Positions 1 through 64,000 of a stretch of 64,000 bases of DNA are shown here, one piece after another (within the stretch, counting starts at the first letter, position 1; the number at the start of each line of letters is the position of its first letter). The notes below the pieces were generated by a model. That model saw only the letters and a list, made by a program, of their open reading frames with translations. It did not search any database and was not told the DNA's origin. Both the position numbers and the translations under genes were made by a program. The stretch is from Verrucomicrobiota bacterium (GTDB lineage Bacteria; Verrucomicrobiota; Kiritimatiellia; CAJWTS01): positions 27,209 to 91,208 of the forward strand of contig JAQBYD010000006.1 in assembly GCA_027623315.1 (NCBI GenBank). The letters are read 5' to 3'.

Positions 1-232
1 CGCCAAGCGGGCGACGCTCTCGAAGTGCTGCACGCTGAAGTCATCGTCGGCGACGACGATTCCGAATTCCTCTTCAAGACCGACGACCAACTCGAGAAGA
101 CTAACCGAGTCCACGTCGTAGTCTTCCACCAGCGACTTATCGGATTCCAGTTCTTCCGGCTGTATTCTCATGAAGAGGCGCTCTACGATCATGGCCTTGA
201 GGCGCGATTCTGTGTCGTCTGTCATGGATCCA
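1..232 (-). CDS. Acyl carrier protein, 5' part complete, 3' end cut by window edge
   Basis: My own translation of the minus strand from the ATG at 232-230: MTDDTESRLKAMIVERLFMRIQPEELESDKSLVEDYDVDSVSLLELVVGLEEEFGIVVADDDFSVQHFESVARLA. ACP size, acidic helix II and a DxDS(V)S phosphopantetheine-site-like motif. Not in the ORF track because it reaches the window edge. Confidence 0.75.
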
Positions 233-240
233 TTCTCCTT

Positions 241-1113
241 TCACACAATGGGCAGTTCGGTCACGCTGTCAAACGCCGGCGTGCAGATCTCGCGCCACTG
301 CGTCTCCTCATCGGGAGGTCCTTCTTCGTTCTCAAAGAGATGGCGCCAGCGCTGCTTGAACAGCATGCCGTGTTTGATGATCAGGTACGTATTCGGTAGA
401 GAATCCGTATTGGCCGTCGTGACGCTTTCAAAGTGATACATCTCCACGGTTGGGAGGTAGTGAGCCGTGTGGCCGCGCGAGCGCGCGCGATACACCAGAT
501 CAAAATCTTCGAACTCGACGGGATTGAAGGCCTCGTCGAACCCGCGGCACTCATCGAGCACGGCGCGTTTGAACATGACGCAGGCGCTGATCAGGCATTG
601 CACCTCTACGGTCTGGTTGAAGGCCGGGGCATCGCGGGCCTCGCCACGGCCGCGAAACTGCACGCGGCCGGACCTTGAGATGCCGACGCCGGCGCACTGG
701 ATGTGATGCGGTGGGTAGGGGTAGATTAGTTTGGGCCCGACCATGCCGCGCGCGGGTTCGGCGTCGAGCGCGTCCATCAAGTCCTGCAGCCAGGATCGCG
801 TGCACAGGGCCACGTCATTGTCGATGAACACGATGTGGGACCCATGCGCCCGTTCGATGCCCTGGTTGCGCGCGGTCGAGCAGCCGATGTTGGAGTCGTT
901 GTGGTGGACCGTCACCTTGACCCCGCTGGATTCCGCCCGGCTCGAGAACTCTTCGAGCCACTCCGACGTGCCATCGGTTGAACCATTGTCGATGATGATC
1001 ATTTCCCAGCTGGGATAATCCGTCTGCAGCAACGTCTGGAGGCAACGTGCAGTCACCTCCAGCTTGTTATGCGTCAGCGCGATGATGGAGATTAGAGGGG
1101 GCATAGCTATCAT
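241..1113 (-). CDS. Family 2 glycosyltransferase (GT-A)
   Basis: 290 aa. N-terminal IIALTHNKLEVTARCLQTLL...IIIDNGSTDGT and FIDNDV (DxD) are typical of GT2. Lies 8 nt upstream of the ACP gene on the same strand. Confidence 0.8.
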   Translation of the reverse strand: MIAMPPLISIIALTHNKLEVTARCLQTLLQTDYPSWEMIIIDNGSTDGTSEWLEEFSSRAESSGVKVTVHHNDSNIGCSTARNQGIERAHGSHIVFIDNDVALCTRSWLQDLMDALDAEPARGMVGPKLIYPYPPHHIQCAGVGISRSGRVQFRGRGEARDAPAFNQTVEVQCLISACVMFKRAVLDECRGFDEAFNPVEFEDFDLVYRARSRGHTAHYLPTVEMYHFESVTTANTDSLPNTYLIIKHGMLFKQRWRHLFENEEGPPDEETQWREICTPAFDSVTELPIV

Positions 1114-1143
1114 TCAGAACTATCCGTTACACGCACCCGCGCA

Positions 1144-2121
1144 TTATCCTGTTAACTCCCTGGCGGCTCGAACGATGTCCGCGCGGCCCGGCAGCGCTGC
1201 ATCTTCGAGGATCGGGCTGGCCGGGATGGGAACGTCGGGTGTCGTGACGCGCTTGATCGGAGCGTCAAGGTAGTCGAATACGTCTTCGAAGATGCGGCAT
1301 CCGATCTCGGAGCTGACGCTGCAGACGCGCGGCGATTCGTCTGTGATGATTACGCGACCCGTCTTGCGCACAGACTCGGCGATCGTCTGCATGTCGAGCG
1401 GCTTGAGCGTTCGCAGGTCGAGAACTTCGGCCCGGATGCCGTCCTCCTCGAGTTGCGCAGCGGCGGCCTCGGCCTCGATGGCCCCACGGCCCCATCCGAT
1501 GATGGTGATGTCTTCACCCTCGACGGCGATCCGGGCCTTCCCGATGGGGATCGTCGTGCGTGACGTCTTGGGGACGGGCCCGCGTGTGGAGTAAAGCGAC
1601 TTCTGTTCGATGAAAATGACAGGGTTGTCGTCCCGGATCGCGGACTTCAGAAGGCCCTTGGCGTCGGCGGGGGTCGCGGGAGCGACCACCGTGAGTCCCG
1701 GCGTATGCATGAACCACGATTCGAACGTCTGGGAATGCGTCGGTCCGTAACGACGACCGCCACCGGCTGCGGCACGAATCACAATCGGGCATTTGGCCTG
1801 CGGACCGTACACGTACCTCAGTTTCGCGGCCTGGTTAACGATCGGATCCATCGCCAGGGGGATGAAGTCCATGAACATGATCTCAACCACCGGGCGCGAC
1901 CCCATCAGCGATGCGCCGACGGCGATTCCCACAAATCCTGCCTCGGAGATCGGGGTGTCGATAACGCGCTGCGGGCCGAAGGTGTCGAGCATGCCGCGCG
2001 TCACGCCGAAAGCCCCGCCATAGGGGCCGATGTCTTCGCCCATCACGAAGACGTTACCGTCGCGGCGTAGTTCCTCGGTCAAAGCCTCGCGCAGGGCATC
2101 GCTGTAGCTGATGGTTCTCAT
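1144..2121 (-). CDS. 2-oxoacid (pyruvate/acetoin/branched-chain) dehydrogenase E1 component, beta subunit
   Basis: 325 aa, transketolase-like fold. Motifs MGEDIG...GGAFGVTRG, IDTPISEAGFVG. Overlaps the E1-alpha stop by 4 nt. Confidence 0.85.
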   Translation of the reverse strand: MRTISYSDALREALTEELRRDGNVFVMGEDIGPYGGAFGVTRGMLDTFGPQRVIDTPISEAGFVGIAVGASLMGSRPVVEIMFMDFIPLAMDPIVNQAAKLRYVYGPQAKCPIVIRAAAGGGRRYGPTHSQTFESWFMHTPGLTVVAPATPADAKGLLKSAIRDDNPVIFIEQKSLYSTRGPVPKTSRTTIPIGKARIAVEGEDITIIGWGRGAIEAEAAAAQLEEDGIRAEVLDLRTLKPLDMQTIAESVRKTGRVIITDESPRVCSVSSEIGCRIFEDVFDYLDAPIKRVTTPDVPIPASPILEDAALPGRADIVRAARELTG

Positions 2122-3077
2122 ACGGTGACCCCATCGAGTAACGTGGCGGGGTCGGGGTCCGGGCTCTGCTTGGCGAATTTTACGGCGGCGCTGACGATGC
2201 GCCGCACGTTGGCCTTGATCTCCTGATCAACTTCCGACGACAGGATGCCTTCGCGGCGAAGGGTTTTGGCCAGTGCCGCGATGGGGTCACGGCGGGCCCA
2301 CGCCTGTTCTTCTTCACGGGAACGGTACTTTCGCGGGTCGCCGCGGGAATGCCCGGAACGTCGATACGTCTTGCATTCGATCAGGGTCGGGCCTTCGCCG
2401 TCGCGTGCGCGGCGACAAGCCTTGCGCGTAACGTCCAGCACCGCGCGGAGGTCGTTGCCGTCGACCGCCGTGCCGGGAATGCCATAGCTGTCCGCGCGCC
2501 GCGCGATGTCGGTGATCGCCATCGAGTCCTCCACGTTCATCGACATGGCGTAGCGGTTGTTCTCGCAGACGAAGAGGACCGGCACTTTCCAGATCGCTGC
2601 CATGTTCAACGACTCGTGAAAGCTGCCCTGGTTGGCTGCACCATCTCCGAAGAAACACACGACGAGCCCTTGCGTGCCCTTCTGCTTGAGGGAGAGGGCT
2701 GCGCCCGTGGCCAGCGCGATGCTGCCGCCGGTGATGCCGTTGGCACCGAGAAATCCAAGTTTGAAATCAGCCATGACCTGGCTGCCACCGCGTCCGCGGG
2801 AGTAACCGGTTTCCTTGCCGAACAATTCGGCCATGATGCGTGACGGATCGCCGCCGCAAGCGATGAAGTGCCCGTGACCCCGATGCGTGCTGGTCACGTA
2901 GTCTCCCTTTCGCAGAGAGTCGCATACACCCACGGCCGTGGCTTCCTGCCCGATCGCGGGATGCGCGGTTCCTGCGATCAGGCCTTTGCTAAAGAGCTCT
3001 TCGACGCGTTCTTCAAAGCGCCTGATCACCAGCATCGTTTGGTACTGTTTGAGACTTTTCTTCACATTAGGTGTCAC
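2118..3077 (-). CDS. 2-oxoacid dehydrogenase E1 component, alpha subunit (TPP-dependent)
   Basis: 319 aa. TPP-binding GDGAANQG...NN motif, HRGHGH and YRxxGHS motifs typical of PdhA/AcoA/BkdA. Confidence 0.85.
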   Translation of the reverse strand: MTPNVKKSLKQYQTMLVIRRFEERVEELFSKGLIAGTAHPAIGQEATAVGVCDSLRKGDYVTSTHRGHGHFIACGGDPSRIMAELFGKETGYSRGRGGSQVMADFKLGFLGANGITGGSIALATGAALSLKQKGTQGLVVCFFGDGAANQGSFHESLNMAAIWKVPVLFVCENNRYAMSMNVEDSMAITDIARRADSYGIPGTAVDGNDLRAVLDVTRKACRRARDGEGPTLIECKTYRRSGHSRGDPRKYRSREEEQAWARRDPIAALAKTLRREGILSSEVDQEIKANVRRIVSAAVKFAKQSPDPDPATLLDGVTV

Positions 3078-4266
3078 TTTTACACAGAGACAGGGTGGCG
3101 ACTGTACCGCCGGGATCGGCCGTCGTCACGAGCATGTTTTCCAACGGCGCCCCGCGTGTGGAGTCCGTAATCGGCGCAACCCTGGCCGCCGGGTCCGGGT
3201 TATCCGCATGGAGTGTAGCTGGAAGCACGCCTGATTCCATAATCAGGATTGCAGCGGCACTTTGAAGGGCCGAGGCGCATCCGCCCGTGTTGCCGAATAT
3301 CGGTACCAGGCTCGTGACCGGAATGGGGTTAGGCTGCTCGTCGAGGAATGCACCGATCCCGGCGCCCAACCAGAGGTCTTGCTCCACGCTTCCGTTGCCC
3401 CCGGCGCAGATCGCATGCGGCGTTCGCGTGGTCGCGGCGGCAAGGGAATGATGCACGGTCGCGGCATATCCGCTCGACTCGACGCCGGCGGCCAGCGAGG
3501 CGCCGGTGATCTCGCCGAGGATCGCGGCTCCGCGCGCGCGCGCGTGGTCGCGCGACTCCAGGACCAAGGTTACCGCGCCTTCGCCGAGCACCGTGCCGTT
3601 GCGGTGAGCCGAGAAGGGGGCGCAACACTCGTCTCCACCGTCGCCCGGCGACAGCTCTCCGAGTTCGCTAAGCCCTTCATAGGCCGCCAGGCTGAGAGCG
3701 TCGACGCCCCCCGCCAGGGCCAGGTCGCAGCGTCCGGTCCGGATCCGGTCGTATGCGTCGATGATGGCGCAGCCGGATGCCACGTTTCCCGACGCGTAGT
3801 TGGCATGGTAACCGCAAATGCCGAACTCTATGGCGATCAGGCTGATCGGCGTGTTGGAGTAGGTATGTGGGAAGAGAAACGGTTTCACCAGCCGGGGGCC
3901 CTTGGCCACAAGGTCCTCGAAGAACAGCGCCATGGTGTCCATGCATCCGAAAGCGGAACCGTAGAAGAGTGCCGCGTTCGCTACGTCCTCCCGGGACAGG
4001 CCCGCGTCGTCGAGGGCGAGTTGGGTGGCGCCCAGGGCAAACTGCGAGGCGCGGTCGAGATAGGTCTGACGCGTCTGCAGGATCTGCTCGAGATCGAAGT
4101 CGCGAATCTCCGCGGCGCGCCGCGTCGGCATGCCTTCGACGTCGAACAAGGTGATGTCGTGGATGCCCGATGTCGCGCTCTCGAGAGCCTGCCGCGTGGC
4201 CACGCGGCCCGTGCCGATCGCGGAGACGGGGCCGATTCCGGTGATGACGACGTCACGTGTGCTCAT
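3067..4266 (-). CDS. Beta-ketoacyl synthase-like protein, KS-beta/CLF-like partner with degenerate active site
   Basis: 399 aa, thiolase/KAS fold. Aligns to FabF but the position of the second catalytic His (KSMTGHLLG) reads FGNTGGCAS, and the Cys position is ambiguous (GNVASGCAII). Overlaps the downstream KS by 4 nt (ATGA). Confidence 0.65.
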   Translation of the reverse strand: MSTRDVVITGIGPVSAIGTGRVATRQALESATSGIHDITLFDVEGMPTRRAAEIRDFDLEQILQTRQTYLDRASQFALGATQLALDDAGLSREDVANAALFYGSAFGCMDTMALFFEDLVAKGPRLVKPFLFPHTYSNTPISLIAIEFGICGYHANYASGNVASGCAIIDAYDRIRTGRCDLALAGGVDALSLAAYEGLSELGELSPGDGGDECCAPFSAHRNGTVLGEGAVTLVLESRDHARARGAAILGEITGASLAAGVESSGYAATVHHSLAAATTRTPHAICAGGNGSVEQDLWLGAGIGAFLDEQPNPIPVTSLVPIFGNTGGCASALQSAAAILIMESGVLPATLHADNPDPAARVAPITDSTRGAPLENMLVTTADPGGTVATLSLCKSDT

Positions 4267-5465
4267 CGACTTCTGGCCTCACGAAGTACGAGCGCGGCAT
4301 TGGTCCCACCGATCCCGGCCGAATTGGAAAGCACGCAACGCGTGGTGTGCTCACGCGGTTGATCACGAACGAGATCGATGTCGCAAGCCGGATCCGGTTG
4401 ATCCGCGTTGAGGGTCGGCGGGATCAGGCCGCTACGGATAGTCATGATGGAGGCGATCGCCTCGGCACTTCCCGCGGCTCCCATCATGTGGCCCGTGGCG
4501 GACTTGTTGGCGGTGACGGGCAGGGACGAAGCGCGCGCACCGAAGACTTCATGAATTGCGGTCGATTCGGCGACGTCGTTATGGGGCGTCGCCGTTCCAT
4601 GCGCATTGACGTGGTCGATCGCGTCGGCTGCCATGCCGGCGTCCGCGAGTGCCATGCGCATGACGTCGGTCGTGCCTTTGCTATCCTTGGACGGTGCGGT
4701 GAGATGATAGGCGTTGTTGTTCAGCGCGTACCCGCTGAGTTCCGCGTATATCGGCGCGCCACGCTGGTGGGCATGGTCTTCGCTCTCCACGATCAGAACG
4801 CCGGCTCCTTCGCTGAAAATGGTGCCGTCTCGCCGGGCGTCGAACGGGCGCACCGCGTCGTGGGACATGGCGCGCAGGGCGCTCAGACCGCTCCACGCGA
4901 AACGGGAGAGCACGTCGTAGCCGCCGGTGAGAACCATCTCGGCCCGCCCGGCCCGAATCCAGTCGGCGGCCAGTCCCATCGCGGCTGTGCCGGAGCTACA
5001 CGAGAGCGACAGAACGCTGCGCGGGCCGGTGAAGCACCACGTGTTGGCGACGTGGTCGGCGCTGCGCAGAAAGCCGTACTCGCTGAAGTCCTCCAGGCCC
5101 GATGCTTCGCTGGACTCGCCGAGCAGATGCTCCGCCGAGGTGATGCCGCCGAAGTTGGAGGCGGCGATGACAGCGACCCTGGCGAGGTCGACGTTCGCGG
5201 TGGCGAGCTGCGCGTCGGCGACGGCCTCGTCTGCAGCGGTCAGTAGGAACTGTGTTGCCAGGTTCGCATGACGGCCCGCGGCCGCGATGTGGGCCGGAAG
5301 TTCAAAAGAGGAGATCTCGCCACCACGCGTAAAGGGAAACCCTTCAGTATCGAAGCGCGTGATCTCTCGAATTCCGCACTGCCCTTCGAGCAGGGCGGTC
5401 CAGAACGCATCGACGCCATTGCCGATCGGCGAGACGATTCCCATTCCGGTTACGACAACAGACAC
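4263..5465 (-). CDS. Beta-ketoacyl-ACP synthase II-like (KS-alpha) with complete Cys-His-His triad
   Basis: 400 aa. LSLSCSSGTAAM (Cys), HVNAHGTATPHND (His) and KSATGHMMGAAG (His) match the FabF/KAS II catalytic motifs. Confidence 0.85.
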   Translation of the reverse strand: MSVVVTGMGIVSPIGNGVDAFWTALLEGQCGIREITRFDTEGFPFTRGGEISSFELPAHIAAAGRHANLATQFLLTAADEAVADAQLATANVDLARVAVIAASNFGGITSAEHLLGESSEASGLEDFSEYGFLRSADHVANTWCFTGPRSVLSLSCSSGTAAMGLAADWIRAGRAEMVLTGGYDVLSRFAWSGLSALRAMSHDAVRPFDARRDGTIFSEGAGVLIVESEDHAHQRGAPIYAELSGYALNNNAYHLTAPSKDSKGTTDVMRMALADAGMAADAIDHVNAHGTATPHNDVAESTAIHEVFGARASSLPVTANKSATGHMMGAAGSAEAIASIMTIRSGLIPPTLNADQPDPACDIDLVRDQPREHTTRCVLSNSAGIGGTNAALVLREARSR

Positions 5466-5509
5466 GAATGATCTCCTCTTGAACTACCTAATCTACTAAG
5501 CCTGATCCA

Positions 5510-6253
5510 TTACATCACCATGCCGCCATCGACCGACAAGACCTGGCCGGTAATGTAACCCGATCGATCCGAGGCGAGAAAGATCGCGGCCCGGGCGACA
5601 TCGTCGGGTTCGCCGAAGTGTCCGAGTGGTACTCGCTCGAGCAGGGCGGCGCGCTTAGCGTCGCTAAGCGCTTTGATCATATCGGTTTCGATCACCCCGG
5701 GAGCGATCGCATTCGCGGTAACGCCAGACGTCGCAAACTCGCGCGCGGCGGCCTTGGTCAGGCCGATCATGCCGGCCTTTGCTGCCACGTAGCTGGCGCG
5801 CATTGCGTCTCCCGTGATGCCCGCTGCAGAACTGATATTGATAATGCGGCCGTAGCGTGCGCGCATCATGTCCCGGCCGACGGCCTTGATGCAGGTAAAC
5901 GCGCCGCGAAGATTGATGTCCACCACGTCGTCCCACTCCTGGTCGCTCATAAACGTGATCGGCTTGTCGCGAAGGACGCCGGCGTTGTTCACGAGGATTC
6001 CGACAGGACCGAGTGCAGCTCGGACCTCGGCAACCATTTTCGCGACTGCCTCGGTGTCGCGCACATCGGTTCGGACGGCAACCGCGCTCCCACCCGCCTC
6101 GTCAATCTCGCGCACGGTGTCGGCCGCCGCGTCGGCATCGTTCACGTAGTTGATACCGACGGCTGCCCCGGCTCGGGCAAGTGCCATGGCTATGGCGCGG
6201 CCGATACCGCGTGATCCGCCGGTGACGAGCGCTGTCCGGCCCGCGAGGGTCAT
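5510..6253 (-). CDS. fabG: 3-oxoacyl-ACP reductase (SDR family, FabG-like)
   Basis: 247 aa. TGGSRGIGRAIA Rossmann motif, NNAG, S...YxxxK (SYVAAK) catalytic motif. Closest general match is FabG. Confidence 0.85.
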   Translation of the reverse strand: MTLAGRTALVTGGSRGIGRAIAMALARAGAAVGINYVNDADAAADTVREIDEAGGSAVAVRTDVRDTEAVAKMVAEVRAALGPVGILVNNAGVLRDKPITFMSDQEWDDVVDINLRGAFTCIKAVGRDMMRARYGRIINISSAAGITGDAMRASYVAAKAGMIGLTKAAAREFATSGVTANAIAPGVIETDMIKALSDAKRAALLERVPLGHFGEPDDVARAAIFLASDRSGYITGQVLSVDGGMVM

Positions 6254-6732
6254 GGCTTGGCCGCTGTGCGAACCATTTCTTCACTGACGATCTCGCTATC
6301 GCCGGCAGCCGCGACATCCGTGAGATCGATCCCGAGTTCGCGGGCGAGTCGTCGCGCTGCCGGCGTAGCGCGGACCCGCGCGCGTGGTCCGCTCGAGCGC
6401 TTTTTGGGTTGGGTCTTGCGCGATGTCTCGGCGCGCGCACGATGCTCTGTCATGAGCGTCTTGTTCTCCGGGTCGACATCGGGCAGTGGATCCGATGCGC
6501 TCCCGATGAGCGCAATCACGTAGTGCACGGGGACGTTGCTTTTCACAGGGGCAACGATTCTGCGAAGGGTCCCTGCCTTCGGCGATTCGAACTCGAAGGC
6601 GGTCTTGTCGGTAGTGACCTCGGCGATGGGTTCCTCTTTGCGGACCTTGTCGCCCTCGTTCTTCAGCCAGGCCGTTATCGTGGCCTCCTCGATATTAGCG
6701 CTTAGCTTGGGCATTCGTATCTTTGCGATCAT
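6250..6732 (-). CDS. Lipoyl-domain plus E3/E1-binding (PSBD) protein lacking the E2 acyltransferase catalytic domain
   Basis: 160 aa. N-terminal MPKLSANIEEATITAWLKNEGDKV...EVTTDKTAFEFESPKAGTL is a canonical lipoyl domain with the lipoyl-lysine in TDKT. An Ala/Pro-rich linker follows, then ATPAARRLARELGIDLTDV, a peripheral-subunit-binding domain. It stops there, with no CAT domain. Confidence 0.75.
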   Translation of the reverse strand: MIAKIRMPKLSANIEEATITAWLKNEGDKVRKEEPIAEVTTDKTAFEFESPKAGTLRRIVAPVKSNVPVHYVIALIGSASDPLPDVDPENKTLMTEHRARAETSRKTQPKKRSSGPRARVRATPAARRLARELGIDLTDVAAAGDSEIVSEEMVRTAAKP

Positions 6733-6764
6733 GTCTCGACGGTCCTCAACGTGCTGGAGCGGCC

Positions 6765-9700
6765 TCAGCCGCCCTGCTTGTCCGGCGCGGCCTTAATCGA
6801 CGCGGTCTCACTCGCGTCCGGACGGAGGCCGGGGACGGTGCCGCCCGGCAGCGGCAGACGAAACGGCGGCGAAGCGTTACCGGCCTTGTCACGCACCTCG
6901 ACGCTGATCCAGCTGCCTTTCGCGGGTGCAACCTGCGCCTGCGCCGGAGCAACGCTCAGCGAATCGGTTTCGTTCGCGACCCACCATCTGACGCCCGCCA
7001 CACCGCTCGCGTCATACGCGTCCAGGGTCACTTCGTCGGTCTCCTTCCATTCTCGCATCACGAAGAATGACTCGATGTCCAATGGGGAGATCTTATTCGT
7101 ACTGGCCTGGTGTAGAGATAGGCTGGTGATGGGCCGTTTGAGCAGGAGTTCGATCGGCTCCGCCTCGTCTTTTTCTTTAGCGGCGACGATGTTGTTCATC
7201 AATTCTTCGAACTCATCTTCTTCTGCCTGTGACTCGAGCAGCTTCTTCAGATCGACGATGACGGGTTGCCACTGCCCCGCCTTCCATGTGACGGGGTGAT
7301 CGAGTGCCAGGGCCCCTTTGCGCGGCGTCGGACCGGACAGGTGAACGGTGTAGTTGAGGTCCTTTCCCATCGTGAACGTCATCTCGATATTCGTCTCGTC
7401 GTCTTCTGCCACGGATGGCCTGCGCAGGCGCATCGCGATCAAGGGATGCTCCCCCGCTCGCCATATGTTGGGTTTGGCGAATGCCTGCGTCACCCACGCG
7501 TTGGTCATGGCTTCCGCGGCCGAGAAACGGGCGAAGGGGATCGGCCCATTGGTGCGAATGAGCGAGACGGTCGCGCCCTTGATGCCCGGTTCGAAAGTCG
7601 ATTTGAGAATCGCCGTGTTTTCGTACCCGGCGCTCCAGAGGATGTTGGAGGGATACGCGATCGAGAGAAGTGTTGGAGGCATCTTGTCTTTCGAGTAGTC
7701 GGAGGCAAACGGTACGCGCAGGTCCTCGACCGGGTTCCCTGCGCCGTCGCGAATATCGGAGAGAACCATCCAGTTGGTCACGCCATCCGTCGATGCTCGC
7801 AATGGTTGTCGGAAGCAGTAGGCCCAGGAGATCCCGAGCGTGTCCTTGTCCGGCGAATGGGCAAAGGTTGAACGCTCCAGGGGAAAGCTGAGAACGTCCT
7901 CGTTCCAACGCGCCTTCACGGTGGAGTAGTCCAGCGGAGCTCCAGAGCCCTGGAAGAAGTGAATCGCGATCTGGCCATCATTGGAGTAGGCCTTGCTGGC
8001 CTCGTCGAAGCGATAGTTACGACGCGGTGGCTCGCGATCCAGCAGGAATGGAATATCGGTAACCGACGACGATGTTCCCTTGGTGTCGGCCGCTCTAAAG
8101 AGGATGTGATGCCGGCCGTCTTCAAGACCGGCGAGGTCGGGGGTGGCCTGGTCGGCATTGGGAATTGCACGCCAGGGAAGGGCGGCGATGGCCGAGGCGT
8201 CGAGGTCCGCCGCCGGGGTCGCGCCGGGCAGAACGGCGATGGAGACCGAGGCGATCCCGTCAGGATCGGAGTAGTTCGGGGTCATGGCAAGTTGGGCGGC
8301 CTCGCGCACGGCTGGACCAAAGACGAGATCGTCGATCTCCCACCGGGTATAGAGTCCGGACTGGTCGACCGCGTGCTTGGAGCCGAAATTAACACTCGGC
8401 ATCAGGTAGTGCTCGTGATCGAACTTCGGATCCAGGGCGGCGCGACTGACGGGGCCGTGCCAGGTGTGCCACTGATCGTCGAGGGTCAGCGAGTCTCCTA
8501 CGACCTGACCGGTTTTGTCCTCGCTCAGGTGCACCACGTACGTGCCGAGCGCGAGAGATACGCGCCCCAGGCGCGGTGCGCGGTAACGAAACTGGAAGAT
8601 GGGAAACCGGGCCAGGTTGATCTTGCGGTTGATGCCGGCCGCCAGCCGGTGCGCGGCGCCAAAGTTGCGAACTCGCAACGCTCGTCCCTGCAGAGGGTCG
8701 TCGTGCTGGAGCGTGATTCGCGGGGGCGTTATGGCCAGACCTTGCGGTGGTGTGTCGGCTTCGAAGTTGATGAATAGCAACGACTCGTTGGCTAGTTCGG
8801 TCAACTCCGGGCGCTCGGGTAGGGGGCGTTCACTCCATTGGAGTTTGATTGCGTACGGACGCTGCCCCGCTTTGAATGTCCCTTCGAGAATGGGGGACTC
8901 TGCGTCCGTGAATGGCGAGCCTCGCGGGATTGTGGCCATGCGGCTGAACCCCGGCCCACGGACCAGCGGGACCGGAACTTTGGCGAGGGCCAACGTTCCC
9001 ATGATGAAACGCGGATCGGGATAATCCCCATCGTGTTGGATCAGGATGGTGCCCGTCCGATTGGTGGACCATGCGGCCGAAACGGCCAGCGACTCCGGCA
9101 GGTGAATCCACGCGATCGGGACGCGGTGCAGGCCGTTCGAGGACGCGTACTCCAAACGGTGATGTTGCAGGGCGGGATATGTCTGGGCCACGGTCCACGT
9201 GTTCAACTTCTCAAGCGTCTTGAACTCATGCGACGGCCCGCCCGCCTCGGGAGTGGTTTTGAACGGGGCGGTTGCGGTCCCGGACTTCGCGATCTCGAAC
9301 GCGGGCGGCACGTAGCGAACTTCGCGCAGGCCCTTGACGGCATAGGCGGCGCTGGGCCCGTTTCCGTGGAGGCCCTGCGCGACGAAGCTGGGTTGTAGAT
9401 TCCCGAATCCGGCGATTTGAACCACGAGGCCTGCGCGCTCGTCCTGACGAAGTTCAAGCTCTGGAAGCCAGACCTTGACGCGCTGCCAGTCTTCATTCTG
9501 GTGCCATCGGTCCCCGGACATGCTGACCGGGTCAACCGGCGAGCTGCCGGCCGCCGCGAACGTCTTGTCCGGGTTCTCCGATCCTGAGAGGTGGTGAAAG
9601 TACCGCCGCGCCACCACGAACCTGTTCGAAGGGGATAGCGTTCCGACGTCAAGATGGAAATTGAACTGGGCGCCGGGCGTGCGTTTGACGTCGAACTCCA

Positions 9701-12700
9701 GCCCGGCCAGATCCTTTAACGCTACGGGGGGAGCCTGACCAACCGCCGCCATGCTGCCGCCGCCCAGAGTGTTTCGTAACACGAAATACGGCTCACCATC
9801 GGCGGTCGTGTGCCAATCGAGCAGTGCTCTTCCCGCATCGGTCGTTGACGTCCAATACGCAGGCTGCATCAGGTCCGCGCTCGCGCCGCTGATGACCAGA
9901 CCGCCGTCGTCCCGTGTGAGTGTCTCCGCAACGGCCTCGGCCTTTTCGTCGAGCGAGACAGCGCGGAAGGATCGCGTTGCGGGGCGAATATCTTCAGCCG
10001 CAATCTTGACGCGCGCGATGACCATGGAATTGAGGTAGGTCCAGATCCCGAGCGACCCGGACTGGAGCGGTTCATGGTCGTCCACGGCGAAAACGAGCTC
10101 GTTATCGAAGTAGTACTCGAGGCGCTCACCGACGCGGCGAAGCTTCACGTAGTACCAGGCTCCGTGCACGGGGCGTCCGTCGGCGACCAGGGGGGTCAAA
10201 CCGTGCCGTGTGCTTCCTTCGCGAACGCGCGGCACGAGGTACTTGTCGGATTCGGTGAAGGTCTTCCCGTTGCGGTACAGCCGGGTATAGAGCTGCGAGT
10301 GATCGAAATCCCATCCGCTGCAGGTGACCGTGTATCCCTGGCTGGGGGCACCCGACGCACTGTGTACGGTCAGGTTCAGATCGCCGGGGCGCGCGTACCA
10401 GCCGTGGCGAGTCCCGGCGTACATCTCCACGCAAAAATCGCCGCTAAACTGGTACTTCGACCAGAGCGACGCGACGCCGTCTCGGGATTGCCCGTTCATG
10501 TGCGACCAACGCGGGTCGCACTGGAAGCGATTGACGATCTCCCACCGCCCACCGTTGACCGTCCAATCGTGGAGCGACTCCGTGAACAGGTAGTCTTTCA
10601 CCTGGTACCGCTCCGCCAGTGTATGCACCAGTTGCTGGACGGTGAACCCGGCGATGCGCACGCGCCGTCCCTCCAGGACGTGCGGCAGGGCGTGGGAGAT
10701 CAGGACGTTGTCGCCGCTGCTGATCCATGTCCAGTAGCCCTCGTGATGAATCGAGTAGAGCTTCACCTTCCCGTCCGGCGCGACCAGGTTTGTGGTCGTC
10801 GTATCAGCGACGACGCGGAACCCGCCGTCTTTCGGATCGCGCACCGCCAGGCGTATGGCGTCGGCATCAGCGATTATGCGAATGGCACCGTTCGTCTCAC
10901 CTTCTTTGACACCGAGATGTATTTCCGAGCCGTCAACCAGGGGCATTTGGAGTTTGAAGCGTCCGAAGAAGTCGCCCTTATGCCACATGGTCTTATTCGT
11001 ATGGGTGAACCATTCACCTTCGGGCGATGACCAGTGACGCATGAACTTGTCGTCCGCGAAAATGCGGTTCTTCTCATATTGGTTGTGGTGAAGGTCGTCC
11101 CGGTGAAAGTCGTATCGCACATCCCGGACCTGGGCGGCGCTATTGGGGCCGACGTAGATACCCGATGCGCCGCGCGGCTCCTCGGTGGGATGGTGGATCA
11201 GGACGAGGGTGTCGTTGTCGTACATGCGCATCTCTCGCGGATTGCCGGCGTCGATCATCAGGGAGCGCCACATGTCGCGGACGCGCGATTGCCCGCCGGG
11301 CTGCGTGAATTCCGTGATCACTTCGGGCTCCGAGTGGTTCACGCGCTCCAGCTTGTAGACAACGCGGTCCGGTTCCTGGCGGCGCGTGAAGCGGTAGTAG
11401 GGCTTGTCCGCAGCCGTATACCCCGCAAGAAGCCCGATATGGCTCTCGGCTTGATGGGGCTGGAAGTGAGCCGAGAAGATATGCGCGGCGTCGGCCGGCG
11501 AACCGACGACGATCCATTGCTCGGAGCTGCTGGACCCGACCTTCAGCGCGTCCCACTCGCGCCGCGGGATAAATAGCCCGGATAAGGGCCCGCGTGGAAA
11601 GATGCGCCCCTCTTCGGCGATGGTGTGGTAGCGCAGTTCGTGGATGTCGCCGAGGTCCAGGCCGTGATTGCTCGCGGCGTCAACATCGTCGAAGCGAGTT
11701 CCGGCGTCACCGTGGGCATACAGTCCCAGCAGCCCGCCGTCGGGTAACTCGTGCCGAATATCGAAGACCTTGACGTTGTCCAGGTAGCACTCGATGCGGT
11801 TGAAGTAGGTCTTCACGCCTAGCTTTACCCATTGCTCACGGCCGACATCGGTGTCGGCCACCGCCAACACGGTGGGGGTTCCTTCGTCGTCGGGAGAGGC
11901 CTTCTTCAGCCGCAGCCGGCTTTCGCCTCCGCCGCGAAGGGGTTCGGCCGTGAATGCAAAGTAGTCGTTCGAGCCACGATGCAGGAACACCAGCCCGGCC
12001 TCGATGGGCATAATTTGCATGGATGCTTCGTAGGTGAAGGCGTCGTAGAAGGTGTGGCCGGTCGTGATCACGGCGTTGGTTCCGGACCCGTGCAGGCTGT
12101 AGAAGTTCGGGCTGTGCTCCGCCTTGAGGCCCGTTCCCCCCTCCAGTTTGTCCTGCACCGTGATGTGATCGAGGACGGTGTGAAGTCGCCACGTACCCGA
12201 CTCGATCTCCCATGCGTCGAGCTGATTCTCGTCGCCCTCGGGGACCAGGAAGTCGTCGTGAAAGACAAAGTCTTCGATTTTCTGGTACCGCGCGTCGGTC
12301 TCTCCCGATGTCGGGAACTGGTCGGCAGGCATCGAGAGGCTGCCGGGTGGGACGAAAGGAGATGGAAACGCCGCGACCGGCCGGCCCTGCAGATAGATGG
12401 CCCACATTTCGTTGCGGATCTTCAGAACCACCTCTGCGTCCTCGATCGATTCCGTCGGCAGAGCGTTCAGATGAAAGCGACTTCCGGCTTGCAGGGCGCG
12501 GGGGAAAGCGGATGCCGGGACGGGGGTTATGGTCCCGCGAGTTCGCTCAAGTCGCACGAGAATGGCGGCTTCTCGATCACCCTGCGCGATTCGCAGGCTC
12601 AGCCCGGCGTCCGGGTTCCACCGTGCCCGGAAAGAAAGGTTTCCGGTGGGAGTGTCGAATCCCAGCACGTCCGTAGATTCCGCATCGGCATAGGCCAACT

Positions 12701-12761
12701 GTGCCGCTGCCATCAGCAGCACGAAACCCCTTGTCAAAATAGAGAATTTGGATCGTCCCAT
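6765..12761 (-). CDS. Giant secreted protein (~1998 aa) with repeated concanavalin-A-like lectin/LamG/DUF1080-like beta-sandwich segments
   Basis: The track ORF runs 6765..13463, but its first 234 aa are low-complexity read-through. A convincing start is the ATG at 12761-12759, giving MGRSKFSILTRGFVLLMAAAQLAYA, a signal peptide. Internal segments such as DWTVNGGRWEI...GDFCVEMYAG...SGSLGIWTYLNSMVIARVKI resemble DUF1080/LamG folds. The domain call rests on motif resemblance only. Confidence 0.6.
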   Translation of the reverse strand: MGRSKFSILTRGFVLLMAAAQLAYADAESTDVLGFDTPTGNLSFRARWNPDAGLSLRIAQGDREAAILVRLERTRGTITPVPASAFPRALQAGSRFHLNALPTESIEDAEVVLKIRNEMWAIYLQGRPVAAFPSPFVPPGSLSMPADQFPTSGETDARYQKIEDFVFHDDFLVPEGDENQLDAWEIESGTWRLHTVLDHITVQDKLEGGTGLKAEHSPNFYSLHGSGTNAVITTGHTFYDAFTYEASMQIMPIEAGLVFLHRGSNDYFAFTAEPLRGGGESRLRLKKASPDDEGTPTVLAVADTDVGREQWVKLGVKTYFNRIECYLDNVKVFDIRHELPDGGLLGLYAHGDAGTRFDDVDAASNHGLDLGDIHELRYHTIAEEGRIFPRGPLSGLFIPRREWDALKVGSSSSEQWIVVGSPADAAHIFSAHFQPHQAESHIGLLAGYTAADKPYYRFTRRQEPDRVVYKLERVNHSEPEVITEFTQPGGQSRVRDMWRSLMIDAGNPREMRMYDNDTLVLIHHPTEEPRGASGIYVGPNSAAQVRDVRYDFHRDDLHHNQYEKNRIFADDKFMRHWSSPEGEWFTHTNKTMWHKGDFFGRFKLQMPLVDGSEIHLGVKEGETNGAIRIIADADAIRLAVRDPKDGGFRVVADTTTTNLVAPDGKVKLYSIHHEGYWTWISSGDNVLISHALPHVLEGRRVRIAGFTVQQLVHTLAERYQVKDYLFTESLHDWTVNGGRWEIVNRFQCDPRWSHMNGQSRDGVASLWSKYQFSGDFCVEMYAGTRHGWYARPGDLNLTVHSASGAPSQGYTVTCSGWDFDHSQLYTRLYRNGKTFTESDKYLVPRVREGSTRHGLTPLVADGRPVHGAWYYVKLRRVGERLEYYFDNELVFAVDDHEPLQSGSLGIWTYLNSMVIARVKIAAEDIRPATRSFRAVSLDEKAEAVAETLTRDDGGLVISGASADLMQPAYWTSTTDAGRALLDWHTTADGEPYFVLRNTLGGGSMAAVGQAPPVALKDLAGLEFDVKRTPGAQFNFHLDVGTLSPSNRFVVARRYFHHLSGSENPDKTFAAAGSSPVDPVSMSGDRWHQNEDWQRVKVWLPELELRQDERAGLVVQIAGFGNLQPSFVAQGLHGNGPSAAYAVKGLREVRYVPPAFEIAKSGTATAPFKTTPEAGGPSHEFKTLEKLNTWTVAQTYPALQHHRLEYASSNGLHRVPIAWIHLPESLAVSAAWSTNRTGTILIQHDGDYPDPRFIMGTLALAKVPVPLVRGPGFSRMATIPRGSPFTDAESPILEGTFKAGQRPYAIKLQWSERPLPERPELTELANESLLFINFEADTPPQGLAITPPRITLQHDDPLQGRALRVRNFGAAHRLAAGINRKINLARFPIFQFRYRAPRLGRVSLALGTYVVHLSEDKTGQVVGDSLTLDDQWHTWHGPVSRAALDPKFDHEHYLMPSVNFGSKHAVDQSGLYTRWEIDDLVFGPAVREAAQLAMTPNYSDPDGIASVSIAVLPGATPAADLDASAIAALPWRAIPNADQATPDLAGLEDGRHHILFRAADTKGTSSSVTDIPFLLDREPPRRNYRFDEASKAYSNDGQIAIHFFQGSGAPLDYSTVKARWNEDVLSFPLERSTFAHSPDKDTLGISWAYCFRQPLRASTDGVTNWMVLSDIRDGAGNPVEDLRVPFASDYSKDKMPPTLLSIAYPSNILWSAGYENTAILKSTFEPGIKGATVSLIRTNGPIPFARFSAAEAMTNAWVTQAFAKPNIWRAGEHPLIAMRLRRPSVAEDDETNIEMTFTMGKDLNYTVHLSGPTPRKGALALDHPVTWKAGQWQPVIVDLKKLLESQAEEDEFEELMNNIVAAKEKDEAEPIELLLKRPITSLSLHQASTNKISPLDIESFFVMREWKETDEVTLDAYDASGVAGVRWWVANETDSLSVAPAQAQVAPAKGSWISVEVRDKAGNASPPFRLPLPGGTVPGLRPDASETASIKAAPDKQGG

Positions 12762-13104
12762 CGGTTGCCCTGAACCTGCTCCGCGAGCATGATGTGTTCC
12801 ATGATTACGCATTATACAAGACTTCCGCGCCCGAATCGCGCTCGCCGTGGGGCCGGTAGCCAAGACTTCACGCTTAGACTCGCCTATAACATCCGAAAAG
12901 CCAAGTGTTTTGGGATAAAAGCGAGCTTCGATCGCCCTGTCCCGGCCGCCTGGATCGCCGTTCAAGCCCCATTTCGGGCTCAACTTTCTTTCGACTGGGG
13001 CCAGCGCGGACCCCGCCCGGCCCGTGCATGCGTCCCCCGGTACCCATTCCACGAGCAGATGCGATTTCTTGTATGCATTTGTAACCTTGCGGTCCCCATG
13101 GACG

Positions 13105-13482
13105 ATGTACCGTATAGAGGCCGCCGTAGTGCCGCTCAAGGTGAGAATCGTGAAGCAGATTCTCGAGCAAGAGTATGATGAGGCGGCGGTGCGTGCTGCC
13201 AGCGAGGAGATTGCAGACCAGATCCAGACGGCTGCTTTGACGCTCTCGACGGCCGTCGGTGAGGTGCGAGACGTCCTCACGGACGAACAGATCGCCAAGC
13301 TGGAGACGATGAAGAAGAAAGCGATCGCCCGGCACGAGCAGCGCTTGGGCGCCATGGTCGAGATCATCGATACGTTGAAGGATGGATCCCGCTCCGTTAC
13401 GATGCAGCATTGGGCCGGCGTGGAACGCATCCGCGTCCGGCCTGTCTGCTGGAATGAATGCATCCGAGGATATCACCGATGA
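13105..13482 (+). CDS. Small LTXXQ-motif (Spy/CpxP-like) protein, no obvious signal peptide
   Basis: In frame with track ORF 13024..13482. ATG at 13105 gives MYRIEAAVVPLKVRIVKQ...LTDEQIAKLETMKKK. The start is uncertain and the ORF overlaps the sigma-factor start by 29 nt. Confidence 0.4.
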   Translation: MYRIEAAVVPLKVRIVKQILEQEYDEAAVRAASEEIADQIQTAALTLSTAVGEVRDVLTDEQIAKLETMKKKAIARHEQRLGAMVEIIDTLKDGSRSVTMQHWAGVERIRVRPVCWNECIRGYHR

Positions 13483-14041
13483 CTGGGCTGTCATTCAGCG
13501 CGTGCGGGATGGTGACGTCGATTCGTTCGAGGAGCTTGTGACCGCCTACCAGGAACTCGTGTTCGGAATCGTGGCCCGGCGCGTTGCCGGCCCGGACGTG
13601 GAGAGCGTGGCGCAGGACATCTTCGTCTCCGCGTTTCAATCGTTAAAGGCCTATCATCCACGTGAACCTTTTCGCCGATGGCTCAGCACGATCGCGGTCC
13701 GTCGTTGCGTTGATCACTGGCGCAAGAAGGGTCGGATCCGGGAGATGACGGGGTCCGAGTTGAGCCCGGCGCAGTCCGATTGGCTCGAGCAGGCGGCTTC
13801 GTCGCTTTCACGCGACGAGTTCGAGAAGGCCCTGGTGCACGAAGAGGCGGCGGAAGTACTTGACCTCGCGCTACGCAGGATGGATCCTGAAGGGAGAGCG
13901 CTGATCGAACTGGTTTACTTCGAGGATCAACCGATGAAGGACGTGGCACGCTTCCTGGATATCAGCGTCTCGAACGCGAAGGTTAGATCTCATCGCGCGC
14001 GCCAGAAGTTGCGCAAGATTGTCGAGGACATGCTATCGTGA
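13454..14041 (+). CDS. ECF-type RNA polymerase sigma-70 factor (sigma-24 family)
   Basis: Start revised to ATG 13454 (MNASEDITDDWAVIQRVRDGDVDSFEELV...). Region 2 (YxxLVFGIVARRV, DIFVSAF) and region 4 (YFEDQPMKDVARFLDISVSNAKVRSHRARQKLR, an HTH) are recognisable. Confidence 0.85.
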   Translation: MNASEDITDDWAVIQRVRDGDVDSFEELVTAYQELVFGIVARRVAGPDVESVAQDIFVSAFQSLKAYHPREPFRRWLSTIAVRRCVDHWRKKGRIREMTGSELSPAQSDWLEQAASSLSRDEFEKALVHEEAAEVLDLALRRMDPEGRALIELVYFEDQPMKDVARFLDISVSNAKVRSHRARQKLRKIVEDMLS

Positions 14042-14343
14042 GTGACCGCGCAAAACAGACGGAAAAGGCGCTCAAGGAGGCCTATCTTCGCCGGGAGAGT
14101 CCGGTGCTGCCCGAGGACTTCTCGAGCCGCGTGATGGCGGCCGTACACGACCAGCATCGGCAGTCCCAAGTCGTTGATTTTCCCGCCGGTGATGGAGGGC
14201 TGTGGATGTTCGCCCGTTTCGCCGCGGCCGCGGCCACCATGGCGATCGTGTTCGGTTACTCACAATACGCGTATGGAGATTTGCTCCCGTCAATTTGGTC
14301 GTCGGACATGATTGGTCTGACGTCCATGATGTCGGGGTTCTGA
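14038..14343 (+). CDS. Putative anti-sigma factor (small, single C-terminal TM segment)
   Basis: 101 aa. ATGA overlap with the ECF sigma gene. Hydrophobic stretch MFARFAAAAATMAIVFGY. Position and size are typical of cognate anti-sigma factors. No sequence motif support. Confidence 0.5.
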   Translation: MSDRAKQTEKALKEAYLRRESPVLPEDFSSRVMAAVHDQHRQSQVVDFPAGDGGLWMFARFAAAAATMAIVFGYSQYAYGDLLPSIWSSDMIGLTSMMSGF

Positions 14344-14344
14344 T

Positions 14345-14713
14345 ATGAAGAACATGCGAACGTGGCTAGGTCTTCTGCTGATCTTTTTCAGCGGGGTTGT
14401 CATCGGAGGTGTCGGTGGCATGGCCATGACCGGAAAGATGATCCGGTCGAGGTTACATGGCGATCCAGGAATCATTCAGAAGCACGCCGTGCGGCGACTC
14501 GGCCGCACACTTGACCTGAACGAGGAGCAGCGAGCGGCCGCACAGCAAATCGTGGGCAATGCCGTCCAGCAGGCGCATGACCTGCATCGCGAGGTTAAAC
14601 CGCGCTTCAAGAAGATTGTCTCCGGAGCTGTAACCAATTTGCACGAGCACCTCACGCCCGAGCAACGGGTGAAGCTGGATGAGATGCACGAACACTGGCA
14701 AGGACGGCACTGA
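14345..14713 (+). CDS. Periplasmic LTXXQ-motif protein (Spy/CpxP/ZraP family)
   Basis: 122 aa. N-terminal signal/anchor MKNMRTWLGLLLIFFSGVVIGGVGG. Two LTXXQ-type motifs (LNEEQRAAAQQI, LTPEQRVKLDEM). Starts 1 nt after the anti-sigma stop. Confidence 0.7.
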   Translation: MKNMRTWLGLLLIFFSGVVIGGVGGMAMTGKMIRSRLHGDPGIIQKHAVRRLGRTLDLNEEQRAAAQQIVGNAVQQAHDLHREVKPRFKKIVSGAVTNLHEHLTPEQRVKLDEMHEHWQGRH

Positions 14714-15152
14714 CGGTTATTGGTTGTTGGTGTGTCGCCTTGAAATGGGTTGTCCCCCTATGCCGGGGCGAGAACTATCTGATACGATGGCATACGAGCA
14801 AGAGCTTACTGAACTGGAAGAACACGTGGCTACGGCAAAGAGTTTCGTGGCCAAGCTGCCGAAGAAATAGCGTGCAACGCTTTGGAGTGCGGCGACCCGG
14901 CGCCGCTCTGGCACGGCTCGCGTGGATCGCGCCGGAGGAAATACACGCCATCGCTTAGGCATGACGCTGAAGCGTTCGTGGTGGCACCCGCGCAATACGC
15001 AGAGCGGCGCCAGGTCGCCGCACTCCAGGGAGTCGCTGGCGCGGCTCGCACTTGATCCGACGCCACCCGGACCCATTCCACGACCGGCTGCCGATTGTAA
15101 TATCCCGCCGACCCCGACTTCTTTACGATGTCCACAATCAAAGGAGGTTGAA

Positions 15153-15707
15153 ATGACGAAGTGCCCGGTCTGCAAGAGACAAGGAATGACTAGAGTGGCG
15201 ACTGGTGATGGACTGTCCGTGCTCGCGTGCGATGCGTGTGGCGGCCAGTGGCTGTCGCGCAAAGATTACGAAGCGTGGCTCTCCGCCCACGGGGAGACCT
15301 TGCCGGAGAAGGCGTACTCCGAGGTGAAATTCGATATCGAGGACGTCCACGATGCAAAGGTCTGTCCAGACTGTTCGCGCTTTCTCCTGAAGTATCGCGT
15401 GGGTCACGGCCTGGACTTCTATGTGGACCACTGCGGGTCGTGCGGCGGTGTTTGGCTCGACAAGCATGAGTGGAACGCGCTGAAGGATAAGAATCTTCAT
15501 GACGAGATTCATCGCGTATTCTCGACGCACTGGCAGGCCGACGTGCGGAAGGAGCAGATGAGCGACTGTCTTGACAGCGTATACCGTTCCCGCTTTGGCG
15601 AGAAGGACTACGAGATGGCCCGCCAGGTACGTAGCTGGATTCAGGCGAGCGAAGATCGTGACGCACTCATCCGGTTTCTGGCGGATGACGATCCGTACGC
15701 GGTCTAG
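15153..15707 (+). CDS. Tandem zinc-ribbon (zf-TFIIB-like) domain protein
   Basis: Start revised to ATG 15153, preceded by AAAGGAGG 8 nt upstream. Two repeats of CPxC...CxxCGGxWL (CPVCK..CDACGGQWL and CPDCS..CGSCGGVWLD). Confidence 0.7.
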   Translation: MTKCPVCKRQGMTRVATGDGLSVLACDACGGQWLSRKDYEAWLSAHGETLPEKAYSEVKFDIEDVHDAKVCPDCSRFLLKYRVGHGLDFYVDHCGSCGGVWLDKHEWNALKDKNLHDEIHRVFSTHWQADVRKEQMSDCLDSVYRSRFGEKDYEMARQVRSWIQASEDRDALIRFLADDDPYAV

Positions 15708-15727
15708 AGCTCGAAATCCGATTAGAT

Positions 15728-16282
15728 ATGAGACTTCTTTTCATAGCGACGTACATCGTGGCGATGGGCATCAGTATCGTCGGCTATTCGATGTCGCCCG
15801 AGCACGTGGCGACACACTTTGGGATCGGAGGTCAGCCGGACGGCTGGATGTCGAAGGAGGTCAGCCTCGGCTTCTTTCTTGTGCTGAAGACAATGCTCTT
15901 TCTCCTGATGTGGTTTACGCCTGTGCTCGTAACGAGAATTCCGTCGCGCTGGGTGAATCTTCCCAACAAGGACTATTGGCTCACGGAGTCCAGGATGCCG
16001 CAGACGAAAGCGAAAATGGACCGGTCGATGTCGGAGTTCGGCGCGGCCATCATGGTGTTCTTCATCTTCGTGGAGCTCGTCGTGCTTGAGGCTAATCTGT
16101 TCGATCCTGCGCAGCTTGACGAAAGGATCTTTCTGACGGCCATGGGTCTCTACCTGGCCTATGTCGTGGTGTGGACCGTGCGACTCTATCGCGGATTTCG
16201 GAAGCCGGCCGGGGCCTGGCCGCCGGTTGGATCTCCTGCGACGAAGGGGCGATCGACAATGGGGCCCGACGAAGGGATTTGA
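15728..16282 (+). CDS. DUF1648 (SdpI/YhfL-like) integral membrane protein
   Basis: 184 aa, 4 predicted TM helices. HFGIGGQPDGWMSK resembles the DUF1648 signature. Confidence 0.55.
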   Translation: MRLLFIATYIVAMGISIVGYSMSPEHVATHFGIGGQPDGWMSKEVSLGFFLVLKTMLFLLMWFTPVLVTRIPSRWVNLPNKDYWLTESRMPQTKAKMDRSMSEFGAAIMVFFIFVELVVLEANLFDPAQLDERIFLTAMGLYLAYVVVWTVRLYRGFRKPAGAWPPVGSPATKGRSTMGPDEGI

Positions 16283-16395
16283 TTTAGGTCCCGGAGAAGC
16301 CTTAAGCTGTGTCGATTTCAGGACCGGGCACGGTCCGCTCCGTTGAACCATCGGAAGACGCTATGCACAGTCCATCCGAAATCGCGGCCGCGTGA

Positions 16396-16941
16396 ATGAC
16401 GCGCCAGCCGGAAACGCATCGCTCTCGAGTCGGAATCTCGAGCTGCCTGCTGGGTAACTCCGTGCGATACGACGGCGGCCACAAGCGGGACGCCTGTTGC
16501 ACGGATGTACTCTCAGACCACTTCGAGTGGGTTTCGGTGTGTCCCGAGGTCGAAATCGGGATGGGCACGCCGCGCGAAGCCGTGCGCCTCGTGGGCGGCC
16601 CTGCCCAGCCGCGAATGATCGGTAGCGAGACGGGACACGACTGGACGGATGAGATGATCCAGTACGCCCGGATGCGGGTGCAGGAGCTCGTGCGGCTGGA
16701 TCTCGATGGATACGTGCTCAAGAGTAAATCGCCAAGTTGCGGCATGCAGCGGGTCGCCATCGACTGGGGAGAGGGTGCGCCACCGGGGGCGGGGGCAGGA
16801 CTCTTCGCGCGTGAGCTGATGGCCGCCTGCCCGGATCTGCCGGTGGTGGAAGAGACCTTCTTGCGGGATCCGAAGCGGCGGGAGAGCTTCGTGGCGCAGG
16901 TGGCTTCTCGCCGTCTCCGGCGGACGCAGAGCGGCGCTTGA
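16396..16941 (+). CDS. DUF523 (YbbK/TudS-like, 2-thiouracil desulfurase family) protein
   Basis: 181 aa. ISSCLLGNSVRYDGGHK...CPEVEIGMGTPRE...SPSCGM is a Cys pattern typical of DUF523 Fe-S proteins. Confidence 0.65.
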   Translation: MTRQPETHRSRVGISSCLLGNSVRYDGGHKRDACCTDVLSDHFEWVSVCPEVEIGMGTPREAVRLVGGPAQPRMIGSETGHDWTDEMIQYARMRVQELVRLDLDGYVLKSKSPSCGMQRVAIDWGEGAPPGAGAGLFARELMAACPDLPVVEETFLRDPKRRESFVAQVASRRLRRTQSGA

Positions 16942-17160
16942 GAGGCGAGCCCTGCGTGGATGTTTCAATCTCCACCGAAGCTCACGAGATATCCGGGCTA
17001 AGAGCGGACCGGCTGAAGCCGGAACTACAAACCTTACGATTCGCTCGAGGACCAGTTCGTAGTTCCGCAACGAGTTCGGACGTGTCTCCGGACTGCAGAT
17101 CGAAGACTGGACGGTGAGTTGAAACTGCGTGAGTTTCTTGAGTGACTTTGCTGGAACAAG

Positions 17161-17189
17161 GGTAGAGGCGGCGAGACGCCGCTTCTACC
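17161..17189. terminator. GC-rich hairpin between convergent genes (possible bidirectional terminator)
   Basis: ggtagaggcggcg-aga-cgccgcttctacc, a 13-bp stem with one G-U pair, between the DUF523 gene (+, ends 16941) and the esterase gene (-, ends 17185). Weak U-tract only. Confidence 0.3.
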
Positions 17190-18051
17190 GGCACTGTTCA
17201 TCCACATACGCGCGCATGCGCTCGATGATATCGATGTCCAGGGCGTGCGTCCCGCCCGGGAGGATTGAGCCCGTATGCGGCACTTCATGCTTCTCGAGAA
17301 AATCGAGGAAGACCTGCGTGGCCTCCTTCTCGACGAGCGTGTCGGCGGCGTGATGCAGGATCACGGGTGCGATCTTGTGCTGCTTCATGGATTCCGCGAC
17401 AGCCTCCGTTCGAAATTCCTCAGGATAGTGGCCGGCGTACGCGAAATAGGAACGCACCAGAGATGGATGATGCACCGCCACCTTGTGCGCCCAGGCGGCG
17501 CCCTGCGAATGCCCAACGACGACAACCTTGCGGTCGTCGGTCCGATAGCGCTTCGTAACGTCCCGAATGCAGTCGGCGATCCAGTCCGAGTGAAGTCGCT
17601 CCAGGTCGATGTCGCCAAGGTGCTCGAGGGGATAGTCCGCGCCGGTAAAGTCACCCCAGGCTTCCGGGTAGGTGGGCCAGGCGGTCCATCCCGGTTCGCC
17701 GCGGCGCATAAAGACGCCTTCGTGCGGGTACGCCGCTCGCGGCGCGATGTAGATGACGCCGTCGCGACCGAGGGGGTCCGATAGGCTGCCATGTCCCGTT
17801 TCGGTGGATCCGTGGCCATGCAGAATGACGCAGACGGGATAGCGTTTGTCGCGCGCTTCCGCATGCGTGTAGTCCGGTGGAAGGTACACGGCGTAGAAGC
17901 CCAGCTTCTTTTGCACGAGGCCGTGGTGCAGCGGAGGTGCCGATGGCGCGCGCGCGACCGGTTCCGCGGCGCTCCGCGGGGCAAGCTCGGCAGCAGCGTT
18001 CGACGTGATCAGGATAGCCGCGAGAAGGGGGATGTACGTGCGTGTGTTCAA
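17185..18051 (-). CDS. Secreted alpha/beta-hydrolase fold esterase (phospholipase/carboxylesterase family)
   Basis: 288 aa. Signal peptide MNTRTYIPLLAAILITSNAAA, nucleophile elbow VVGHSQGAAWA (GxSxG), ILHGHGS oxyanion region. Confidence 0.75.
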   Translation of the reverse strand: MNTRTYIPLLAAILITSNAAAELAPRSAAEPVARAPSAPPLHHGLVQKKLGFYAVYLPPDYTHAEARDKRYPVCVILHGHGSTETGHGSLSDPLGRDGVIYIAPRAAYPHEGVFMRRGEPGWTAWPTYPEAWGDFTGADYPLEHLGDIDLERLHSDWIADCIRDVTKRYRTDDRKVVVVGHSQGAAWAHKVAVHHPSLVRSYFAYAGHYPEEFRTEAVAESMKQHKIAPVILHHAADTLVEKEATQVFLDFLEKHEVPHTGSILPGGTHALDIDIIERMRAYVDEQCR

Positions 18052-18075
18052 TGATTTCGATTTTCCGTTGGTTCT

Positions 18076-18945
18076 TCAGTGGAACTGGGCGTGCGGATGT
18101 TCGAGTGGTGCACCACGCGGGCCGTGCGAATGACCGGGCAAGCGCTCGAGTCCGACGGCGATCAGGACGCCTGCCAGCAGGGCCGTCGATAGGACGAGGC
18201 GATCGTGCCGGTGAAAGTGGACCTCCGGAAGAAGGTCGCCAAGTGAGATGCAGAGGAAGACGCCCGCCGAGAAGGCCAGTGCGCCTCCCAGCAGGTAGTC
18301 CTGCCACGCCTCAAAGTGACCCAGGCCGACCCAGACCAGCAGGGCCCCGAGTGGACACATCATAGCGAACCCGCAGTTCACCATGAGTTGCTTGCCGGTT
18401 GGCCAGCCGCGCGCGGCCATGAGCGACGTGATCGACAGAGCATCCAGCGGCTTGTGGAGTAGAATCGCCAGGAAGATCGCGAGCGAAACGGTCAGCGTGC
18501 CTGCAGCAGGCTCAGCCTTGACCGACGCGCCCAGGGCAACGCCGTCCATCAGCGTATGCACGCTCAATCCAATCGCCAGGCCGAGCCAGCTCAGCTGGTG
18601 TCCATGCGCGTGGTCATGCGAATCGTCGTGATGATGATCATGCTCCGTATCGTCGGCGCGCTCTGCCGGGCCATGAACGTGAAAGTGGAACGTGCGAATC
18701 AGGAAGAAGGTGGCCAGGAGTCCGATCAGCGTCCAGCCGGCGGCCGACTGATGCGACGGCAATCGACGAGCGGCCTCGGGAAGCAGGTGCAGCAGCGCGA
18801 CCCCGAGCATCAGACCCGCCACGAGGCTCATAATAATCTGCATGCGCAGGTGAGTCAGGCGCACGCGGGACGGAATCCAGCCTCCAAACATCGACGCGAG
18901 GACGATGAGCAGGCAATAGATCAGGATTAATGAGAGGGATGACAT
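18076..18945 (-). CDS. ZIP family metal (Zn/Fe) transporter with His-rich cytoplasmic loop
   Basis: The track start at 18993 is TTG. The ATG at 18945 gives MSSLSLILIYCLL... Eight TM helices, loop HFHVHGPAERADDTEHDHHHDDSHDHAHGH, conserved HxxxDG/ GxAxG-like TM motifs (HTLMDGVALGAS). Confidence 0.8.
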   Translation of the reverse strand: MSSLSLILIYCLLIVLASMFGGWIPSRVRLTHLRMQIIMSLVAGLMLGVALLHLLPEAARRLPSHQSAAGWTLIGLLATFFLIRTFHFHVHGPAERADDTEHDHHHDDSHDHAHGHQLSWLGLAIGLSVHTLMDGVALGASVKAEPAAGTLTVSLAIFLAILLHKPLDALSITSLMAARGWPTGKQLMVNCGFAMMCPLGALLVWVGLGHFEAWQDYLLGGALAFSAGVFLCISLGDLLPEVHFHRHDRLVLSTALLAGVLIAVGLERLPGHSHGPRGAPLEHPHAQFH

Positions 18946-19143
18946 CTTGAGAATCGACTGGGCGATGGTGCTGGAACGGACACCGAATGGCAAGGCGGGA
19001 TGAAGCGGTTACTCCGGGGAGAGTTACGGTTTTCGCGGGCAGAATCGTATCGGCCCGGGCTCCCTGATTCACAGACTGATGGCACGAGTCCTGCTCTTCA
19101 TCTATAGTAGAGGTGCTCTGGGGTCACCGCTGCGGGTTTGGGT

Positions 19144-22100
19144 ATGAGAATCGAAGATTTCACGGCACGAGTCATTGCGGTTGTTGTTGCATTGTTGGGC
19201 GTCGTCGGCCCAGATGTGTGCGCTGCTATGGAGAGGTCCGCTCGCGGGGAGTGGGTGCGACTGGATCGCGTGCCCGTTCGCAAGGAGCGGCTTCGCCCCT
19301 GGGTTCGTCCGGAGCATTTCGTGCCCTACAGACTCGACGCCCAGGCATTGCGGCGAACGCTGTTGAAGGTGCCCGGCCCCCCTGTCGCGGTCAGGAAATC
19401 CCCGGCGTTCGTGATTGAACTCCCCACGCCCCAAGGCGGGTTCGCGCGATACCGGATTACCGAGACGGCGCTCATGCATCCCGACCTTGCGCGGAAGTTC
19501 CCGGAGATCAAGACGTACGCGGGGCGTGGAATCGATGACCCACAGGCGTCGATCAGAATGGACTTCACCCCGCAGGGCTTTCACGCGCAGGTGCTTTCGC
19601 CCCGTGGCGCCTGCTACATCGATCCCTACTCGCACGGTGATACGACCACGTATGCCTGTTACTACAAGCGAAACTATCGCGCTCTCGGTAAACAATTTCA
19701 GTGTTTAGTCGACGAGGGCCAGGACGTTGCGGGGCGCGCACCCGTCGCGGCTCGGACCGACAACGGAGACACATTGCGCACCTTTCGTCTCGCGTGTGCG
19801 GCCACGGGTGAATACACCGCCTTCCACGGCGGAACGGTCGCTGCAGGGCTTGCGGCAATCGTCACGACGGTGAATCGGGTCGTCGGGATCTACGAGCTCG
19901 AGGTGGCGGTCAGCATGCAGTTGGTAGCGAACAACAACTTGATCGTGTACACGGGCTCCGGCACGGACCCCTACACCAACAACAACGGCATTGCCATGCT
20001 CGGGGAAAACCAGTCGAACCTGGACTCGGTAATTGGAAGTGCGAACTACGATATCGGGCACGTGTTCAGCACTGGCGGCGGAGGAATTGCTGGATTGGGA
20101 GTTGTCTGTAACAACAGCCGCAAAGCGGAGGGCGTGACCGGATTGCCGAGCCCGGTCGGGGACTCTTTCGACGTGGACTTCGTGGCGCACGAGATGGGGC
20201 ATCAGTTTAACGGTAGCCATACCTTCAACGGCTCGCAGGGAAACTGCAGCGGCGAAAATCGTACCGGATCGACGGCCTACGAACCCGGCAGTGGATCGAC
20301 CATCATGGCGTATGCTGGAATCTGCGGCACCGACAACCTGCAGGCCCACAGCGATCCCTACTTTCACTTCGCGAGCCTCGATCAGATCACTTCGTTTGTA
20401 TCGTCTGGCGGCGGTTCCGGTTGCGCGTCCAATAGCGTGACCGGTAACACGGTCCCGACGGCCGGCGCGGGCGCCGACTACACGATACCGCGGAGTACGC
20501 CGTTTGAGTTGACGGCATCCGGCAGCGATCCCAACGGAGACACGTTGACGTATGCGTGGGAAGAACGCGATCTCGGGGCCGCACAACAAGTGGGCGACGC
20601 GGATAACGGGGCAAGTCCCATTTTCCGGACATGGGATCCGACAAGTGATCCCGTTCGAACATTTCCGCGGCTACAGGATCTGCTCAACAACACGCTGTCG
20701 ACCGGCGAGAAGCTTCCAACCACAAGCCGCTCGCTGAATTTCAGGATTACGGTTCGTGACAACCGTTCCGGTGGCGGCGGATTCGATATGGACGACATGC
20801 TGGTGACGGTTGATGCAACTACCGGTCCGTTCACGGTGACGGCTCCGAACACCGCCGTGAACTGGTCCGGTGCGCGGACCGTCACGTGGAGCGTGGGGGG
20901 CACCGCTGGTGGCGCAGTGAACGCCACGAACGTCGATATCATGCTCTCGACCAACGGCGGAATGTCCTTCGATATCGCCCTTGCATCCGCCGTACCCAAC
21001 GATGGCTCGCATGGCGTGGTCCTGCCGGCCATCTCCAATACCCAGGCGCGGATCAAGGTGCAAGGGTCCGGGAACATCTTCTTCGACGTGTCGGACGCGA
21101 ACTTCACGGTTGAGTTCTCAGACGATCTGGCGGTGACACCGTTCGGCGGATTCTCGTCCACGGGAGAGGAGGGCGGGCCCTTCGCCCCGGCGTGCCGGGT
21201 CTATTCGCTATCCAACACTGGAGGTTCGAGTCTGACCTGGACCTCCGTCTATGCGGCGACGTGGCTTGACGTCTCGCCGCGGAGCGGCGTGTTGACTGGC
21301 GGGGGGACGACGAATATCGACGTCTGCGTCGCGAATTCGGCCACCGGCCTCACGGCCGCGACCTATTCGGATACGCTCACCTTCAGCAACGCAAGCAGTG
21401 GAGTCGCCCAGGACCGGGGCATATCCTTGCAGGTGGATCCATTCGTGCCGGGCGCGTTCGAGTTTACGACGACCGGATACTCGGTGCTGGAGTCGACCGC
21501 CAGTGCCACGGTGAGCGTGGCACGCGTCGGGGGGGCCTCAGGCGCGGTCTCGGTTCGATTTTCGACAAGCAACGGAACGGCGAGCGCCGGAACGGACTAC
21601 ACCACCAGCACGGGGACCCTTTCATGGGCAGCAAGCGATTCATCGAACCAGGTATTTACGGTGCCGATCACGGACGACTCGGATATCGAGGGCTCTGAAA
21701 CGATTAGCCTGTTCCTTAGTGAACCGACTGGAAATGCATCCCTCGCGGCCCCCAGCAATGCAACGCTAACGATCCTGGACGACGACGCAACCGTGATCGT
21801 GGCCGATGGGGCGACGCTGCTTGTAGAGGGGTGTTTTCCGACCAACGGCCTGATCGATCCCGGCGAGACCGTTACCGTGGATTTCTCCGTGCGCAGTACC
21901 AGCGGACCGAATACATCAAATCTTGTCGCTACGCTCGAGACGCACGGCGGTGTAACGTTTCCCGGCACCCCACAATCGTACGGGGTTCTGACCGCTGGCG
22001 GGGCCGCCGTGGCGCGCGGTTTTGCTTTTACACCAACAGGTACATGCGGCGGAACCGTGACGGCCCGGCTCGCACTGCAGGACGGCGCCCTCGACCTCGG

Positions 22101-25100
22101 GACGGTCGACTTTCTGCTGGATATGCCGGGCCGCGGCGCCACGACCCAGGAGTTTAACTATGCCGGATCGCCCGTCTCGATTCCGGACGCCAATGCGAAC
22201 GGCGTGGATATCCTGATCACTGTCAGCAATCTCTTCGGCTTGATCTCGGATCTCGATTTCAATATCGGCGGCAGCAGTTGCAGCAGCAGTCCGAATGCGA
22301 CCGGTAATGGAATCAACCATACCTGGGTCGGCGATCTCACTATTACGCTGGAGTCGCCAGAAGGAACGGTCGTCACCCTCATGCAGAAACCGGGGCCGGA
22401 TGCGGCGGGATCGAGCGGGAATCATTTCTGTAACACCGTTCTGGACGATGACAACGGAGTCAACTCGATCCAGAGCATCGCAAAGAGCGGGGCGCCTCCG
22501 CTCGGTCCACCGTACACGGGAGTTTTCACGCCGCTGCAGGCCTTGAGCGCATTCGACGGCGAGAATCCAAACGGCACGTGGACCGTCAACATCTCTGACG
22601 ATGCGGCCGGAGAGACGGGCGATGCGCGCGACCTTTCGGTGATCATTACCGCTGACGGTGGCGAATGCTGTGTGTCGTCGAACGCGGCCGACATTGCGAT
22701 CGGCAAGACCGCGAGCCAGTTGACGCCCCTCGAAGGGGCGTCGGTCGACTACACGATTGTCGTGACCAATCTGGGGCCAAACCTCGCAAGCGGTGTGGTG
22801 GCAACCGACGCCGTACCGGCTGGAGTGACCTACATTTCTTCCAGCAGTACAAATTATAGCCAGGCATCAGGGGAATGGGTCATTGGCAGCCTCGCCGTGG
22901 GGGCATCGACCTCGCTGGTCATTAGCGTAAGCGTGGACGGCGGGACCGCCGGAAACACGATTACGAATACAGCCACAGTGTCGTCCGCGAATCCACCCGA
23001 CCCGGTAACCGCCAACAATACGGCGACCGCCACATTCACCGTGCCGCTCGTGGATATCAACGTCACGAAGAGCGTCGACAATGCCACGCCGGGCGAAGAT
23101 GACGCGATCGTATATACGATCGCCGTTAGTAACCGCGGGCCGAGCGCCGCCAGCGGCGTTATCATCACCGATAGCGTGCCGGTCGGCGTGACGTACGTTT
23201 CCGACAACAGCGCGGACTACGCTCCCTCCAACGGGCTATGGAATGTCGGGGCGCTGGCTTCCGGGAGCGGGACGTCGTTGACGATTACCGTTACGGTGAA
23301 TGCGGCGACGCTCGGCCAAAGCATAACCAACCAGGCATCCGTGCTCGCCGTGGACCAATCGGATCAAACGCCCGGGAATGACAGTGATATCGCGACTATA
23401 CTCGTGTCCGGCATCGACGTTGGGATCACTAAACTGGTTGACGACGCAACTCCTGGTGCCGGCGACACGATTAACTATACGCTGATCGTCACTAATCTCG
23501 GCCCCGGTAATGCTTCCGGGGTTGTCGTCACGGATGCCGTTCCAGCCGGGGTGACGTTCCAGGGCGCGAGTAGTCCGGGATACAACCCGGGGTCAGGCCT
23601 CTGGAGCGTGGGCGACGTTGATGCCGGGTCCGGAGACACGCTGACGATCACCGTGACGGTCGATTCCGGCAGCGGCGGACTCGCAATCACGAATCGCGCC
23701 GCCATCAGCGCCACGGATCAATCGGACCTGTCATCGACCAACGATGCCGACACCGCGACGATTCAGGTATCGCTAATCGACGTTTCGATATCCAAATCGG
23801 TCGATAACGCGACACCGAATCCGGGCGCTACGATTATGTATACGGTGTTGGCGACCAACGTCGGTACGGACACGGCGGGCGGCGTCGAGGTAACCGATGC
23901 CGTGCCGGGAGGCGTCACCTTCGTCTTCGCGAATAACCCCGGCTACAATTCGTCCTCGGGGCTCTGGGTGGTCGGATCACTTGCGGTGGGCGAAGGCGCG
24001 ATCCTGGAAATCACGGTCACCGTCGATTCGGGAAGCGCCGGAAAAGCGATTACGAATTTCGCCGCGCTGAGCGCGATTGACCAGGTGGATGCCAATGTGT
24101 CGAATAATGAAGACATCGCCGTCATTTCCGTTCCCGGTGTCGATCTCGTAGATGTCGAAATCGCCAAGTCGGTGAATACAGCCGTCGCGAACGAAGGCGA
24201 CACCGTTATCTATACGATTGCCGCAACCAATGCGGGACCGGATGACGCGACGGGCCTGGTCGTGACAGACCTGCTGCCGGCCGGGGTGACCTATGTCTCG
24301 AGCGGTGGCGGAACGTATAATGAGACCAACGGCCTCTGGGCGATCGGCAGTTTGAACGCGGACGCTGTGACCAGCCTGGTCGTAACTGCCACGGTTGACG
24401 GTGGAACAGGAGGCACCGCGATCACGAACCTCGCTGCCGTCAGTGCGCTCGACCAGGCCGATTCGAATTCTGGCAACGATTCAGACACGGCCGTCGTCGC
24501 CGTGACGCTGGTCGACATCGGGATTGCAAAAACCGTCGATAAGCTGGTCGTGAACGAGGGCGACACCGTCGTCTACACAATCACGGTTACGAACGCAGGT
24601 CCAGATGCGGCGAGTGGGCTCGTTGTCACCGATGCCGTGCCGGCCGGCGTGTCGTTCATCTCCTCCGATAGCGCGACCTACAACGAGACGAATGGCTTAT
24701 GGGCGATCGGCAATCTCGCCGCCGGTTCGACGACTAGCCTGGTGGTCACGGCAACCATAGACGGCGGGACGGGTGGCACGTCGATCACCAACGTAGCGAC
24801 TGTGAGTGCACTCGATCAGGCGGACTCGAACGGTGGCAATGACAGCGATACCGTCGTCATCGCCGTAACCCTGGTCGATATCGCGGTTGCAAAATCGGTT
24901 GATCAAACCGTGGTGGATGAGGGTGATACGATCATCTACATAATTACCGTCACCAATGCGGGACCGGACGGCGCGACGGGCCTGGTCGTGACGGATCTCC
25001 TGCCGGCGGGGGTGACCTATGTCTCAAGCGGTGGCGGAACGTATAATGAGACCAATGGACTGTGGACGATCGGCGGCCTCGCCGAGAGTTCTGCGACGAG

Positions 25101-27105
25101 TTTGACCGTGACCGTGACCGTGGATGGTGGGATCGGTGGTGCCGTGATCACAAATGTCGCCGAAGTCAGCGCCGTTGATCAGGCCGACGCAAGCGCTGGA
25201 AACGACTCCGACGACGCCGTGGTCGCCGTTACTCTAGTTGATATCAGAGTCACCAAGACCTCCGACCAGGCGACCGTCGATGAAGGCGACACGGTCGTGT
25301 TCACGATTGCCGCAACCAATGCGGGACCGGACGATGCGACGGGCCTGGCCGTGACCGATCTGCTGCCGGTGGGCGTGACCTATGTGTCCAGCGCTGGCGG
25401 AACGTATAATGAGACCAACGGCCTCTGGGCAATCGGCAGTTTGAGCGCGGGCGCTGTGACCAGCCTGGTCGTAGCTGCCACGGTTGACGGTGGAACAGGA
25501 GGCACCGCGATTACAAACCTCGCTGCCGTCAGCGCGCTGGACCAGGCTGATTCCAGTGCCGGTAACGATTCCGATCAGGCCGCGGTTGCGATCACACTCG
25601 TGGATATCGGCGTGACAAAAACAGCCGACAGCTCGTTCGCGGACGAGAGCGACACGATCGTGTATACAATCGCGGCCACGAACGCCGGGCCGGACAACGC
25701 AACGGGGCTGGTCGTGGCGGACTTGTTGCCGGCGGGAGTCACGTTTGTCTCGGCGACAGGCGGAACGTATAACGAGACCAACGGACTTTGGACGATCGGC
25801 GGCTTAAGCGCGAGTTCCGTGACGAGTCTGGTCGTGACCGTGACCATCGACGGTGGTACCGGCGGGTCGGGTATTACGAACATCGCCACGGTGAATGCTG
25901 TGGACCAGGCGGACTCGAGCGCGGGTAATGATTCGGACAGCGCGGTGGTGGTGGTGACGCTCGTGGACATTGTCGTCACAAAGACCGTAGACCAGTCTAC
26001 GGTGGACGAGGGCGACACGATTGTTTTCACGATAGTGGCGACCAACGCCGGGCCGGACAGCGCGACGGGGTTGATTGTGAGCGACGTACTTCCGGTCGGG
26101 TTGACTTTCGCTTCCAGTGCGGGCGGTTCATACAATCACACAAACGGCCAGTGGACGATTGGCGGCCTTGCCGCGGGGGCCGTCACAAATCTCAGCATCA
26201 CCGTCGCGGTCGATGGCGGGACAGGCGGTACATCGATTACCAACACCGCTGCCGTCAGTGCGCTCGATCAGGCCGACTCAAATTCCACAAATGATTCCGA
26301 TTTTGCCGGGATCACGGTTCTCGCAGTCGATCTCGCCCTCGAGAAAACAGATCTCGTGGACCCGGTTGTGAGCAACAACGTCGTGATCTACACTTTGGCG
26401 GTGACGAATTTGGGGCCGGGGCAAGCGACATCGGTGGCCGTCGAGGACCCTTTGCCGGCCGGGATGACGTTCAATCCCACGGGGAGTGATCCGGGTTGCT
26501 CTTCGACCGGCGGCGTCGTGACATGTACGATCGGCACGCTCGCCTCGGGTGCAAGTACGAGTATTGTTGTCGTCGTTAATGTCAGCACCTCGCTGGTTGG
26601 CGTGGTCACGAATGCTGCGTCCGTGTCGACTGCCTCTACGGACGCATCTCCGGGTAACAATGTTGCCGCCGAAGATACCACCATCGCCGACTTTGACGGC
26701 GACGGCTCTCCGGACTTCCACGACCCGGACGACGATAACGATCTAGTTCCCGACTTCTGGGAGTTGCTCTATTCGCTCGATCCCTATGATGCGAGCGACG
26801 CCGCGCTGGATGGTGATGGCGATGGCTTCTCGAACGGGGATGAATACGTCGCGCAGACGGATCCCGGGGATCCTGATTCCTTCTTCAAAATCGAGCGAAT
26901 TACGATCATGAGCCCGGTAGAAATTCATTATCAGTCGCAGAGCGGAAGGGTCTATACGCTCCAGTACACGGACGATCTGATGCTCGTTCCGTTTACGAAT
27001 CATCCGTTCTATATCGAGATTCCGGGCACCGGCGGCCCAGGTCTGTTCATCGACAGCAACGGGCCGCCACGCCGCTTCTATATGATGGGAGTGGATCTTC
27101 CCTGA
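19144..27105 (+). CDS. Giant secreted multidomain protein: reprolysin/pappalysin-like zinc metalloprotease + Calx-beta + proprotein-convertase P-domain + 11 DUF11 repeats + Ca-binding TSP3-like repeats
   Basis: The track start 19138 is TTG. ATG at 19144 gives MRIEDFTARVIAVVVALLGVVG, a signal. Zincin motif HEMGHQFNGSH. Calx-beta segment: YSVLESTASATVSVARVGGASGAVSVRFSTSNGTASAGTDYTTSTGTLSWAA...SETISLFLSEP. P-domain-like segment: GDLTITLESPEGTVVTLMQKPG. Eleven ~121-aa repeats (...VTNLGP..ASGV.VTDAVPAGVTYVS...) are DUF11-like. C-terminal DFDGDGSPDFHDPDDDNDLVPD...DGDGDGFSNGDE are aspartate-rich Ca-binding repeats. Confidence 0.8.
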   Translation: MRIEDFTARVIAVVVALLGVVGPDVCAAMERSARGEWVRLDRVPVRKERLRPWVRPEHFVPYRLDAQALRRTLLKVPGPPVAVRKSPAFVIELPTPQGGFARYRITETALMHPDLARKFPEIKTYAGRGIDDPQASIRMDFTPQGFHAQVLSPRGACYIDPYSHGDTTTYACYYKRNYRALGKQFQCLVDEGQDVAGRAPVAARTDNGDTLRTFRLACAATGEYTAFHGGTVAAGLAAIVTTVNRVVGIYELEVAVSMQLVANNNLIVYTGSGTDPYTNNNGIAMLGENQSNLDSVIGSANYDIGHVFSTGGGGIAGLGVVCNNSRKAEGVTGLPSPVGDSFDVDFVAHEMGHQFNGSHTFNGSQGNCSGENRTGSTAYEPGSGSTIMAYAGICGTDNLQAHSDPYFHFASLDQITSFVSSGGGSGCASNSVTGNTVPTAGAGADYTIPRSTPFELTASGSDPNGDTLTYAWEERDLGAAQQVGDADNGASPIFRTWDPTSDPVRTFPRLQDLLNNTLSTGEKLPTTSRSLNFRITVRDNRSGGGGFDMDDMLVTVDATTGPFTVTAPNTAVNWSGARTVTWSVGGTAGGAVNATNVDIMLSTNGGMSFDIALASAVPNDGSHGVVLPAISNTQARIKVQGSGNIFFDVSDANFTVEFSDDLAVTPFGGFSSTGEEGGPFAPACRVYSLSNTGGSSLTWTSVYAATWLDVSPRSGVLTGGGTTNIDVCVANSATGLTAATYSDTLTFSNASSGVAQDRGISLQVDPFVPGAFEFTTTGYSVLESTASATVSVARVGGASGAVSVRFSTSNGTASAGTDYTTSTGTLSWAASDSSNQVFTVPITDDSDIEGSETISLFLSEPTGNASLAAPSNATLTILDDDATVIVADGATLLVEGCFPTNGLIDPGETVTVDFSVRSTSGPNTSNLVATLETHGGVTFPGTPQSYGVLTAGGAAVARGFAFTPTGTCGGTVTARLALQDGALDLGTVDFLLDMPGRGATTQEFNYAGSPVSIPDANANGVDILITVSNLFGLISDLDFNIGGSSCSSSPNATGNGINHTWVGDLTITLESPEGTVVTLMQKPGPDAAGSSGNHFCNTVLDDDNGVNSIQSIAKSGAPPLGPPYTGVFTPLQALSAFDGENPNGTWTVNISDDAAGETGDARDLSVIITADGGECCVSSNAADIAIGKTASQLTPLEGASVDYTIVVTNLGPNLASGVVATDAVPAGVTYISSSSTNYSQASGEWVIGSLAVGASTSLVISVSVDGGTAGNTITNTATVSSANPPDPVTANNTATATFTVPLVDINVTKSVDNATPGEDDAIVYTIAVSNRGPSAASGVIITDSVPVGVTYVSDNSADYAPSNGLWNVGALASGSGTSLTITVTVNAATLGQSITNQASVLAVDQSDQTPGNDSDIATILVSGIDVGITKLVDDATPGAGDTINYTLIVTNLGPGNASGVVVTDAVPAGVTFQGASSPGYNPGSGLWSVGDVDAGSGDTLTITVTVDSGSGGLAITNRAAISATDQSDLSSTNDADTATIQVSLIDVSISKSVDNATPNPGATIMYTVLATNVGTDTAGGVEVTDAVPGGVTFVFANNPGYNSSSGLWVVGSLAVGEGAILEITVTVDSGSAGKAITNFAALSAIDQVDANVSNNEDIAVISVPGVDLVDVEIAKSVNTAVANEGDTVIYTIAATNAGPDDATGLVVTDLLPAGVTYVSSGGGTYNETNGLWAIGSLNADAVTSLVVTATVDGGTGGTAITNLAAVSALDQADSNSGNDSDTAVVAVTLVDIGIAKTVDKLVVNEGDTVVYTITVTNAGPDAASGLVVTDAVPAGVSFISSDSATYNETNGLWAIGNLAAGSTTSLVVTATIDGGTGGTSITNVATVSALDQADSNGGNDSDTVVIAVTLVDIAVAKSVDQTVVDEGDTIIYIITVTNAGPDGATGLVVTDLLPAGVTYVSSGGGTYNETNGLWTIGGLAESSATSLTVTVTVDGGIGGAVITNVAEVSAVDQADASAGNDSDDAVVAVTLVDIRVTKTSDQATVDEGDTVVFTIAATNAGPDDATGLAVTDLLPVGVTYVSSAGGTYNETNGLWAIGSLSAGAVTSLVVAATVDGGTGGTAITNLAAVSALDQADSSAGNDSDQAAVAITLVDIGVTKTADSSFADESDTIVYTIAATNAGPDNATGLVVADLLPAGVTFVSATGGTYNETNGLWTIGGLSASSVTSLVVTVTIDGGTGGSGITNIATVNAVDQADSSAGNDSDSAVVVVTLVDIVVTKTVDQSTVDEGDTIVFTIVATNAGPDSATGLIVSDVLPVGLTFASSAGGSYNHTNGQWTIGGLAAGAVTNLSITVAVDGGTGGTSITNTAAVSALDQADSNSTNDSDFAGITVLAVDLALEKTDLVDPVVSNNVVIYTLAVTNLGPGQATSVAVEDPLPAGMTFNPTGSDPGCSSTGGVVTCTIGTLASGASTSIVVVVNVSTSLVGVVTNAASVSTASTDASPGNNVAAEDTTIADFDGDGSPDFHDPDDDNDLVPDFWELLYSLDPYDASDAALDGDGDGFSNGDEYVAQTDPGDPDSFFKIERITIMSPVEIHYQSQSGRVYTLQYTDDLMLVPFTNHPFYIEIPGTGGPGLFIDSNGPPRRFYMMGVDLP
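24130..26290 (+). repeat. Six near-identical ~363-bp tandem DNA repeats (DUF11 repeat units 5-10) inside the giant metalloprotease gene
   Basis: Strings such as accaatgcgggaccggacg.tgcgacgggcctggtcgtgac recur at 24228, 24952 and 25314. ggaacgtataatgagaccaa(c/t)gg also recurs. The encoded repeats (LVDI.V.KTVDQ..VDEGDT..YTI.ATNAGPD.ATGL.VTD...) are more than 80% identical to each other. Confidence 0.75.
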
Positions 27106-27343
27106 GAAGGCCGGTGTTCACGACCCGCGCGCCAGGGCCCACCAGCGTAGTCAAACTTGACCCATACGGTGGCGCCAGCCGGGGTCCACACTTTATAAAG
27201 TGTGGACCGCTCGCCGCGGGCGATTCGGGACTGTAGGCGCAACATCATGTGCACTTTGAGGAGGCCGGGTTACGCCCGGTAGAGGTCGAGGCGCATCTGC
27301 CCCTTTTTCGCCTTGATCCTGTCCAAATCATCTGTGGCGCCCG

Positions 27344-29755
27344 CTACTTCGATCCCACCCCGCGGCGCTCCATTACTTCGAGGATCAGGATCAGGGTCTC
27401 CTTTTCCGTGTCCTTGGAAATGGCGTTGGGGTCGAGTCCGGTCTGCTCAACCAATTTGCGGGTCCAGTCGAAGCCGGAGGCCTGTTGCTGGAAGCCCATG
27501 CCGGTGCGCCACGAGAGGTCGCGCAGGTTGTTGAGTAGCTGTTTGGCGATCTCGTCCTTGCCGGCGATCTCTGCGGCAAGGAGCCAGCAGGTGAGGTTGC
27601 GCGTCATGCTGATGGCCTCGGGCGCCGCCCACCGGTAACGCGGGAGATAGAGGGCACCGCCCTCCCAGGGGAAACCCTTTGCGAGGCGCTCGGTGGAATA
27701 TTTCAGCTCTGCCGCGAGAACCTTGCGCACGATGCCCCCGCGCAGGCGCTGCTCGAGCGTACCCAGCCACGCGGTGGCACGCTGCCTGTCGGCGTTGGTC
27801 TCTCCGCGCAGGGCGAGTTCGGTCAGCGGACGCACTGCGCTCGCGCGCATTCCGAGCAAGAGCGCGGCGACCGCCTCGCGCTTGGACGGATCGGCCGCCT
27901 CCTGCCTGAGCAGGTCCTTGATGGCTTCGGCGCCGCGAATGCGCATCAGTGCCGCGCCGGCCCACATCTTGACCAGGTTGGGCGCGGTCTTGTCGTCGAC
28001 GATCTGCTGCAAAGGCTTGACCGCCGTCTTGGTCCCGATGTCGGCCAGGCAGACGATCGCCCAGCCACGGCGGGTGTAGTCGGTTCCTTCGACCGCTTCG
28101 CCAACCAGTTGAGGGACGACCGTGTCACCGCGCGCGATCAACGTCGCCGCTGCATCTTGCGACGTCTTCGGATCGCCCAACGCATCCAGCAGTTTACTGA
28201 TGTCGCCGAGGTCCCTGGCGGATACAACCGTGCCGAAGCTTGCGATCGCAAGAATCAGGAAGAGGCGTGAGTGACGGGAGTAAACGACGAGGCCCATGAG
28301 GCAGACACAGCCCACAATGGTGCCCGAGATCCGGGAGGAGAGTTGTGACAAGCCGAAGCCTTTGAACACTCGATGGAACCATGAGCTCTGCTTTCTCTCC
28401 AGATCGCCACGTTTCAGGTCGTGCGCCGCGTACTTTTCGAAGGTCAGGTTCTGCTTGGCGATCACATCGCGCGGGAAGTCGCCCTCAATTACGGTCAGGC
28501 TCAATCCAGCAAAATCTTTGCCGATGGCTTCGAACGCACTGGCGCGTTCCTCGTCGATGACCTCACCGATGAGTTCGTCGACATTCTCGCCGCGCAGACC
28601 AAGGCGCTCGCCGAGCAGGAGAAGTTCTTTCTCACGCTCCTCGAACGGATGGGTCAGCTTCCCGGTGCGCAGAGCAAGGAGATCTGAGCTCATCAGGTCC
28701 AGGGCATGCCCGTTGTGGGGTGAGGGGTCGCGATCGTATTCGGGGCGTTTGAAGTAGCCCGCTTTCTCGGCCTGCTCGATCGTGCCACCGAGTACCTTTA
28801 CGGGCAACGGCTCGGTCATATGCTTGTAGAGCTGCGCGCCGGCGATGCGGCCTTTCACGAACTTTTCGGGCAACTCTTTGATTCGGACCGCCTGATCGCT
28901 GAAGAAGTATACAATGTTGAAGAGTTCGCCTTCGTTGAATGCCGAGAGCCGCATCGGCACGACCGGCTCCTTGACACGGAACCTGAAGCCCATGGCCTGA
29001 ACGGCCCCTTCGAATCCAGCGCCCGGCGTGCTCGCATCGGCTTTGCGCATCCCCGGCTTGGGCTCGACCGCCGCCTGGCTGCCGACGTTGGCCTTGACGG
29101 CCACGAAGCACCAGTCCTCTTCAATGTATTCTCTGCAGACGTCATCCATGCCGGTGGGATAGACGTAGCCGTGTTGCGACATCCAGCGCTGCAGGGCCCG
29201 CGGATCCGTCGCTGCGAGGACGGCGACCTGGTACATGCCGACGGCTTCCTCCTTCAGGACGGTGACGGTCCCGAGCGAGAGCTCTTCGGCTTCTGACATG
29301 TCGGCCATTGCCGATTTGAGCATGCGTCTCGCCATCATCGGCCGTGGCCGCATATCGATCACGATTTCCGGCGGTTCGATCGCTTTCTCGATATGAGCGA
29401 AAATCGGGTCGGGCACCTTGCGAATATCGGGTGGGGTGGGGAACGGGATCAGCATGCCGAAGTCGTTGAGCTTTCCCTTGAAGCCCGGCCGCAGCGCGAT
29501 GTCTTCAACGCCGTCCTTGAAGAAGACGTAGGTGAGTTGATCACCGACACGCATCAGTTCGGGAGTCCCGCTGGTCAATGCGATAGGAGGTACCATCCCG
29601 CAAGGGTCTGCGTGGGCGCCGGATGTGATGGCGATGGCCGCCAGGCAGATCGCCACGATCGACGTCCGGTGACGTAGACCCCGGAAGATGAATCGGCCAG
29701 GTTTACGATGAGGTTGGGCTCTTTTCATATGCATTGAATCTCTACGCGGTTTCAT
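27344..29755 (-). CDS. DUF2330-like secreted/membrane protein with C-terminal HEAT/PBS-lyase-like repeat region
   Basis: 803 aa. The ATG at 29755 is preceded by GAAGGAG on the minus strand. N-terminal anchor plus ...ADPCGMVPP. A central TM segment (GTIVGCVCLMGLVVY). The C-terminal ~330 aa are alpha-helical repeats (LLDALGDP...AAATLIARGD...) resembling HEAT/PBS lyase repeats. Confidence 0.55.
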   Translation of the reverse strand: MKPRRDSMHMKRAQPHRKPGRFIFRGLRHRTSIVAICLAAIAITSGAHADPCGMVPPIALTSGTPELMRVGDQLTYVFFKDGVEDIALRPGFKGKLNDFGMLIPFPTPPDIRKVPDPIFAHIEKAIEPPEIVIDMRPRPMMARRMLKSAMADMSEAEELSLGTVTVLKEEAVGMYQVAVLAATDPRALQRWMSQHGYVYPTGMDDVCREYIEEDWCFVAVKANVGSQAAVEPKPGMRKADASTPGAGFEGAVQAMGFRFRVKEPVVPMRLSAFNEGELFNIVYFFSDQAVRIKELPEKFVKGRIAGAQLYKHMTEPLPVKVLGGTIEQAEKAGYFKRPEYDRDPSPHNGHALDLMSSDLLALRTGKLTHPFEEREKELLLLGERLGLRGENVDELIGEVIDEERASAFEAIGKDFAGLSLTVIEGDFPRDVIAKQNLTFEKYAAHDLKRGDLERKQSSWFHRVFKGFGLSQLSSRISGTIVGCVCLMGLVVYSRHSRLFLILAIASFGTVVSARDLGDISKLLDALGDPKTSQDAAATLIARGDTVVPQLVGEAVEGTDYTRRGWAIVCLADIGTKTAVKPLQQIVDDKTAPNLVKMWAGAALMRIRGAEAIKDLLRQEAADPSKREAVAALLLGMRASAVRPLTELALRGETNADRQRATAWLGTLEQRLRGGIVRKVLAAELKYSTERLAKGFPWEGGALYLPRYRWAAPEAISMTRNLTCWLLAAEIAGKDEIAKQLLNNLRDLSWRTGMGFQQQASGFDWTRKLVEQTGLDPNAISKDTEKETLILILEVMERRGVGSK

Positions 29756-30100
29756 TCTCTTCTCCTTCTACTAGTTCCAGTCTAATTTCTACCGTCGCCG
29801 GAATGCTCTGCTTGCCGTTGCTTAGGAACAGGATTCCAAGGTTCTTCCACTCGCCCGTTTTCTGAACCGTGAACCACGGTCCGGCCGCGAAGTGGCGGCC
29901 CTCAATTCATATGCGTGACCAGAGGTGGTACAGGCCCACGCGCTGAACGGTGAAGCTGAGTTCGGGCGGGGTGATGTCGGTGGCGTTGTCCGCGTGGGTG
30001 GTCAGAAGTGAGCAGTGAGAACCGGGTAGTGATAAGTTGGGGCTGTGCGCGCTACCCACTAATCACCCCGCCTGCGGCGGGGCAAGCTTCTCACTGACCA

Positions 30101-31201
30101 CTACTTCTCAAAGGCCAGGAGTTCAATCACGGGCGCGGGCGTGTCGCTTCGCTTGGAAGCGCGGACGATGAGCTTAATGGCTTCGCGTCTGCCGATCGGG
30201 TCAACGCCCCGCACCACGCGCCGGACGGACACCGACACGCCGTGCACGTATTCGTTGACGGTGACGGGTCTGGCTCCGGGTGTGCCCACGGTGGCCCGGC
30301 GGTGCGTCCAGCGTCCCCAGATGCTGGCGATCGCGGGCAATGCCTTGATGGCGGCCTCAATGTAGGGCTCTCTGAGGTGCGGGCAGATGCGTGCGGCTTC
30401 CAGGTTGGCATGAAGCTTCTCGAGGATCGCGTCGCGGTCGAATTCGAAGGTGGAATCGTCACGCCACGCGCCGAGTTCGAACCACTCGGCGTCGATCTCC
30501 CAGTCCATCTTCGCAAGCCGGCAACCCCAGGTGTTGATGGAATCGCTGCCCGCGCCGAAGCAGTACGAGTCCGACTCGTCGCTGGCGTCATGCGCGCGGA
30601 TGCATGCCTCGACGCCGGCTGCTTCAGCCATGATCGCGGTGATCTCTTCTGGCGGCTCTTCCTTCTCAACCTCGTCAGGATCCGGCCTTGAGGGAGTTTC
30701 CAGAGCAGGAGGTTCGGGCGGCGTCTCCGGCTCGAGCGGAGGCAAGGGCGGCGGCGCCGGGGAGGCCTCTATTGCGCCCGGCGAATCGAAGGGATGCCTG
30801 GACGTGGATTCCCCGGCGCGGGTCAGCACACGGTCAAGGTCCTTCCGAGCGCCTTCCACCAGCGCGTCCATGTCGGCCTGGCTGACCTGGAGCTGTGCCG
30901 CGAAACTCTCGATCGGTTTGCTTTCCGCTGCATCGATGGTCCCGTCCGCCAGCGCGATCATGACCATGTCGTGGACGTTGTCCAGCCGGCGCTGGCGGGA
31001 GTGAACGTAGCCGAGGCTGTAGGTACCCTGGCCGAGCAGGCTCCGCGCGGCCATGAAGTGGCGTTGCTCCGCACCAATTCGTTCAGCAATCGCCTGGAAC
31101 ACGAGCGCTTCTTCGCGCGCATCCTTGCCGTCAGCCTTCGCCACGCTGAGCACGTTGGCGAGATACGTGGCCTTGTCTGCATGCGTGAAAGAGTCTTTCA
31201 T
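30101..31201 (-). CDS. TerB-like N-terminal domain protein with Pro/Glu-rich linker and uncharacterised C-terminal domain
   Basis: Start taken at ATG 31201 (MKDSFTHADKATYLANVLSVAKADGKDAREEALVFQAIAERIG...MIALADGTIDAAESKPIESFAAQLQVSQADMDAL). The track start at 31240 is GTG. Two amphipathic pairs with conserved D/E match the TerB/DjlA-N tellurite-resistance fold. Linker PPLPPLEPETPPEPPALETPSRP. Confidence 0.55.
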   Translation of the reverse strand: MKDSFTHADKATYLANVLSVAKADGKDAREEALVFQAIAERIGAEQRHFMAARSLLGQGTYSLGYVHSRQRRLDNVHDMVMIALADGTIDAAESKPIESFAAQLQVSQADMDALVEGARKDLDRVLTRAGESTSRHPFDSPGAIEASPAPPPLPPLEPETPPEPPALETPSRPDPDEVEKEEPPEEITAIMAEAAGVEACIRAHDASDESDSYCFGAGSDSINTWGCRLAKMDWEIDAEWFELGAWRDDSTFEFDRDAILEKLHANLEAARICPHLREPYIEAAIKALPAIASIWGRWTHRRATVGTPGARPVTVNEYVHGVSVSVRRVVRGVDPIGRREAIKLIVRASKRSDTPAPVIELLAFEK

Positions 31202-31252
31202 AGGCTTGGGCGGCGACGGCACGGCGATGCCGTGCGTCACCGTGCGCCGGCG

Positions 31253-32749
31253 TTACTCGCCGGCTGGTTTCTTGTCCTCGGGCTGCGGCCCACTCGAGGT
31301 TTTGCCAAGGAAGTCCGGCAGATCGAGCCCAAGTTGTGCTGCCAGTTCGTGCATCGGAGGCAGCGCGCCCATCAGGCGTTGACCCAGCCCGGACATGCCC
31401 TGGTTATCGCCGCCGCTATCCCAGACGAAGATCTTGTCGATCGGCAGATCCTGAATGGCCTGGGCCTGCACACGAGCGACCTCCAGCAGTTTTTCGATCA
31501 GCAGGAGCGAAGCCGCTTGCTCGCCTGACGAGCAGGCTTCAACCAGCTTGTTGTAACCTTCGGCTTTGCCGGTGAGGATCGCTTGCACGCCTTTGGCCTC
31601 GGCGCTCATCTTGGCCAGGATCGCTTCGGCCTCGCCCTGCGCGACGCGAATCGACTGCTCCCGGTTGGCATCGGCCGCGATCATGACCCGCTCGCGGTCC
31701 GCGTCGGCGGGTACCACGATCTCGGCTTTCAATCTCGCGGTCTCGCGCTCGGAACGAGCTTCCTCGGCTAGCTTCTGGGCGACTTCCTGTGCAACGCGAA
31801 TCGCGCCGTCAGCCGCACGCTCGGCGGATTGACCCCGGTTTCTCGCCTCCTCCTCGGCCACTTTCTGGTTGGCGCGGAAGCCCGCCTTGTCGGAGTCGGC
31901 CTTGGTTTCACCCGATACGGCTTCGGCATCGAGGATCGCGGACTGCTGCCGGCGGTCGCGGTCTGCGCGGGCTTCGCCGATCTCCGCGTCCGCGTTCGCG
32001 GCGGCTACGGCCACGCGCTGGTCACGGCTTCGCTCGGCAACACCGGTCTGTCCCGTTTTTTCCTGCTCGGCGACGTCGACATTGGCCTGGTTGATCGCCT
32101 CGGCCGCGGCGCGGCGCCCGAGGGCCACGATGTAACCGGATTCGTCTTCGATATCGCGAATGTTGACGTTGATCAGGGACAAACCAATCTTTTCGAGTTC
32201 GCCCGAGACCGCCTCGTTCACCTTTTTCAGGAACGCCTGTCGGTCCTGGTTAATCTCCTCGATCTTCATCGTCGCGATCACTGCACGCATCTGGCCGAGG
32301 ATGATGTCCTGCGCCTGTCCTTCGATATCTTTGGCCGGCAACCCCAGCAGGCGAATCGCCGCGTTCTCCATCACGCCTTTTTGCGTGGAGATAGCGGCGG
32401 TAACCGTGGTGGGGACCGTGACGCGGATATTCTCAAACGAGAGTGCATTCTTGAGGTCGATCGGAACCACGAAAGGCTCCAGGTCGAGGTAATCGTATGC
32501 CTGGAACAACGGCCACACGAATGCGGCGCCGCCGTGGATGCACTTGGCCACTCCCTGGTTCGTCTTTCCGTAGATCACCAGGATCCTGTTCGACGGACAG
32601 CGCCGGTAGCGCGTCATAAAGCTGAATAGAAGCACGATGATGATCGCACCAAACAGCAGCGATAGAATTAACCCGACCGGGATCTGGCCGGCCGCCGCGA
32701 GTATGATTGGAAATTGTGCTGTGCTCATTTGTGTTGCTAATGCCTCCAT
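31253..32749 (-). CDS. Flotillin-like SPFH/band-7 protein (YqiK/FloT-like)
   Basis: 498 aa. N-terminal TM (IILAAAGQIPVGLILSLLFGAIIIVLLF), SPFH core, and a long Ala/Glu/Arg-rich coiled-coil flotillin repeat region (AEAEIGEARADRDRRQQ...). Confidence 0.8.
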   Translation of the reverse strand: MEALATQMSTAQFPIILAAAGQIPVGLILSLLFGAIIIVLLFSFMTRYRRCPSNRILVIYGKTNQGVAKCIHGGAAFVWPLFQAYDYLDLEPFVVPIDLKNALSFENIRVTVPTTVTAAISTQKGVMENAAIRLLGLPAKDIEGQAQDIILGQMRAVIATMKIEEINQDRQAFLKKVNEAVSGELEKIGLSLINVNIRDIEDESGYIVALGRRAAAEAINQANVDVAEQEKTGQTGVAERSRDQRVAVAAANADAEIGEARADRDRRQQSAILDAEAVSGETKADSDKAGFRANQKVAEEEARNRGQSAERAADGAIRVAQEVAQKLAEEARSERETARLKAEIVVPADADRERVMIAADANREQSIRVAQGEAEAILAKMSAEAKGVQAILTGKAEGYNKLVEACSSGEQAASLLLIEKLLEVARVQAQAIQDLPIDKIFVWDSGGDNQGMSGLGQRLMGALPPMHELAAQLGLDLPDFLGKTSSGPQPEDKKPAGE

Positions 32750-32768
32750 TGTTCTTCTCCTTTTCTAA

Positions 32769-33413
32769 CTATTTCGGCACGGGAGTGACCTCAATCGTGA
32801 GATCGTCCAAAACCCGCATTACTTTAACCGACGATCCGGCTTTCAGAGCGCTACCGTCAGACGTCTTCGCCTTAACATTCGATAAGATACCACTCACCAA
32901 CACGCGCACTTCGCCGCTTCCGTTCTCGGGGATATCGAGATAGATCGAGCCGAGAGACCCGACGCACGAAGCGATCTGCTGGGTTCCGGTATGCGTAAGT
33001 TTTCGTAAGAGGTAGAGGATGCCCGCGACGCTGCCCATTCCGGCAAGGCCCCAGAGGGTCGAGAGGGTCATCGCGCGGCCCATCTCGACACCATTGTTCA
33101 GGTAGAGCGCACCGCCCCAGGTGAAGAGGGTAAAGAATGCGATCAGCGAGCGCACGCTCAGCACTTTGAAAGCCGCTACGGTTGCCGTGGCATCGGTTTC
33201 GGCGCCGTGCTCGAAGTCGTCATACGTGTGATCCACTTCGGCATCACCGATTCCGCCCGTATCGACGTCCACATCGGTGTCGAGGTCGACATCGCTATCA
33301 CCGAGGCCGATCATCGCCGAGATCATCTGCCACGTGAAAAAGACACTGCAGAACGCCGCGGCGCAATAGAACCCGCGGTTCACCTGGCTTAGTTCCTGCC
33401 ACCATTCCGACAT
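32769..33413 (-). CDS. NfeD-like (YqiJ-like) membrane protein, flotillin partner
   Basis: 214 aa. N-terminal TM helices, acidic D/V-rich loop, C-terminal OB-fold-like beta region (EVRVLVSGILSNVKAKTSDGSALKAGSSVKVMRVLDDLTIEV). Gene order NfeD then flotillin matches the conserved yqiJK arrangement. Confidence 0.65.
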   Translation of the reverse strand: MSEWWQELSQVNRGFYCAAAFCSVFFTWQMISAMIGLGDSDVDLDTDVDVDTGGIGDAEVDHTYDDFEHGAETDATATVAAFKVLSVRSLIAFFTLFTWGGALYLNNGVEMGRAMTLSTLWGLAGMGSVAGILYLLRKLTHTGTQQIASCVGSLGSIYLDIPENGSGEVRVLVSGILSNVKAKTSDGSALKAGSSVKVMRVLDDLTIEVTPVPK

Positions 33414-33691
33414 CGTTCGCCTCCTCGTTATCTGCGCCCCGGTGCAACCCGTCGCGCCCGGGCCAGTCGTTTATCAACCCTTCTACTTGACGCGTGGATC
33501 AACCTAGAACAACGGGCATTCCACCGCCATTACAAAAGCCCACATGGTTTGTAACGCCGGCCCTCTTGGGGACGGCGCCTCGAGATGCGGGATGTTAGGC
33601 GTGTGGTGCCCTGTTCGCCGCTCGAAGGTATGGATGTTTTCATCATATCTCCTCTCGTGGTTCGCTATGGGGGGGGCCAGGGGCGCGACAT

Positions 33692-34717
33692 CTACTTGCT
33701 CTGCTTGTTCTCCTGGGTCGCCTCGCCCGGCGGAATCGCGTCTATTGCGTTCAAGACCGCGTGCATGTTGCTTCCGCGCGCGATCCGTTTTCGACCACCG
33801 CCAGGTTCAATCAGCAGCGCGCGGAAGTATTCGGCAACCACATTGTTTTGCTCGATCTCGACGGTTCGGATGGTGCCGTCGATGCGGCACGGTACGCGCC
33901 AGACTTTGTTCCACCAGAGCTCTCCATCCCCGACGGGTGTCGCCATGTTGATGCCGGATCGGCCGTCCAGCACGAGGCCCTCCTTGTAGAGAGACATGTA
34001 GGCAATCGCCACGGCCAGTTGTGAGTAATCGATGTGTACGCCGACACCCTTATGGGTGTGGGTGCATGAGACCGCGTAGTTTTCGAAGAGGCCGGTGTCA
34101 TCGAAGCCATGCAAGCCTCCGGCGGCCATGCGGTTCATGAAGCTGAAGGAAGTCTGGTGCACGATATCCCATCGCGGCGAGTGATAGTTGGAAATCTTCA
34201 AGTCGGGCGGGAGGCGCGCCTTATCCAGCGTGGTGTCCCGGGTCATGGCGGCCCCGAGGAAGTACACGCCGCGCAGGTGGTCGAGCTTGCCGTTCGAATG
34301 ATCAAGCGCTCGCAGGAGCACCCTCGATCCGATGCTGAAGCCGACCAGGACATAGGGCGTCTGTTCTCGCTCCAGCCGGTCGAGAACGGTGGAGGTGAAC
34401 CCGACAGACTCCTCATCGGCGCGAACCTCGGCTTCCTGCCAGGACGCCCCGGCTTTCAAGACCTCGATCCGGACGGAGTCCCACTCGTAATTGATAATTC
34501 GGTTAGAGAGCTTCTCATCATCCAGGAACGCCTGAAGATTCGCGCAGAAGCGCGGTCTTTTCTTGGCCCCTCCGAATCCATGGATGTAGACGAATACGAG
34601 GTCGCTCGCCCGCTGCGGGGCGGGCACGTCCGCCGCGCAAGCGGGAAGCATTGACGCGGCGAGGATGACTGCCGCGATTCGCGCGAGGACGTGAGGTGGC
34701 TCGGAGAGATGGGTCAC
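33692..34717 (-). CDS. Putative lipoprotein with alpha/beta-hydrolase-like domain
   Basis: 341 aa. Signal plus lipobox-like AASMLPAC, FVYIHGFGG, nucleophile elbow VGFSIGSRVLL (GxSxG). Confidence 0.5.
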   Translation of the reverse strand: MTHLSEPPHVLARIAAVILAASMLPACAADVPAPQRASDLVFVYIHGFGGAKKRPRFCANLQAFLDDEKLSNRIINYEWDSVRIEVLKAGASWQEAEVRADEESVGFTSTVLDRLEREQTPYVLVGFSIGSRVLLRALDHSNGKLDHLRGVYFLGAAMTRDTTLDKARLPPDLKISNYHSPRWDIVHQTSFSFMNRMAAGGLHGFDDTGLFENYAVSCTHTHKGVGVHIDYSQLAVAIAYMSLYKEGLVLDGRSGINMATPVGDGELWWNKVWRVPCRIDGTIRTVEIEQNNVVAEYFRALLIEPGGGRKRIARGSNMHAVLNAIDAIPPGEATQENKQSK

Positions 34718-35001
34718 GGCGTGTCCTTGCGCAACGCGGCGAGGAACCCCGCGGACTCAACTTTCAAGTCAAGCAGGAGTCTGCCGCCGGCGGGTACGAC
34801 ATGCAGCGCATCGTCCAAGGTGCGTTTGTCCGTCACTTTACGTCACGCTAAACCTTGACATCGATAGAGGGGCCATTAGAACGTGGGCGACGGATCCAAT
34901 CTAATTCGAAATGACACGGAGGCCCATACATTGATTCGCAAGATTACAGAACCCCTTGCGACACGCGAGCCTCGATCCGGGACGCGCTCGAGGTCGGAGT
35001 C

Positions 35002-35898
35002 TTAGTCTTCTCGCGACCCGGAGAAGCGCTCGTACAGGACATCGGCAATCTGTTGCATGCCTTCCCTGGAGAAATGTTTCCTGTCATCTTTGAGATAGAA
35101 GTTCTGTCTCGTGACGGCATCATGGTCTTTCCATAGCAGCATGAAGTCGATGCTTGCTACCCCGTTGTCGCGGGCATACGTCTCGATGGTTTCCTGCTGT
35201 GCGCGCCACTTTGGTTTGTACTCCTCAAGGGACGTAAAGTGGTAGGGGAAATTCAGTACGATGGGCTCGAAGCCTTGTCGCTCCCCGAGTTGCTTCGCCG
35301 TGGCGAACAGGTGGTTGATCTGCGTAAAGTCCTTGCGTCTCCTGGCGCTGCTCCGCTCCCAGCGGTTAAGCATGGTGGAGACCAAGCGGCTGTGCAGCCG
35401 GCTTCCCCATGCCTTCGGGTGCATCTGGCGGGCCAGTTCGCCCAGGCCGTCGGATTGGGTCTCGTCGTTCAGGCAGACTCCGATCAGAAGGTAGTCCGGC
35501 TCGAAAGGCAGCACCTTGTCCTTTAGTACGATTTCCTCCTGGCGGGAGTTGTAGCCGACGACGGAGAAGTTCAAGACTTCGAAGTGAACATCGCTCGTTG
35601 CGTTCAGCTTATCCTCCAGGAGATGTTCAAACGTGTCTTCGACGGGGATCTGGTGACCGAAGGCAACGGAATCTCCGATCACGGCGATTCGGATCGTGTT
35701 GGCCGGCTTCTGGAGGGCGTATTCCTGATCGCGCATGCCAAAGCGGTTGATCTTGTAGGGTTTGTCACGGCTCTCAGCGGAGGGTTTAAGTTCGTAGACC
35801 AGATCCAGGTTCTCGGCGTACTGATGTACCACACCGTCGCTCAGCGGGCGGGGGTGTACGCTACCGCGTCGAGACGGATCAGTCCCCGGAGGATGCAT
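35002..35898 (-). CDS. SGNH/GDSL-family hydrolase (frameshifted relative to its N-terminal signal anchor, see findings)
   Basis: 298 aa with IAVIGDSVAFG (GDS block I) and C-terminal DxxH-like region. A stop lies immediately upstream. A 44-codon ORF (35841-35975, minus) in the -1 frame encodes MRSGHILGYRILVFSVTIVATLLGAECILRGLIRLD, a signal anchor. Confidence 0.6.
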   Translation of the reverse strand: MHPPGTDPSRRGSVHPRPLSDGVVHQYAENLDLVYELKPSAESRDKPYKINRFGMRDQEYALQKPANTIRIAVIGDSVAFGHQIPVEDTFEHLLEDKLNATSDVHFEVLNFSVVGYNSRQEEIVLKDKVLPFEPDYLLIGVCLNDETQSDGLGELARQMHPKAWGSRLHSRLVSTMLNRWERSSARRRKDFTQINHLFATAKQLGERQGFEPIVLNFPYHFTSLEEYKPKWRAQQETIETYARDNGVASIDFMLLWKDHDAVTRQNFYLKDDRKHFSREGMQQIADVLYERFSGSRED

Positions 35899-36097
35899 TC
35901 AGCGCCAAGGAGAGTCGCCACGATAGTGACGGAAAACACCAGGATCCTATAGCCAAGTATGTGTCCAGATCTCATGTCTACTCCTGCGCCTCGCGGGCGG
36001 TTGCGGATGAACGCCGAGCATACCTAAATCACGCCGACGAACAAGGAGTTTCGGAATCCATCGGCCGTCTCTTGCACGGCTATCGCCGGAAGGCCGA

Positions 36098-36811
36098 TCA
36101 GGAGCAGTTCCGCGTCGGCGCGGTGGTTTCGTATCCGAAAGCCTCAAAGTCTTCGCGGTAGAACGCCCGGACGATCTCGGCGGACTCGGGGCAATAGTAC
36201 TCCGAGTAGTCGTTGCGTTCGATTTGGTTGAGGTGCAGCGGGGCCGTGTGTGGGAGTTTGAGTTCTTCGAAGAGGCGTTTCAGGTCTGCCTCGAGCGTCT
36301 CAACGCTGCCGAGAAAGTCGAGTCGCGTGTGCTCGATCCAGCGCACCTGCGGATTGCACTGACTGGTTCCGTTGACGTTGAAGAGCCCGATTGGATCGCA
36401 GCCGCGCTCGCCGAGTTCACGGCAGAAAGCCAGGAAGGATTCCTGGCCGGCGCCGGGACACTTTGCAGCTCTCAGGTAGAAATAGAGAGACACCGCCCGG
36501 GCATAGGGATTGCGAGAGAATGCAAACTTGAAGGCAGATCTATCAAAGCGCCGCGATACGTGGCCCTGGCTGACCAGTTCTGCGTAGTCCATATGTGTGA
36601 ACGTGACCGTCCCGCGTTGGGCGAAGCGGTACTTGGCGTGGTAGGCCGTTTTGAATTGCGGCGCGTTCAGCATGTTGAAGATACTCGTGCCGGCGTTCTT
36701 CGGAATCCATATGAATACGGCGTTTCGTCCACGCGCGGAGAAATACTCCTTGAGAAAGCGCAGACCCGTGACGTCGAAGAGGCGTTTCGTCGTGCGATGC
36801 AGGTCGATCAC
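36098..36811 (-). CDS. Sulfotransferase (PAPS-dependent, Sulfotransfer_2-like)
   Basis: 237 aa. 5'-PSB motif FIWIPKNAGTSIFNML and a 3'-PB-like region (RNPYARAVSLY). Confidence 0.7.
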   Translation of the reverse strand: MIDLHRTTKRLFDVTGLRFLKEYFSARGRNAVFIWIPKNAGTSIFNMLNAPQFKTAYHAKYRFAQRGTVTFTHMDYAELVSQGHVSRRFDRSAFKFAFSRNPYARAVSLYFYLRAAKCPGAGQESFLAFCRELGERGCDPIGLFNVNGTSQCNPQVRWIEHTRLDFLGSVETLEADLKRLFEELKLPHTAPLHLNQIERNDYSEYYCPESAEIVRAFYREDFEAFGYETTAPTRNCS

Positions 36812-36990
36812 GCAGCCATTCAGACACCCGACCGGGTTTCCATCAACTTTTTTCGGTCGTTAATGACGCTTTCGTCTGTGACGCGTGCCCGGGGCGAGGG
36901 GTGCTGCTCCACGGTTGCAATTCACGGCCGAAAGTCTGATAGTTGGAGGCTCTCAACCCGGTAGAATTAACGCAACGAGGAGACCTCAGA

Positions 36991-38283
36991 ATGACTTTTA
37001 TTCCCGCACCCACAAAAGAAACGGTTATGGACGCGTATGGACCGGCCAAGGCTCGATACTCCGAGTTCGGCGTCGATGCAGATGCCGCGATCGATCAAGC
37101 GCTGGCGATTCCCATTTCGCTGCATTGCTGGCAGACCGATGATGTCGGGGGCTTGGAGAGCCTGAGTGCGGACATTTCCGGAGCCGGGATCATGGCGACC
37201 GGCAATTACCCCGGTAAAGCCCGCAGCGGCGATGAAGTTCGCGCGGATCTGGCCAAGGCGATCGAGTTGCTGCCCGGCGTGCAACGCGTGAACATCCACG
37301 CCAACTATGCCGAGTTGGAGGGCGATACGGTCGACCGCGACGAGTACGCCCCGAAGCACTTCGCCAAGTGGATAGCCTGGGCGAAAGAGCTGGGAATCGG
37401 TCTGGATTTTAATACGACCTTCTTTGCGCACCCGAAAGCGGACGACGGCTATACGCTATCGCATTCCGATCCGGCGATCCGCGACTTCTGGATTCGTCAC
37501 GGAATCACGTGCCGCCGCATCGCCGAGCAGATCGGTCGGGAACTGAAGAGCCCCTGTGTCCTGAACCACTGGATACCCGATGGCTGTAAGGACTATCCCG
37601 CGGACCGCTGGGCCGCGCGCCAGCGGCTTGTCGAAGCCTACGATGAGATGCTCGATGAACGACACGGGATCGACACCGCGCTGTGCATCGATGCGGTCGA
37701 GAGCAAGCTTTTCGGGATCGGCAGCGAAGAGTACGTCGTCGGATCGGCGGAGTTCTACAGCAACTATGCGTTGTCGCGCGATACGGTGCTGTGCCTGGAC
37801 ATGGGGCACTTTCACCCGACGGAGACCATCCACGACAAGATTTCAGCGCATCTAAGCTTCCACAAGAAGCTCTTGCTGCATACGAGCCGCCCGATTCGCT
37901 GGGACAGTGACCACGTCGTGGTCTTCAGCGACGACGTACGCAACGTGTTCCTTGAGATCGCGCGCGGGCACGCGTGGGATCGCACCATCATCGCACTCGA
38001 CTTCTTCGATGCCAGTATCAACCGCGTGGGGGCCTACGTGATCGGCACGCGCGCGACGCGCAAAGCGATTCTCTATGCGTTACTGGATCCGACGGCATCC
38101 CTGATCAGTCTCGAGAGTGCGGGCAAGAATGCGCAGCGTCTCGCGTTGATGGAAGAGTTCAAAACCATGCCGTTTGGCGCTGTGTGGGATATGGCCTGCG
38201 TCCGTTCAGGAGTCCCGCCGGCGTGCGGCTGGATTCTTCCCATGGAGTCCTATGAAGCAAAGATTCTCGGAGAGCGTTCGTAG
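36991..38283 (+). CDS. rhaA: L-rhamnose isomerase
   Basis: Start revised to ATG 36991 with AGGAG upstream. About 430 aa. Full-length similarity pattern to RhaA (IPISLHCWQ, VNIHANYAE, DMGHFHPTE metal-site region). Confidence 0.75.
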   Translation: MTFIPAPTKETVMDAYGPAKARYSEFGVDADAAIDQALAIPISLHCWQTDDVGGLESLSADISGAGIMATGNYPGKARSGDEVRADLAKAIELLPGVQRVNIHANYAELEGDTVDRDEYAPKHFAKWIAWAKELGIGLDFNTTFFAHPKADDGYTLSHSDPAIRDFWIRHGITCRRIAEQIGRELKSPCVLNHWIPDGCKDYPADRWAARQRLVEAYDEMLDERHGIDTALCIDAVESKLFGIGSEEYVVGSAEFYSNYALSRDTVLCLDMGHFHPTETIHDKISAHLSFHKKLLLHTSRPIRWDSDHVVVFSDDVRNVFLEIARGHAWDRTIIALDFFDASINRVGAYVIGTRATRKAILYALLDPTASLISLESAGKNAQRLALMEEFKTMPFGAVWDMACVRSGVPPACGWILPMESYEAKILGERS

Positions 38284-38292
38284 TCTGGTCGA

Positions 38293-41200
38293 ATGACGCA
38301 CCTGGCGAAAGAGGCCGCAGTGGACGGTTTGAGCCCTCACCCCCTTCGACGGCGAAACAGCCCGGGTGAGGCGACGTCGAATTACGCCAGGGCGCATGGT
38401 CTTGTGTTTGCCATGGCGCTGGTCGCGGCGTCGATTCGTGCCGAGGACGAGGGTTTTCGGATGAATCCGCGTGCGGTCATGCCGGCCGGTTGGGAAGCGT
38501 TGGCCGCCGAACCTTATGATTCCGGTGAATGGGCCGGGCCCGAACGCGACCGTCAGCCCGGCCGCACGCAGCAGCGGCTTCTCTATAGTTTCGAAAATCG
38601 TGAAGCTGGGAGTGAGGTCCTGAATCCAGGCGGTGAGCGCGTCGTGGTCACGATTTCTTCCGAGCACGCCGTGACCCACGGGGAGAGCGCTGCACGGGTC
38701 ATCGCCCCCAAGGGTCGAGACTACTCCGAACTCGTCTTCGGTGCGGAGGAGATCAGGGACTGGGCCGACTTCGATTATCTCGCCGTCGATCTCTACAATC
38801 CCGAAGATCACGCGCACTCGATACAGTTCGAGCTGTGGGACGACGCCACCGAAGATTATTACGGTCGCTACACCGTAGGTACGCGCACGCGCAAGGGGAT
38901 TCAGACGCTCCTATTCCCCATTCACCACGCCAGGCGCAACGGAAAACAGGGCATGATATGGAGTGAGCTGCGTCCCGAGGACAAGATCGATAAGAACCGG
39001 CTGCGTGTCGCCAAGCTCTTTTTCCAGACGCGCAAGGACCGCGGCGCCGTCTTCTGGATCGACAACATCCGCTTGCTGCAGGAGGACGCCGCGATGCCGA
39101 AGATAGCCGTAGAGCTTCCCGGTGCCGTGGTGGCGGCCTACGACTTCGGGGCGCCCGGGACAGCGGCTCGCGGATTTTCGCCGGTCTCACACGCTGATCG
39201 TTACGAGGGCCGCTACGGATTCACCGGGAGGGTGGCGCTCGAGGATGGCGGGCGCGGATGGCCGGATCCGCTCAGCGGCACCTTCGTCCGCCCGACCGGC
39301 AGCGGCCTGATGCAGTTCAGTGCGACCATCGCCAAGGGCGGCTACCAGGTGTGGCTGTGCGGTGGGCCGATCATCAGTCATCGGAACCCGGACACGCGCT
39401 ATCTTCTGAAGCTGAACGACGAGGTCATCTATGAAGATGATCCTGCGCCCGAGGTATTTGACGGCGAGACCTACCTGCATCGGTTTATGTGGACGCAGTA
39501 CTCGGCGCGCCCGCACGCGCTGTGGCTTGATTACATCCAACCGATGTACCCGGTGTTCAAGCGGAAGATCAAAGTCACCGATGGATTGCTGAAGCTGGAT
39601 ACGCGCAACTTCTTCGTCTCGTCAATCATCGTCGTTTCGGATAAGTCCGAGGCCGACTTCAACAGAATGAGCGCTCGCCTGGTGCAGCGCCGGGTGCGTG
39701 CCTTCGAACACGCCACCACGCCGCCCGAACCCCAGGCGCGTCCGGCTTGGGCGGGCTCGTCGGACTTTACGCTGTACGTGCCCCTCGCCGACAGCAAGAT
39801 GGGGCCGCGTGCGCGGCCGAACGAAGCGGAGCGCGTTGCGCCGCGCTTGCGGGGCTCTGGCGCGCGCGGGCAGAATGTATTCGTGAGATTGGCCCTGCTG
39901 CCGCACGTGGATCTCGGCCGTTGCTCGTTGCGCCTGGGTGATTTGCGAGGCGCGGGCGGCCGGCGTATTCCAATCGAAGCCATGCGGGGGCACGTCACAA
40001 ACTGGCGATACGGCGAGCGGCACACGTCGGAGATGGCGCTGTTGCCGACGCATTCGCTTTGGGGTGAGGCCGGCGTGACGCAGTGTTTCTGGCTCTGGGT
40101 GAAGATCCCGGATGATGCGGTCGCAGGGGTCTACAGCGGAATCGTATCGTTCGACCAGGATCGCGTCGCGACTTCCGGGGCCGCGGTTACACCCAATCCT
40201 CCCGCGGTTCCGCTGGAAATCGAAGTCTTCCCGTTTCGTCTCGAGCCGAAGCTGCCGCTCGCGTTGGGCATGTACTACGCAGGCCGTCAATATCCGCGTC
40301 CCTCGCCCGCAGACGCACGCATCGCGATGCGCGCACAGATGAAGTGGATGCGTGGCCTGGGATTCACGGCGTCCAGTATCCCGGCTCCGATTGAGCTGAC
40401 GGGATTGGATATACGCGCCGGCAAGGCGCAGATGCGGTTCGATCCGGAGCCTTTCCAGATCGCGATGGAGGAAGGGCTCGGGCAGTTGCCGCAGCAGACG
40501 TTCGTGGTCAGCCAACTTGGCCTCGCGCGCGGCCTCGCGCGCAAGCTCCCCCAGATCAGTGGAGCGGCCGTGGACCACGATCCGGGGGTGGAACTTCGCC
40601 AACCAGAGTTCAAGGGGCTTTGGCGTCACGCGCTTGGCCAGTACAAGGCGTTTCTAGAGGCCTACAAGATTCCATATGCCATGGAGATTGTGGATGAGCC
40701 GCGAGAGGTCCCGAACCCTTGGAACCGTAATCTGGCCGACACGATGATCTATGGAAAGTGGCTCGGTGAGCTGAAGCTGAACCGGTTTGTGACGCTAATG
40801 TCGGACTATAATGACGGCGTCGACTACAGTCGCGTGGTGGAGCAGGCTGACATCGTATCCATCCACGGCCACAAGGGCGCTCCGCGTATCTTCGGCAGGG
40901 CACGCGTGCTGGGGCGTCGTACTTGGTTTTACAATATTGGGATGAGCCGCCGGGACTGGGGCTTCTACCCCTGGGCGTACGACGCGACAGGGCGCTTCGA
41001 GTGGCACTGGTGCTTTGTGGATGGATGGAAGGTCGCACGCGGCGGATATCCGGGACGTGAGTGGCATAATCCGTTTACGCCGATGGAGGCGTCGGCGCCG
41101 AATGCGCCAATCTCCGTAGAAAATCCAGGAGGCTTCGTCTACACGTCGGCATTGCTTAACGCGTCGGAGGGGATCGCCGACTTCGCGTACCTGGTGACTC

Positions 41201-41367
41201 TGCAGCGACTGATCATCGCGAGCAGCGGCGACGATGAGAAGCAGGATGCGGCGCAGGCGGCGCGTGAGTTGCTGCAGGCGTTGCGCACCGAGATTCGCGC
41301 GGGAAAACCAGTCGACCTGGATCGTCGTCGCCGAGATCTCGCCGAGCGGATCATCGCGCTGCAGTAA
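38293..41367 (+). CDS. Large hypothetical protein (1024 aa), possibly a carbohydrate-active enzyme
   Basis: Long ORF with protein-like composition. No motif I can assign with confidence. The C-terminal region WFYNIGMSRRDWGFYPWAYDATGRFEWHWCF is vaguely reminiscent of DUF4091/GH-like folds. Confidence 0.45.
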   Translation: MTHLAKEAAVDGLSPHPLRRRNSPGEATSNYARAHGLVFAMALVAASIRAEDEGFRMNPRAVMPAGWEALAAEPYDSGEWAGPERDRQPGRTQQRLLYSFENREAGSEVLNPGGERVVVTISSEHAVTHGESAARVIAPKGRDYSELVFGAEEIRDWADFDYLAVDLYNPEDHAHSIQFELWDDATEDYYGRYTVGTRTRKGIQTLLFPIHHARRNGKQGMIWSELRPEDKIDKNRLRVAKLFFQTRKDRGAVFWIDNIRLLQEDAAMPKIAVELPGAVVAAYDFGAPGTAARGFSPVSHADRYEGRYGFTGRVALEDGGRGWPDPLSGTFVRPTGSGLMQFSATIAKGGYQVWLCGGPIISHRNPDTRYLLKLNDEVIYEDDPAPEVFDGETYLHRFMWTQYSARPHALWLDYIQPMYPVFKRKIKVTDGLLKLDTRNFFVSSIIVVSDKSEADFNRMSARLVQRRVRAFEHATTPPEPQARPAWAGSSDFTLYVPLADSKMGPRARPNEAERVAPRLRGSGARGQNVFVRLALLPHVDLGRCSLRLGDLRGAGGRRIPIEAMRGHVTNWRYGERHTSEMALLPTHSLWGEAGVTQCFWLWVKIPDDAVAGVYSGIVSFDQDRVATSGAAVTPNPPAVPLEIEVFPFRLEPKLPLALGMYYAGRQYPRPSPADARIAMRAQMKWMRGLGFTASSIPAPIELTGLDIRAGKAQMRFDPEPFQIAMEEGLGQLPQQTFVVSQLGLARGLARKLPQISGAAVDHDPGVELRQPEFKGLWRHALGQYKAFLEAYKIPYAMEIVDEPREVPNPWNRNLADTMIYGKWLGELKLNRFVTLMSDYNDGVDYSRVVEQADIVSIHGHKGAPRIFGRARVLGRRTWFYNIGMSRRDWGFYPWAYDATGRFEWHWCFVDGWKVARGGYPGREWHNPFTPMEASAPNAPISVENPGGFVYTSALLNASEGIADFAYLVTLQRLIIASSGDDEKQDAAQAARELLQALRTEIRAGKPVDLDRRRRDLAERIIALQ

Positions 41368-42516
41368 CTACGGGTCCAATGCAATCGAACGCAGCGCGTC
41401 AACCGTTGCGGCGGCGGTTTTCTGCCAGCTGAAGCCGCGTGCGCGCTCGCGGGCAGCGGAGACGATCGCGTCGAGTTGTGCGGGGGCCATATCGAGTACC
41501 GTGTTGAGCATCCGCTCGAGATCTCCCGGGGTGTTTGGGTCAAAGTAGGTGATCGAGTCGCCGCCGACTTCGGGGATGGATGCTTCTCGCGCCGCGATCA
41601 CGGGCGTCCCCGCGGTCATGGCTTCGAGCACGGGTAACCCGAATCCTTCATAGAGGGACGGAAACGCGAAAAGCGCCGCGCCCTGGTAGAGCAGAACGAG
41701 GTCCTCGAACGCTACGTCCGAAAGCCGGACGACGCGGTCGGTATGCTTCGCGTTTCGCAACGCCTCTTGCAGCCGGGGCTCGCCCAGTCGCGCTTTGCCG
41801 ACGATGACCAGGCGGTGTTCGCGCGACTCGCAGATCGCATCGAATGCCTCGACGAGGGCGTGCAGGTTCTTGTGGGGATAGCTGTGTCCGATCGTCAGGA
41901 CATAGGGCCCCGCTCCGTTCAGCAGAGCAGCGAGGCGAGTTGAGCTTCCCGGCCCTGCTGGCGGTGTTGCCGCGAACGCCGGGTCGGCCGCTTCGGGGGT
42001 GACGCGCAACCTGTCCGGATTCGCGCCGGTGAACTGCGCTACCTCCTGGCGGGCAAACTTCGAGGGTGTCAGGATGACTTTGCAACGCCGTACCCCGGCC
42101 TGCACGAGGAGGTGTGTCGTGAGGCGTGCCAGCCAGGTGAGGTCCTCGGGAAATCGCTTGTACTGCATGTCATGAATGGTGAGTACCTGGGGGCATGGCG
42201 CCATCACCGCCGCCGTGTATCCGGGTGACCACAAGATGTCGCATCCCGATTTCGTGACGCGTCGCGGCAGCTCGGTCTGTTCGCGGATAATCCGGGCGTA
42301 GCGGTTGGTTGCCCTGAAGTTCAGGCGCTCGAAACGGGTTTCGGTGTAATCGGAGAGGAGTTCTCGCATCGAGGCATCGTTCTCGAGATTCGTAAAGAGG
42401 GTGAGGCGGATATCGGAATGATGCTTTGCGATGGCACGTACCGTTTCGCGGAAATAGGTTTCCGAACCGCCGACTTCGCCGGGGATCAGGAAGAGTGTGT
42501 TGATTGCGAGGTGCAT
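41368..42516 (-). CDS. Family 4 glycosyltransferase (GT-B, retaining)
   Basis: 382 aa. C-terminal E-x7-E motif region FAFPSLYEGFGLPVLEAMTAGTPVIA. Confidence 0.8.
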   Translation of the reverse strand: MHLAINTLFLIPGEVGGSETYFRETVRAIAKHHSDIRLTLFTNLENDASMRELLSDYTETRFERLNFRATNRYARIIREQTELPRRVTKSGCDILWSPGYTAAVMAPCPQVLTIHDMQYKRFPEDLTWLARLTTHLLVQAGVRRCKVILTPSKFARQEVAQFTGANPDRLRVTPEAADPAFAATPPAGPGSSTRLAALLNGAGPYVLTIGHSYPHKNLHALVEAFDAICESREHRLVIVGKARLGEPRLQEALRNAKHTDRVVRLSDVAFEDLVLLYQGAALFAFPSLYEGFGLPVLEAMTAGTPVIAAREASIPEVGGDSITYFDPNTPGDLERMLNTVLDMAPAQLDAIVSAARERARGFSWQKTAAATVDALRSIALDP

Positions 42517-42525
42517 CTCACGCGT

Positions 42526-43320
42526 TCACTCCCCATTCCTCCGCAGCCACTGCATTGCCGAGTACGAACCGACGATGCCCCACCAGACGCCGGTATGCAG
42601 AAACGCCTGCGGGCTGAACGCCCCGGAATCGGCCCGGGCGACGTCCCACTCTTCCCTGAATTGCGTGCAAAACTGTTGTCCGCTGATCGATTGTTTGTGC
42701 CAGCGGAATGATGCAAGCGCAGGTGCTTCGATGCGTACGGCACCCCCGTATCGCCACAATCGCAGCCACAAGTCGTAATCCCAGGCGGCGGTCAGGTCTT
42801 CGCGAAGCGGCCCGGCCACGTCGTAGGCGGCCCTTCGGAAGAACGTGGCCGGCTGCGAGATATAGTTGATGCATTGGATCGTGAAGCGCCCGGAGATTGG
42901 GAAGAAGCACTCCTTGAAGCGGGTGATTCCGCGCCGGATCTCTCGTTCCTGCTCGTCGATGATGGGGCAGTGACCGAAGGAAAGTGCGCGGTCGGGATGC
43001 GACTGCATGGTCCGCGCGACGCGCGTGAGCGCTCCAGGTGCCAGCAGGTCATCCGCGTTCAGCCAACACAGAATCTCGCCCGAAGCGCGCGACAAACCCT
43101 TGTTGATCGCGTCGGCCGGGCCACTATCCGGTTCGCTGACGAATTCGCTAATCTGATCGCGGTGCCGCTCGACGATCGCGTGCGACTCGTCCGAGCTTCC
43201 CCCGTCGATCACGATATGCTCGATGTCGAGATCTTCGGACCGTTGGGCCCCAACGCTCTGAAGGCACTGCTCCAGGAAGCGAGCGCCGTTGTAGTTCGGC
43301 GTGATCACACTGATTTTCAT
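42526..43320 (-). CDS. Family 2 glycosyltransferase
   Basis: 264 aa. ISVITPNYNGARFLEQCLQSV...HIVIDGGSSD and LNADD (DxD). Confidence 0.8.
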   Translation of the reverse strand: MKISVITPNYNGARFLEQCLQSVGAQRSEDLDIEHIVIDGGSSDESHAIVERHRDQISEFVSEPDSGPADAINKGLSRASGEILCWLNADDLLAPGALTRVARTMQSHPDRALSFGHCPIIDEQEREIRRGITRFKECFFPISGRFTIQCINYISQPATFFRRAAYDVAGPLREDLTAAWDYDLWLRLWRYGGAVRIEAPALASFRWHKQSISGQQFCTQFREEWDVARADSGAFSPQAFLHTGVWWGIVGSYSAMQWLRRNGE

Positions 43321-44522
43321 ATGTTAAGCTCTGCCAGCTCGTCGTCCGTCGCTCCCATGTGGCTCATCGCCGCAGCGATAATGTGCCTGCCGAGCGCATC
43401 GGGGGCAAGATGCCGGTCGAACGCGGTCTGGTTCTTGAGACGAATCTCCGCCCATCGCGAATCGGTAATCGAGGCGAGGAGATCCGGGATCTCGCGCCAT
43501 TCGCCCTCCGTGAACCAGATCTCAAAATCGTCCAGGCCGCAGTAGGGCATGAACTTCGGGCGGTCCATAAGGATGGGCGTGCCGCATACCATGGAGAGAA
43601 AACAGATCTCGCGCCAGCCCCAGTGCTTTCCGACGGCGTGAACATTTAGCCTGGACGATGCAAGCATCTGCTCGAAAGGCTCTTCGAAGGTCGCGCGTGA
43701 TTGAAGTAACGGCTCCGCGCGCCGCCACGATTCCGGTGAAAGCTGGTCGCGCAGCCATGCACGGTCGTAGTCATCGGTCACCTCGTTCAGTTCCCGTTCG
43801 ACGCGCCGATCGTCCGTGAGTGCCTCGACCACGTCGTGGAGCTGGGCCCGGTGTGCGGGTGAGGCCCAGAAGGTGTCCCGGACCACGATGTCGTATCGGA
43901 TCGGCAGGGAGCGATACGATTCGACCAAACGGTACCGAAGGTCGAAGCGCCTGTGTTCGGCATCACCGAGCGTAATCGTACGCGATCCCCGGCGCATGCT
44001 CCGCGCAAGAAGTCGTGACTTGAGCCACGATCCGAAATTCCGCCTATGCCGTGGAAAGTCGAGGGACATAGGCATGGGAATATAGGGCTGGACTTTACTG
44101 AACCACGCTCCGCAACTTTCGAGCGTGCTCTCGAAGCGACTCCTGAGCGTATCGACGGATTCCGTGTTCTGCCATGAATAGGGCTCGGGAAACTGCCGAT
44201 CATGGAACATCGAGGGATGATACGCGCTGCACAGGTAGAGGTCGACGTGCTGCATCGCCGGGGAGACAAAGAAAAAGCCTTCCGCAACGTCGACGATCAG
44301 AGTGCAGCGTCGCCCCTCCCATTCCACGACGATGAGACCGTGGCAACCGCGCAGAGACGAATCGATGTCGGGCGGCATGCCAAAATCGGGGGCGTCATCG
44401 GTGGCGATCTGCTTGAGCGGGATCCCGCGCCCCGCGGCGGCACGCGCGAGAGCATACTTGCTGTACCACGCGAGGCGTCCGGTCTCTCCGACCCAGGTAA
44501 TCGTTGGTGTCGATGACCGCAT
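43317..44522 (-). CDS. Hypothetical protein within the glycan locus (401 aa)
   Basis: Overlaps neighbours by 4 nt (operon context). No recognisable motif. Confidence 0.45.
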   Translation of the reverse strand: MRSSTPTITWVGETGRLAWYSKYALARAAAGRGIPLKQIATDDAPDFGMPPDIDSSLRGCHGLIVVEWEGRRCTLIVDVAEGFFFVSPAMQHVDLYLCSAYHPSMFHDRQFPEPYSWQNTESVDTLRSRFESTLESCGAWFSKVQPYIPMPMSLDFPRHRRNFGSWLKSRLLARSMRRGSRTITLGDAEHRRFDLRYRLVESYRSLPIRYDIVVRDTFWASPAHRAQLHDVVEALTDDRRVERELNEVTDDYDRAWLRDQLSPESWRRAEPLLQSRATFEEPFEQMLASSRLNVHAVGKHWGWREICFLSMVCGTPILMDRPKFMPYCGLDDFEIWFTEGEWREIPDLLASITDSRWAEIRLKNQTAFDRHLAPDALGRHIIAAAMSHMGATDDELAELNI

Positions 44523-44535
44523 GGCGATCAGCCGT

Positions 44536-45126
44536 TCAGCGTTGCCGACCGCCCTTGAACTGTCGGGTCAAGTTGCGCGCCGTGGATTTGACGCGGCTTA
44601 CCAGATCGGAGCGTCGTTGATTCGCGTGCGGAAACGGGTCCTCCGGAACGGGAAGATCGAGAAATGGGCACAGCTCGTCCCAGCCGTCTCCCGTCGTGAG
44701 GTTCAGCTCCAGAAGGTCGTCCGGTCGGTCCCGAAAGTAGCGATTCACATCGTCGTGGTGGCGGTGGTACGCAGCGGTAAATTTCTCCCGGTCGAAATAG
44801 ACGCTCTCGTAAAGCATCATACGACGCATCATGACGACGTCTTCTGCTTGTTCGTCGATCAGGTCGGTATGCATGTACTCGATCGATGCGAGCCACGCTT
44901 CCAGGTCGCGCATGAGAAGGATGAACTTTGATCCGGGAAAGCGGACGTCGAGATACTTGTAGAAAATGGTGCATCCGTTATCGGCTGCCCCGTCCAGATC
45001 TTTGAGTTCCTCGAAGGGCGGATTGTGCCGGACATTCTGGTAGCCCAGAATCTCCAGTGCCTTGCAAAAGGAATTGGTTCCTGTGCGTCCTAACCCAATG
45101 GCCCACGCCTTGTGTTTGATGCTCAT
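44536..45126 (-). CDS. Sulfotransferase family protein
   Basis: 196 aa. P-loop-like PAPS 5'-phosphate binding motif IGLGRTGTNSF. Size and motif fit bacterial Stf/Sulfotransfer_3-like enzymes. Confidence 0.6.
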   Translation of the reverse strand: MSIKHKAWAIGLGRTGTNSFCKALEILGYQNVRHNPPFEELKDLDGAADNGCTIFYKYLDVRFPGSKFILLMRDLEAWLASIEYMHTDLIDEQAEDVVMMRRMMLYESVYFDREKFTAAYHRHHDDVNRYFRDRPDDLLELNLTTGDGWDELCPFLDLPVPEDPFPHANQRRSDLVSRVKSTARNLTRQFKGGRQR

Positions 45127-46034
45127 TTTCGCTCTCCTGCCGCGTCCCGGGATTTCTTTTCGTCCGCAGCCAATCGCGACCAGACGCCGGCGTGATAGCT
45201 AACGCGGGCGTCGATCACGAACGGAAGGTACAAAATATACCTTGGATTGGCGCGCATAAACTCGGGGATCAGCGCCAATGAGACGATGAATGCGTAGGGC
45301 AGAATAAGAACCCAGTAGAAGCCGGGGTGTCGGAGCAAGATGGAGAGTTTCGCCAGCGCAGACATTTGGTCGCGGTGACGTGTCTGAACGATGAGACCCG
45401 AGCGAAAGCCGAAGTCCCACGCTGAGCGCATGATGCTTCGGTAGCGGTCGCGACCGTGATGATGGCGCACGGTGACGGCCGGCTCGAAGAGTGTGGCCCA
45501 GCCGCAGGCGTGCAAGCGGAAACAGAACTCCCAATCCTCCGATGCGCGCAGATCTTCGTCGAACCCGCCCGCTTCATCAAATGCCCTGCGCCGCACCGCC
45601 AGGGCCGCGGAGCCGAGATCCCGTCGGCCTCGCGTGACGAACTGGTATGGCGCGAATAGGGAAAAGTCCGCGCAACGGGACCAGAAGCCGGGAGGTCCGA
45701 CGACGCGGCAACCGACCGCACCCACATCGTCGGCATCATCCAGTGCCGCCGTGAGCGCGGCCGACCAGCCGTCGGGAACGACGCAGTCGTCGTCGACGAA
45801 ACAGATCGTCTCACCTTGGGCTGCCGCGACGCCCAGGTTGCGCATACGCCCGGGCGGGTAGACCGTATCGGTCTCGACAACGACAATCACGGCGCGGGTC
45901 TCGGGATCAAGCTCATCCGAGTATGGTGTAACGATCACGATCTCCTGCTCGACGCCTGCGTTTCCGGCGATCAACGACGCAACCGTCTGGCCAACCCGGC
46001 CGGGGCGGGTGGTGGGTATAATGACGCTGATCAC
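45123..46034 (-). CDS. Family 2 glycosyltransferase
   Basis: 303 aa. ISVIIPTTRPG..., FVDDDCVV (DxD), EDWEF. Confidence 0.8.
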   Translation of the reverse strand: MISVIIPTTRPGRVGQTVASLIAGNAGVEQEIVIVTPYSDELDPETRAVIVVVETDTVYPPGRMRNLGVAAAQGETICFVDDDCVVPDGWSAALTAALDDADDVGAVGCRVVGPPGFWSRCADFSLFAPYQFVTRGRRDLGSAALAVRRRAFDEAGGFDEDLRASEDWEFCFRLHACGWATLFEPAVTVRHHHGRDRYRSIMRSAWDFGFRSGLIVQTRHRDQMSALAKLSILLRHPGFYWVLILPYAFIVSLALIPEFMRANPRYILYLPFVIDARVSYHAGVWSRLAADEKKSRDAAGERK

Positions 46035-46050
46035 GGTAGACGCTTCAGGT

Positions 46051-47094
46051 TTACTCCGGAGACACCGCCGGAGCAGCCGCGCCGACGGTAGCGTGTTTTA
46101 CGAACGCGGCGGCGAGGGCAAGGCGCCGGCCCCGTGATGTCTCGACCTGCGGCGCGATTCTCGAATTGCTGTAGGCTGCGAGAATGTCGCGACCCAACGC
46201 AAGATTGTGAAAGCAGAGGCGGTACCACGCATCCGCGAGTTGCTGGTCAAACGCTGGTCCTGACTCCCCGGAGACATTCTTGCGCACCGTGATGAGGCGG
46301 CGCAGATGGGTTGTCGCCGCTTCGAATTCTTCGCGTGTCTTACATCGGTATCCCGGTCCCCGGCCCACGCGGCGGTGCCACAGCGCATCGTCGCCGGTCG
46401 GCCGTAGGCCCAGGCGCTCCAACTGGCGCTGATGAATTCGCGTGGCCTGGGTGTCCATTTCCGAACCGTCGCCCGTTGTCATGCTTCCGGCTCGAACGCG
46501 ATATGCGAGCAAGACGGCGGGGATGTTTGCGCATCGCACCTGGGGCACCAGGCGGTCCCAGAGGTCGTAGTCTTCAGCAGGGCAGAAACTCCCATCGTAA
46601 CGCATGCTATTCGGGTCAAGCGTTGCGCTCCTCCACATGACGCCAGGGTGGACAAACGGGCAGTCGAAGTAGACCGCCGCCTGGATGGCCGCATGGCTGA
46701 CGGGTGGCCGCAGTTGCGACGGTCTGCCGAGTCCGAAGGTGCGGGCCCAGGTTCCACAGAGCGCCACGTCGGGGTTCGCGTCCATAAAGGCGACTTGCTC
46801 GGCGAGGCGGCCGGGCAGGCTCACGTCGTCGGCATCCATACGGGCGACCAGGTCGCCCGTCGCCGCCCCGATGCCGTGATTCAGGGCACCGGCGAAGTGC
46901 ATCCGTGCTTCCGGTCGGAGCAGGCGAATGCGCGTGTCCTCGTAGGCCGCGACGATGGCGGCGCTGTCGTCGTCAGAGCGATCGTCAATGACCAGCAGTT
47001 CCCACTGCTGGTGCGTCTGCGCGAGGATGCTGTTGACCGCATCGCGCACGGTCTCGTGCGCGTTGCGCATCGGCATGATGATGGAGACTTGCAT
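46051..47094 (-). CDS. Family 2 glycosyltransferase
   Basis: The track ORF extends to 47517, but its N-terminal 141 aa are Arg/Pro-rich junk. ATG at 47094 gives MQVSIIMPMRNAHETVRDAVNSILAQT...LLVIDDRSDDDS...RMDADD, a canonical GT2. Confidence 0.75.
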   Translation of the reverse strand: MQVSIIMPMRNAHETVRDAVNSILAQTHQQWELLVIDDRSDDDSAAIVAAYEDTRIRLLRPEARMHFAGALNHGIGAATGDLVARMDADDVSLPGRLAEQVAFMDANPDVALCGTWARTFGLGRPSQLRPPVSHAAIQAAVYFDCPFVHPGVMWRSATLDPNSMRYDGSFCPAEDYDLWDRLVPQVRCANIPAVLLAYRVRAGSMTTGDGSEMDTQATRIHQRQLERLGLRPTGDDALWHRRVGRGPGYRCKTREEFEAATTHLRRLITVRKNVSGESGPAFDQQLADAWYRLCFHNLALGRDILAAYSNSRIAPQVETSRGRRLALAAAFVKHATVGAAAPAVSPE

Positions 47095-47102
47095 GGATCG
47101 GA

Positions 47103-47939
47103 TCACGCCTCTTCGGCGTTGCCGTGCCGCAGGCGCGTAAGCTTTGCCTGCAGTCCTTTGGGGAGGTGCTCGAAGACGCGATCCGCGATCGCCCCGAGGG
47201 CCGGGCGCATGGTGACCAGATCTCCGGAAAAGCGTCGCAGCGGGCTGTGTACGACGGCGCGGTAGCGGGTGCTGCGGTTGAGTCGTGCGGCCGAACCCGC
47301 GACATCGCCGACGCTTCCGTGGATGACCTTGACGCGTGCGCCATTTCCGAGGAATCCCGGCGCCAGTGTGCGCAGATTGTATTCCATCGGCAGGATCAGG
47401 AAGCGCAGCTCCGAGCGATAGAGCGCCTCGCGAAACGCATGCTGATCGTGGCGCGGAGTCTCGGGGCGAGTCATCTGGTCGGCATAGGTGCGCGGCCAAT
47501 CCTCGAGAAAGTCCCATACCGCATCGCTGCGACGGTAGCCAATGACGCCCGTGTTCGGCTCAGGAAAGGCATCGGGACAGTCCGCCACGGGATACGGATA
47601 CCGATTGGGTGCATAGGCGACGGTCACATCGAAGCGGAGCAGCGCTTCAAAAACATCGGCGATGCTTTCGCATACGTAGGTGTCGGTATCGAGCATGATC
47701 GTGCGCTCGTAGGGGGTTTCGCGCAGGGCGTGCATCTTGTCGAGGCAGGATCGCGTCACGTCGCGCAGGAGGACCGCGCTGTGAAAGGGACGGGGCGGGT
47801 CTTGCGCCGCGGACACATCGTCTGTGAAGAGCGTCAGCGGGGTCTCCGGCATCACGCGCATCACCGATTGCGCCGAGTCGATGGCTTCCTGGAGATGCCG
47901 CGGGCCGGTGGCGATGTAGATGATGCCCGTTTCAGTCAT
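47103..47939 (-). CDS. Putative nucleotide-diphospho-sugar transferase (GT-A-like, DxD)
   Basis: ATG at 47939 (MTETGIIYIATGPRHLQEAIDSAQSV...). IMLDTDTYV DxD-type motif. 8-nt overlap with the upstream gene. The family is not resolved. Confidence 0.45.
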   Translation of the reverse strand: MTETGIIYIATGPRHLQEAIDSAQSVMRVMPETPLTLFTDDVSAAQDPPRPFHSAVLLRDVTRSCLDKMHALRETPYERTIMLDTDTYVCESIADVFEALLRFDVTVAYAPNRYPYPVADCPDAFPEPNTGVIGYRRSDAVWDFLEDWPRTYADQMTRPETPRHDQHAFREALYRSELRFLILPMEYNLRTLAPGFLGNGARVKVIHGSVGDVAGSAARLNRSTRYRAVVHSPLRRFSGDLVTMRPALGAIADRVFEHLPKGLQAKLTRLRHGNAEEA

Positions 47940-48747
47940 CTTGCGCAGTCTCCAGCTCGGTCTCCCCGCGCGCATCGCGAACCCGTTTCTGAACGTCCTT
48001 TTCCAAGGCGTAGAGGTCTGGCGGCGGCCCGACCGACTTCTTGCCGGGCCGGGATTCGTTGACGCGATTGCGATGGTACACCAGGTACTGCAACCATCCG
48101 CGCAGGGACGGCCCAGGCAGCTCCAATTGTTTGATCAGAAATCGAAATCCACGCAGGCGCGAAATCCCGGCAAGCGTCACGCGCACGTAACGGCAACCCT
48201 GTTCGCGACAGAGGGTTTCGTAGACATCCGTACGCCTGGCCATTTCCAGGCAGTACCAGTAACAGACCTGGTAGTCATTCAACTCCCCGCCGCCACGGAT
48301 GGGCAGCACGTTCGGGTCATCCGGAGACAGGTAGAAGCGCAGCCCCTTGTCTGAGCGCCCGGGGATGGTGCCCAGTCCGACCATACTCAGCGCGACCTCG
48401 CGCGCGGGCCGCGAGAGCGCGACGATGTCCGGCCGCAGGCCAAGGTTCAGCATCGGCTCGAGGAATCCCTTGCAAAAGAGGTGGCTGGTTTCGACGTAGG
48501 TCGGCATGGGGGAGGCTGCCACACCGGTCAGCTTGCGTGAGAGGAGGAACTGCGTTGCTTCGGCCGGCGAACGTAGCGCGCTACGCATCACGTCCGCGAA
48601 CTCTGGAGCCGGCTCGTGGTGACTGTCGATGTGCGGTAAGAATTTGAAAAGTTCGGCCAGGTACGCCGTGCCACAGCGGCCGGTGGCCACACTGAAAATC
48701 AGCCTTTTGCCGGTGAGCCCTTCCGGCAGATCGGGGTGAGAGGTCAT
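47932..48747 (-). CDS. Sulfotransferase-like protein
   Basis: ATG at 48747 in ATGA overlap with the upstream GT4 stop (MTSHPDLPEGLTGKRLIFSVATGRCGTAYLAELF). The RCGT P-loop-like 5'-PSB motif matches Sulfotransfer_3-type enzymes. Confidence 0.55.
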   Translation of the reverse strand: MTSHPDLPEGLTGKRLIFSVATGRCGTAYLAELFKFLPHIDSHHEPAPEFADVMRSALRSPAEATQFLLSRKLTGVAASPMPTYVETSHLFCKGFLEPMLNLGLRPDIVALSRPAREVALSMVGLGTIPGRSDKGLRFYLSPDDPNVLPIRGGGELNDYQVCYWYCLEMARRTDVYETLCREQGCRYVRVTLAGISRLRGFRFLIKQLELPGPSLRGWLQYLVYHRNRVNESRPGKKSVGPPPDLYALEKDVQKRVRDARGETELETAQDD

Positions 48748-49868
48748 CGGGCTTCGTTTGCCAGTTCTGAGAAGAGCACGGCGTGTCGCTGCAGCCACTC
48801 TCGCACGTCAAAGAGCTCCATAGCGCGTGCGCGTGCGCGGGTCGAGTATCCCTCATAGTCCTCCATGATATTGCGCATCGCGTGTGCGAGAAGAATCGGG
48901 TCCGGAGGGGTGTCCACCGCAAAGTCGATGATTCCGGGGACGGCGAGCCCTGCGTCACGTCCGACCAGTTCGGGGACCCCACCGGTATCCGAATAGACCA
49001 CCGGCAGGCCGCACGACATGGCTTCTACCACAAGTCGCGGAGATGGGTCGTTGACCTTCGTGTGCAGGAGTAGATGGGAGTTCGACAGGACGGAGGCCGC
49101 GGCTTGTTGGGTATAGGGACCGATGATGGTGATATGGCCCTCCAGTTCAAGGTCGTTGATCATGGCGTCCAATTCACCGCGCGCCACGGACTCATCGCGG
49201 TGCCAGCACAGGCGCCCCGCGATCGTGAGGTGGATCTTTCCCCGGCCACGCAGGATGGATCGCGTGGCCTGCAGGGCACAGTCGAGGCGATAGCGACTCC
49301 AAAAACTTCCGGCGCACAGGACGCGCAGGCCGTCCGAGAGAGGTGGCCGGTCATCTGAGGGGAGGAAACGATCGGTGGGGACCGGATTGTGCCAGATCTG
49401 CCAGCCACAGGTCGGCGTGCAGAGGAACTCCTCGGCGGACAGTTTGCAGAATTCACTCTGGTATACCACGTGATCCGCGAGTTGAAGGAGTTCGCGCATC
49501 GGCGCGTTGGCTTCGTGCCAGCCTTTCCCGTACCAGCCCGGGTAGTGCACGCCGTTTTGGTTAATCACGATCTTCGCGCCCGCCTCCTTGGCCCAGGTCG
49601 CCATGCGCACCGGAAAGTAGGGCAGGGCACTGCTAACCAGGTAGAGGATATTTGCGCCGCATGGCGTGTTGGGAAACCGTTCGGCGAGATCCTGAAGTTT
49701 GATCAAGCCTCCGCCCGCAATCTCATCCACACCCGGAATCGTATCGTGTCCATAGAAGATATGGGGTTGACCGTCTCGCTGGATTTGCGACCAGCGCCGG
49801 CGTTCGCCGGCATGCGTCGTCAGTTTGATCCGGACAAGGTTGAGGCGGTCGAGCAACGTCTGTTTCAT
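48744..49868 (-). CDS. Family 4 glycosyltransferase
   Basis: 374 aa. C-terminal LLHTKVNDPSPRLVVEAMSCGLPVVYSDTGGVPELV (GT4 EX7E region). Confidence 0.8.
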   Translation of the reverse strand: MKQTLLDRLNLVRIKLTTHAGERRRWSQIQRDGQPHIFYGHDTIPGVDEIAGGGLIKLQDLAERFPNTPCGANILYLVSSALPYFPVRMATWAKEAGAKIVINQNGVHYPGWYGKGWHEANAPMRELLQLADHVVYQSEFCKLSAEEFLCTPTCGWQIWHNPVPTDRFLPSDDRPPLSDGLRVLCAGSFWSRYRLDCALQATRSILRGRGKIHLTIAGRLCWHRDESVARGELDAMINDLELEGHITIIGPYTQQAAASVLSNSHLLLHTKVNDPSPRLVVEAMSCGLPVVYSDTGGVPELVGRDAGLAVPGIIDFAVDTPPDPILLAHAMRNIMEDYEGYSTRARARAMELFDVREWLQRHAVLFSELANEAR

Positions 49869-51583
49869 GTCGATTCCTCCAGTAGACGACGGGCAAGATC
49901 AACGTACTGCATGGTGACTTCCTGAAAAGTTCGAACGTAGATCATCCGTCGGTAGACGCCGACCCGGTCGGCCATACGGTCGAGTTGGCCGAGTATATCC
50001 GATTCGTCGGTAAAGGGAAGCCCGGCGAACCCGACCAGCGTCGCATTGCCGCCTGTGTCACGGTAGAGCGCGGGGCAACCGCATGCCATGGCTTCCAGGA
50101 GTGCGTTGGAACAGGGCTCGTTCATGCTGGCCGATATGAAGATGTCGTGTTGTCGAAGCAGGGCCGCGAGACGTCGTGACGACACGGCGGGGACGTGCCG
50201 GATATTCTCGAACGTCTCCTGGGTCCGTCCGACAAAGGTGTAGTCGAAGCGATCCCAGTCCAGGTGTTGATCGAGCCACTTCAGCAGGGGTCCGCCCTTC
50301 AAGGGGTTTGGGGACCACGCAGAGGTAATCAGACGAATCTTGTCTCCGGTCCGTGTGGGCTTTCGTCCGTTCTGGTTGAAAATCACGTTGTCGACGCCGT
50401 TGATCAGAATCACCGGTCGAACGGCATCATATCCGATCTCGTGATGTTTCTGCATGCAGTACGGTGACTGGTAGACGGTGGCGTCGGCGTACTTCTGGTT
50501 GAAAGCGTGGATTTTGTGGTCTGCTTCGAAGTCGGCGTCGCGGTAGAACGCAACCGGGCCATCCACGCGATGGATCAGCTTGGGCTGGTGCTTGTCCAAT
50601 AGTTTTTCGAGCCGATCCGCGTTGAAGTTCGCCGAGTTGCAGATCACGACCGAGGACGGCCCGGCGAGGCGATTCGTGAGCACGCGCGCACCGAGGCGGG
50701 TCAGTTCTTTTCGTAGTGCGTTCATGAACTGATTCCCGCCGCCCCACGGAGGTCGATGGAACTCGTGCCATAGTGAGAACGTGAGCCCGAATCCCGGGCG
50801 ATGGGCAACCAGGGCGCGGCGCGCGCGATTCACGAACTGCCCGAGCGCTGCGGGGGACGCCCCGGCACGGGTGGCCGGCGCGCGTCGCGCTTGAACGGGC
50901 GGTACTCGGTCGAGTTCGGACAGCAATTTGCGCAGCGGACCGATCGCTGCACTTGGCGTGTGGAGCTCGCGGATGCGGGCCAGGTGCGCTGCGCAGGTTT
51001 GCGCCAGGTCGCCCGGACGCTCACAGAATGCATGAAGCTTTGCGAGGCCGTCTTCGAAACTGTCGAAGAAGCAGGTCTCATCGAGGATGTCGAGTGCGGC
51101 GCCGACGCGCGTGCAGAGGATTGGCGTCTGCGTCGCTGCGGATTCGAGCGCCGAGCGCGGTCCGCCCTCCCACCGACTGCTAATCAGGTGCAGGTCGGAG
51201 GCGTGGTAGAGCAAGTTCATCGTCTTGGCAGCGAGTACATTAAGCGGCATGTCATCATGCGTAGTCTCTTCGCCGACGAAAGTGAACGGGACGCCGCGGT
51301 CGCGCAGGCGTTCGCGAATCCAGTGCCTGCGAGGTCCCGCGAGCAGAACGTGGATCGGGTGCCCGGCCTCGAAGCACGCGGCGAGGAGTTCAAGCAGAAG
51401 CTCCGTGGCTTTCTGTTCCTTGGGGCGAGAGAGATCCGATCCCAGAGTGTCTCGCATGAAGTTACTGATAACGATTCGGTTCGGTGGAATGTCAAAGCGC
51501 TCACACAGCGCTTCGCGAGTCAATCCGTCCGGCGGTTGCGCGGTGAAGTGAGTCGGGTCAACGCAATAGTAGATGCGAAGCAT
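49865..51583 (-). CDS. Two-module glycosyltransferase (tandem GT-B/GT4-like halves)
   Basis: 572 aa. The first half ends with a GT4-like C-terminal region ([38 protein letters not shown]). The second half holds another one ([32 protein letters not shown]). Confidence 0.65.
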
Positions 51584-51589
51584 CGGCTT

Positions 51590-51802
51590 GCCCAGGTCGC
51601 TCAGGATCCTCGCCGCCTCGTCAAGCTGGGCAAGCAGTCACGCCCCAAAATAAAACTGGGCATCTGCGGCGAACACGGTGGCGACCCCAAGTCCGTGGAG
51701 TTCTGCCACCACGTCGGTCTGAACTACGTGTCCTGCAGCCCCTACCGCGTGCCGATCGCACGACTCGCCGCTGCGCACGCCGCGCTGAAGAGCACGAAAT
51801 AG
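51590..51802 (+). pseudogene. ppdK: 3'-terminal remnant (~65-70 codons) of pyruvate phosphate dikinase gene
   Basis: The + frame reads ...[62 protein letters not shown]. This matches the conserved PPDK C-terminus ([19 protein letters not shown].[24 protein letters not shown]). Everything upstream in this frame is antisense to the GT gene. The 5' boundary is approximate. Confidence 0.7.
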
Positions 51803-51823
51803 CCCCAGTCCCACAGGATTGCA

Positions 51824-51860
51824 AAAGCGCACGAGGTATACGCGCCTCGTGCGCTTTTTT
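51824..51860 (+). terminator. Rho-independent terminator downstream of the ppdK remnant
   Basis: aaaGCGCACGAGG-tatacgcg-CCTCGTGCGC followed by TTTTTT, 22 nt after the TAG stop. A perfect 10-bp GC-rich stem. Confidence 0.75.
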
Positions 51861-52256
51861 GTGTGCCGGTCCAAGCCCCTGCTGACCGTCGCGTGGGGTT
51901 GACTCGCAAACTTTTGTCTGCAATGGATGATCTGCGCCGAAAACTTCGTGCGATCACAGGTCGTTGCGTCACGATCTTGCGCTGCAGACCGCGGTTGATC
52001 GCGACCGGGATTTGAGCAGCGGCTGGTCAAAGCAGAATGCAAGCGTACCAAACCCGTCTGTTTTTCCCACAACCACAAAGCCCGAACAAGGCCATTTCAA
52101 TCCACTGAAGCTGTAGCACATATCCACGCATCGCGCTTAATGTGCGGCACTGCAGCGCTATAAAGCGATGAGTAGGCCCACGGTGCTGTCCGTCATGAGG
52201 ATAGGTAGAGCGTGGTCCGCTTTTCTTTTGGAGGAAAATGGTAACTACTCAGGTAG

Positions 52257-52271
52257 GCAGGGTTCAGGGTT
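52257..52271. repeat. Left arm of 15-bp perfect inverted repeat (cagggttcagggttc)
   Basis: Tandem heptamer agggttc x2. The exact reverse complement occurs at 52671-52685. Confidence 0.8.
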
Positions 52272-52283
52272 CGGGAGGAAGAG

Positions 52284-52676
52284 ATGGAAACGTATCGACG
52301 CTTAGAAGACTGGGTCGTCGATCAGAAACTTTGTCGTCTGCCCATTGAGATAGGCGCACTTACCCACCGGTGGCCAGCGGAGGAGAAGTACGATGATCGG
52401 CACGTTCGCAACACGATCGAGGGAGTCAACAGAAGCCGGGGAGAGGCGGCGGAGACTGTGCATCACCTGTACATGGCCCACCTCAAAGGATATGAAACTC
52501 AGACGACGCACGAGGAGTATCGCGTTCGATATCAGGAGTGCATCCGGATGCTCAACGATATGGAACGTACTCTTGAAAAGCAATTGCCGGAGTCCGAGCG
52601 TCGCTGGCCCAATGTGTCCGTGCGGGAAGATGGCGAAACCTATGGAGCCTCCGCTTTTGGATTTCCTGAACCCTGA
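52284..52676 (+). CDS. Small hypothetical protein (130 aa) bracketed by the inverted repeats
   Basis: ATG 52284 preceded by GGGAGGAAGAG, a strong SD. Charged helical protein METYRRLEDWVVDQKL... The stop codon TGA lies inside the right IR. Confidence 0.5.
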   Translation: METYRRLEDWVVDQKLCRLPIEIGALTHRWPAEEKYDDRHVRNTIEGVNRSRGEAAETVHHLYMAHLKGYETQTTHEEYRVRYQECIRMLNDMERTLEKQLPESERRWPNVSVREDGETYGASAFGFPEP

Positions 52677-52685
52677 ACCCTGAGT
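52671..52685. repeat. Right arm of 15-bp perfect inverted repeat (gaaccctgaaccctg)
   Basis: Reverse complement of 52257-52271. The two arms are 399 bp apart. Confidence 0.8.
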
Positions 52686-53013
52686 AGTTGCGGAAAATGT
52701 ATGCAAACGACATACCCGTGGCCGGCCAACAGACTCGCTCAGTTATTTAAAACCATTGCCCAAAATGAAAGTCTCAACGCAATCAACCTGATGAACAAGG
52801 GCAACGTAAACCTGATCCTGAATCGACCCAGCGGCACGGCAGCCTGTATTGCCAAAGTCAAAATGCGTTCGGAGGCTATATGGCGCAGTCTTCCGATTAT
52901 CATTACCGGGCCCGCGGCGCGAGCCGCTATTGATGCCAGTGGCTTTGTCCGGAAAAACGACGGGGTGTTTCCCGCATCCGGGAATACCTTGTTAGTCCTT
53001 AAAGGGTTCGGAC

Positions 53014-54195
53014 TTGTTCTTGCGGTCATGCATCGCAGGCACTATTTTAGACTCCGTGAATATCCTGACCGCATATGCATGGTTTAAGCCCACGGGCATG
53101 GGTTCACGCATGCACCGTACTATGGAGCTGCTGGCCGAGTACGGTCATGACGTGGATTGGGTCGGCGTGTCCCCGCCTCCGATAAAAAGCCGTCAACTGC
53201 ACTTCCACCGTTTGTTTGAATGGCATGACAGCCCCAATCACCGGAAGCTCTATTTCTGGTTCAGGTACCATGCCGCCGCGATCAATGCCTGCAACCGGCT
53301 CTCCCGATCGAAACCCTATGCCGGCTTTGTATCTTTTACGGTAAGCGCGGCCTTTCCTCTAATCCGTGCAGTCAAACGGTCTGACAAGCCGTTCATTGTA
53401 TTCATCCGGTCGAATGAGATGGTCGAAAACAGGATAAAAGGGGTGACGGCTCCTCTCCAGTGGCTGGTAAACAAAGCTTCGAAAAAGGTTATTGAAGCCG
53501 CCTCCACGCTTGTATTCGTGAATCAGACCCTGCTTGATCGCTACTGTGAAGCCTATGGACCCCACATACGAAAGCGGTCTTTGGTCCTGTACAATGATCT
53601 GCCTGAAGTTCCGTTAGCCGCGTCTTCCCACACATCTATACCGGAGGTTAAAAAGGCACCCCTTGCTGTCGTCTGCGGACGGCTTGATAAAAATAAAAAT
53701 ATCGCCCTGGTGCTGCGCGCTATGACGGGCGATATCGCCAATGCATGGCACCTGCTGATTGTTGGAGACGGACCTGAGCGCAGCGGACTGGAGGAGTTGG
53801 TTCAGTCATTGAACTTAGCGGAAAGGGTCAAGTTTGCGGGATGGAGCAATGATGCCCCTGGCCTGACGGCACAGGCTGACTGCTTTATTCTGCCTTCGTA
53901 CAGCGAGGGTGTTTCCAATGCGCTTCTGGAAGCGCTGGCATGCAAAAAACCCTGTCTCGTCAGTGACATCCCCGAACACCGGGAGCTTTTCCCTGACGGA
54001 GAGAACCTGTTCAATCCAGATCAACCCGAAACACTTTCCCGCATGCTGGCCGCCCTTTTTAGCGACGACCCATTGGCGGATCGAATCAGAGCCGCATGTC
54101 GGGAGGCTGAACTGTTATTCCCGACCGACTGGGATTCGGAAGCCTATCGCATTATTACCACGGCGATGAATTGCACTGAGAGTCATGGGATATGA
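53014..54195 (+). CDS. Family 4 glycosyltransferase
   Basis: The track start 53014 is TTG. Alternative starts are GTG 53056 or ATG 53098. The start is uncertain. C-terminal FILPSYSEGVSNALLEALACKKPCLVSDIPEHRELF (EX7E region). Confidence 0.7.
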   Translation: MFLRSCIAGTILDSVNILTAYAWFKPTGMGSRMHRTMELLAEYGHDVDWVGVSPPPIKSRQLHFHRLFEWHDSPNHRKLYFWFRYHAAAINACNRLSRSKPYAGFVSFTVSAAFPLIRAVKRSDKPFIVFIRSNEMVENRIKGVTAPLQWLVNKASKKVIEAASTLVFVNQTLLDRYCEAYGPHIRKRSLVLYNDLPEVPLAASSHTSIPEVKKAPLAVVCGRLDKNKNIALVLRAMTGDIANAWHLLIVGDGPERSGLEELVQSLNLAERVKFAGWSNDAPGLTAQADCFILPSYSEGVSNALLEALACKKPCLVSDIPEHRELFPDGENLFNPDQPETLSRMLAALFSDDPLADRIRAACREAELLFPTDWDSEAYRIITTAMNCTESHGI

Positions 54196-55343
54196 AGATT
54201 CTATATTTTCATACAGGCCGGGTAGAGGCGCGGCAGGCCAATCTTACTCAAACGCTACAGATGGTTACCGCGTTCACGGAACTGGGCCACGCAGTGACAT
54301 TAGCGTTGAACACATCGCGCTGCACCCAGGCAGAGGGTGAACAGATAGTGAAGGAGCAGCTCAATCTCACCGAACTGCCATTTCTGATCAAAATCTACAA
54401 AGGGCGGTCTCTATGTGGGCGGTTTCGATCTCTGGGCGCCGCGGATGCAGCCCTCAAGCTAAGCCAAGAGACCCGCTATGATTTCATTTTTGTTCGAAAC
54501 CCGCTTCCCTTGCCCCTTTTAAAGAAGGCCGCCTGCCCGGTGATATTTGAGGCGCACCATACAGACTGCTTCGATAAGCTCCCGTTTTTTGATTGGTGGT
54601 GGCGCCGTCGAATCGTCGCCCTGGCGTGCTCGGATCAAATGCCCGTTATGATTGCCATATCGCAGGCCCTTGCAAATTGGTGGACCGCGGCGGGTGTGCC
54701 GTCCAGTAAAGTGCTGGCGCTGCATGATGCCGTCAATCCGACCTTTATCCCGGCCGGTCTGGATCAGATGTCGGCCCGCAAAGAACTCGAACTTGCCGCT
54801 GAGCGACCTGTTGTGCTTTACGCCGGCAGTTTATATGCCGATCGGGGGGCTGACACAATTCTGCGTCTTGCGGATATGCGCAGGGATGCCTTGTTTGTTG
54901 TGGTGGGTGGACCTGAGGAAACAGCGAAAGCGTTAGCGGCGAAAGCGGAAAAGACACAAATTGAGAATATCCGTTTTGAGGGGCGTGTTCCTCATTACCG
55001 TATCGCGCACTATCTTGCGGCCGCCGATATTCTGCTCATGGTCTGGTCATGGAAGGTCAAAACCATTCATTACTGCAGCCCATTGAAATTATTCGAATAT
55101 ATGCTGGCTGAGCGTGAGATAGTCGGGCAGGCATTCCCGACTATTCTGGAGGTCATAGAGGACGGTGTGCATGCGCGACTTGCGGATCCGGACTCCTTCG
55201 AGGATTTAGTGGATAAGCTGAGCGGAGCGCTAGACCATCCGAATCCGGAATTAGCCCGGGCGGCACGCGTGCTGGTAATTCGGGAATATACCTGGCAAAA
55301 CCGTTGCAGGCAGATTATTGAAGCGTTTGAAGGACCCCTATGA
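54192..55343 (+). CDS. Family 4 glycosyltransferase
   Basis: 383 aa. MKILYFH... N-terminus, C-terminal GT-B region. ATGA overlap with the previous GT4. Confidence 0.8.
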   Translation: MKILYFHTGRVEARQANLTQTLQMVTAFTELGHAVTLALNTSRCTQAEGEQIVKEQLNLTELPFLIKIYKGRSLCGRFRSLGAADAALKLSQETRYDFIFVRNPLPLPLLKKAACPVIFEAHHTDCFDKLPFFDWWWRRRIVALACSDQMPVMIAISQALANWWTAAGVPSSKVLALHDAVNPTFIPAGLDQMSARKELELAAERPVVLYAGSLYADRGADTILRLADMRRDALFVVVGGPEETAKALAAKAEKTQIENIRFEGRVPHYRIAHYLAAADILLMVWSWKVKTIHYCSPLKLFEYMLAEREIVGQAFPTILEVIEDGVHARLADPDSFEDLVDKLSGALDHPNPELARAARVLVIREYTWQNRCRQIIEAFEGPL

Positions 55344-55345
55344 AA

Positions 55346-56245
55346 CTATGTCCCGGAATAGCCCAGTTTTCGATTCAGGGGGCCTGCTGTTCGCTCAAAG
55401 ACAGCTAAATCCTTTTCGGTCAGCCTGCTTTTCCATGTCTCTACATTTACGATTTTATCTTCACCGCTGAACCGCATCCTGTTTCCACCGATAAGGTGCC
55501 GCTCCCGGCCTCTTAAGTGCAGTATATCCTCTGTGTAGGGTTTTTCCAGAAAGTCTGCGAGTTCACGCATGGTACTTTCCGGGTCGCGGCAAAGATCTTC
55601 ATACCGCAGTGCTTTCAGGTTCATGGAAGGGCCGGATCTAAATATGGATCCCGCCATCCGGTTGTCGTGGAGCCATGTTTTGGCAGCACGCTCTGCCGGC
55701 ACCTCTTTACGCATGGCGGAGGCCATGACGGCGCGCCCATCCCGAATTAGATGAATCACCCGTGCATTGCGCGGGAGCCGGGTCCTCAACCATTGCGCTG
55801 TCATAATGGACTTCGATGAATCGACAACGGCCTCGGCGGGTGCCGTTTTCAGGACGGCATCATAGAGCCGGATCATATTTTTGAGGATTGCATCGCTGCC
55901 AAATCCGGCGCAGCCCTGTGGGTGAATGACCGCGGAAGCCAGCCGGGCATAAAAGCTGAGCTTCTGGAGTTGGTTGTTTCGCTCGGCTTCGAGGGAGAGG
56001 CGGAAGGCATTTATGGTTTGATCGGCCGCTGTATCCCCCGCCAGCCCCAGTTCGTCTAAAATGGGATTCCAGAAGGGGCATGTTTGCGGTGGTTTCCCGC
56101 AGGTGCAGTGTTCATGCGTTTTGAGGAACAGAGGCAGCCATTTCACTTCACCCAGCGAGACGGTGCCGGACATGTTTCCTATAAGCAAATCCAGAAGCGT
56201 GGATCCACTGTGCCCCGAACTGAAAATGTATATGTATCGAACCAT
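55346..56245 (-). CDS. Sulfotransferase (Sulfotransfer_3-like, P-loop 5'-PSB)
   Basis: ATG at 56245 gives MVRYIYIFSSGHSGSTLLDLLIGN, a PAPS 5'-phosphosulfate-binding loop. The track start at 56296 is GTG. 3'-PB-like RDGRAVMAS. Converges with the upstream GT4 (3-nt gap). Confidence 0.65.
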   Translation of the reverse strand: MVRYIYIFSSGHSGSTLLDLLIGNMSGTVSLGEVKWLPLFLKTHEHCTCGKPPQTCPFWNPILDELGLAGDTAADQTINAFRLSLEAERNNQLQKLSFYARLASAVIHPQGCAGFGSDAILKNMIRLYDAVLKTAPAEAVVDSSKSIMTAQWLRTRLPRNARVIHLIRDGRAVMASAMRKEVPAERAAKTWLHDNRMAGSIFRSGPSMNLKALRYEDLCRDPESTMRELADFLEKPYTEDILHLRGRERHLIGGNRMRFSGEDKIVNVETWKSRLTEKDLAVFERTAGPLNRKLGYSGT

Positions 56246-56317
56246 GTTCGCGTCAGTTCGAAATAGTAATGAAGTGCGTGGTCTGCTGCGGATCACTTCT
56301 TTCGAATAGCCTTTGCA

Positions 56318-58099
56318 TCATTCCGCATCAGTATCTGGTGAAGCCGGGCCGCTTTGCGCCAGCCTAAAGAAATAACCCTGTTGGGCCATAAGTTCATCAT
56401 AGGTCCCCTGCTCCACAACTTTCCCTGCATCAAAGACGAGAATCCGGTCGGCCTTGCGAACGGTTGTCAAACGATGCGCGATTACGATCGTGGTGACCTT
56501 GCCTTTAAGTTCTACGATGGCTTCCTGGATCTTTTTTTCAGAGGTCATATCCAAAGCACTGGTCGCTTCATCCAGTATAAGGATCTCGGGTTCTACCACG
56601 AGCGCCCTGGCCAGCGCAATGCGTTGACGTTCTCCCCCCGACAGACCGGCGCCATGTTCGCCCAGTACGGTTTCATATCCTTCCGGAAGGCGCTGAATAA
56701 ACGCATCCGCATGCGCCAAACGGCAGGCCTTTTGAATACGCTCCATGCTCAGGCCTTCGCTGCGGAAGTCCACATTCCGGGCGATGGAATCGTTGAGAAT
56801 GAAAGGGTCCTGCGATACGTAACCCATCTTTTTACGATAGCTGGTCATACTGAGGGTGGCCAGTTGATCGTTCCCGACCCTTATCTCGCCGCTGTTCGGC
56901 CGCAGAAGCCCCACGAGTAAATCCGCGGTTGTCGATTTTCCGGCTCCCGATCCGCCGACCAAACCGATCATGGCACCGGATGGAATATCGAAATTCAATG
57001 GGCCAATGCAATGCTCCTGCCCTCCCGATGCGTAGCGGTAAGTGACTTCCTGAAAGGAAATTCCATCGCCCACACTTTCAAAAGTGCGTCCTGCATTCTC
57101 GTCGGGATATTGATTGGATTTTAATTCGCTGATGTTTTCTTCAAAGACATCCAGAGCCGCCATGTGTCTGAGAATTTTGTAGTGCATGTTCTGAATCGTT
57201 CTCAGGGACTGATACATTCTGGCTGCCGCGACGATAAAGGCAAAAAAGATTGTGAGGTTGAAATCGAAAATGAGGTAGATCATCAGCGCCAGGACTATCA
57301 CCATTGGCTCAAAGATCGAATTGAGTGAACCTTCGGCTACAGCCAGCTTCAATTCGGTTCGACTATACCTGGACAGGGTCTTGTCCATGTGCCGCCCGAT
57401 GCCGTCTTCGCAGACGAAGCTTTTCATGACGCGGTAACCGCTGAGGCTATGATTTACGGTTTCCTGAATTTCAGCCTGGCAGGCCGCGACAGTATGCCCC
57501 CAGCGCCGTGCTGAGAGGAAAACCGATCGGATCAGGAAATAAATGACCGCAGAGAAGGCCAGTACAAAAAGAGAAAGTTCCCAGGATATCAGCACGACCA
57601 CAATAACCGAAAACAGGACATCCACGGCGGAGGTGGCATAGCGTGAGACGAAGTTCAGCAACCGGGAAATCATACGCGTTTGCGTCACGACGACATCCGT
57701 AAGTTTCCCGAAATTCCGGCTGTACAGAAAAGGAAGTTCCGCATGCAGCAGCGCATCCAGTGCGATGCGTTTCTTGTGACATTCCAGGCCTACCTCGACT
57801 GATTTCATCAGGGCATTCTGAAGCACCAACATGGCGGATCGTGCTGCGACAATGAAGAAGGTAACGATCAGGATGTTTTGAAAGGTAGGTTCAAGCCCAA
57901 TTCCGTTGAACAACCCGATGAACAGCCGCCCGAACAAGCTGTCCGGATTAGGGGCCTCGTCCATGAGTGCGGTCATCAGCGGGATAATGGCCGCAATACT
58001 CGCCCCGCCTAAAAAGCCGGTAAAAAGCAACAACAGAAAAATAATTGACAGCCTTAATCGGTAATATTTTAACCCGAGGCGAATTACATTGGCTATCAT
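56318..58099 (-). CDS. ABC transporter, fused permease/ATP-binding protein (type I exporter, MsbA/PglK-like)
   Basis: 593 aa. Six N-terminal TM helices, Walker A GGSGAGKST, signature LSGGERQRIALARAL, Walker B ILILDEATSALD, H-loop IAHRL. Confidence 0.85.
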   Translation of the reverse strand: MIANVIRLGLKYYRLRLSIIFLLLLFTGFLGGASIAAIIPLMTALMDEAPNPDSLFGRLFIGLFNGIGLEPTFQNILIVTFFIVAARSAMLVLQNALMKSVEVGLECHKKRIALDALLHAELPFLYSRNFGKLTDVVVTQTRMISRLLNFVSRYATSAVDVLFSVIVVVLISWELSLFVLAFSAVIYFLIRSVFLSARRWGHTVAACQAEIQETVNHSLSGYRVMKSFVCEDGIGRHMDKTLSRYSRTELKLAVAEGSLNSIFEPMVIVLALMIYLIFDFNLTIFFAFIVAAARMYQSLRTIQNMHYKILRHMAALDVFEENISELKSNQYPDENAGRTFESVGDGISFQEVTYRYASGGQEHCIGPLNFDIPSGAMIGLVGGSGAGKSTTADLLVGLLRPNSGEIRVGNDQLATLSMTSYRKKMGYVSQDPFILNDSIARNVDFRSEGLSMERIQKACRLAHADAFIQRLPEGYETVLGEHGAGLSGGERQRIALARALVVEPEILILDEATSALDMTSEKKIQEAIVELKGKVTTIVIAHRLTTVRKADRILVFDAGKVVEQGTYDELMAQQGYFFRLAQSGPASPDTDAE

Positions 58100-58180
58100 A
58101 TGAGTTATCTTTAACTGATGTTTACGGTCACTTGTCGTACGATCAAGCGGATGCGAAATGGCGGACTGTTTGAAAAAAAG

Positions 58181-59473
58181 TTAAAGGAGGTCTTCGGGCT
58201 TTCGTCCAGCTTTTAATATAATCTCAAGTGAGGCTAAAAAAATAAGTTGATTGGACAAATCAGCATGATTGTTCTGGTGTGTATTCCATATTTCATCCAA
58301 GTCCAACCAGTTGACAATGTTTCGTTTTTTCAAATCATTCAAATTCTCTCTCATTGAATCTCTGAGATCTTTCCTGCTTTGTATGGAGGTTTTGAAATCC
58401 AGATAGTTCAGCATCCTATTTCGAACAGCATTCGGCCTTTTTGACGGAAATTTTTTACGCAATATGTTGCCGGCATGTGCGCAGGCATAAGGCAGTTTGC
58501 CTGTCTTTAGTCCCAGGCCATAATGAGATTTAAGCGGGATGCGGCTCATTTCCGGAAAATATTCCAGAATCATACCTTTATACAGACTGCAATTTTTGCG
58601 ATGCACCCTGGGCAGGTTAGTGAAAAATGCCAGCACCTCGGGGTCTGAAAATGGCGTTTCAAAGCATAGTCCTTTATGTAGAACACTCGGCGCTATCAAC
58701 TTCGCCTGTCGGTTTGAAAAATCCCAGCATTCTTCAATTGAGAAAGTGGTACCTGTTGCATTATCCGGATAGTCGAGAAGTGAGACATACTGCTTATGCG
58801 CTAGTACGTCTAGGCGCAGATTGCTTGTTTTACGTCCCTCTTTTTCGAGAAAACGGTAAGCCGCCAGCGGCTTTGTTGGTGCTGGTGAATGAGGCATGCG
58901 TGACCCGGCGAGATAGTCACCAAGGAAACCAGACCAGACCCGAGTGTTACCATAGCGTTCAACAAGTTTTGTTACCGGAGCTCCATGATATACCTCTGTC
59001 TGTAAATCGAAAGCTTTGGCTTTTAGAACAAGAGACTCCGTATCGTAAGGGCATTCATGTAGCGATAACGGATTGTGTTCCACCCCGTAAAACCTAGCGA
59101 CCTGGGCGCCAATTTCAAAATCAAAAGATCCCGGAAGCCCATACGTGAAGGTTGTGACCTTCGCGGCGGGCACCTGCTCCATTAAAAGAGCAAGAATAAG
59201 CCTACTGTCTAATCCACCACTCAGCGGAACCGCCTGGATCTTATCGGTGTCCAGTCGTTTGTCGATGGAGTTGCGTATAAGATGAATAGCCGTCTGCTTG
59301 AGTTCCTGCGTCGTCGCATGCTGTATATCTGACCTTGGTCCATAAAAAGTTCTGAGCGCAGGCGGGCTGCAGTAATTCAGAAAATAGCCAAGCCGAAGGT
59401 AGGCGTTCAGGGAAAGACTGTTTTTGAAATCATCGGCCTGAACCGCTGGACTACCCCCATCCCATGTATTCAT
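58181..59473 (-). CDS. Asparagine synthetase-like amidotransferase (AsnB C-terminal synthetase domain only, no glutaminase domain)
   Basis: 430 aa. PP-loop SGGLDSRLILALL as in AsnB/WbpS-type enzymes. No N-terminal Cys glutaminase domain. Confidence 0.65.
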   Translation of the reverse strand: MNTWDGGSPAVQADDFKNSLSLNAYLRLGYFLNYCSPPALRTFYGPRSDIQHATTQELKQTAIHLIRNSIDKRLDTDKIQAVPLSGGLDSRLILALLMEQVPAAKVTTFTYGLPGSFDFEIGAQVARFYGVEHNPLSLHECPYDTESLVLKAKAFDLQTEVYHGAPVTKLVERYGNTRVWSGFLGDYLAGSRMPHSPAPTKPLAAYRFLEKEGRKTSNLRLDVLAHKQYVSLLDYPDNATGTTFSIEECWDFSNRQAKLIAPSVLHKGLCFETPFSDPEVLAFFTNLPRVHRKNCSLYKGMILEYFPEMSRIPLKSHYGLGLKTGKLPYACAHAGNILRKKFPSKRPNAVRNRMLNYLDFKTSIQSRKDLRDSMRENLNDLKKRNIVNWLDLDEIWNTHQNNHADLSNQLIFLASLEIILKAGRKPEDLL

Positions 59474-60492
59474 GGTGATACGGCCCCAGCATCTACAGTA
59501 CTTTCAATAAAGGTCTGCATTAAGCCGATATAATGTTCCCGATATTCTTCAAACGTATCCGGACGAACAAGGTGAGGACGTGTCCTATTCTCCGTGGGGT
59601 CCATTTCATTTGCGATAGATTTCCAAACATGTGTAAGAAAGTGCTTTCCATCATACGAGTTATCGGTGTCATAGGTCAACGCCCCTGGGGCTGAAAAATC
59701 GTAAAACTCATCCGCAATAATTGAAAGACGCCTTGCCACATGAAAAAATGATTCTTCGTTTTTGTAGTAATCCTTATATACTTCCCATGGACTTACGGGT
59801 GGAGCATAAAGAATGTAGTGTGCGTTGGGGAAAACTGAATGTAGCTCGTCATAGAGTTCCACCCATTCAATTTGATATTTTTGAGGACTAATTTTTCTGC
59901 GAAATGCTGGGCGATAAGGTTTGAGCCCGGGGATAGGCTGGCAGGCAAAGTTTTGGTCATAATATCGTTGTCCGGTTCTCGATGGAAATTGTCTGCGGAG
60001 GGTCTGTCGAGACCATTGAACAACATCCCAACTCATATAATTAGCCCATTTAGAGGGTGGTCGTTTGAACTCGTCAACCCAGTCGGGTACCTCACGCTGC
60101 GGGTCGCCATAAAAATTAAACATGGATGCTTCGACGAGAAGGACCTTGGGCTCATATCCTTTACTCTTTAAGTAGCGCGCATACGCTATAAACTCCCTGA
60201 TTCGTCCTGCACTGAATGACAAATTAAACGAATCACCACCACAGAAATCACGCTGATCAAGTAAAGTCGTTCTGGAGCTCCCAAGGATCAGGCAGGCAGG
60301 ATCGGATTTCCGGCGTTCGAAAAGATAAATTTTTGTTAGTCTCTCGTTAAAAGCAATATTGGTGTCAAAGAGCTTATTGCCGCCAAAGGCCCACAGCGGA
60401 TCCACCACCAGGTTAAACCCCACCACGGCGCCCAATCCAATGACTAGCAGTCCACATAGAACACAGGCATATACTTTGAAAGAATTACACAT
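59470..60492 (-). CDS. Membrane-anchored hypothetical protein, possible DltD/AlgJ-like O-acyltransferase partner of the MBOAT
   Basis: 340 aa. N-terminal anchor MCNSFKVYACVLCGLLVIGLGAVVGF. CLILGSSRT resembles the DltD GSS block. 1-nt gap, in line with the MBOAT gene. Assigned mainly from context. Confidence 0.4.
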   Translation of the reverse strand: MCNSFKVYACVLCGLLVIGLGAVVGFNLVVDPLWAFGGNKLFDTNIAFNERLTKIYLFERRKSDPACLILGSSRTTLLDQRDFCGGDSFNLSFSAGRIREFIAYARYLKSKGYEPKVLLVEASMFNFYGDPQREVPDWVDEFKRPPSKWANYMSWDVVQWSRQTLRRQFPSRTGQRYYDQNFACQPIPGLKPYRPAFRRKISPQKYQIEWVELYDELHSVFPNAHYILYAPPVSPWEVYKDYYKNEESFFHVARRLSIIADEFYDFSAPGALTYDTDNSYDGKHFLTHVWKSIANEMDPTENRTRPHLVRPDTFEEYREHYIGLMQTFIESTVDAGAVSP

Positions 60493-62042
60493 TAGAAATT
60501 GAAGTAGATAAATTCACTGACACGGTTTAATCGTACGAGACAATATAATAAAATAACAGCTATGAAGCAGGCCCATACAGGGCTCGGGGCCCATTGGAAC
60601 CAGCGGGGGCGTCCCGCTTCAACCTTGTATCCTGCCGTGTGCATATAGGGTCGGCAGCTTCGAAAAAGCTGCATCGAATTCGGAGCAAGAAAACAAAGGA
60701 GGAAGGCGCACAGGATTAACCGGATATCCCCGGATACCCGCACTTTACGTATTTGAGCCCATTCAGCGCCGGATAGCCATTCGGACAGCGCGGGACTTCC
60801 CGCGATCCATTCCTTCGGGATAATCATTCCGTTGGATCCAATCATGCCGTTCAGCACAGCCAGCGCTCCATCCAGCGATTCTGCCCGAAACAAAACCCAG
60901 CTGATAACCACGGCCAGAAAGGTTATCGACTGGGCCAAAATTTTCCATGCCGCATTGGTATCGGATAACAGGCCCCACTTAGGTTTGAGATGGTGCCAGC
61001 CATGGTTGATGCAAATATACAATCCATGCAGCCCCCCCCAAATGACAAAAGTCCACCCGGCTCCGTGCCATAATCCACCCAGCAGCATGGTGATCATCAG
61101 GTTTCTGTAGCGGAACAGTCGCCCTTTTCGGCTGCCGCCGAGCGGAAAATACAGGTACTCCCTCAAAAACCGTGACAAGGTCATATGCCACCGGCGCCAG
61201 AATTCGACAATGCTCCTGGACTTGTACGGGGAGTTGAAGTTGACCGGCAAGCGGATGCCGAAACATCGCCCCAATCCTATCGCCATATCGGAGTATCCGG
61301 AGAAATCAAAATAGAGTTGAAAGGTATAGCCGAGTGCACCCATCCACCCGGAAAGAAAATCTATGGGCCGTCCCAGTTCGGCACTCTGAAAGACTGGATT
61401 CGCAATGAGTGCCAGATTGTCGGCAAGAATAGATTTTTTGAAAAGGCCCAAGGCAAAAATGCTTAACCCCACGATAAGGTTTCGAAGGATCTGCTTTTTC
61501 CGGGGAGCCATACGTTCAAACTGGGGAAGCATTTCCCTGTGATGAACGATCGGGCCTGCAATTAACTGGGGGAAAAAGGAGACGAAAAGGCAGTAATGGA
61601 TGAAGTTGTATTCTTTGGTCTCGTGGCGGTAGGAGTCCACCAGATAGGTGATCTGTTGAAATGTGAAAAAGGAGATGCCAAGAGGCAGTAGAATGTCCGG
61701 GACACGCCATCCGCCATTCAGTAACGCATTGGTGTTTTCAATGAAAAAACCGGCGTACTTGTAGTAGCCGATGGTAAGGAGATTGACCCCAATCCCCAGG
61801 GCAAGCATCCGACGCGTTCGCCACTTTTCTTTCAGCATCAATCGTCCCATGCCGTAGTTGAACAGCATGGAAACGGCGATCAATATGAGATATTGAGGGT
61901 TCCACCAGGCATAAAAAAACAGGGATGCGACAGCAAGCCATGCATAACGCAGTTCCCTGTTATTAAACTGTTGAAGGCAAAGGTACACCGCGAGGGTAAT
62001 CGGAAAAAACCAGAAGATGAATTCAAAGGTGTTAAAAAGCAT
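60492..62042 (-). CDS. MBOAT-family membrane-bound O-acyltransferase (AlgI/DltB/PatA-like)
   Basis: 516 aa, polytopic. Conserved WRRWHMTLSRFLREYLYFPLGGSR and catalytic His region LGGLWHGAGWTFVIWGGLHG. Confidence 0.85.
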   Translation of the reverse strand: MLFNTFEFIFWFFPITLAVYLCLQQFNNRELRYAWLAVASLFFYAWWNPQYLILIAVSMLFNYGMGRLMLKEKWRTRRMLALGIGVNLLTIGYYKYAGFFIENTNALLNGGWRVPDILLPLGISFFTFQQITYLVDSYRHETKEYNFIHYCLFVSFFPQLIAGPIVHHREMLPQFERMAPRKKQILRNLIVGLSIFALGLFKKSILADNLALIANPVFQSAELGRPIDFLSGWMGALGYTFQLYFDFSGYSDMAIGLGRCFGIRLPVNFNSPYKSRSIVEFWRRWHMTLSRFLREYLYFPLGGSRKGRLFRYRNLMITMLLGGLWHGAGWTFVIWGGLHGLYICINHGWHHLKPKWGLLSDTNAAWKILAQSITFLAVVISWVLFRAESLDGALAVLNGMIGSNGMIIPKEWIAGSPALSEWLSGAEWAQIRKVRVSGDIRLILCAFLLCFLAPNSMQLFRSCRPYMHTAGYKVEAGRPRWFQWAPSPVWACFIAVILLYCLVRLNRVSEFIYFNF

Positions 62043-62065
62043 ATCACCGGCGACCCAATTGGAAA

Positions 62066-62815
62066 TTAATGTTTATCTTTAAATTGAATGAACGCCGCCG
62101 CGTATCTCTTTCCCAGTTCCTGCGCGGACGAATAGTCGAAATGCCAACGATCATAGGCCGTGAGCCCGTCGGAGGTAACAAAGGCGGTCCCTGGCGCTTT
62201 CTCAGTCAAATTCGCGAGTCTCCGGTTAAACTCTGGCGCATTGTGTATGCCCCCGGCAATGAAGGGGACTTCCATTTCGAGTGTGCTCCGAAATTCATAT
62301 ATAAGGCTGCAGAGTTGATCCAAGTATTCTCTATCTTCTATATTGCGCTCACCCTGATGCCAGAGAATGGCCTCGAGGTGCCCCTCATTTTGTTCAAGGG
62401 CACTGCGAATGCGGCGAATTGCCTCACTAAAATAGGGCTGCCCTTTCCGCCACTCTGTAATACTAGATCCCCCTCGTGCATTGATAACCAACCCGACCTG
62501 AATTCCCGGCTTGTACTCAAGAAGATGTTTTCCAAAAGCTTCACAGAAATTATACCGCTGAAGACCAAGACTTTTACGGATTGTCGAGTATCGGTTGTAA
62601 GGTTGCCGAGCGGTTTCCCATTTATTTTCAGCATTAAAAAGCAATATATCAGAGACTTCTCCTGATGCCTCGGGAATCGGACTCCGCCCAGCCATATTAC
62701 TTTGCCCGATACAGAGAAAAACCCATAATGCAGGCTTTTTTTGATCTTTTTCCTTCTTTATCTGAAAGACTTTACTGCACATAAAGCTTAATATAAGCCC
62801 AAGCATAAGCAGCAT
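62066..62815 (-). CDS. SASA/DUF303-type carbohydrate esterase (sialate-O-acetylesterase-like SGNH hydrolase)
   Basis: Block I CIGQSNMAGRSP, central GG, C-terminal DxxH-like (DRWHFD). The track start is 62905. I prefer ATG 62815 (MLLMLGLILSFMC, a signal), which removes the 77-nt overlap with the upstream gene. Start uncertain. Confidence 0.6.
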   Translation of the reverse strand: MLLMLGLILSFMCSKVFQIKKEKDQKKPALWVFLCIGQSNMAGRSPIPEASGEVSDILLFNAENKWETARQPYNRYSTIRKSLGLQRYNFCEAFGKHLLEYKPGIQVGLVINARGGSSITEWRKGQPYFSEAIRRIRSALEQNEGHLEAILWHQGERNIEDREYLDQLCSLIYEFRSTLEMEVPFIAGGIHNAPEFNRRLANLTEKAPGTAFVTSDGLTAYDRWHFDYSSAQELGKRYAAAFIQFKDKH

Positions 62816-62828
62816 GCCGAGCACTTTT

Positions 62829-64000
62829 TTACAACTCAACTGCTTCCATAAGAAAGGCATCGCAACCAACCTCGTTGAACTGCATAGGAGGCAGTTCGGG
62901 TTCAATAGCCCTGAGAAGTTCTACTTTTTCAGAAAGTTCCTTTTCGTGAAGGCATTCAAATTTATAGCGGGCAATCGATTGACCCCTGAAGAGAGCTCCT
63001 CCAAACTTACTTTTCCGTAAACGACCTAAGCCATTTCGGTAATTTCTTAAGAGTTCTTCTTTAGGCGTTGACGGAAAAGTTTTCACCTCAGGGGCGCATC
63101 CTGCGTAATGATTAGAGATAAGTTCGACAATTGAGCTGGTGGAAGATCCGTCAAGTTTAGCAATGACAGGCTCCAGGAGCTTTTGACGTGCCGACCGCTG
63201 TTCGGAGCTAAGTTGATAAGATCCGTCCAGTGTGCTTTTCACCCAGTTGATCAAGTCTTTGTGGTTATCAAGCGTTTCACTTATTGCCCTCGGCAGCGGC
63301 TTGCTTAGCTCTGGATGGTAAATTGGCGCGTACATAGCAACTGGCAGGCCGTGAACAAACGCTTCGACTGCCGTTGTGCAGCCATGATGAATGACGGAGG
63401 CCGCATTGATCAGCCACATTTGCACCGGCCCCTCTCGCAGGACAAAGATATTTTCAACTTGCTTGAAGGTGTGTCTGTAGAAATCAAGATTTTCGGTAGG
63501 ATGAGGGCGAATAACAATAGAGCGTGGCGCTATGGCCTTGCTGAGTGCGTGGATGGCTTCAATAAAGAAGCCGGATAAAAGGCCATGATAATGGCATAGC
63601 ATATCTTCATGGAGACTGTTGTAGGATTTTCCCTGCGCTTGATTGCGCAGGGCTTTAAGTTTTTCGGCACCGAGATAATGATGAGCACGCTGAAAGTTGG
63701 TGTTGATTAGAACGTACGGCTCATTTTTGAATCGACTGTCTTTCTGCTGTGCTTCGAAATACGAAGCAAACCTTTTAGCGCATAAATCAAATCTGGGGTT
63801 CCCAACTACATTAAATTTTTCTGGGTCATCAGATGCCTTTTCTCGGAGGAGTTCGGTTTTTTGCCATTCCCCCCATAGCAGTGTCATCAAGGAAAGACTG
63901 ACAGCGCTTGGAGGATTGCGTTGTACCAGAGCGGTGCTGTTTTCGACGTAAATTCCACCCTCCTCATCCATACGGATCAAATCACCGCCTCGTTCCTGCA
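62829..64000 (-). CDS. Putative capsule-polysaccharide biosynthesis glycosyltransferase (KpsS/KpsC-like family?), N-terminus probably beyond the window
   Basis: The frame stays open to the window edge. The track M at 63980 is TTG. Internal ATG at 63971. Motif IHHGCTTAVEAFVHGLPV. The family assignment is tentative. Confidence 0.45.
   Translation of the reverse strand, partial: QERGGDLIRMDEEGGIYVENSTALVQRNPPSAVSLSLMTLLWGEWQKTELLREKASDDPEKFNVVGNPRFDLCAKRFASYFEAQQKDSRFKNEPYVLINTNFQRAHHYLGAEKLKALRNQAQGKSYNSLHEDMLCHYHGLLSGFFIEAIHALSKAIAPRSIVIRPHPTENLDFYRHTFKQVENIFVLREGPVQMWLINAASVIHHGCTTAVEAFVHGLPVAMYAPIYHPELSKPLPRAISETLDNHKDLINWVKSTLDGSYQLSSEQRSARQKLLEPVIAKLDGSSTSSIVELISNHYAGCAPEVKTFPSTPKEELLRNYRNGLGRLRKSKFGGALFRGQSIARYKFECLHEKELSEKVELLRAIEPELPPMQFNEVGCDAFLMEAVEL

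Follow-up and report, generated by a model that had tools for sequence, protein, structure and literature searches.

Gene content and transcription units between 36.1 and 51.6 kb

Within the window, i.e. the whole 64-kb stretch of DNA analysed here, every gene which a first-pass annotation had listed between 36.1 and 51.6 kb was found at its coordinates, and Pfam profile matches bear out most of the families assigned. The single locus proposed for this region, however, turned out to consist of three units on both strands instead of one transcription unit. The first is made up solely of a Sulfotransfer_2 gene (36098–36811, minus strand), which forms its own transcription unit divergent from rhaA. 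The second, located on the strand opposite to the operon described below, comprises rhaA (36943–38283, plus strand; PF06134, E 5e-174, profile positions 3 to 417 of 417), whose start is placed at 36991 by the gene call of contig L001 (430 aa), and the gene of a 1024-aa protein (38293–41367, plus strand), which begins 10 nt past rhaA and is arranged tail to tail with the third unit, a minus-strand operon of ten genes extending from 51583 to 41368.

L-rhamnose isomerase RhaA is clearly present, yet its location on the opposite, convergent strand probably places it outside the biosynthetic unit to which it had been assigned. The 1024-aa protein exhibits a signal-peptide-like N-terminus, a GH123 N-terminal-like domain and a weak match to PF22680. 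Its homologues bear PF22680, PF19543 and PF13320 and reside in unrelated, non-biosynthetic contexts, in one case beside a GH123_cat protein. The pair formed by rhaA and this GH123-like gene probably serves catabolism and lies outside the biosynthetic unit. Both proteins left without assignment by the first-pass annotation (38293–41367 and 43317–44522) do exist, but the larger one is GH123-like and probably does not belong to glycan biosynthesis.

The ten ORFs of the operon are intact, with neither frameshifts nor internal stops. They encode seven glycosyltransferase modules supported by Pfam (a two-module GT4, two further GT4 and three GT2, in agreement with the earlier count of three GT2 and three GT4 genes), two weaker glycosyltransferase candidates (one GT8-like, the other possibly of GT-B type) and two sulfotransferases, namely a Sulfotransfer_4 enzyme and a protein designated STx. 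In the direction of transcription, all genes being on the minus strand, the 5'-truncated two-module GT4 gene (49865–51640; ORF 49865–51583, 572 aa, with two Pfam stretches) is followed by a GT4 gene (48744–49868; PF00534, E 1e-16), homologues of which (30–52% identity) are found immediately upstream of STx in 17 loci. The STx gene (47932–48747) shares 44 nt with the adjacent gene (47103–47975, 290 aa), which had been described as DxD GT-A-like and can now be narrowed to a GT8 (glycogenin/LgtC-like) GT-A glycosyltransferase. Its profile matches glycogenin-2 in the PDB (E 6.5e-4) in an alignment spanning the DxD and NxGV motifs, which read DTD and NTGV, and the residues D96, D98, N141, G143, D177, Q178, H219 and G220 are invariant. 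Gene calls split an ORF of 488 aa (46051–47517) into this gene and that of a 347-aa GT2 (46051–47094; PF00535, E 2e-32), so that the reading as one gene was rejected. This GT2, like the preceding GT4 a member of the conserved module described below, has homologues at 32–43% identity in 18 loci. A second GT2 (45123–46034; PF10111, PF13641 and PF00535), the Sulfotransfer_4 enzyme (44536–45126), a soluble protein of 401 aa (43317–44522), a third GT2 (42526–43320; PF00535, E 4e-26) and, as last gene, a GT4 (41368–42516; PF00534, E 2e-24; PF13439, E 2e-16) complete the operon. The 401-aa protein matches no Pfam family and no PDB sequence, its AlphaFold2 model reaches a pLDDT of just 61, and Foldseek returns weak matches to EXT1, POGLUT1, PimA and WaaG (TM about 0.3), from which it is possibly a GT-B-type glycosyltransferase. 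Homologues with 29–37% identity occur in six Desulfobulbales loci, where the protein recurs within the conserved module.

Hydropathy analysis of the stretch from 36 to 51.6 kb reveals no polytopic membrane protein and, therefore, neither Wzx, Wzy nor Wzc in this region, as had been noted before. Apart from one C-terminal hydrophobic segment in the GT2 at 45123, the operon enzymes are devoid of membrane segments and are predicted to be soluble and cytoplasmic. A priming phosphoglycosyltransferase, a ligase or a polymerase was not found within the 64-kb window, for which reason the acceptor of the glycan may be an EPS, an LPS, a glycolipid or a glycoprotein.

Sulfotransferases

Three sulfotransferases proposed by the first-pass annotation are confirmed by Pfam matches. 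The enzyme encoded at 36098–36811 (237 aa) belongs to Sulfotransfer_2 (PF03567, E 3e-11, 44 bits versus a cut-off of 22); from its sequence a PSB loop IPKNAGTS and a PB motif RNPYARAVS can be read. In two loci of Desulfobulbales type, L016 and L017, homologues with 27–28% identity are encoded 0.9 to 1 kb downstream of STx. The 196-aa enzyme at 44536–45126 (PF17784, E 1e-33) displays the PSB loop GLGRTGTN and the PB motif RDLEAWLAS, and its homologues are found together with STx in L011, L014, L019, L031, L078/L079, L080 and L083. The third enzyme (55346–56245, minus strand; PF13469, E 2e-13; PF00685, E 2e-8), of Sulfotransfer_3/1 type, is encoded by the last gene of a separate low-GC operon. 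Its ORF extends to 56296, while gene calls in sister contigs begin at 56245 (299 aa). Its PSB loop, GHSGST, harbours His in place of the expected Lys or Arg, and its PB motif reads RDGRAVMAS.

STx (271 aa) has no match in Pfam, NCBIfam or among PDB sequences. Across 30 homologues a PSB-like TGRxGT and a PB-like R113-x7-S121 are invariant, and 12 of these homologues show weak matches to Sulfotransfer_1 (PF00685). The AlphaFold2 model (pLDDT 91) finds its best fold matches in the PDB in TPST, the CurM sulfotransferase domain, 3-OST and SULT enzymes, with moderate TM-scores of 0.45 to 0.49 and with nucleotide kinases at similar E-values. Clustered at 50% identity, the family numbers 1428 representatives, and some of its members carry fused GT2, GT21, GT25, GT-D or methyltransferase domains. 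Although STx lacks a direct profile match, its motifs, its modelled fold and the matches of its homologues indirectly confirm the earlier assignment as a sulfotransferase, which would belong to a family without Pfam coverage. As had been suggested, the three sulfotransferases between 36.1 and 51.6 kb, i.e. Sulfotransfer_2, Sulfotransfer_4 and STx, differ in family as well as in their PSB and PB motifs.

Conserved module and truncated 5' end of the operon

Comparison with other genomes shows at the sequence level that this gene set recurs across phyla as a module, of which the operon is one copy and STx the signature gene. The core, consisting of double GT4, GT4, STx, GT8-like and GT2, occurs with 34–54% identity in Desulfobulbales, cable bacteria (Electrothrix, Electronema) included, and in Puniceicoccaceae, and the order double GT4, GT4, (401-aa protein), STx, GT8-like, GT2 is retained in more than 15 loci. 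These often contain additional Sulfotransfer_4 or Sulfotransfer_2 genes. STx-containing glycosyltransferase clusters are also present in Phycisphaeraceae and Rhodothermales. Distant loci keep both halves of a methyltransferase-GT2 protein, a second GT2 and a polytopic protein with at least nine predicted TM segments, which are absent from the window. An ABC exporter adjoins the module in L080 only, none being found within 10 kb in most distant module loci; dependence on an ABC transporter may therefore not extend to all copies of the module.

In L080, a locus of a close relative, the operon is collinear with that of the window (66–84% amino-acid identity) and starts with MarR, a fused ABC exporter (614 aa), a methyltransferase-GT2 fusion (579 aa) and a double GT4 of 685 aa. 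Sequence comparison with this close orthologue shows the operon of the window to be 5'-truncated: it lacks MarR, the dedicated ABC exporter, the methyltransferase-GT2 fusion and the N-terminal 113 residues of the first glycosyltransferase, whose 572 residues align to positions 114 to 684 of the L080 protein. Alignments to L080, L022, L071, L019 and L014 start at subject residues 111 to 120, and the additional 110 to 120 N-terminal residues are present in distant homologues, too. Upstream of the ATG, homology persists for about 19 codons until an in-frame stop is reached at about 51640. Here, the truncated gene is joined head to head to the 3' remnant of a gene for a PEP-utilising enzyme with a PPDK-like C-terminus (51647–51802, plus strand; PF02896, E 2e-12), which covers only profile positions 247 to 291 of 293 and is followed by a terminator-like hairpin at 51841–51860. 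L001, L002 and L005, three assemblies independent of one another, all contain this junction.

From 51790 to 64000 a strain-variable region of mostly lower GC content follows (0.45–0.57 versus about 0.61), in place of which sister contigs of the same population contain other DNA; L001 and L002 match the window up to 51790 only, while L005 has the window's own junction. This region harbours an operon in the order NeuB, CMP-sugar synthetase-type, SASA, MBOAT, Asn-synthase-like, ABC, sulfotransferase. Its penultimate gene (56318–58099, minus strand; PF00664 and PF00005) encodes a fused TMD-NBD exporter of MsbA/PglK type. The suggestion that the product of the 36.1–51.6 kb genes is exported by this protein is not supported, as it is only 30% identical to the orthologous exporter of the L080 operon and belongs to a different, strain-variable operon. 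On the same grounds it was rejected as an orthologue of that exporter.

Proposed function of the operon and comparison with known systems

We favour, with a probability of roughly 0.6 for the explanation as a whole, an operon which builds and sulfates a heteroglycan destined for ABC export and of which the window contains a 5'-truncated copy. A sulfated glycan is a reasonable product since the sulfotransferases sit among many cytoplasmic glycosyltransferases. The glycan would be started by a primer enzyme encoded elsewhere and would be built up, attached to a lipid carrier, on the cytoplasmic side of the membrane. Sulfate from PAPS would be placed on particular hydroxyls ahead of export, because PAPS is cytoplasmic and the enzymes possess neither signal peptide nor membrane segment, and the finished glycan would leave through an ABC exporter, not via Wzx/Wzy. 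A rearrangement at about 51640 removed MarR, the fused ABC exporter, the methyltransferase-GT2 fusion and the 113 N-terminal residues of the first glycosyltransferase. Hence, while the gene families make a sulfated product plausible, the heavily sulfated EPS previously envisaged cannot be assumed to be made here, the operon being truncated relative to L080. As the ten ORFs are intact and population variants, near-identical over 17 kb, differ by one synonymous SNP, there is no positive sign of decay. Judged from sequence, the truncated copy may have kept its full function or may not work unaided; at roughly even odds it would depend on other genes (e.g. the neighbouring low-GC ABC exporter) or be in the course of being lost.

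Adenylate and deoxynucleoside kinases among the STx fold matches (E about 1e-3) might suggest a nucleotide or sugar kinase function for the P-loop-like proteins, but this is highly improbable. In the profile check proposed earlier to distinguish both classes, three of the four proteins pass the Pfam gathering thresholds for sulfotransferase families. All four contain the R-x7-S 3'-phosphate-binding motif, and the STx fold search ranks sulfotransferases first. IPKNAGTS, GRTGTN and TGRCGT present Lys or Arg at the PSB position and none of the three conforms to Walker A (GxxGxGK[ST]), the fourth loop, GHSGST, having His. This supports sulfotransferases, not kinases. Sulfotransfer_3 and Sulfotransfer_4 include non-carbohydrate enzymes, and tyrosylprotein sulfotransferases and the polyketide CurM sulfotransferase domain are among the best fold matches of STx; the enzymes might thus modify a lipid, a small metabolite or, as RaxST, a protein tyrosine, and neighbour glycosyltransferases by chance. 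We consider this improbable since the glycosyltransferases around STx keep their order from phylum to phylum, other members of the STx family are fused to GT2, GT21, GT25 or GT-D domains, and the STx gene overlaps the GT8-like gene by 44 nt.

A non-functional remnant of the operon, which lost its promoter, its exporter and a portion of the first enzyme to a deletion too recent for decay to be visible, would agree with the truncation and the missing parts of the conserved module, with a near-identity of the variants over 17 kb that points to a recent event, and with the adjoining recombination-prone variable island. We nevertheless regard it as doubtful: ten genes are free of internal stops and frameshifts, an in-frame ATG gives a 572-aa product with its second GT4 module intact, and at least three samples or assemblies, representing two island backgrounds, share this arrangement. 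Conversely, 36.1–51.6 kb and the low-GC half might form one working locus for a heavily, regio-specifically sulfated EPS or glycolipid exported by the 56.3 kb ABC protein, given four sulfotransferase genes of four different families inside 20 kb, intact ORFs throughout, a fused ABC exporter 4.7 kb away and a divergent intergenic region at 51.8–52.3 kb as possible promoter source. This appears unlikely in view of the shortened first glycosyltransferase and the missing orthologous exporter, methyltransferase and regulator. Moreover, the 30% identical exporter at 56.3 kb shares its operon with nonulosonic-acid and O-acetylation genes, co-occurring strains with an identical operon have other DNA replacing the low-GC half, and rhaA and the GH123-like gene are of catabolic type and on the other strand.

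The argument from the rarity of bacterial glycan sulfation is weaker than the first-pass annotation had put it (PMC8205485, PMC11641403, PMC7356697), and a sulfated-glycan cluster combining several sulfotransferases with glycosyltransferases is of an already known kind. The xss cluster of Synechocystis sp. PCC 6803 produces synechan, a chemically verified sulfated EPS, and contains Wzx, Wzy and PCP genes as well as the dedicated regulator XssQRS (PMC8205485). Like the window, it has several sulfotransferases from different subfamilies interspersed among about eight glycosyltransferases, and in both sulfation is presumed cytoplasmic and prior to export. In contrast, the region examined in the window lacks Wzx/Wzy, the orthologous L080 operon has a fused ABC exporter, and the window copy is truncated. 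In marine Vibrio sp. KMM 8419, a cluster for a sulfated capsular polysaccharide, whose structure was determined by NMR, carries cysNDC (PAPS) and rml genes (PMC11641403). It resembles the window by description in its three sulfotransferase genes, many glycosyltransferases and ABC transporter route, whereas no PAPS-synthesis or nucleotide-sugar genes are present in the window. Pontiella sulfatireligans F21 (Kiritimatiellae, Verrucomicrobiota) possesses a putative sulfated glycosaminoglycan cluster and forms a sulfated exopolymer in culture (PMC7356697). Belonging to the same phylum, it shows, again by description, eight GT2/GT4 genes with a sulfotransferase in their midst and methyltransferases alongside. 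It has, however, a single PF13469 sulfotransferase, an aminosugar transaminase and N-sulfation, while the window contains Sulfotransfer_4 and STx but no aminosugar genes.

The polymannose O-antigens of E. coli O8/O9a are made by the GT4 enzymes WbdA/B/C with the methyltransferase terminator WbdD and are exported in an ABC-transporter-dependent manner by Wzm/Wzt. Multi-module GT4 enzymes and the lack of Wzy are shared features, and a methyltransferase-containing protein next to an ABC exporter would be the analogous head of the L080 operon. This likeness is one of description. The L080 exporter is a fused MsbA/PglK-type half-transporter instead of Wzm plus Wzt, the methyltransferase of that operon has a GT2-like domain as its fusion partner rather than a kinase or coiled coil, and the module contains sulfotransferases.

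Rhizobial NodH, LpsS and KpsS and mycobacterial Stf0 catalyse PAPS-dependent sulfation of bacterial surface glycoconjugates (reviewed in PMC11625862). Each is a lone enzyme, with Nod factor, LPS, K-antigen or trehalose as its substrate, and they do not belong to a multi-glycosyltransferase operon of the order observed here. While STx escapes detection by the Pfam models of these enzymes, an Arg within the PSB loop is common to NodH, Stf0, STx and the Sulfotransfer_4 enzyme of the window.

Genes of the operon and its neighbours

The first-pass annotation had described the interval from 36.1 to 51.6 kb as a polysaccharide locus rich in sulfotransferases, and its gene inventory proved correct when the map was drawn from listed ORFs, Pfam scans and the genes called on identical contigs. 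Ten minus-strand genes, closely spaced or overlapping, make up one operon and extend from 51583 down to 41368. They encode a two-module GT4 (49865-51583), a GT4 (48744-49868), the 271-residue candidate sulfotransferase STx (47932-48747), a GT8-like protein of 290 residues (47103-47975), two GT2 enzymes (46051-47094 and 45123-46034), a Sulfotransfer_4 protein (44536-45126), a 401-residue protein (43317-44522), a further GT2 (42526-43320) and a further GT4 (41368-42516). The genes of RhaA (36943/36991-38283) and of a 1024-residue GH123_N-like protein with a signal-peptide-like N-terminus (38293-41367) occupy the plus strand, opposite to the operon, and their end coincides exactly with that of the operon. 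The Sulfotransfer_2 gene (36098-36811, minus strand) stands alone, divergent from rhaA. A scan for sigma-70 promoters and terminators between 34.8 and 53.2 kb yielded sites no more numerous than in shuffled sequence and is thus uninformative with respect to operon boundaries.

RhaA, a catabolic isomerase matched by PF06134 over its full length (579.8 bits, profile positions 3-417 of 417), and the 1024-residue protein probably constitute a sugar-utilisation pair lying outside the biosynthetic unit. Relatives of the latter carry annotations as GH123 N-terminal and catalytic domains and occupy unrelated neighbourhoods, one of them adjoining a true GH123_cat protein. In the 290-residue protein of the operon the motifs DTD, NTGV, DQ and HG are invariant, and a profile derived from nine homologues retrieves glycogenin-2 from the PDB (E 6.5e-4) with an alignment spanning DTD and NTGV; since no Pfam match exists, the putative assignment to GT8 as a glycogenin-like protein is a weak one. 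The 401-residue protein is possibly a glycosyltransferase: its profile finds no match in the PDB, it has just five word-index homologues and its AlphaFold2 model is poor (pLDDT 61), the weak fold matches of which are all GT-B glycosyltransferases. By hydropathy, none of the proteins encoded between 36 and 51.6 kb is a polytopic membrane protein, so that no Wzx, Wzy, Wzc or priming enzyme is encoded there, and Pfam scans of the window detect no member of the Wzx, Wzy and PCP/OPX families.

Sulfotransferases and the conserved module

Three of the four sulfotransferases are recognised by Pfam, namely those at 36098-36811 (PF03567, 44.3 bits versus a gathering score of 22), at 44536-45126 (PF17784, 117 bits versus 22.8) and, in the low-GC half of the window, at 55346-56296 (PF13469, 51.7 bits versus 27), where the called gene begins at an internal Met of a 316-residue ORF. 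NCBIfam offers a name neither for any of the four nor for the unknown proteins. The superfamily is defined by a PAPS-binding (PSB) strand-loop-helix with a conserved Lys or Arg and Gly and by a 3'-phosphate-binding (PB) strand-turn-helix with an Arg and a helix Ser spaced as R-x7-S (PMC11625862). The PSB loops IPKNAGTS (36098), GRTGTN (44536) and TGRCGT (STx) all contain the Lys or Arg; GHSGST of the fourth protein (55346-56245) unusually places a His in this position. The PB motif is present in all four as RNPYARAVS, RDLEAWLAS, RPAREVALS (STx, with R113 and S121 invariant) and RDGRAVMAS. Neither cysD, cysN or cysC nor sat was seen in Pfam scans of the 64-kb window.

STx itself has no sequence match in Pfam, NCBIfam or the PDB, where both single-sequence and profile searches returned nothing meaningful, and was placed only through fold comparison and family-wide Pfam scanning. 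Among 30 aligned members of its hundreds of homologues of about 260 residues, TGRxGT, H89, R113 and S121 are invariant, and 12 of these 30 match PF00685 (Sulfotransfer_1) weakly, the best with an E-value of 1e-5. Upon comparison of the AlphaFold2 model (pLDDT 91.4, pTM 0.88) with the PDB by Foldseek, ranks 1-6 go to TPST, CurM-ST and TPST1/2 (E 1e-5 to 7e-4) with moderate TM-scores of 0.45-0.49, about 0.47, and heparan 3-O-sulfotransferase as well as cytosolic SULTs are also among the best fold matches. Nucleotide kinases enter the list from rank 7 with E-values similar to those of the sulfotransferases. The concern of the first-pass annotation that the P-loop proteins of the locus might be kinases is nevertheless not borne out, considering the Pfam matches, the PB and PSB motifs and the lack of a Walker A motif (GxxGxGK[ST]) in STx. 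An exhaustive profile search collected 1,428 family representatives at the 50% identity level, the long ones being fusions to GT2, GT21, GT25, GT-D-like and methyltransferase domains, which ties the family to glycan modification. Judged by its modelled fold and its motifs, STx is a sulfotransferase of a sizeable family which Pfam and NCBIfam miss. The family would escape Pfam-based surveys of sulfation potential such as that of PMC9723792.

For the STx-family scan one genome per species was retained, leading to 69 loci from many phyla which were then searched with the proteins of the window. The order double GT4, GT4, (401-residue protein), STx, GT8-like protein, GT2 recurs at 34-54% identity in Desulfobulbales MAGs, in the cable bacteria Electrothrix and Electronema and in Puniceicoccaceae. 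Sulfotransfer_4 or Sulfotransfer_2 genes are frequently found near these loci; hence the multiplicity of sulfotransferases is a repeated trait of the module and no oddity of the window. In most of the distant module loci there is no ABC exporter within 10 kb. We propose that the STx family is the signature of a horizontally shared module made up of double GT4, GT4, STx, GT8-like protein and GT2, to which a methyltransferase, one more GT2 and a GT-C-like polytopic membrane glycosyltransferase belong as well. Through this module cable bacteria, other Desulfobulbales and Puniceicoccaceae/Opitutales would share one conserved envelope glycan, sulfated and methylated, of which no chemical description exists. 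This reading is tentative and we assign it a probability of about 0.4. If it is true, surveys of sulfotransferases by PF00685, PF03567 and PF13469 underestimate bacterial glycan sulfation.

At an Electrothrix aestuarii-type locus (L077) the module is accompanied by a UDP-galactopyranose mutase (GLF) and a PMT_2-like membrane protein of 680 residues (13675-14811 and 16723-18765) as well as by several methyltransferases, a gene set which hints at an envelope glycan containing galactofuranose and carrying methyl and sulfate groups. A literature search combining cable bacteria with sulfotransferase found nothing. STx-family genes with 40-43% identity are also present in two cultured strains, Hongsoonwoonella zoysiae SY4-7 and Stappia sediminis BGMRC 2046, which could be experimental hosts for the family, though no full module was seen near these genes.

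Truncation of the operon and the adjoining island

The contig L080 of a close relative, whose operon is not truncated, is collinear with the window at 66-84% amino-acid identity across nine genes. 5' of its double GT4 lie the genes of a MarR regulator, of a fused ABC exporter (614 residues) and of a methyltransferase-GT2 fusion (579 residues). The exporter, which belongs to the fused MsbA/PglK type rather than to the Wzm/Wzt type, is encoded two genes upstream of the double GT4, with the methyltransferase-GT2 gene in between, and is absent from the operon of the window. In the divergent orientation L080 encodes an additional GT2 as well as a polytopic membrane protein for which at least nine transmembrane segments are predicted. 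Distant loci conserve the methyltransferase-GT2 fusion in both its halves, along with the extra GT2 and the polytopic membrane protein; none of these is detectable anywhere in the window. The double GT4 comprises 685 residues in L080, and the 572-residue protein of the window aligns to residues 114-684; the additional 110-120 N-terminal residues are present in all more distant double-GT4 homologues. The homology extends in the window 19 codons past the annotated ATG in the 5' direction, up to an in-frame stop at ~51640. Immediately beyond, 51647-51802 of the plus strand is occupied by the final ~50 codons of the gene of a PEP-utilising enzyme, which encode a PPDK-like C-terminus and cover PF02896 profile positions 247-291 of 293. 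A terminator-like hairpin comes next, and this remnant is fused head to head with the 5'-truncated glycosyltransferase gene.

The arrangement is most simply read as a rearrangement in which the head of the operon and most of the PEP-enzyme gene were lost, most likely by deletion between divergently oriented genes. The ppdK-like remnant may alternatively mark a site-specific island integration in which the 3' end of the target became duplicated; the window contains neither an intact ppdK-like copy nor an integrase. Assembly chimerism at 51640 is judged unlikely, as the junction occurs in three independent assemblies and is therefore taken as real; one conservative Logan contig ends at 51623, 14 nt from it. 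Two small plus-strand ORFs of the junction region (52284-52676 and 52701-53087) are conserved in sister contigs, the former matching weakly the 23S rRNA intervening-sequence protein family, a four-helix bundle.

Over 17 kb, from 34.5 kb to ~51.74 kb, one synonymous SNP is all that separates the window from contigs of the same population. Between 51739 and 51790 the sister contigs L001 and L002 differ from the window by eight SNPs, every one of which falls on a third codon position within the PEP-enzyme remnant; past 51790 divergence is complete. From the sequences, this looks like a recombination boundary within a formerly functional, conserved gene flanking a swappable glycan island. Replacing the low-GC DNA, L001 encodes a 701-residue protein (1155-3260) with about 12 membrane segments and a GT-C-like architecture, which has no Pfam match, and at 1-907 a GT2 whose relative in cable-bacteria loci comes after the polytopic membrane protein.

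The right half of the window (GC 0.45-0.57) harbours a separate operon which extends past the window end, spanning 53014-64000 and, in the sister contig L005, positions 1-6034. In the order of transcription it encodes a Glyco_tran_28_C-like protein, a CMP-sugar synthetase-type enzyme, NeuB, an unknown protein of 461 residues, a SASA esterase, an MBOAT with a single-TM partner, an Asn-synthase-like amidotransferase, an ABC exporter and, lastly, a Sulfotransfer_3 protein. Such a gene set suggests a second glycan containing nonulosonic acid, which would be O-acetylated and possibly sulfated.

Proposed pathway and comparison with known systems

As predicted from its genes, the operon encodes soluble glycosyltransferases and PAPS-type sulfotransferases, with a core conserved across phyla and with Wzx and Wzy absent. 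Assembly of the glycan would take place on a lipid carrier facing the cytoplasm, where PAPS would supply sulfate for at least two positions; intact versions of the operon would methylate the glycan as well. Export would proceed through an ABC transporter, and a polytopic GT-C-like membrane enzyme may carry out further processing. For the genome of the window this leaves a borrowed exporter or a defunct pathway. The intact ORFs and the near-zero polymorphism fit both situations alike and do not discriminate between them. The ABC protein at 56.3 kb, which had been put forward as the exporter, may serve in this role but finds no specific support for it, as it shares only 30% identity with the L080 exporter and belongs to a separate operon.

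Sulfated bacterial glycans were long believed to be almost restricted to cyanobacteria. The xss cluster of Synechocystis comprises two sulfotransferases, eight glycosyltransferases and Wzx/Wzy, and other cyanobacteria possess sulfotransferase-bearing glycan clusters of both the Wzy and the ABC type (PMC8205485). Vibrio sp. KMM 8419, the structure of whose CPS has been solved, combines three sulfotransferases with an ABC transporter and cysNDC (PMC11641403). Pontiella has one sulfotransferase together with eight glycosyltransferases (PMC7356697), and single sulfotransferases are known from rhizobia and mycobacteria (PMC11625862). While clusters of the xss type include Wzx, Wzy and PCP/OPX in or beside the cluster, the operon of the window has none of these. 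In ABC-dependent assembly the exporter is encoded with the glycosyltransferases, as is the case in L080 but not in the window operon. Such assembly moreover involves a multi-module polymerising glycosyltransferase and a chain-modifying terminator such as a methyltransferase. The window encodes a two-module GT4, which is N-terminally truncated; the methyltransferase-GT2 fusion occurs in L080 and in the distant loci and is missing from the window.

With sulfotransferase-bearing glycan clusters already documented, the novelty of the window is modest. It consists of an example from Verrucomicrobia, a sulfotransferase family missed by standard profiles, a module shared with cable bacteria and a truncated copy beside a strain-variable island. 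The list of likely producers of sulfated glycans outside cyanobacteria gains a planktonic Verrucomicrobia population; yet, as its operon copy is truncated and borders a strain-variable glycan island, gene inventories alone overstate the products of the organism. Targets for biochemistry offered by the module are STx, its GT8-like neighbour with the overlapping gene and the cultured carriers of the STx family.

Outside these loci, the minus strand at 241-6732 encodes a GT2 followed by 2-oxoacid dehydrogenase E1 beta and alpha subunits, two ketosynthase-like proteins, a FabG-like reductase and a short lipoyl/E3-binding protein, an unusual gene set of lipid or polyketide-like character. Two giant proteins are encoded at 6765-13463 (minus strand; 2232 residues), whose sole, weak match is 3-keto-disaccharide hydrolase-like, and at 19138-27105 (plus strand; 2655 residues), with 11 DUF11 repeats, a reprolysin-like metalloprotease domain and a Calx-beta domain.

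Follow-up and report, generated by a model that had tools for sequence, protein, structure and literature searches.

A 183-base fragment of ppdK, the gene of pyruvate phosphate dikinase (PPDK, EC 2.7.9.1), lies on the plus strand of the 64,000-nt stretch of DNA analysed here (the window), at the border of two blocks of glycan genes. This stub holds the last 60 codons and the TAG stop of the gene, some 7% of the ~880-900 aa of a PPDK, and ~93% of ppdK is gone. On its left, a minus-strand glycosyltransferase (GT) operon begins with a truncated gene, and on its right a predicted intrinsic terminator precedes a block of lower GC content (Table 1).

Table 1. Features at the ppdK stub and on either side of it, in window coordinates.
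Feature	Position	Strand	Basis or content
Rest of the left glycan operon	41368..49868	-	GT4, two unknowns, GT2, GT2, sulfotransferase, unknown, GT2, GT4
5'-truncated tandem GT4	49865..51583	-	572-aa ORF corresponding to residues 114-685 of the intact protein
Stranded GT coding sequence, codons ~101-113 of the 685-aa gene	51584..51623	-	Upstream of the first usable ATG; TGA 51640-51638 closes the frame
Joint of GT-derived and ppdK-derived DNA	51620..51631		Alignments with the intact-GT contigs L085, L086 and L087; start of PPDK homology
ppdK 3' remnant (stub)	51620..51802	+	Pfam PF02896, tblastn, invariant C-terminal residues
H2/H3 divergent segment	51739..51802	+	13 substitutions in 64 nt (~20%)
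Predicted intrinsic terminator of the former ppdK	51823..51860	+	A4, 10-bp GC-rich perfect stem, 8-nt loop, T6
Right-hand lower-GC block	51861..64000		GC 55% falling to 47%

The stub matches the Pfam family PF02896 (PEP-utilizers_C; profile positions 245-291 of 293, E 2e-12), and tblastn with ten full-length PPDKs from different phyla against the window gave E values of 1e-18 to 1e-23 solely at this place, the next-best match elsewhere in the window (E 0.04) being not significant. The tblastn match starts at 51620 for six of the ten queries and between 51611 and 51629 for three more. All 36 invariant columns of the PPDK C-terminal alignment are preserved, including the ICGEHGG motif, and the stop codon (51800-51802) and the terminator stand at their native position. 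With significant, collinear similarity to the PPDK C-terminus up to the native stop, the stub is a ppdK-derived fragment. It codes for the conserved strands at the C-terminal end of the PEP/pyruvate-binding domain but lacks ~85% of that domain and the whole of the nucleotide-binding and phospho-histidine domains; neither PF01326 (ATP-grasp, nucleotide-binding) nor PF00391 (phospho-histidine swivel) is matched, and the stub is therefore no enzyme gene. Its base composition is host-like (63% GC, with GC-rich third codon positions), and no disabling mutations were seen in it.

A preliminary description of this DNA, made from the letters alone, had read the last ~65 codons of ppdK on the plus strand from 51590 onwards. 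The identity stands and the similarity is genuine; the remnant is shorter, 60 codons from 51620, because 51584-51623 is GT-derived. Nor does the similarity run through the whole plus-strand ORF 50801-51802 (333 aa), which is mostly antisense to the GT gene and resembles the family over its last 60 codons only; the rest of this ORF is spurious and not a gene.

The search for further pieces of ppdK covered the 64-kb window, 8 kb beyond it and the contigs of the intact haplotype, and tblastn with the ten full-length PPDKs found none over 51 kb on the left of the stub and 20 kb on its right. When genome contigs were scanned with the stub, the at least 600 matches listed comprised only 63-82% identical PPDKs from many phyla, with no intact ppdK of the stub's own species among them; loci from this listing served as full-length PPDK queries. 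Likewise, no near-identical intact PPDK was found among the best 120 of at least 8000 protein matches, all of them short fragments of at most 89% identity, in a search where a contig-end fragment overlapping the stub by fewer than 20 residues would not rank. Short proteins labelled as PPDK C-terminal are numerous in the protein collection, e.g. P0111 (68 blocks) and P0055 (from a 6.9-Mb genome), and proved to be pieces of full-length genes (L094, L095-L098). Orphan ppdK ends recurring elsewhere were considered on account of P0055 and P0111 and rejected, as both belong to full-length genes split by frameshifts or a run of 10 N. Such a run inside a conserved region splits ppdK in L096, and probably in L097 too, where the same run of X appears in the translation.

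The hairpin begins 21 nt past the TAG. Its arms, AAAAGCGCACGAGG (51823-51836) and CCTCGTGCGCTTTT (51845-51858), are 14 nt long and 100% complementary and are followed by T6; the segment 51800-51870 folds at -32 kcal/mol (z -4.1 relative to shuffled sequences). These features are those of an intrinsic (Rho-independent) terminator, for which termination activity is predicted, in agreement with the preliminary description. The hairpin is strong on both strands and looks bidirectional, with a minus-strand tail of only UUUU.

To the right of the stub, the GC content falls from 63% to 55%, 53% and finally 47%. The right-hand block includes a 423-nt spacer (51861-52283) and carries on its plus strand a gene for a four-helix-bundle protein, an unknown gene and two GT4 genes, and on its minus strand genes for a sulfotransferase, an ABC exporter, an AsnB-like protein, an unknown protein, an MBOAT protein and a SASA protein, with NeuB and a CMP-sugar synthetase beyond the end of the window. 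The segment 55346-64000, continued by L104:1-8043 (equivalent to 64-72 kb), has the content of a nonulosonic-acid-type glycan cluster with a SASA esterase, NeuB, a CMP-sugar synthetase, MBOAT, an AsnB-like amidotransferase, a sulfotransferase and a fused ABC exporter, its GC content declining from 53% to 47%. When metagenomes were scanned with a right-hand GT4, one match of 32% was obtained in a collection that does not hold these samples; a fully degenerate 32-codon pattern gave no match there, the JGI contig known to carry the sequence included.

The truncated glycosyltransferase and its joint with ppdK

The 90%-identity cluster of the 572-aa GT also holds 685-aa versions (P0122, P0124) with 113 more N-terminal residues. 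The 18 residues translated from the minus strand upstream of ATG 51583 align with residues 97-114 of the full-length GTs, the nucleotide sequence of 51584-51623 is 98% identical to L087, and DNA homology to the intact GT genes passes ATG 51583 and reaches 51622-51631. ATG 51583 is thus an internal codon, Met114 of the long GT, and not the native start of the gene; residue 114 is Val (GTG) in L085 and L089. Compared with P0122, P0124, L087 and L089, the first GT module is incomplete. Pfam places its donor-binding half at residues 169-281 of the intact protein, and residues 1-113 of the ~165 residues of the N-terminal half are missing, a loss of about two thirds of that half, while the second GT-B module is complete (Pfam). 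No Shine-Dalgarno-like sequence precedes ATG 51583, and NCBI annotators picked differing starts, giving proteins of 572 aa and 530 aa. The exact 572-aa protein occurs on several contigs of Verrucomicrobiota MAGs and in metagenome assemblies from ENA, JGI and Logan.

In the relatives, the long GT is not the first gene of its operon. On the P0122 and P0124 contigs another gene precedes it on its strand, and the stop of the one overlaps the start of the other. A 16.6-kb Logan contig (L089; ~74% nucleotide identity to the window) has the order MarR-like gene, ABC exporter (614 aa), methyltransferase-GT2 fusion (579 aa) and GT685, followed by GT4, two unknowns, GT2, GT2 and sulfotransferase, which is the order of the window from 51.6 to 43.6 kb. 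Relative to the intact locus, the window operon is missing the first ~100-113 codons of the GT, the methyltransferase-GT2 gene, the ABC exporter and the promoter region, and relative to L089 also the MarR-like gene. The remainder of the operon is intact and collinear with the relatives in genes and Pfam content (L001 and L002 against L089 and L085), and the downstream genes are all full length. The view that ATG 51583 starts the minus-strand operon, taken in the preliminary description, is thus at odds with the 685-aa GT of the relatives and its same-strand upstream genes. Having lost its native promoter region and GT start, the truncated operon is probably weakly expressed or silent. For annotation, the 572-aa GT should be treated as 5'-truncated and not as the first gene of the operon, and the left operon as one without its exporter, methyltransferase-GT2 gene and promoter region.

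The joint can be placed within a few bases. Read on the plus strand, the sequence is certainly GT-derived up to ...CCTCGTCA (51623) and certainly ppdK-derived from GTCAAGCTGGGC... (51620), so that GTCA (51620-51623) is common to both parents as an overlap of 4 nt. CTGGGC (51626-51631) is also present in the intact GT gene, and 10 of the 12 positions over 51620-51631 therefore match, an imperfect microhomology; the homology to L089 stops at 51622. Codon ~101 of the GT on the minus strand is fused head to head with the last 60 codons of ppdK on the plus strand. A single illegitimate joint has thus cut the 5' parts off both the GT gene and ppdK, together with the promoter-proximal part of the operon.

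An ENA scaffold of 100 kb, an unbranched Logan contig (46038-52682) and the JGI contig L002 span the joint identically, and the accessions of the GT and the four-helix-bundle protein follow one another directly in one NCBI MAG. The joint is real and not an assembly chimera, because an overlap of 4-12 nt is far below k-mer length and independent assemblies span it. In the part of the window from 39.8 to 64 kb and on to the window-equivalent of 72 kb, there is no Pfam match to an IS, transposon or integrase protein. No tRNA gene lies at the borders, the sole one of the window being at 6514-6588, and no direct repeats or target duplication were found flanking the joint.

Three versions of the locus

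Contigs from several sources reveal three versions of the locus, in which the left block is 98-100% identical and the right side wholly different. The intact version (H1), with the ABC exporter, the methyltransferase-GT2 gene and the full 5' end of the GT, is found on L087 (NCBI JAQBYI010000065.1) and L088 (ENA ERZ23495043 scaffold_7094), and the assembly ERZ23495043 also contains the window-type scaffold_355. The final 148 nt of L087 correspond to window 51631-51484 with 98% identity, and L088 terminates 55 nt beyond the position of the joint, as expected at merging graph paths. Despite this 98% end match to a Verrucomicrobiota window, JAQBYI010000065.1 has been binned as Gemmatimonadetes (GC 60.6%), which is probably a binning error arising from the graph branch. 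The second version (H2) is that of the window and is also found on L104-L106. The third (H3), on the JGI contig L002, is identical to the window over 39865-51738 bar one SNP, has the identical joint and carries a different right module. Position 45918 is the only left-block SNP among the compared contigs, with the window and L004 (Logan) on one side and L001, L002 and L003 on the other.

The differences between H2 and H3 set in abruptly. There are no substitutions in the 119 nt of 51620-51738 and one in 11.8 kb of the left block, as against the dense substitutions of the divergent segment (Table 1). In that segment, which offers 17.3 synonymous and 45.7 non-synonymous sites, 11 codons differ, nine of them synonymously and two non-synonymously, the latter among the unconserved last three residues. 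The hairpin also has an orthologous, diverged counterpart in H3, which still folds at -35.5 kcal/mol (z -6.7); the two terminators have the outer stem in common (AAAGCGCACG...CGTGCG-T run), differ in inner stems and loops, and both fold strongly. The divergent segment marks a recombination boundary within ppdK sequence. As the divergence is biased to synonymous sites and each end has its own terminator, the two ends must have diverged inside working ppdK genes and have been joined by homologous recombination in ppdK. This implies that ppdK is, or was, a conserved flank of a replaceable glycan island in this lineage.

Beyond the terminator, H3 encodes a 701-aa membrane protein and a GT2 that are dissimilar to anything in the window. 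No re-convergence of the right sides was found, following H2 to the window-equivalent of 72 kb and H3 for 3.9 kb, apart from a 66%-identical GT2 paralogue in opposite orientation. The 3.9-kb H3-specific segment is also present as a separate contig in the ENA assembly containing H2 (L092) and in a Logan run (L093). The right side of H2 likewise occurs on contigs that end inside the stub (L105, L106), and the NCBI contig L003 begins at 51687. The contig ends from ENA, Logan, JGI and NCBI sources all fall within 51660-51709, indicating that a branch of the assembly graph lies inside the stub.

It is possible that the H3 end belongs to an intact ppdK elsewhere, e.g. that of H1, and was mis-joined through the shared 119-nt node, because H2 and H3 cannot be told apart in their left blocks and the node is so short. 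The link of the H3 end to the joint comes from the JGI contig L002 and from a 93-kb contig listed simply as a similar place; both argue against a mis-join without settling the matter.

Since L092 and L093 have the same size, a circular or repeat-flanked H3 segment was considered and rejected, as terminal overlap is absent. Homologues (39-44% identity) of the 701-aa protein, whose gene adjoins the stub in L002, stand beside a GT2 in glycan clusters and never beside ppdK, which is uninformative here. A divergent pair formed by a GT2 (~300-330 aa, with a C-terminal membrane part) and a ~700-aa multi-pass membrane protein without a Pfam match (L002:451-3799; L100-L102) recurs in glycan clusters of several metagenomes. 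The pair may constitute a module of a lipid-carrier GT and a GT-C-like transferase.

Origin of the joint and present role of the stub

The explanation that best covers the whole locus, to which we give somewhat better than even chances, is that of a non-functional ppdK relic with its terminator, left at one illegitimate recombination joint. According to this explanation, ppdK would have been the conserved flank of a replaceable glycan island beside the GT operon, and all DNA between the GT and ppdK would have been lost in a microhomology-mediated deletion of some 20 kb. If ppdK lay upstream of the operon, the observed structure would follow from one deletion that begins at GT codon ~101 and ends at ppdK codon ~-60. 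Homologous recombination in ppdK brought together two alleles of its end, each with its own terminator and glycan module, and the event is too recent for decay to show. It is recent because the downstream genes are full length and the left block is identical among the versions; the lack of decay is for this reason uninformative on function.

We consider a deletion most likely, and prefer it to an import, because the GC content of the stub is host-like, because a related donor would use an intact ppdK flank, and because adjacency of ppdK and the operon, which we infer, explains the pair of genes found at the joint. There is no ppdK in the 12 kb (L087/L088) or 6.5 kb (L089) seen upstream of the intact operon, where further glycan genes are found, and the deletion would accordingly exceed 12 kb. 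The H1 scaffold L088 measures 20.1 kb, of which 12 kb were seen, and the remaining 8 kb could hold ppdK.

The main alternative, to which we give a tentative place as possible and rather doubtful, is an import with one illegitimate end, i.e. homology-facilitated illegitimate recombination. A fragment from a related strain, consisting of the 183-bp end of ppdK, the terminator and the lower-GC module, would have recombined homologously at its right end while its broken end joined the GT, so that the 5' part of the operon was replaced and ppdK was never a neighbour. The fall in GC content to the right of the stub, the large unrelated right-hand gene sets of strains with the same left block, and the lack of ppdK within 12 kb upstream of the intact operon all fit an import. 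Illegitimate joints at microhomologies of 3-10 bp are documented, and the 4 nt found here (10/12 in the imperfect match) are within that range (PMC6382021). As in the known process, a microhomology links two coding sequences that are unrelated, and the DNA that lay between them or was replaced is lost; the present case differs in that no anchor segment was identified, and deletion and import are indistinguishable on these contigs. Against an import, the host-like GC content and GC-rich third positions of the stub would make the donor a close relative, which would normally recombine via the intact ppdK flank, without an illegitimate end; moreover, no homologous anchor was seen on the right, and a plain deletion yields the same joint.

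Whichever way the joint arose, the stub almost certainly does nothing now and is an ordinary, non-functional scar. It is unlikely that stub and hairpin have been co-opted and kept as an insulator, as the truncated operon's promoter or 5' leader, or as a homology anchor for swapping the right-hand module, even though the hairpin is strong on both strands, the stub is free of disabling mutations and, should the H3 linkage be real, at most 119 bp of stub sequence sufficed for a crossover. The insulating role that the preliminary description gave to the terminator, as a barrier between two divergent modules, is unsupported by the geometry: no plus-strand transcription would enter from the left, where ~10 kb of minus-strand genes lie, and the nearest right-hand genes (52284-55343) point away. 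On the minus strand, transcription from a promoter in the 51861-52283 spacer would have to pass through the hairpin before it reached the truncated, promoter-less operon. In 51000-53000, no Rfam element was found and a promoter scan gave no sigma-70-like site on either strand, the latter being uninformative for this phylum. In addition, the recency of the event, with a left block identical across versions, explains the missing decay, and the synonymous bias of the divergence would be a legacy of functional ppdK genes and not of selection on the stub. In an extended form of the anchor reading, crossovers confined to at most 119 bp make the stub a miniature homology anchor for ongoing exchange of glycan modules between co-occurring strains, the beheaded operon being re-wired to the incoming module with its own ABC exporter to yield a hybrid surface glycan. 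This too is improbable; if true, glycotype switching would have a natural cassette adaptor in the stub.

The model of the preliminary description, in which an intact ppdK received an insertion, either of the 36-51.6 kb block or of the low-GC block, is very improbable. The stub does sit exactly between glycan blocks of unlike GC content, and the orphan ppdK end does mark a rearrangement at their border, as proposed; this part of the description is borne out. After an insertion, however, the 5' part of ppdK should lie on the far side of the insert, and none is present in 1-64000 or up to the window-equivalent of 72 kb. A simple insertion would not explain why the adjoining GT is also truncated, and the borders show no integrase, transposase, tRNA or target duplication. 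Nor is 36-51.6 kb one block, since RhaA and a GH-like gene lie at 37-41 kb. Least credible of all is a chimeric contig join, as the several contig breaks inside the stub are accounted for by the H2/H3 and H1 branches, the parents share far less than any assembler k-mer, and the ENA, Logan and JGI contigs and the NCBI MAG agree.

The locus is comparable to the replacement flexible genomic islands of aquatic bacteria, in which glycotype or O-chain islands are exchanged by homologous recombination in flanking genes and substitutions, most of them synonymous, peak at the border within the conserved gene that flanks the island (Lopez-Perez, Martin-Cuadrado and Rodriguez-Valera 2014, PMC4033161). 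Here as well, an identical left block is combined at one locus with unrelated glycan gene sets of similar function, several of them from the same assemblies (with the reservation that the H3 linkage may be a mis-join), and a sharp, mostly synonymous peak of substitutions lies at the border in ppdK sequence. The difference is that the flanking gene has shrunk to a relic of 183 bp joined to a truncated GT, the border having been damaged by the illegitimate event. In the O-antigen and capsule loci of enterobacteria and pneumococci, past recombination has left truncated genes and orphan terminators at cluster edges, and IS elements or conserved JUMPstart-type sequences of 39 bp are frequently involved; neither was seen here.

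We therefore regard the locus as a new instance of known things, namely a gene remnant and the exchange of glycan islands, and not as a new kind. It is unusually well resolved, with the intact parent arrangement, a joint mapped to the base and a second border allele all available in assemblies of the same samples. Its main value lies in correct annotation and in a clean field example, provided by an aquatic Verrucomicrobium that is uncultured; the locus supports current models of how glycan islands turn over and opens no new question.

A few further observations concern other parts of the window. The left third holds two giant ORFs, at 6765-13463 on the minus strand (2232 aa) and at 19138-27105 on the plus strand (2655 aa). 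The gene for the four-helix-bundle protein (52284-52676) has a sub-threshold match to PF05635 (23S rRNA intervening-sequence protein), and a member of its 90% cluster (P0140) is found in an unrelated cytochrome b/Rieske context. The gene is bracketed by 19-nt inverted repeats (52258-52276 and 52664-52682) that are 95% complementary and consist of CAGGGTT heptads, an arrangement that resembles a small cassette.

What the first reader, a model, noticed from the sequence alone, without database searches (positions are those of the whole stretch)
52257..52685. Perfect 15-bp inverted repeats (tandem heptamer agggttc x2) exactly bracketing a small RBS-equipped ORF at the GC-composition boundary
IR-L (cagggttcagggttc, 52257-52271) ends 12 nt before the ATG and overlaps the SD region. 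IR-R (52671-52685) contains the stop codon. The enclosed 130-aa ORF is a charged helical protein of unknown function. The element sits immediately after the ppdK scar and immediately before the low-GC glycan module, which starts at about 52.7 kb. Possible interpretations are: (i) an invertible or recombinase-targeted cassette controlling the downstream locus; (ii) a miniature mobile element or cassette remnant; (iii) an mRNA long-range stem that sequesters the 5' UTR. No recombinase is present in the window.
Basis: seen in the sequence. Interest (0 to 1): 0.6.

Follow-up and report, generated by a model that had tools for sequence, protein, structure and literature searches.

The report
Small transposon carrying a helix-bundle gene
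The inverted repeats are the ends of a 451-bp non-autonomous transposon of the IS66 family, carrying a damaged copy of the "23S rRNA intervening-sequence protein" gene; that gene turns out to be bracketed by inverted 7-base repeat arrays in nearly all loci examined, from many bacterial phyla.

Summary
The perfect 15-mer lies at 52258-52272 / 52668-52682. It is part of a longer gapped inverted repeat whose outermost 13 nt (GTAACTACTCAGG, 52241-52253; reverse complement 52679-52691) are canonical terminal inverted repeats of the ISBst12 group of the IS66 family. The 451-bp element (52241-52691) is flanked by a perfect 8-bp target-site duplication, GGAAAATG (52233-52240, 52692-52699). An autonomous 1.8-kb IS with the same 17-nt ends, an 8-bp duplication and an IS66-type DDE transposase was found (L199). 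So were many 150-290-bp deletion derivatives with fresh 8-bp duplications.

The 130-aa ORF is a four-helix-bundle protein (TIGR02436/PF05635) with an in-frame 21-aa deletion that removes helix 2, so this copy is probably dead. The heptamers are not needed by the transposase ends, because the autonomous IS lacks them. They belong to the gene: 65 of 77 relatives, and about 14 cyanobacterial plasmid homologues, have G-rich tandem heptamers upstream and their reverse complement over the stop codon. This holds inside IS66-like, ISL3-like or other shells. Their function is unresolved.

There is no evidence for an invertible switch. An RNA stem is possible but unsupported.

The parts
52233..52240 (.). 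Left copy of the 8-bp target-site duplication GGAAAATG. It overlaps the GGAGG Shine-Dalgarno (52230-52234) that presumably served the downstream ORF before insertion.
   Evidence: Sequence. The strict scan for an exact 8-bp direct repeat abutting at least 11/14 inverted ends hit the window; 0 of 438 non-partner controls did.
52241..52253 (+). Left terminal inverted repeat GTAACTACTCAGG (ISBst12-group / IS66-family type).
   Evidence: Identical over 17 nt (GTAACTACTCAGGTAGG) to the end of the autonomous IS66-family element in L199. Near-identical to the published ISDge4 ends GTGACTACTCAGCA / GTAACTGCTCAGCA. The same ends occur on 40 metagenomic loci.
52258..52278 (+). Left heptamer array: CAGGGTT CAGGGTT CGGGAGG. 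The last, degenerate unit supplies the Shine-Dalgarno GGGAGG, 5 nt before the ATG.
   Evidence: The equivalent array is present upstream of the ATG in most homologous loci.
52284..52676 (+). 130-aa ORF: a four-helix-bundle protein gene (TIGR02436 / PF05635, the '23S rRNA intervening sequence protein' family) with an internal in-frame deletion.
   Evidence: TIGR02436 scores 30.2 bits against a cut-off of 24. PF05635 scores 28.2 bits, below its gathering score of 33.8. There are 1245 homologues, the best 75% identical and nearly all about 151 aa.
52380..52391 (+). Junction of a 63-bp (21-aa) in-frame deletion. The position is ambiguous within the repeated E-K-Y codons. It removes the residues equivalent to EKYELGSQARRSSNSAPAQLA, which is helix 2.
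   Evidence: Alignment A1. The AF2 model of full-length homologue P0005 has helices at 3-27, 32-53, 59-88 and 94-120.
52663..52683 (+). Right heptamer array TTCCTGA ACCCTGA ACCCTGA, the reverse complement of the left array. It encodes the C-terminal FPEP and the stop codon (52674-52676).
   Evidence: Homologues end in ...GFPEP* or in repeat-encoded extensions such as PEPRTLNPEP.
52679..52691 (-). Right terminal inverted repeat (reverse complement GCAACTACTCAGG).
   Evidence: (I16).
52692..52699 (.). Right copy of the 8-bp target-site duplication GGAAAATG.
52701..53087 (+). Downstream 128-aa ORF with no family match. Its GGAGG-N7-ATG ribosome-binding arrangement is restored if the element and one duplication copy are removed.
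   Evidence: Sequence. Called as a gene in public assemblies. No Pfam or NCBIfam match. The restoration of the RBS is an inference.

Best explanation
Window 52241-52691 is a 451-bp non-autonomous DNA transposon, of the mobile-insertion-cassette / MITE type. Its ends are those of the ISBst12 group of the IS66 family.

How it got there: an IS66-family DDE transposase supplied in trans by an autonomous relative inserted it into the intergenic DNA between a ppdK remnant and a lower-GC glycan gene cluster. The insertion point lies between the Shine-Dalgarno sequence and the start codon of the next ORF. Insertion made an 8-bp staggered cut, which was filled in to give the GGAAAATG duplication.

Cargo: a module made of a four-helix-bundle gene (PF05635/TIGR02436) bracketed by inverted tandem heptamers, (GGGTTCA)n upstream and (TGAACCC)n across the stop codon. 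In this copy a 63-bp in-frame deletion has removed helix 2, and six near-invariant residues are changed. The protein is therefore probably non-functional and the copy is a decaying relic.

The heptamer arrays are not the transposase's recognition ends. They are a conserved attribute of the helix-bundle gene wherever it occurs. They most likely act in cis on that gene or its transcript, or are bound by its product. Which of these holds is not resolved.

Shown: the inverted ends, the duplication, family membership of the ends and of the ORF, the deletion, and the existence of an autonomous partner and of deletion derivatives. Inferred: trans-mobilisation, loss of protein function, the effect on the downstream RBS, and any role of the heptamers.
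For: Ends and duplication:
- The 13-nt ends and the perfect 8-bp direct repeat are in the sequence. The control gave 0 hits in 438 non-partner pairs.
- L199 is an autonomous partner: a 1,833-bp element with identical ends GTAACTACTCAGGTAGG / CCTACCTGAGTAGTTAC and a perfect 8-bp duplication TCTTTTTG. Its single 535-aa ORF matches DDE_Tnp_IS66 (124 bits) and zf-IS66.
- Published ISDge4 (IS66 family, ISBst12 group, experimentally active) has ends GTGACTACTCAGCA / GTAACTGCTCAGCA and an 8-bp direct repeat (PMC12898284).

Family of non-autonomous copies:
- Elements with the same ends plus heptamers carry perfect 8-bp duplications at different sites: L096/97 GCGACAGG, L105 CACCGTTC, L114/128 CATTGCCC, L121 ATAAAAAG. 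L108 and L127 match 7 of 8.
- A full 529-bp form has an intact 151-aa gene (L101).
- Shorter forms keep fragments of the gene: L104 aa 19-61, L121 aa 2-38, L127 aa 77-151, L120 aa 119-151.

ORF identity and decay.

Heptamers belong to the gene:
- 65 of 77 distinct homologous loci have at least 2 units on both arms, with a mode of 4 per arm.
- 197 arrays lie within 200 nt of the gene against 74 elsewhere in 590 kb.
- Own-partner arm complementarity exceeds non-partner complementarity (38.4 against 28.3; shuffled 15.6).
- The autonomous IS and the MITE L174 have the same ends but no heptamers.
- The gene plus arrays also sits inside ISL3-like shells (MAG CAVUUJ01, 663 bp, 8-bp duplications; Geminocystis plasmid) and inside a third type of shell (Nostoc).
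Against: - No empty site was found: 0 metagenome hits for the reconstructed junction.
- All three assemblies that hold this locus are filled.
- No second copy and no transposase lie in the 64-kb window, so activity in this genome is not shown.
- Only 2 of 74 family loci from genomes have a strict duplication. Most copies are therefore old or vertically inherited.
- The ORF is still open and dN/dS on paths to it is about 0.09, so 'dead copy' rests on the deletion and the substitutions, not on stop codons.
- The role of the heptamers is unknown.
Confidence: 0.85

Rival explanations
1. The inverted arrays exist mainly to form a long-range RNA stem around the ORF, as in 23S rRNA intervening sequences. 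The stem would be cut by RNase III or would sequester the ribosome-binding site. This would excise or silence the cassette's message and insulate host transcripts. It could be an added function of the heptamer module, on top of transposition.
For: - The stem (13 + about 17 bp) forms in both the MFE and the centroid fold; the whole fold has z = -2.99.
- Both arms lie within the likely transcript. The last left unit overlaps the Shine-Dalgarno and the right arm covers the stop codon.
- The Coxiella 23S IVS has the same plan: a 428-nt element, a 28-bp terminal stem cut by RNase III, an S23p ORF of the same Pfam family, and 2-3 tandem heptamers just upstream of the ATG (PMC4990558).
- The arms co-vary at orthologous sites, for example L029 GGTTCAG against L038 AGGTCAG on both arms.
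- G-rich arm upstream, C-rich arm downstream is the arrangement in most loci; some (e.g. L043, L059, L061, L073, and L134/L135 in cyanobacteria) have reversed or direct arrays.
Against: - Arm mismatches show no sense-strand wobble excess: G:U 18, A:C 32, other 46, Watson-Crick 1433.
- Sense and antisense duplex energies do not differ: 43 loci favour sense and 34 antisense, Wilcoxon p = 0.9.
- Rfam has no match.
- Co-variation of the arms could equally come from gene conversion between the arms or from a shared binding protein.
- Some loci have direct rather than inverted arrays (L135, L073).
Confidence: 0.25
2. The helix-bundle protein and its heptamer arrays are a self-contained unit. The protein, a toroidal pentamer in solved relatives, binds the tandem heptamers on DNA or RNA. 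It either autoregulates or helps the module move or persist. The module would thus be more than passive cargo.
For: - The gene-array association survives changes of heptamer sequence, of phylum and of outer transposon shell.
- Sibling elements with the same IS66-type ends carry other heptamers (GGCTGAA, GCCAGAA), in one case with another helix-bundle-like ORF.
- There is strong purifying selection on the protein: median dN/dS 0.093.
- ORF-less derivatives with fresh duplications keep the arrays.
- The solved relatives 2GSC and 2RLD are the best fold matches; their pentameric state and the nucleic-acid and reverse-transcriptase binding of the weaker match Avd (4DWL) are from the literature (recalled).
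Against: - There is no direct evidence of binding.
- In the window-type element the arrays lie next to the ends, so any deletion derivative would keep them anyway.
- A bona fide IS66 transposase with the same ends explains mobility without the protein.
- There are no PADLOC or other functional matches.
Confidence: 0.2
3. The segment is an invertible DNA switch: a site-specific recombinase flips it between the inverted repeats to control the downstream glycan locus.
For: Inverted repeats flank a roughly 400-bp segment just upstream of a gene cluster.
Against: - No recombinase or integrase gene lies in 48.7-64 kb.
- No promoter-like site lies inside or near the segment.
- Three assemblies have the same orientation.
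- The repeats are transposon ends with a target-site duplication, shared with an IS66-family IS.
Confidence: 0.02

Closest known systems
ISBst12-group insertion sequences of the IS66 family (e.g. ISDge4 of Deinococcus geothermalis; the IS in locus L199) and MITEs derived from them
   Same: Terminal inverted repeats GTAACTACTCAG... and an 8-bp target-site duplication. L216 (678 bp, keeps the transposase N-terminus) and L174 (156 bp) are ordinary deletion derivatives.
   Different: The window element has no transposase. Its interior is a helix-bundle gene with heptamer arrays, which the autonomous IS lacks.
Mobile insertion cassettes (MICs): IS ends flanking a non-transposase passenger gene, mobilised in trans (e.g. 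MIC231 of Bacillus cereus, recalled from memory). Also MITEs that carry ORFs (Delihas 2011, PMC3184786).
   Same: Inverted ends, a target duplication, no transposase, and a passenger ORF unrelated to transposases.
   Different: The passenger here is always the same gene family with its own internal inverted heptamer arrays, and it recurs in shells from different IS families.
23S rRNA intervening sequences with an S23p ORF (Coxiella burnetii, Leptospira)
   Same: Size of about 430-530 bp, terminal inverted repeats that can form a stem, an ORF of the same Pfam family PF05635, tandem heptamers just upstream of the ATG, and ORF decay in some strains.
   Different: The window element is not in an rRNA gene (Rfam finds nothing). 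It has a target-site duplication and recognisable IS66 ends. RNase III processing is untested.
Heptanucleotide tandem repeats of unknown function: cyanobacterial GGGGAYT / STRR arrays, Xanthomonas GGGAATC (about 70 convergent pairs per genome), Beggiatoa TAACTGA
   Same: Intergenic tandem 7-mers, often G-rich, often in convergent pairs, often just upstream of start codons.
   Different: Those papers do not link the arrays to helix-bundle genes or to transposon ends. Here the arrays are tied to one gene family.
Avd, the accessory protein of diversity-generating retroelements; solved S23-family proteins XCC0516 (2GSC) and BT_0352 (2RLD)
   Same: Four-helix-bundle fold. 2GSC and 2RLD are the best structural matches and Avd is a weaker one.
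   Different: No reverse transcriptase and no template or variable repeats are nearby. Sequence identity is only 15-24%.

Membership tests
IS66-family (ISBst12-group) derived non-autonomous element (MITE/MIC) | Terminal inverted repeats of the family type (start GTAA; GTAACTACTCAG...) | tested here: met
   52241-52253 GTAACTACTCAGG and reverse complement GCAACTACTCAGG at 52679-52691. 17/17 identical to the L199 IS end. Compare the ISDge4 ends in PMC12898284.
IS66-family (ISBst12-group) derived non-autonomous element (MITE/MIC) | 8-bp target-site duplication directly abutting the ends | tested here: met
   GGAAAATG at 52233-52240 and 52692-52699; 0 of 438 control pairs gave such a hit. The same length is seen in L199 (TCTTTTTG) and in L096, L105, L114 and L121.
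IS66-family (ISBst12-group) derived non-autonomous element (MITE/MIC) | No transposase inside, while an autonomous relative with the same ends encodes one | tested here: met
   The only ORF is the helix-bundle gene. The L199 ORF matches DDE_Tnp_IS66 at 124 bits.
IS66-family (ISBst12-group) derived non-autonomous element (MITE/MIC) | Multiple copies at different sites, and empty versus filled sites, in the same or sister genomes | tested here: inconclusive
   Many copies occur in different metagenomic contexts. There is only one copy in the 64-kb window, no empty site in the metagenome scan, and all assemblies are filled.
Four-helix-bundle protein, TIGR02436 / PF05635 (23S rRNA IVS protein, S23p) | Profile score above the curated cut-off | tested here: met
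   The window ORF scores 30.2 bits on TIGR02436 against a cut-off of 24 (met), and 28.2 bits on PF05635, below its 33.8 (not met, because of the deletion). Full-length homologues 62-75% identical score 77-86 bits over the whole profile.
Four-helix-bundle protein, TIGR02436 / PF05635 (23S rRNA IVS protein, S23p) | Intact four-helix bundle | tested here: not met
   The window copy lacks the 21 residues that form helix 2 (residues 32-53 of the P0005 model). It also has changes at six near-invariant positions: L10W, Y13D, H20P, K44T, Y76H, G92D. The gene belongs to the family, but the product is unlikely to fold as a member.
23S rRNA intervening sequence (IVS) | Located within helix 25 or 45 of a 23S rRNA gene | tested here: not met
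   No rRNA or any Rfam family in 51500-53500. The flanks are a ppdK remnant and glycosyltransferase genes.
23S rRNA intervening sequence (IVS) | Terminal inverted repeats forming a stem around an S23p ORF, with heptamers upstream of the ATG | tested here: met
   Comparison with Coxiella is from PMC4990558.
23S rRNA intervening sequence (IVS) | Excision from the transcript by RNase III | not testable with these tools
   Needs RNA end-mapping or an in vitro cleavage assay.
Invertible promoter / DNA inversion switch | Site-specific recombinase nearby, and both orientations present in a population | tested here: not met
   No recombinase in 48.7-64 kb. Three assemblies have the same orientation. 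Raw reads were not examined.
ISL3-mobilised MITE | Ends starting GGCTCTT with an 8-bp duplication | tested here: not met
   The window ends are GTAACTACTC.... The ISL3-type ends apply to sibling cassettes in MAG CAVUUJ01 and the Geminocystis plasmid.

The most novel reading that the evidence does not exclude
PF05635/TIGR02436 helix-bundle genes together with their inverted heptamer arrays form a distinct, widely transferred module whose protein recognises its own heptamers. The module repeatedly rides in, or builds, miniature transposons from different IS families. When such a cassette lands in rDNA it becomes a '23S rRNA intervening sequence'. Its ORF-less remnants would account for part of the unexplained convergent heptamer repeats of cyanobacteria, xanthomonads and others.
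Probability: 0.2. Interest if true: 0.85.

Novelty: new variant of a known kind. Interest (0 to 1): 0.55.

Why it matters
The window copy itself is an ordinary, decaying transposon insertion of little functional weight. At most it displaced the ribosome-binding site of one small ORF at the edge of a glycan gene island.

The family behind it is more interesting, for three reasons:
- It gives a concrete, testable origin for the intervening sequences of 23S rRNA. They have been suspected since 1990-93 to be transposon relics, but without target duplications or an identified transposase.
- It explains why 'four helix bundle protein' genes turn up between unrelated genes, for example inside cas operons, upstream of thiC, or as strain-specific genes.
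- It ties a conserved protein family of unknown function to tandem heptanucleotide repeats. This suggests an obvious binding experiment.

I found no paper in the searchable library that makes these links. Subscription literature and ISfinder could not be checked.

Tried and rejected
- RNA-specific signal. Arm mismatches were classed as G:U, A:C or other, and RNAduplex energies were compared between the sense and antisense strands. There was no asymmetry, so the RNA-stem reading was kept only as a rival.
- Rfam on the region and on seven related loci, including the thiC-upstream copies where a TPP riboswitch was expected: nothing.
- Sigma-70 promoter scan: none. Only a terminator-like hairpin at 52207-52223, upstream of the element.
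- Empty-site search in metagenomes with the reconstructed junction: 0 hits. Exact-protein look-ups returned only filled sites.
- PADLOC defence models: no match.
- An ISL3 transposase as the mobiliser of the window copy. This was considered after finding ISL3-like ends (GGCTCTT...) and 8-bp duplications on sibling cassettes. It was rejected for the window once the IS66-family IS with identical ends was found.
- The helix-bundle protein as the element's own transposase. This was suggested because the longest heptamer-bearing form (529 bp) encodes nothing else. It was down-weighted after the autonomous IS66 partner was found.
- L092, where two ends lie 2.6 kb apart: the interior is housekeeping genes, not a transposase.
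- The strict period-7 detector missed most of the cyanobacterial arrays, because their units alternate between 7 and 8 nt. Those were judged by eye, which is weaker evidence.

Full report
OBSERVATION

The inverted repeat is real. The repeat finder gives arms 52258-52276 and 52664-52682 (19 nt, 95% complementary). They contain the perfect 15-mer CAGGGTTCAGGGTTC at 52258-52272 and its complement at 52668-52682. TRF finds period-7 arrays at exactly these two places and no other heptamer array in the 64 kb. The 14-mer has no other match in the window with up to 2 mismatches (expected 0.31).

First, an outer perfect 11-nt inverted repeat, AACTACTCAGG, lies at 52243-52253 / 52679-52689 (I16). Second, a perfect 8-bp direct repeat, GGAAAATG, lies immediately outside at 52233-52240 and 52692-52699.

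The context statements hold. A PPDK C-terminal remnant ends at 51802 (PF02896 positions 245-291 of 293). GC falls from about 0.61 to 0.53 at 52 kb and to 0.43-0.50 beyond 58 kb. Glycosyltransferase genes lie on both sides, not only downstream.

THE ORF

The 130-aa product matches TIGR02436 'four helix bundle protein' above its cut-off (30.2 against 24 bits). It matches PF05635 '23S rRNA-intervening sequence protein' just below its cut-off (28.2 against 33.8).

It has 1245 homologues, the best 75% identical and nearly all about 151 aa. Aligned with them, the window copy has one in-frame gap of 21 residues, between two E-K-Y motifs. It also has substitutions at six otherwise near-invariant positions.

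Full-length homologues match the whole PF05635 profile at 77-86 bits. An AlphaFold model of P0005 (pLDDT 74.5) has four helices (3-27, 32-53, 59-88, 94-120) and a disordered tail. Its best structural matches are the S23-family proteins 2GSC and 2RLD, with a weaker match to Avd. The deletion removes helix 2, so the window protein can hardly fold as a four-helix bundle.

The family as a whole is under strong purifying selection: median dN/dS is 0.093 over 64 unsaturated pairs.

THE ENDS ARE TRANSPOSON ENDS

A strict scan asked for an exact 8-bp direct repeat abutting ends that are at least 11/14 complementary. It picked out the window (GGAAAATG; ends GTAACTACTCAGGT / GCAACTACTCAGGG). It gave 0 hits in 438 non-partner control pairs.

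A metagenome scan for AACTACTC-N(0-10)-AGGGTTCAGGGTTC returned 40 loci. Many are short elements of 150-290 bp with the same ends and heptamers. Perfect 8-bp duplications occur at unrelated sites: GCGACAGG, CACCGTTC, CATTGCCC and ATAAAAAG. L108 and L127 match 7 of 8. One is a full 529-bp element with an intact 151-aa gene (L101). Several short ones retain fragments of that gene: aa 2-38, 19-61, 77-151 and 119-151. The short forms are therefore internal-deletion derivatives, and the window copy (451 bp, 63-bp deletion) is one of them.

A scan of viral contigs for GTAACTACTCAGGT found L199. L199 is a 1,833-bp element with ends GTAACTACTCAGGTAGG / CCTACCTGAGTAGTTAC. The left end is identical to the window's left end over 17 nt. 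It has a perfect 8-bp duplication, TCTTTTTG, and a single 535-aa ORF matching DDE_Tnp_IS66 (124 bits) and zf-IS66. The same scan gave L216, a 678-bp derivative that keeps the transposase N-terminus, and L174, a 156-bp MITE.

The literature agrees. ISDge4 (IS66 family, ISBst12 group), which was caught transposing, has ends GTGACTACTCAGCA / GTAACTGCTCAGCA and an 8-bp direct repeat (PMC12898284).

The element is therefore an IS66-family non-autonomous transposon. Removing it and one duplication copy restores GGAGG-N7-ATG in front of ORF 52701-53087. The insertion thus split a ribosome-binding site. This is an inference, and that ORF has no known family.

THE HEPTAMERS BELONG TO THE GENE, NOT TO THE TRANSPOSASE ENDS

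The autonomous IS and the MITE L174 have the same ends but no heptamers.

Conversely, 65 of the 77 distinct homologous loci with full flanks (from the 80 fetched) have at least 2 tandem units (general form TCRGKKK) on both sides, with a mode of 4 per arm. They sit upstream of the ATG, with the reverse complement across or after the stop codon. These loci come from genomes of Verrucomicrobiota, Kiritimatiellia, Lentisphaerae, Desulfobacterota, Planctomycetota and others.

Three measures support the link:
- 197 arrays lie within 200 nt of the gene, against 74 in the remaining roughly 520 kb.
- Left arms match their own right arm better than other loci's right arms: mean score 38.4 against 28.3, with shuffled at 15.6.
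- The dominant unit is the same on both arms in 29 of 65 loci, against 10.2 expected.

At one orthologous chromosomal site the unit has changed on both arms together: L029 GGTTCAG against L038 AGGTCAG.

The gene-plus-arrays module also occurs inside other transposon shells:
- MAG CAVUUJ01 has at least 7 copies of a 663-bp element with ISL3-like ends (GGCTCTTTCGCGA...) and 8-bp duplications (TTACATTC, TTTTTTCT). The arrays lie 66 nt inside the ends.
- A Geminocystis plasmid copy has ends GGCTCTTCTACAGT and the duplication AATAAAAA.
- A Nostoc flagelliforme plasmid copy has a third type of end, with the duplication (C)CTGATGTT.

ISL3 ends GGCTCTTCG with 8-bp repeats are documented in PMC6305408 and PMC11448079.

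Of 14 cyanobacterial plasmid homologues (30-45% identity), most show G-rich 7-8-nt tandem units upstream with their complement downstream, by eye; L143-L145 are weaker or one-sided. Two (L134, L135) have direct arrays and L132 is degenerate. A strict period-7 detector found only 8 arrays near the genes, against 6 elsewhere.

Sibling MITEs with the same IS66-type ends carry different heptamers, GGCTGAA and GCCAGAA.

WHAT THE HEPTAMERS DO IS NOT SETTLED

An RNA stem around the ORF is possible. The terminal helix forms in both the MFE and the centroid fold, with z = -2.99. It would mirror the Coxiella 23S IVS, which has a 28-bp terminal stem cut by RNase III, an S23p ORF of the same family, and 2-3 tandem heptamers upstream of the ATG (PMC4990558).

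The arms nevertheless show no sign of RNA-level selection. Mismatches are G:U 18, A:C 32 and other 46, against 1433 Watson-Crick pairs. Sense and antisense duplex energies do not differ.

Binding by the helix-bundle protein itself is an attractive but untested alternative.

An invertible switch is not supported. There is no recombinase and no promoter-like site. Three assemblies hold the same orientation.

COMPARISON AND NOVELTY

As an object, the window feature is a new member of known kinds: an IS66-family MITE/MIC carrying a PF05635 gene.

Two things appear not to be described in the literature I could search. One is that this gene family is systematically bracketed by inverted heptamer arrays. 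The other is that the module rides in miniature transposons of at least two IS families with 8-bp duplications.

Papers on heptamer repeats and on 23S_rRNA_IVP genes inside cas loci do not connect the two. ISfinder and subscription journals could not be consulted, so prior description cannot be excluded.

VERDICT

The window copy is a decaying relic. Moderate interest lies in the family-level pattern and its link to rRNA intervening sequences.

Noticed in passing
window 51641-51802 (+): C-terminal remnant of pyruvate phosphate dikinase (PF02896 positions 245-291 of 293), with no upstream part of the gene. A 572-aa glycosyltransferase ORF on the opposite strand occupies 49865-51583.
   Followed up: partly
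window 52207-52223 (+): Terminator-like hairpin followed by a T-run, ending a few bases before the GGAGG and the insertion site. The element therefore sits between a likely terminator and the next gene's start.
   Followed up: no
window 52000-64000: Lower-GC block (0.53 falling to 0.43-0.50). It encodes GT1/GT4 glycosyltransferases, a sulfotransferase, an ABC exporter, an asparagine-synthase-like protein, an MBOAT acyltransferase and a SASA-type acetylesterase. It looks like an acquired glycan-modification island, and no transposase or integrase was found in it.
   Followed up: partly
window 62910-62920 (-): A one-mismatch match (AACTTCTCAGG) to the transposon-end core. It has no partner and no heptamers, so it is probably chance.
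   Followed up: no
L001 2900-3470; L002 2900-3480: In Kiritimatiellia MAGs the intact helix-bundle gene with its arrays sits directly between a conserved TTGACA...TA-rich promoter-like stretch and the thiC start codon. thiC starts 4-17 nt after the right array. No TPP riboswitch was detected. In L003 and L005 an IS (DDE_Tnp_1) is additionally inserted about 170 nt upstream.
   Followed up: partly
L029 5362-5543; L033 5365-5459; L035 5398-5495; L047 320-507; L078 2945-2996: ORF-less convergent heptamer arrays (hairpins) lie 0.7-1 kb from the helix-bundle gene, usually after the next gene. They resemble the 'convergent' heptamer pairs reported in Xanthomonas.
   Followed up: partly
L135 1387-1931 (Pseudanabaena galeata plasmid pPg_01): A helix-bundle gene lies between cas6 and cas4. 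It is flanked by very long arrays in direct, not inverted, orientation: (AAAGCTA)x14 upstream and (AAAGCCA)x10 downstream. More arrays of the same unit lie nearby.
   Followed up: no
L060 3946-5139; L067; L054; L077 1615-2566: In MAG CAVUUJ01 the 663-bp cassette also occurs as head-to-tail tandem pairs, in which the second copy lacks the first 66 nt, and as an inverted copy 1.3 kb from a direct one. Copies are at least 98.4% identical.
   Followed up: partly
L043, L059, L061, L073 flanks of the gene: A minority of loci have the C-rich array upstream and the G-rich array downstream, or arrays in direct orientation on both sides. They may be neighbouring elements rather than the gene's own arms.
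   Followed up: no
L147 and L148 3466-4484; L145 3545-4480; L144 1685-2767: In several Nostocales plasmids the helix-bundle gene lies immediately next to a tyrosine recombinase/integrase gene. The arrangement is conserved between Tolypothrix PCC 7910 and Nostoc C057.
   Followed up: no
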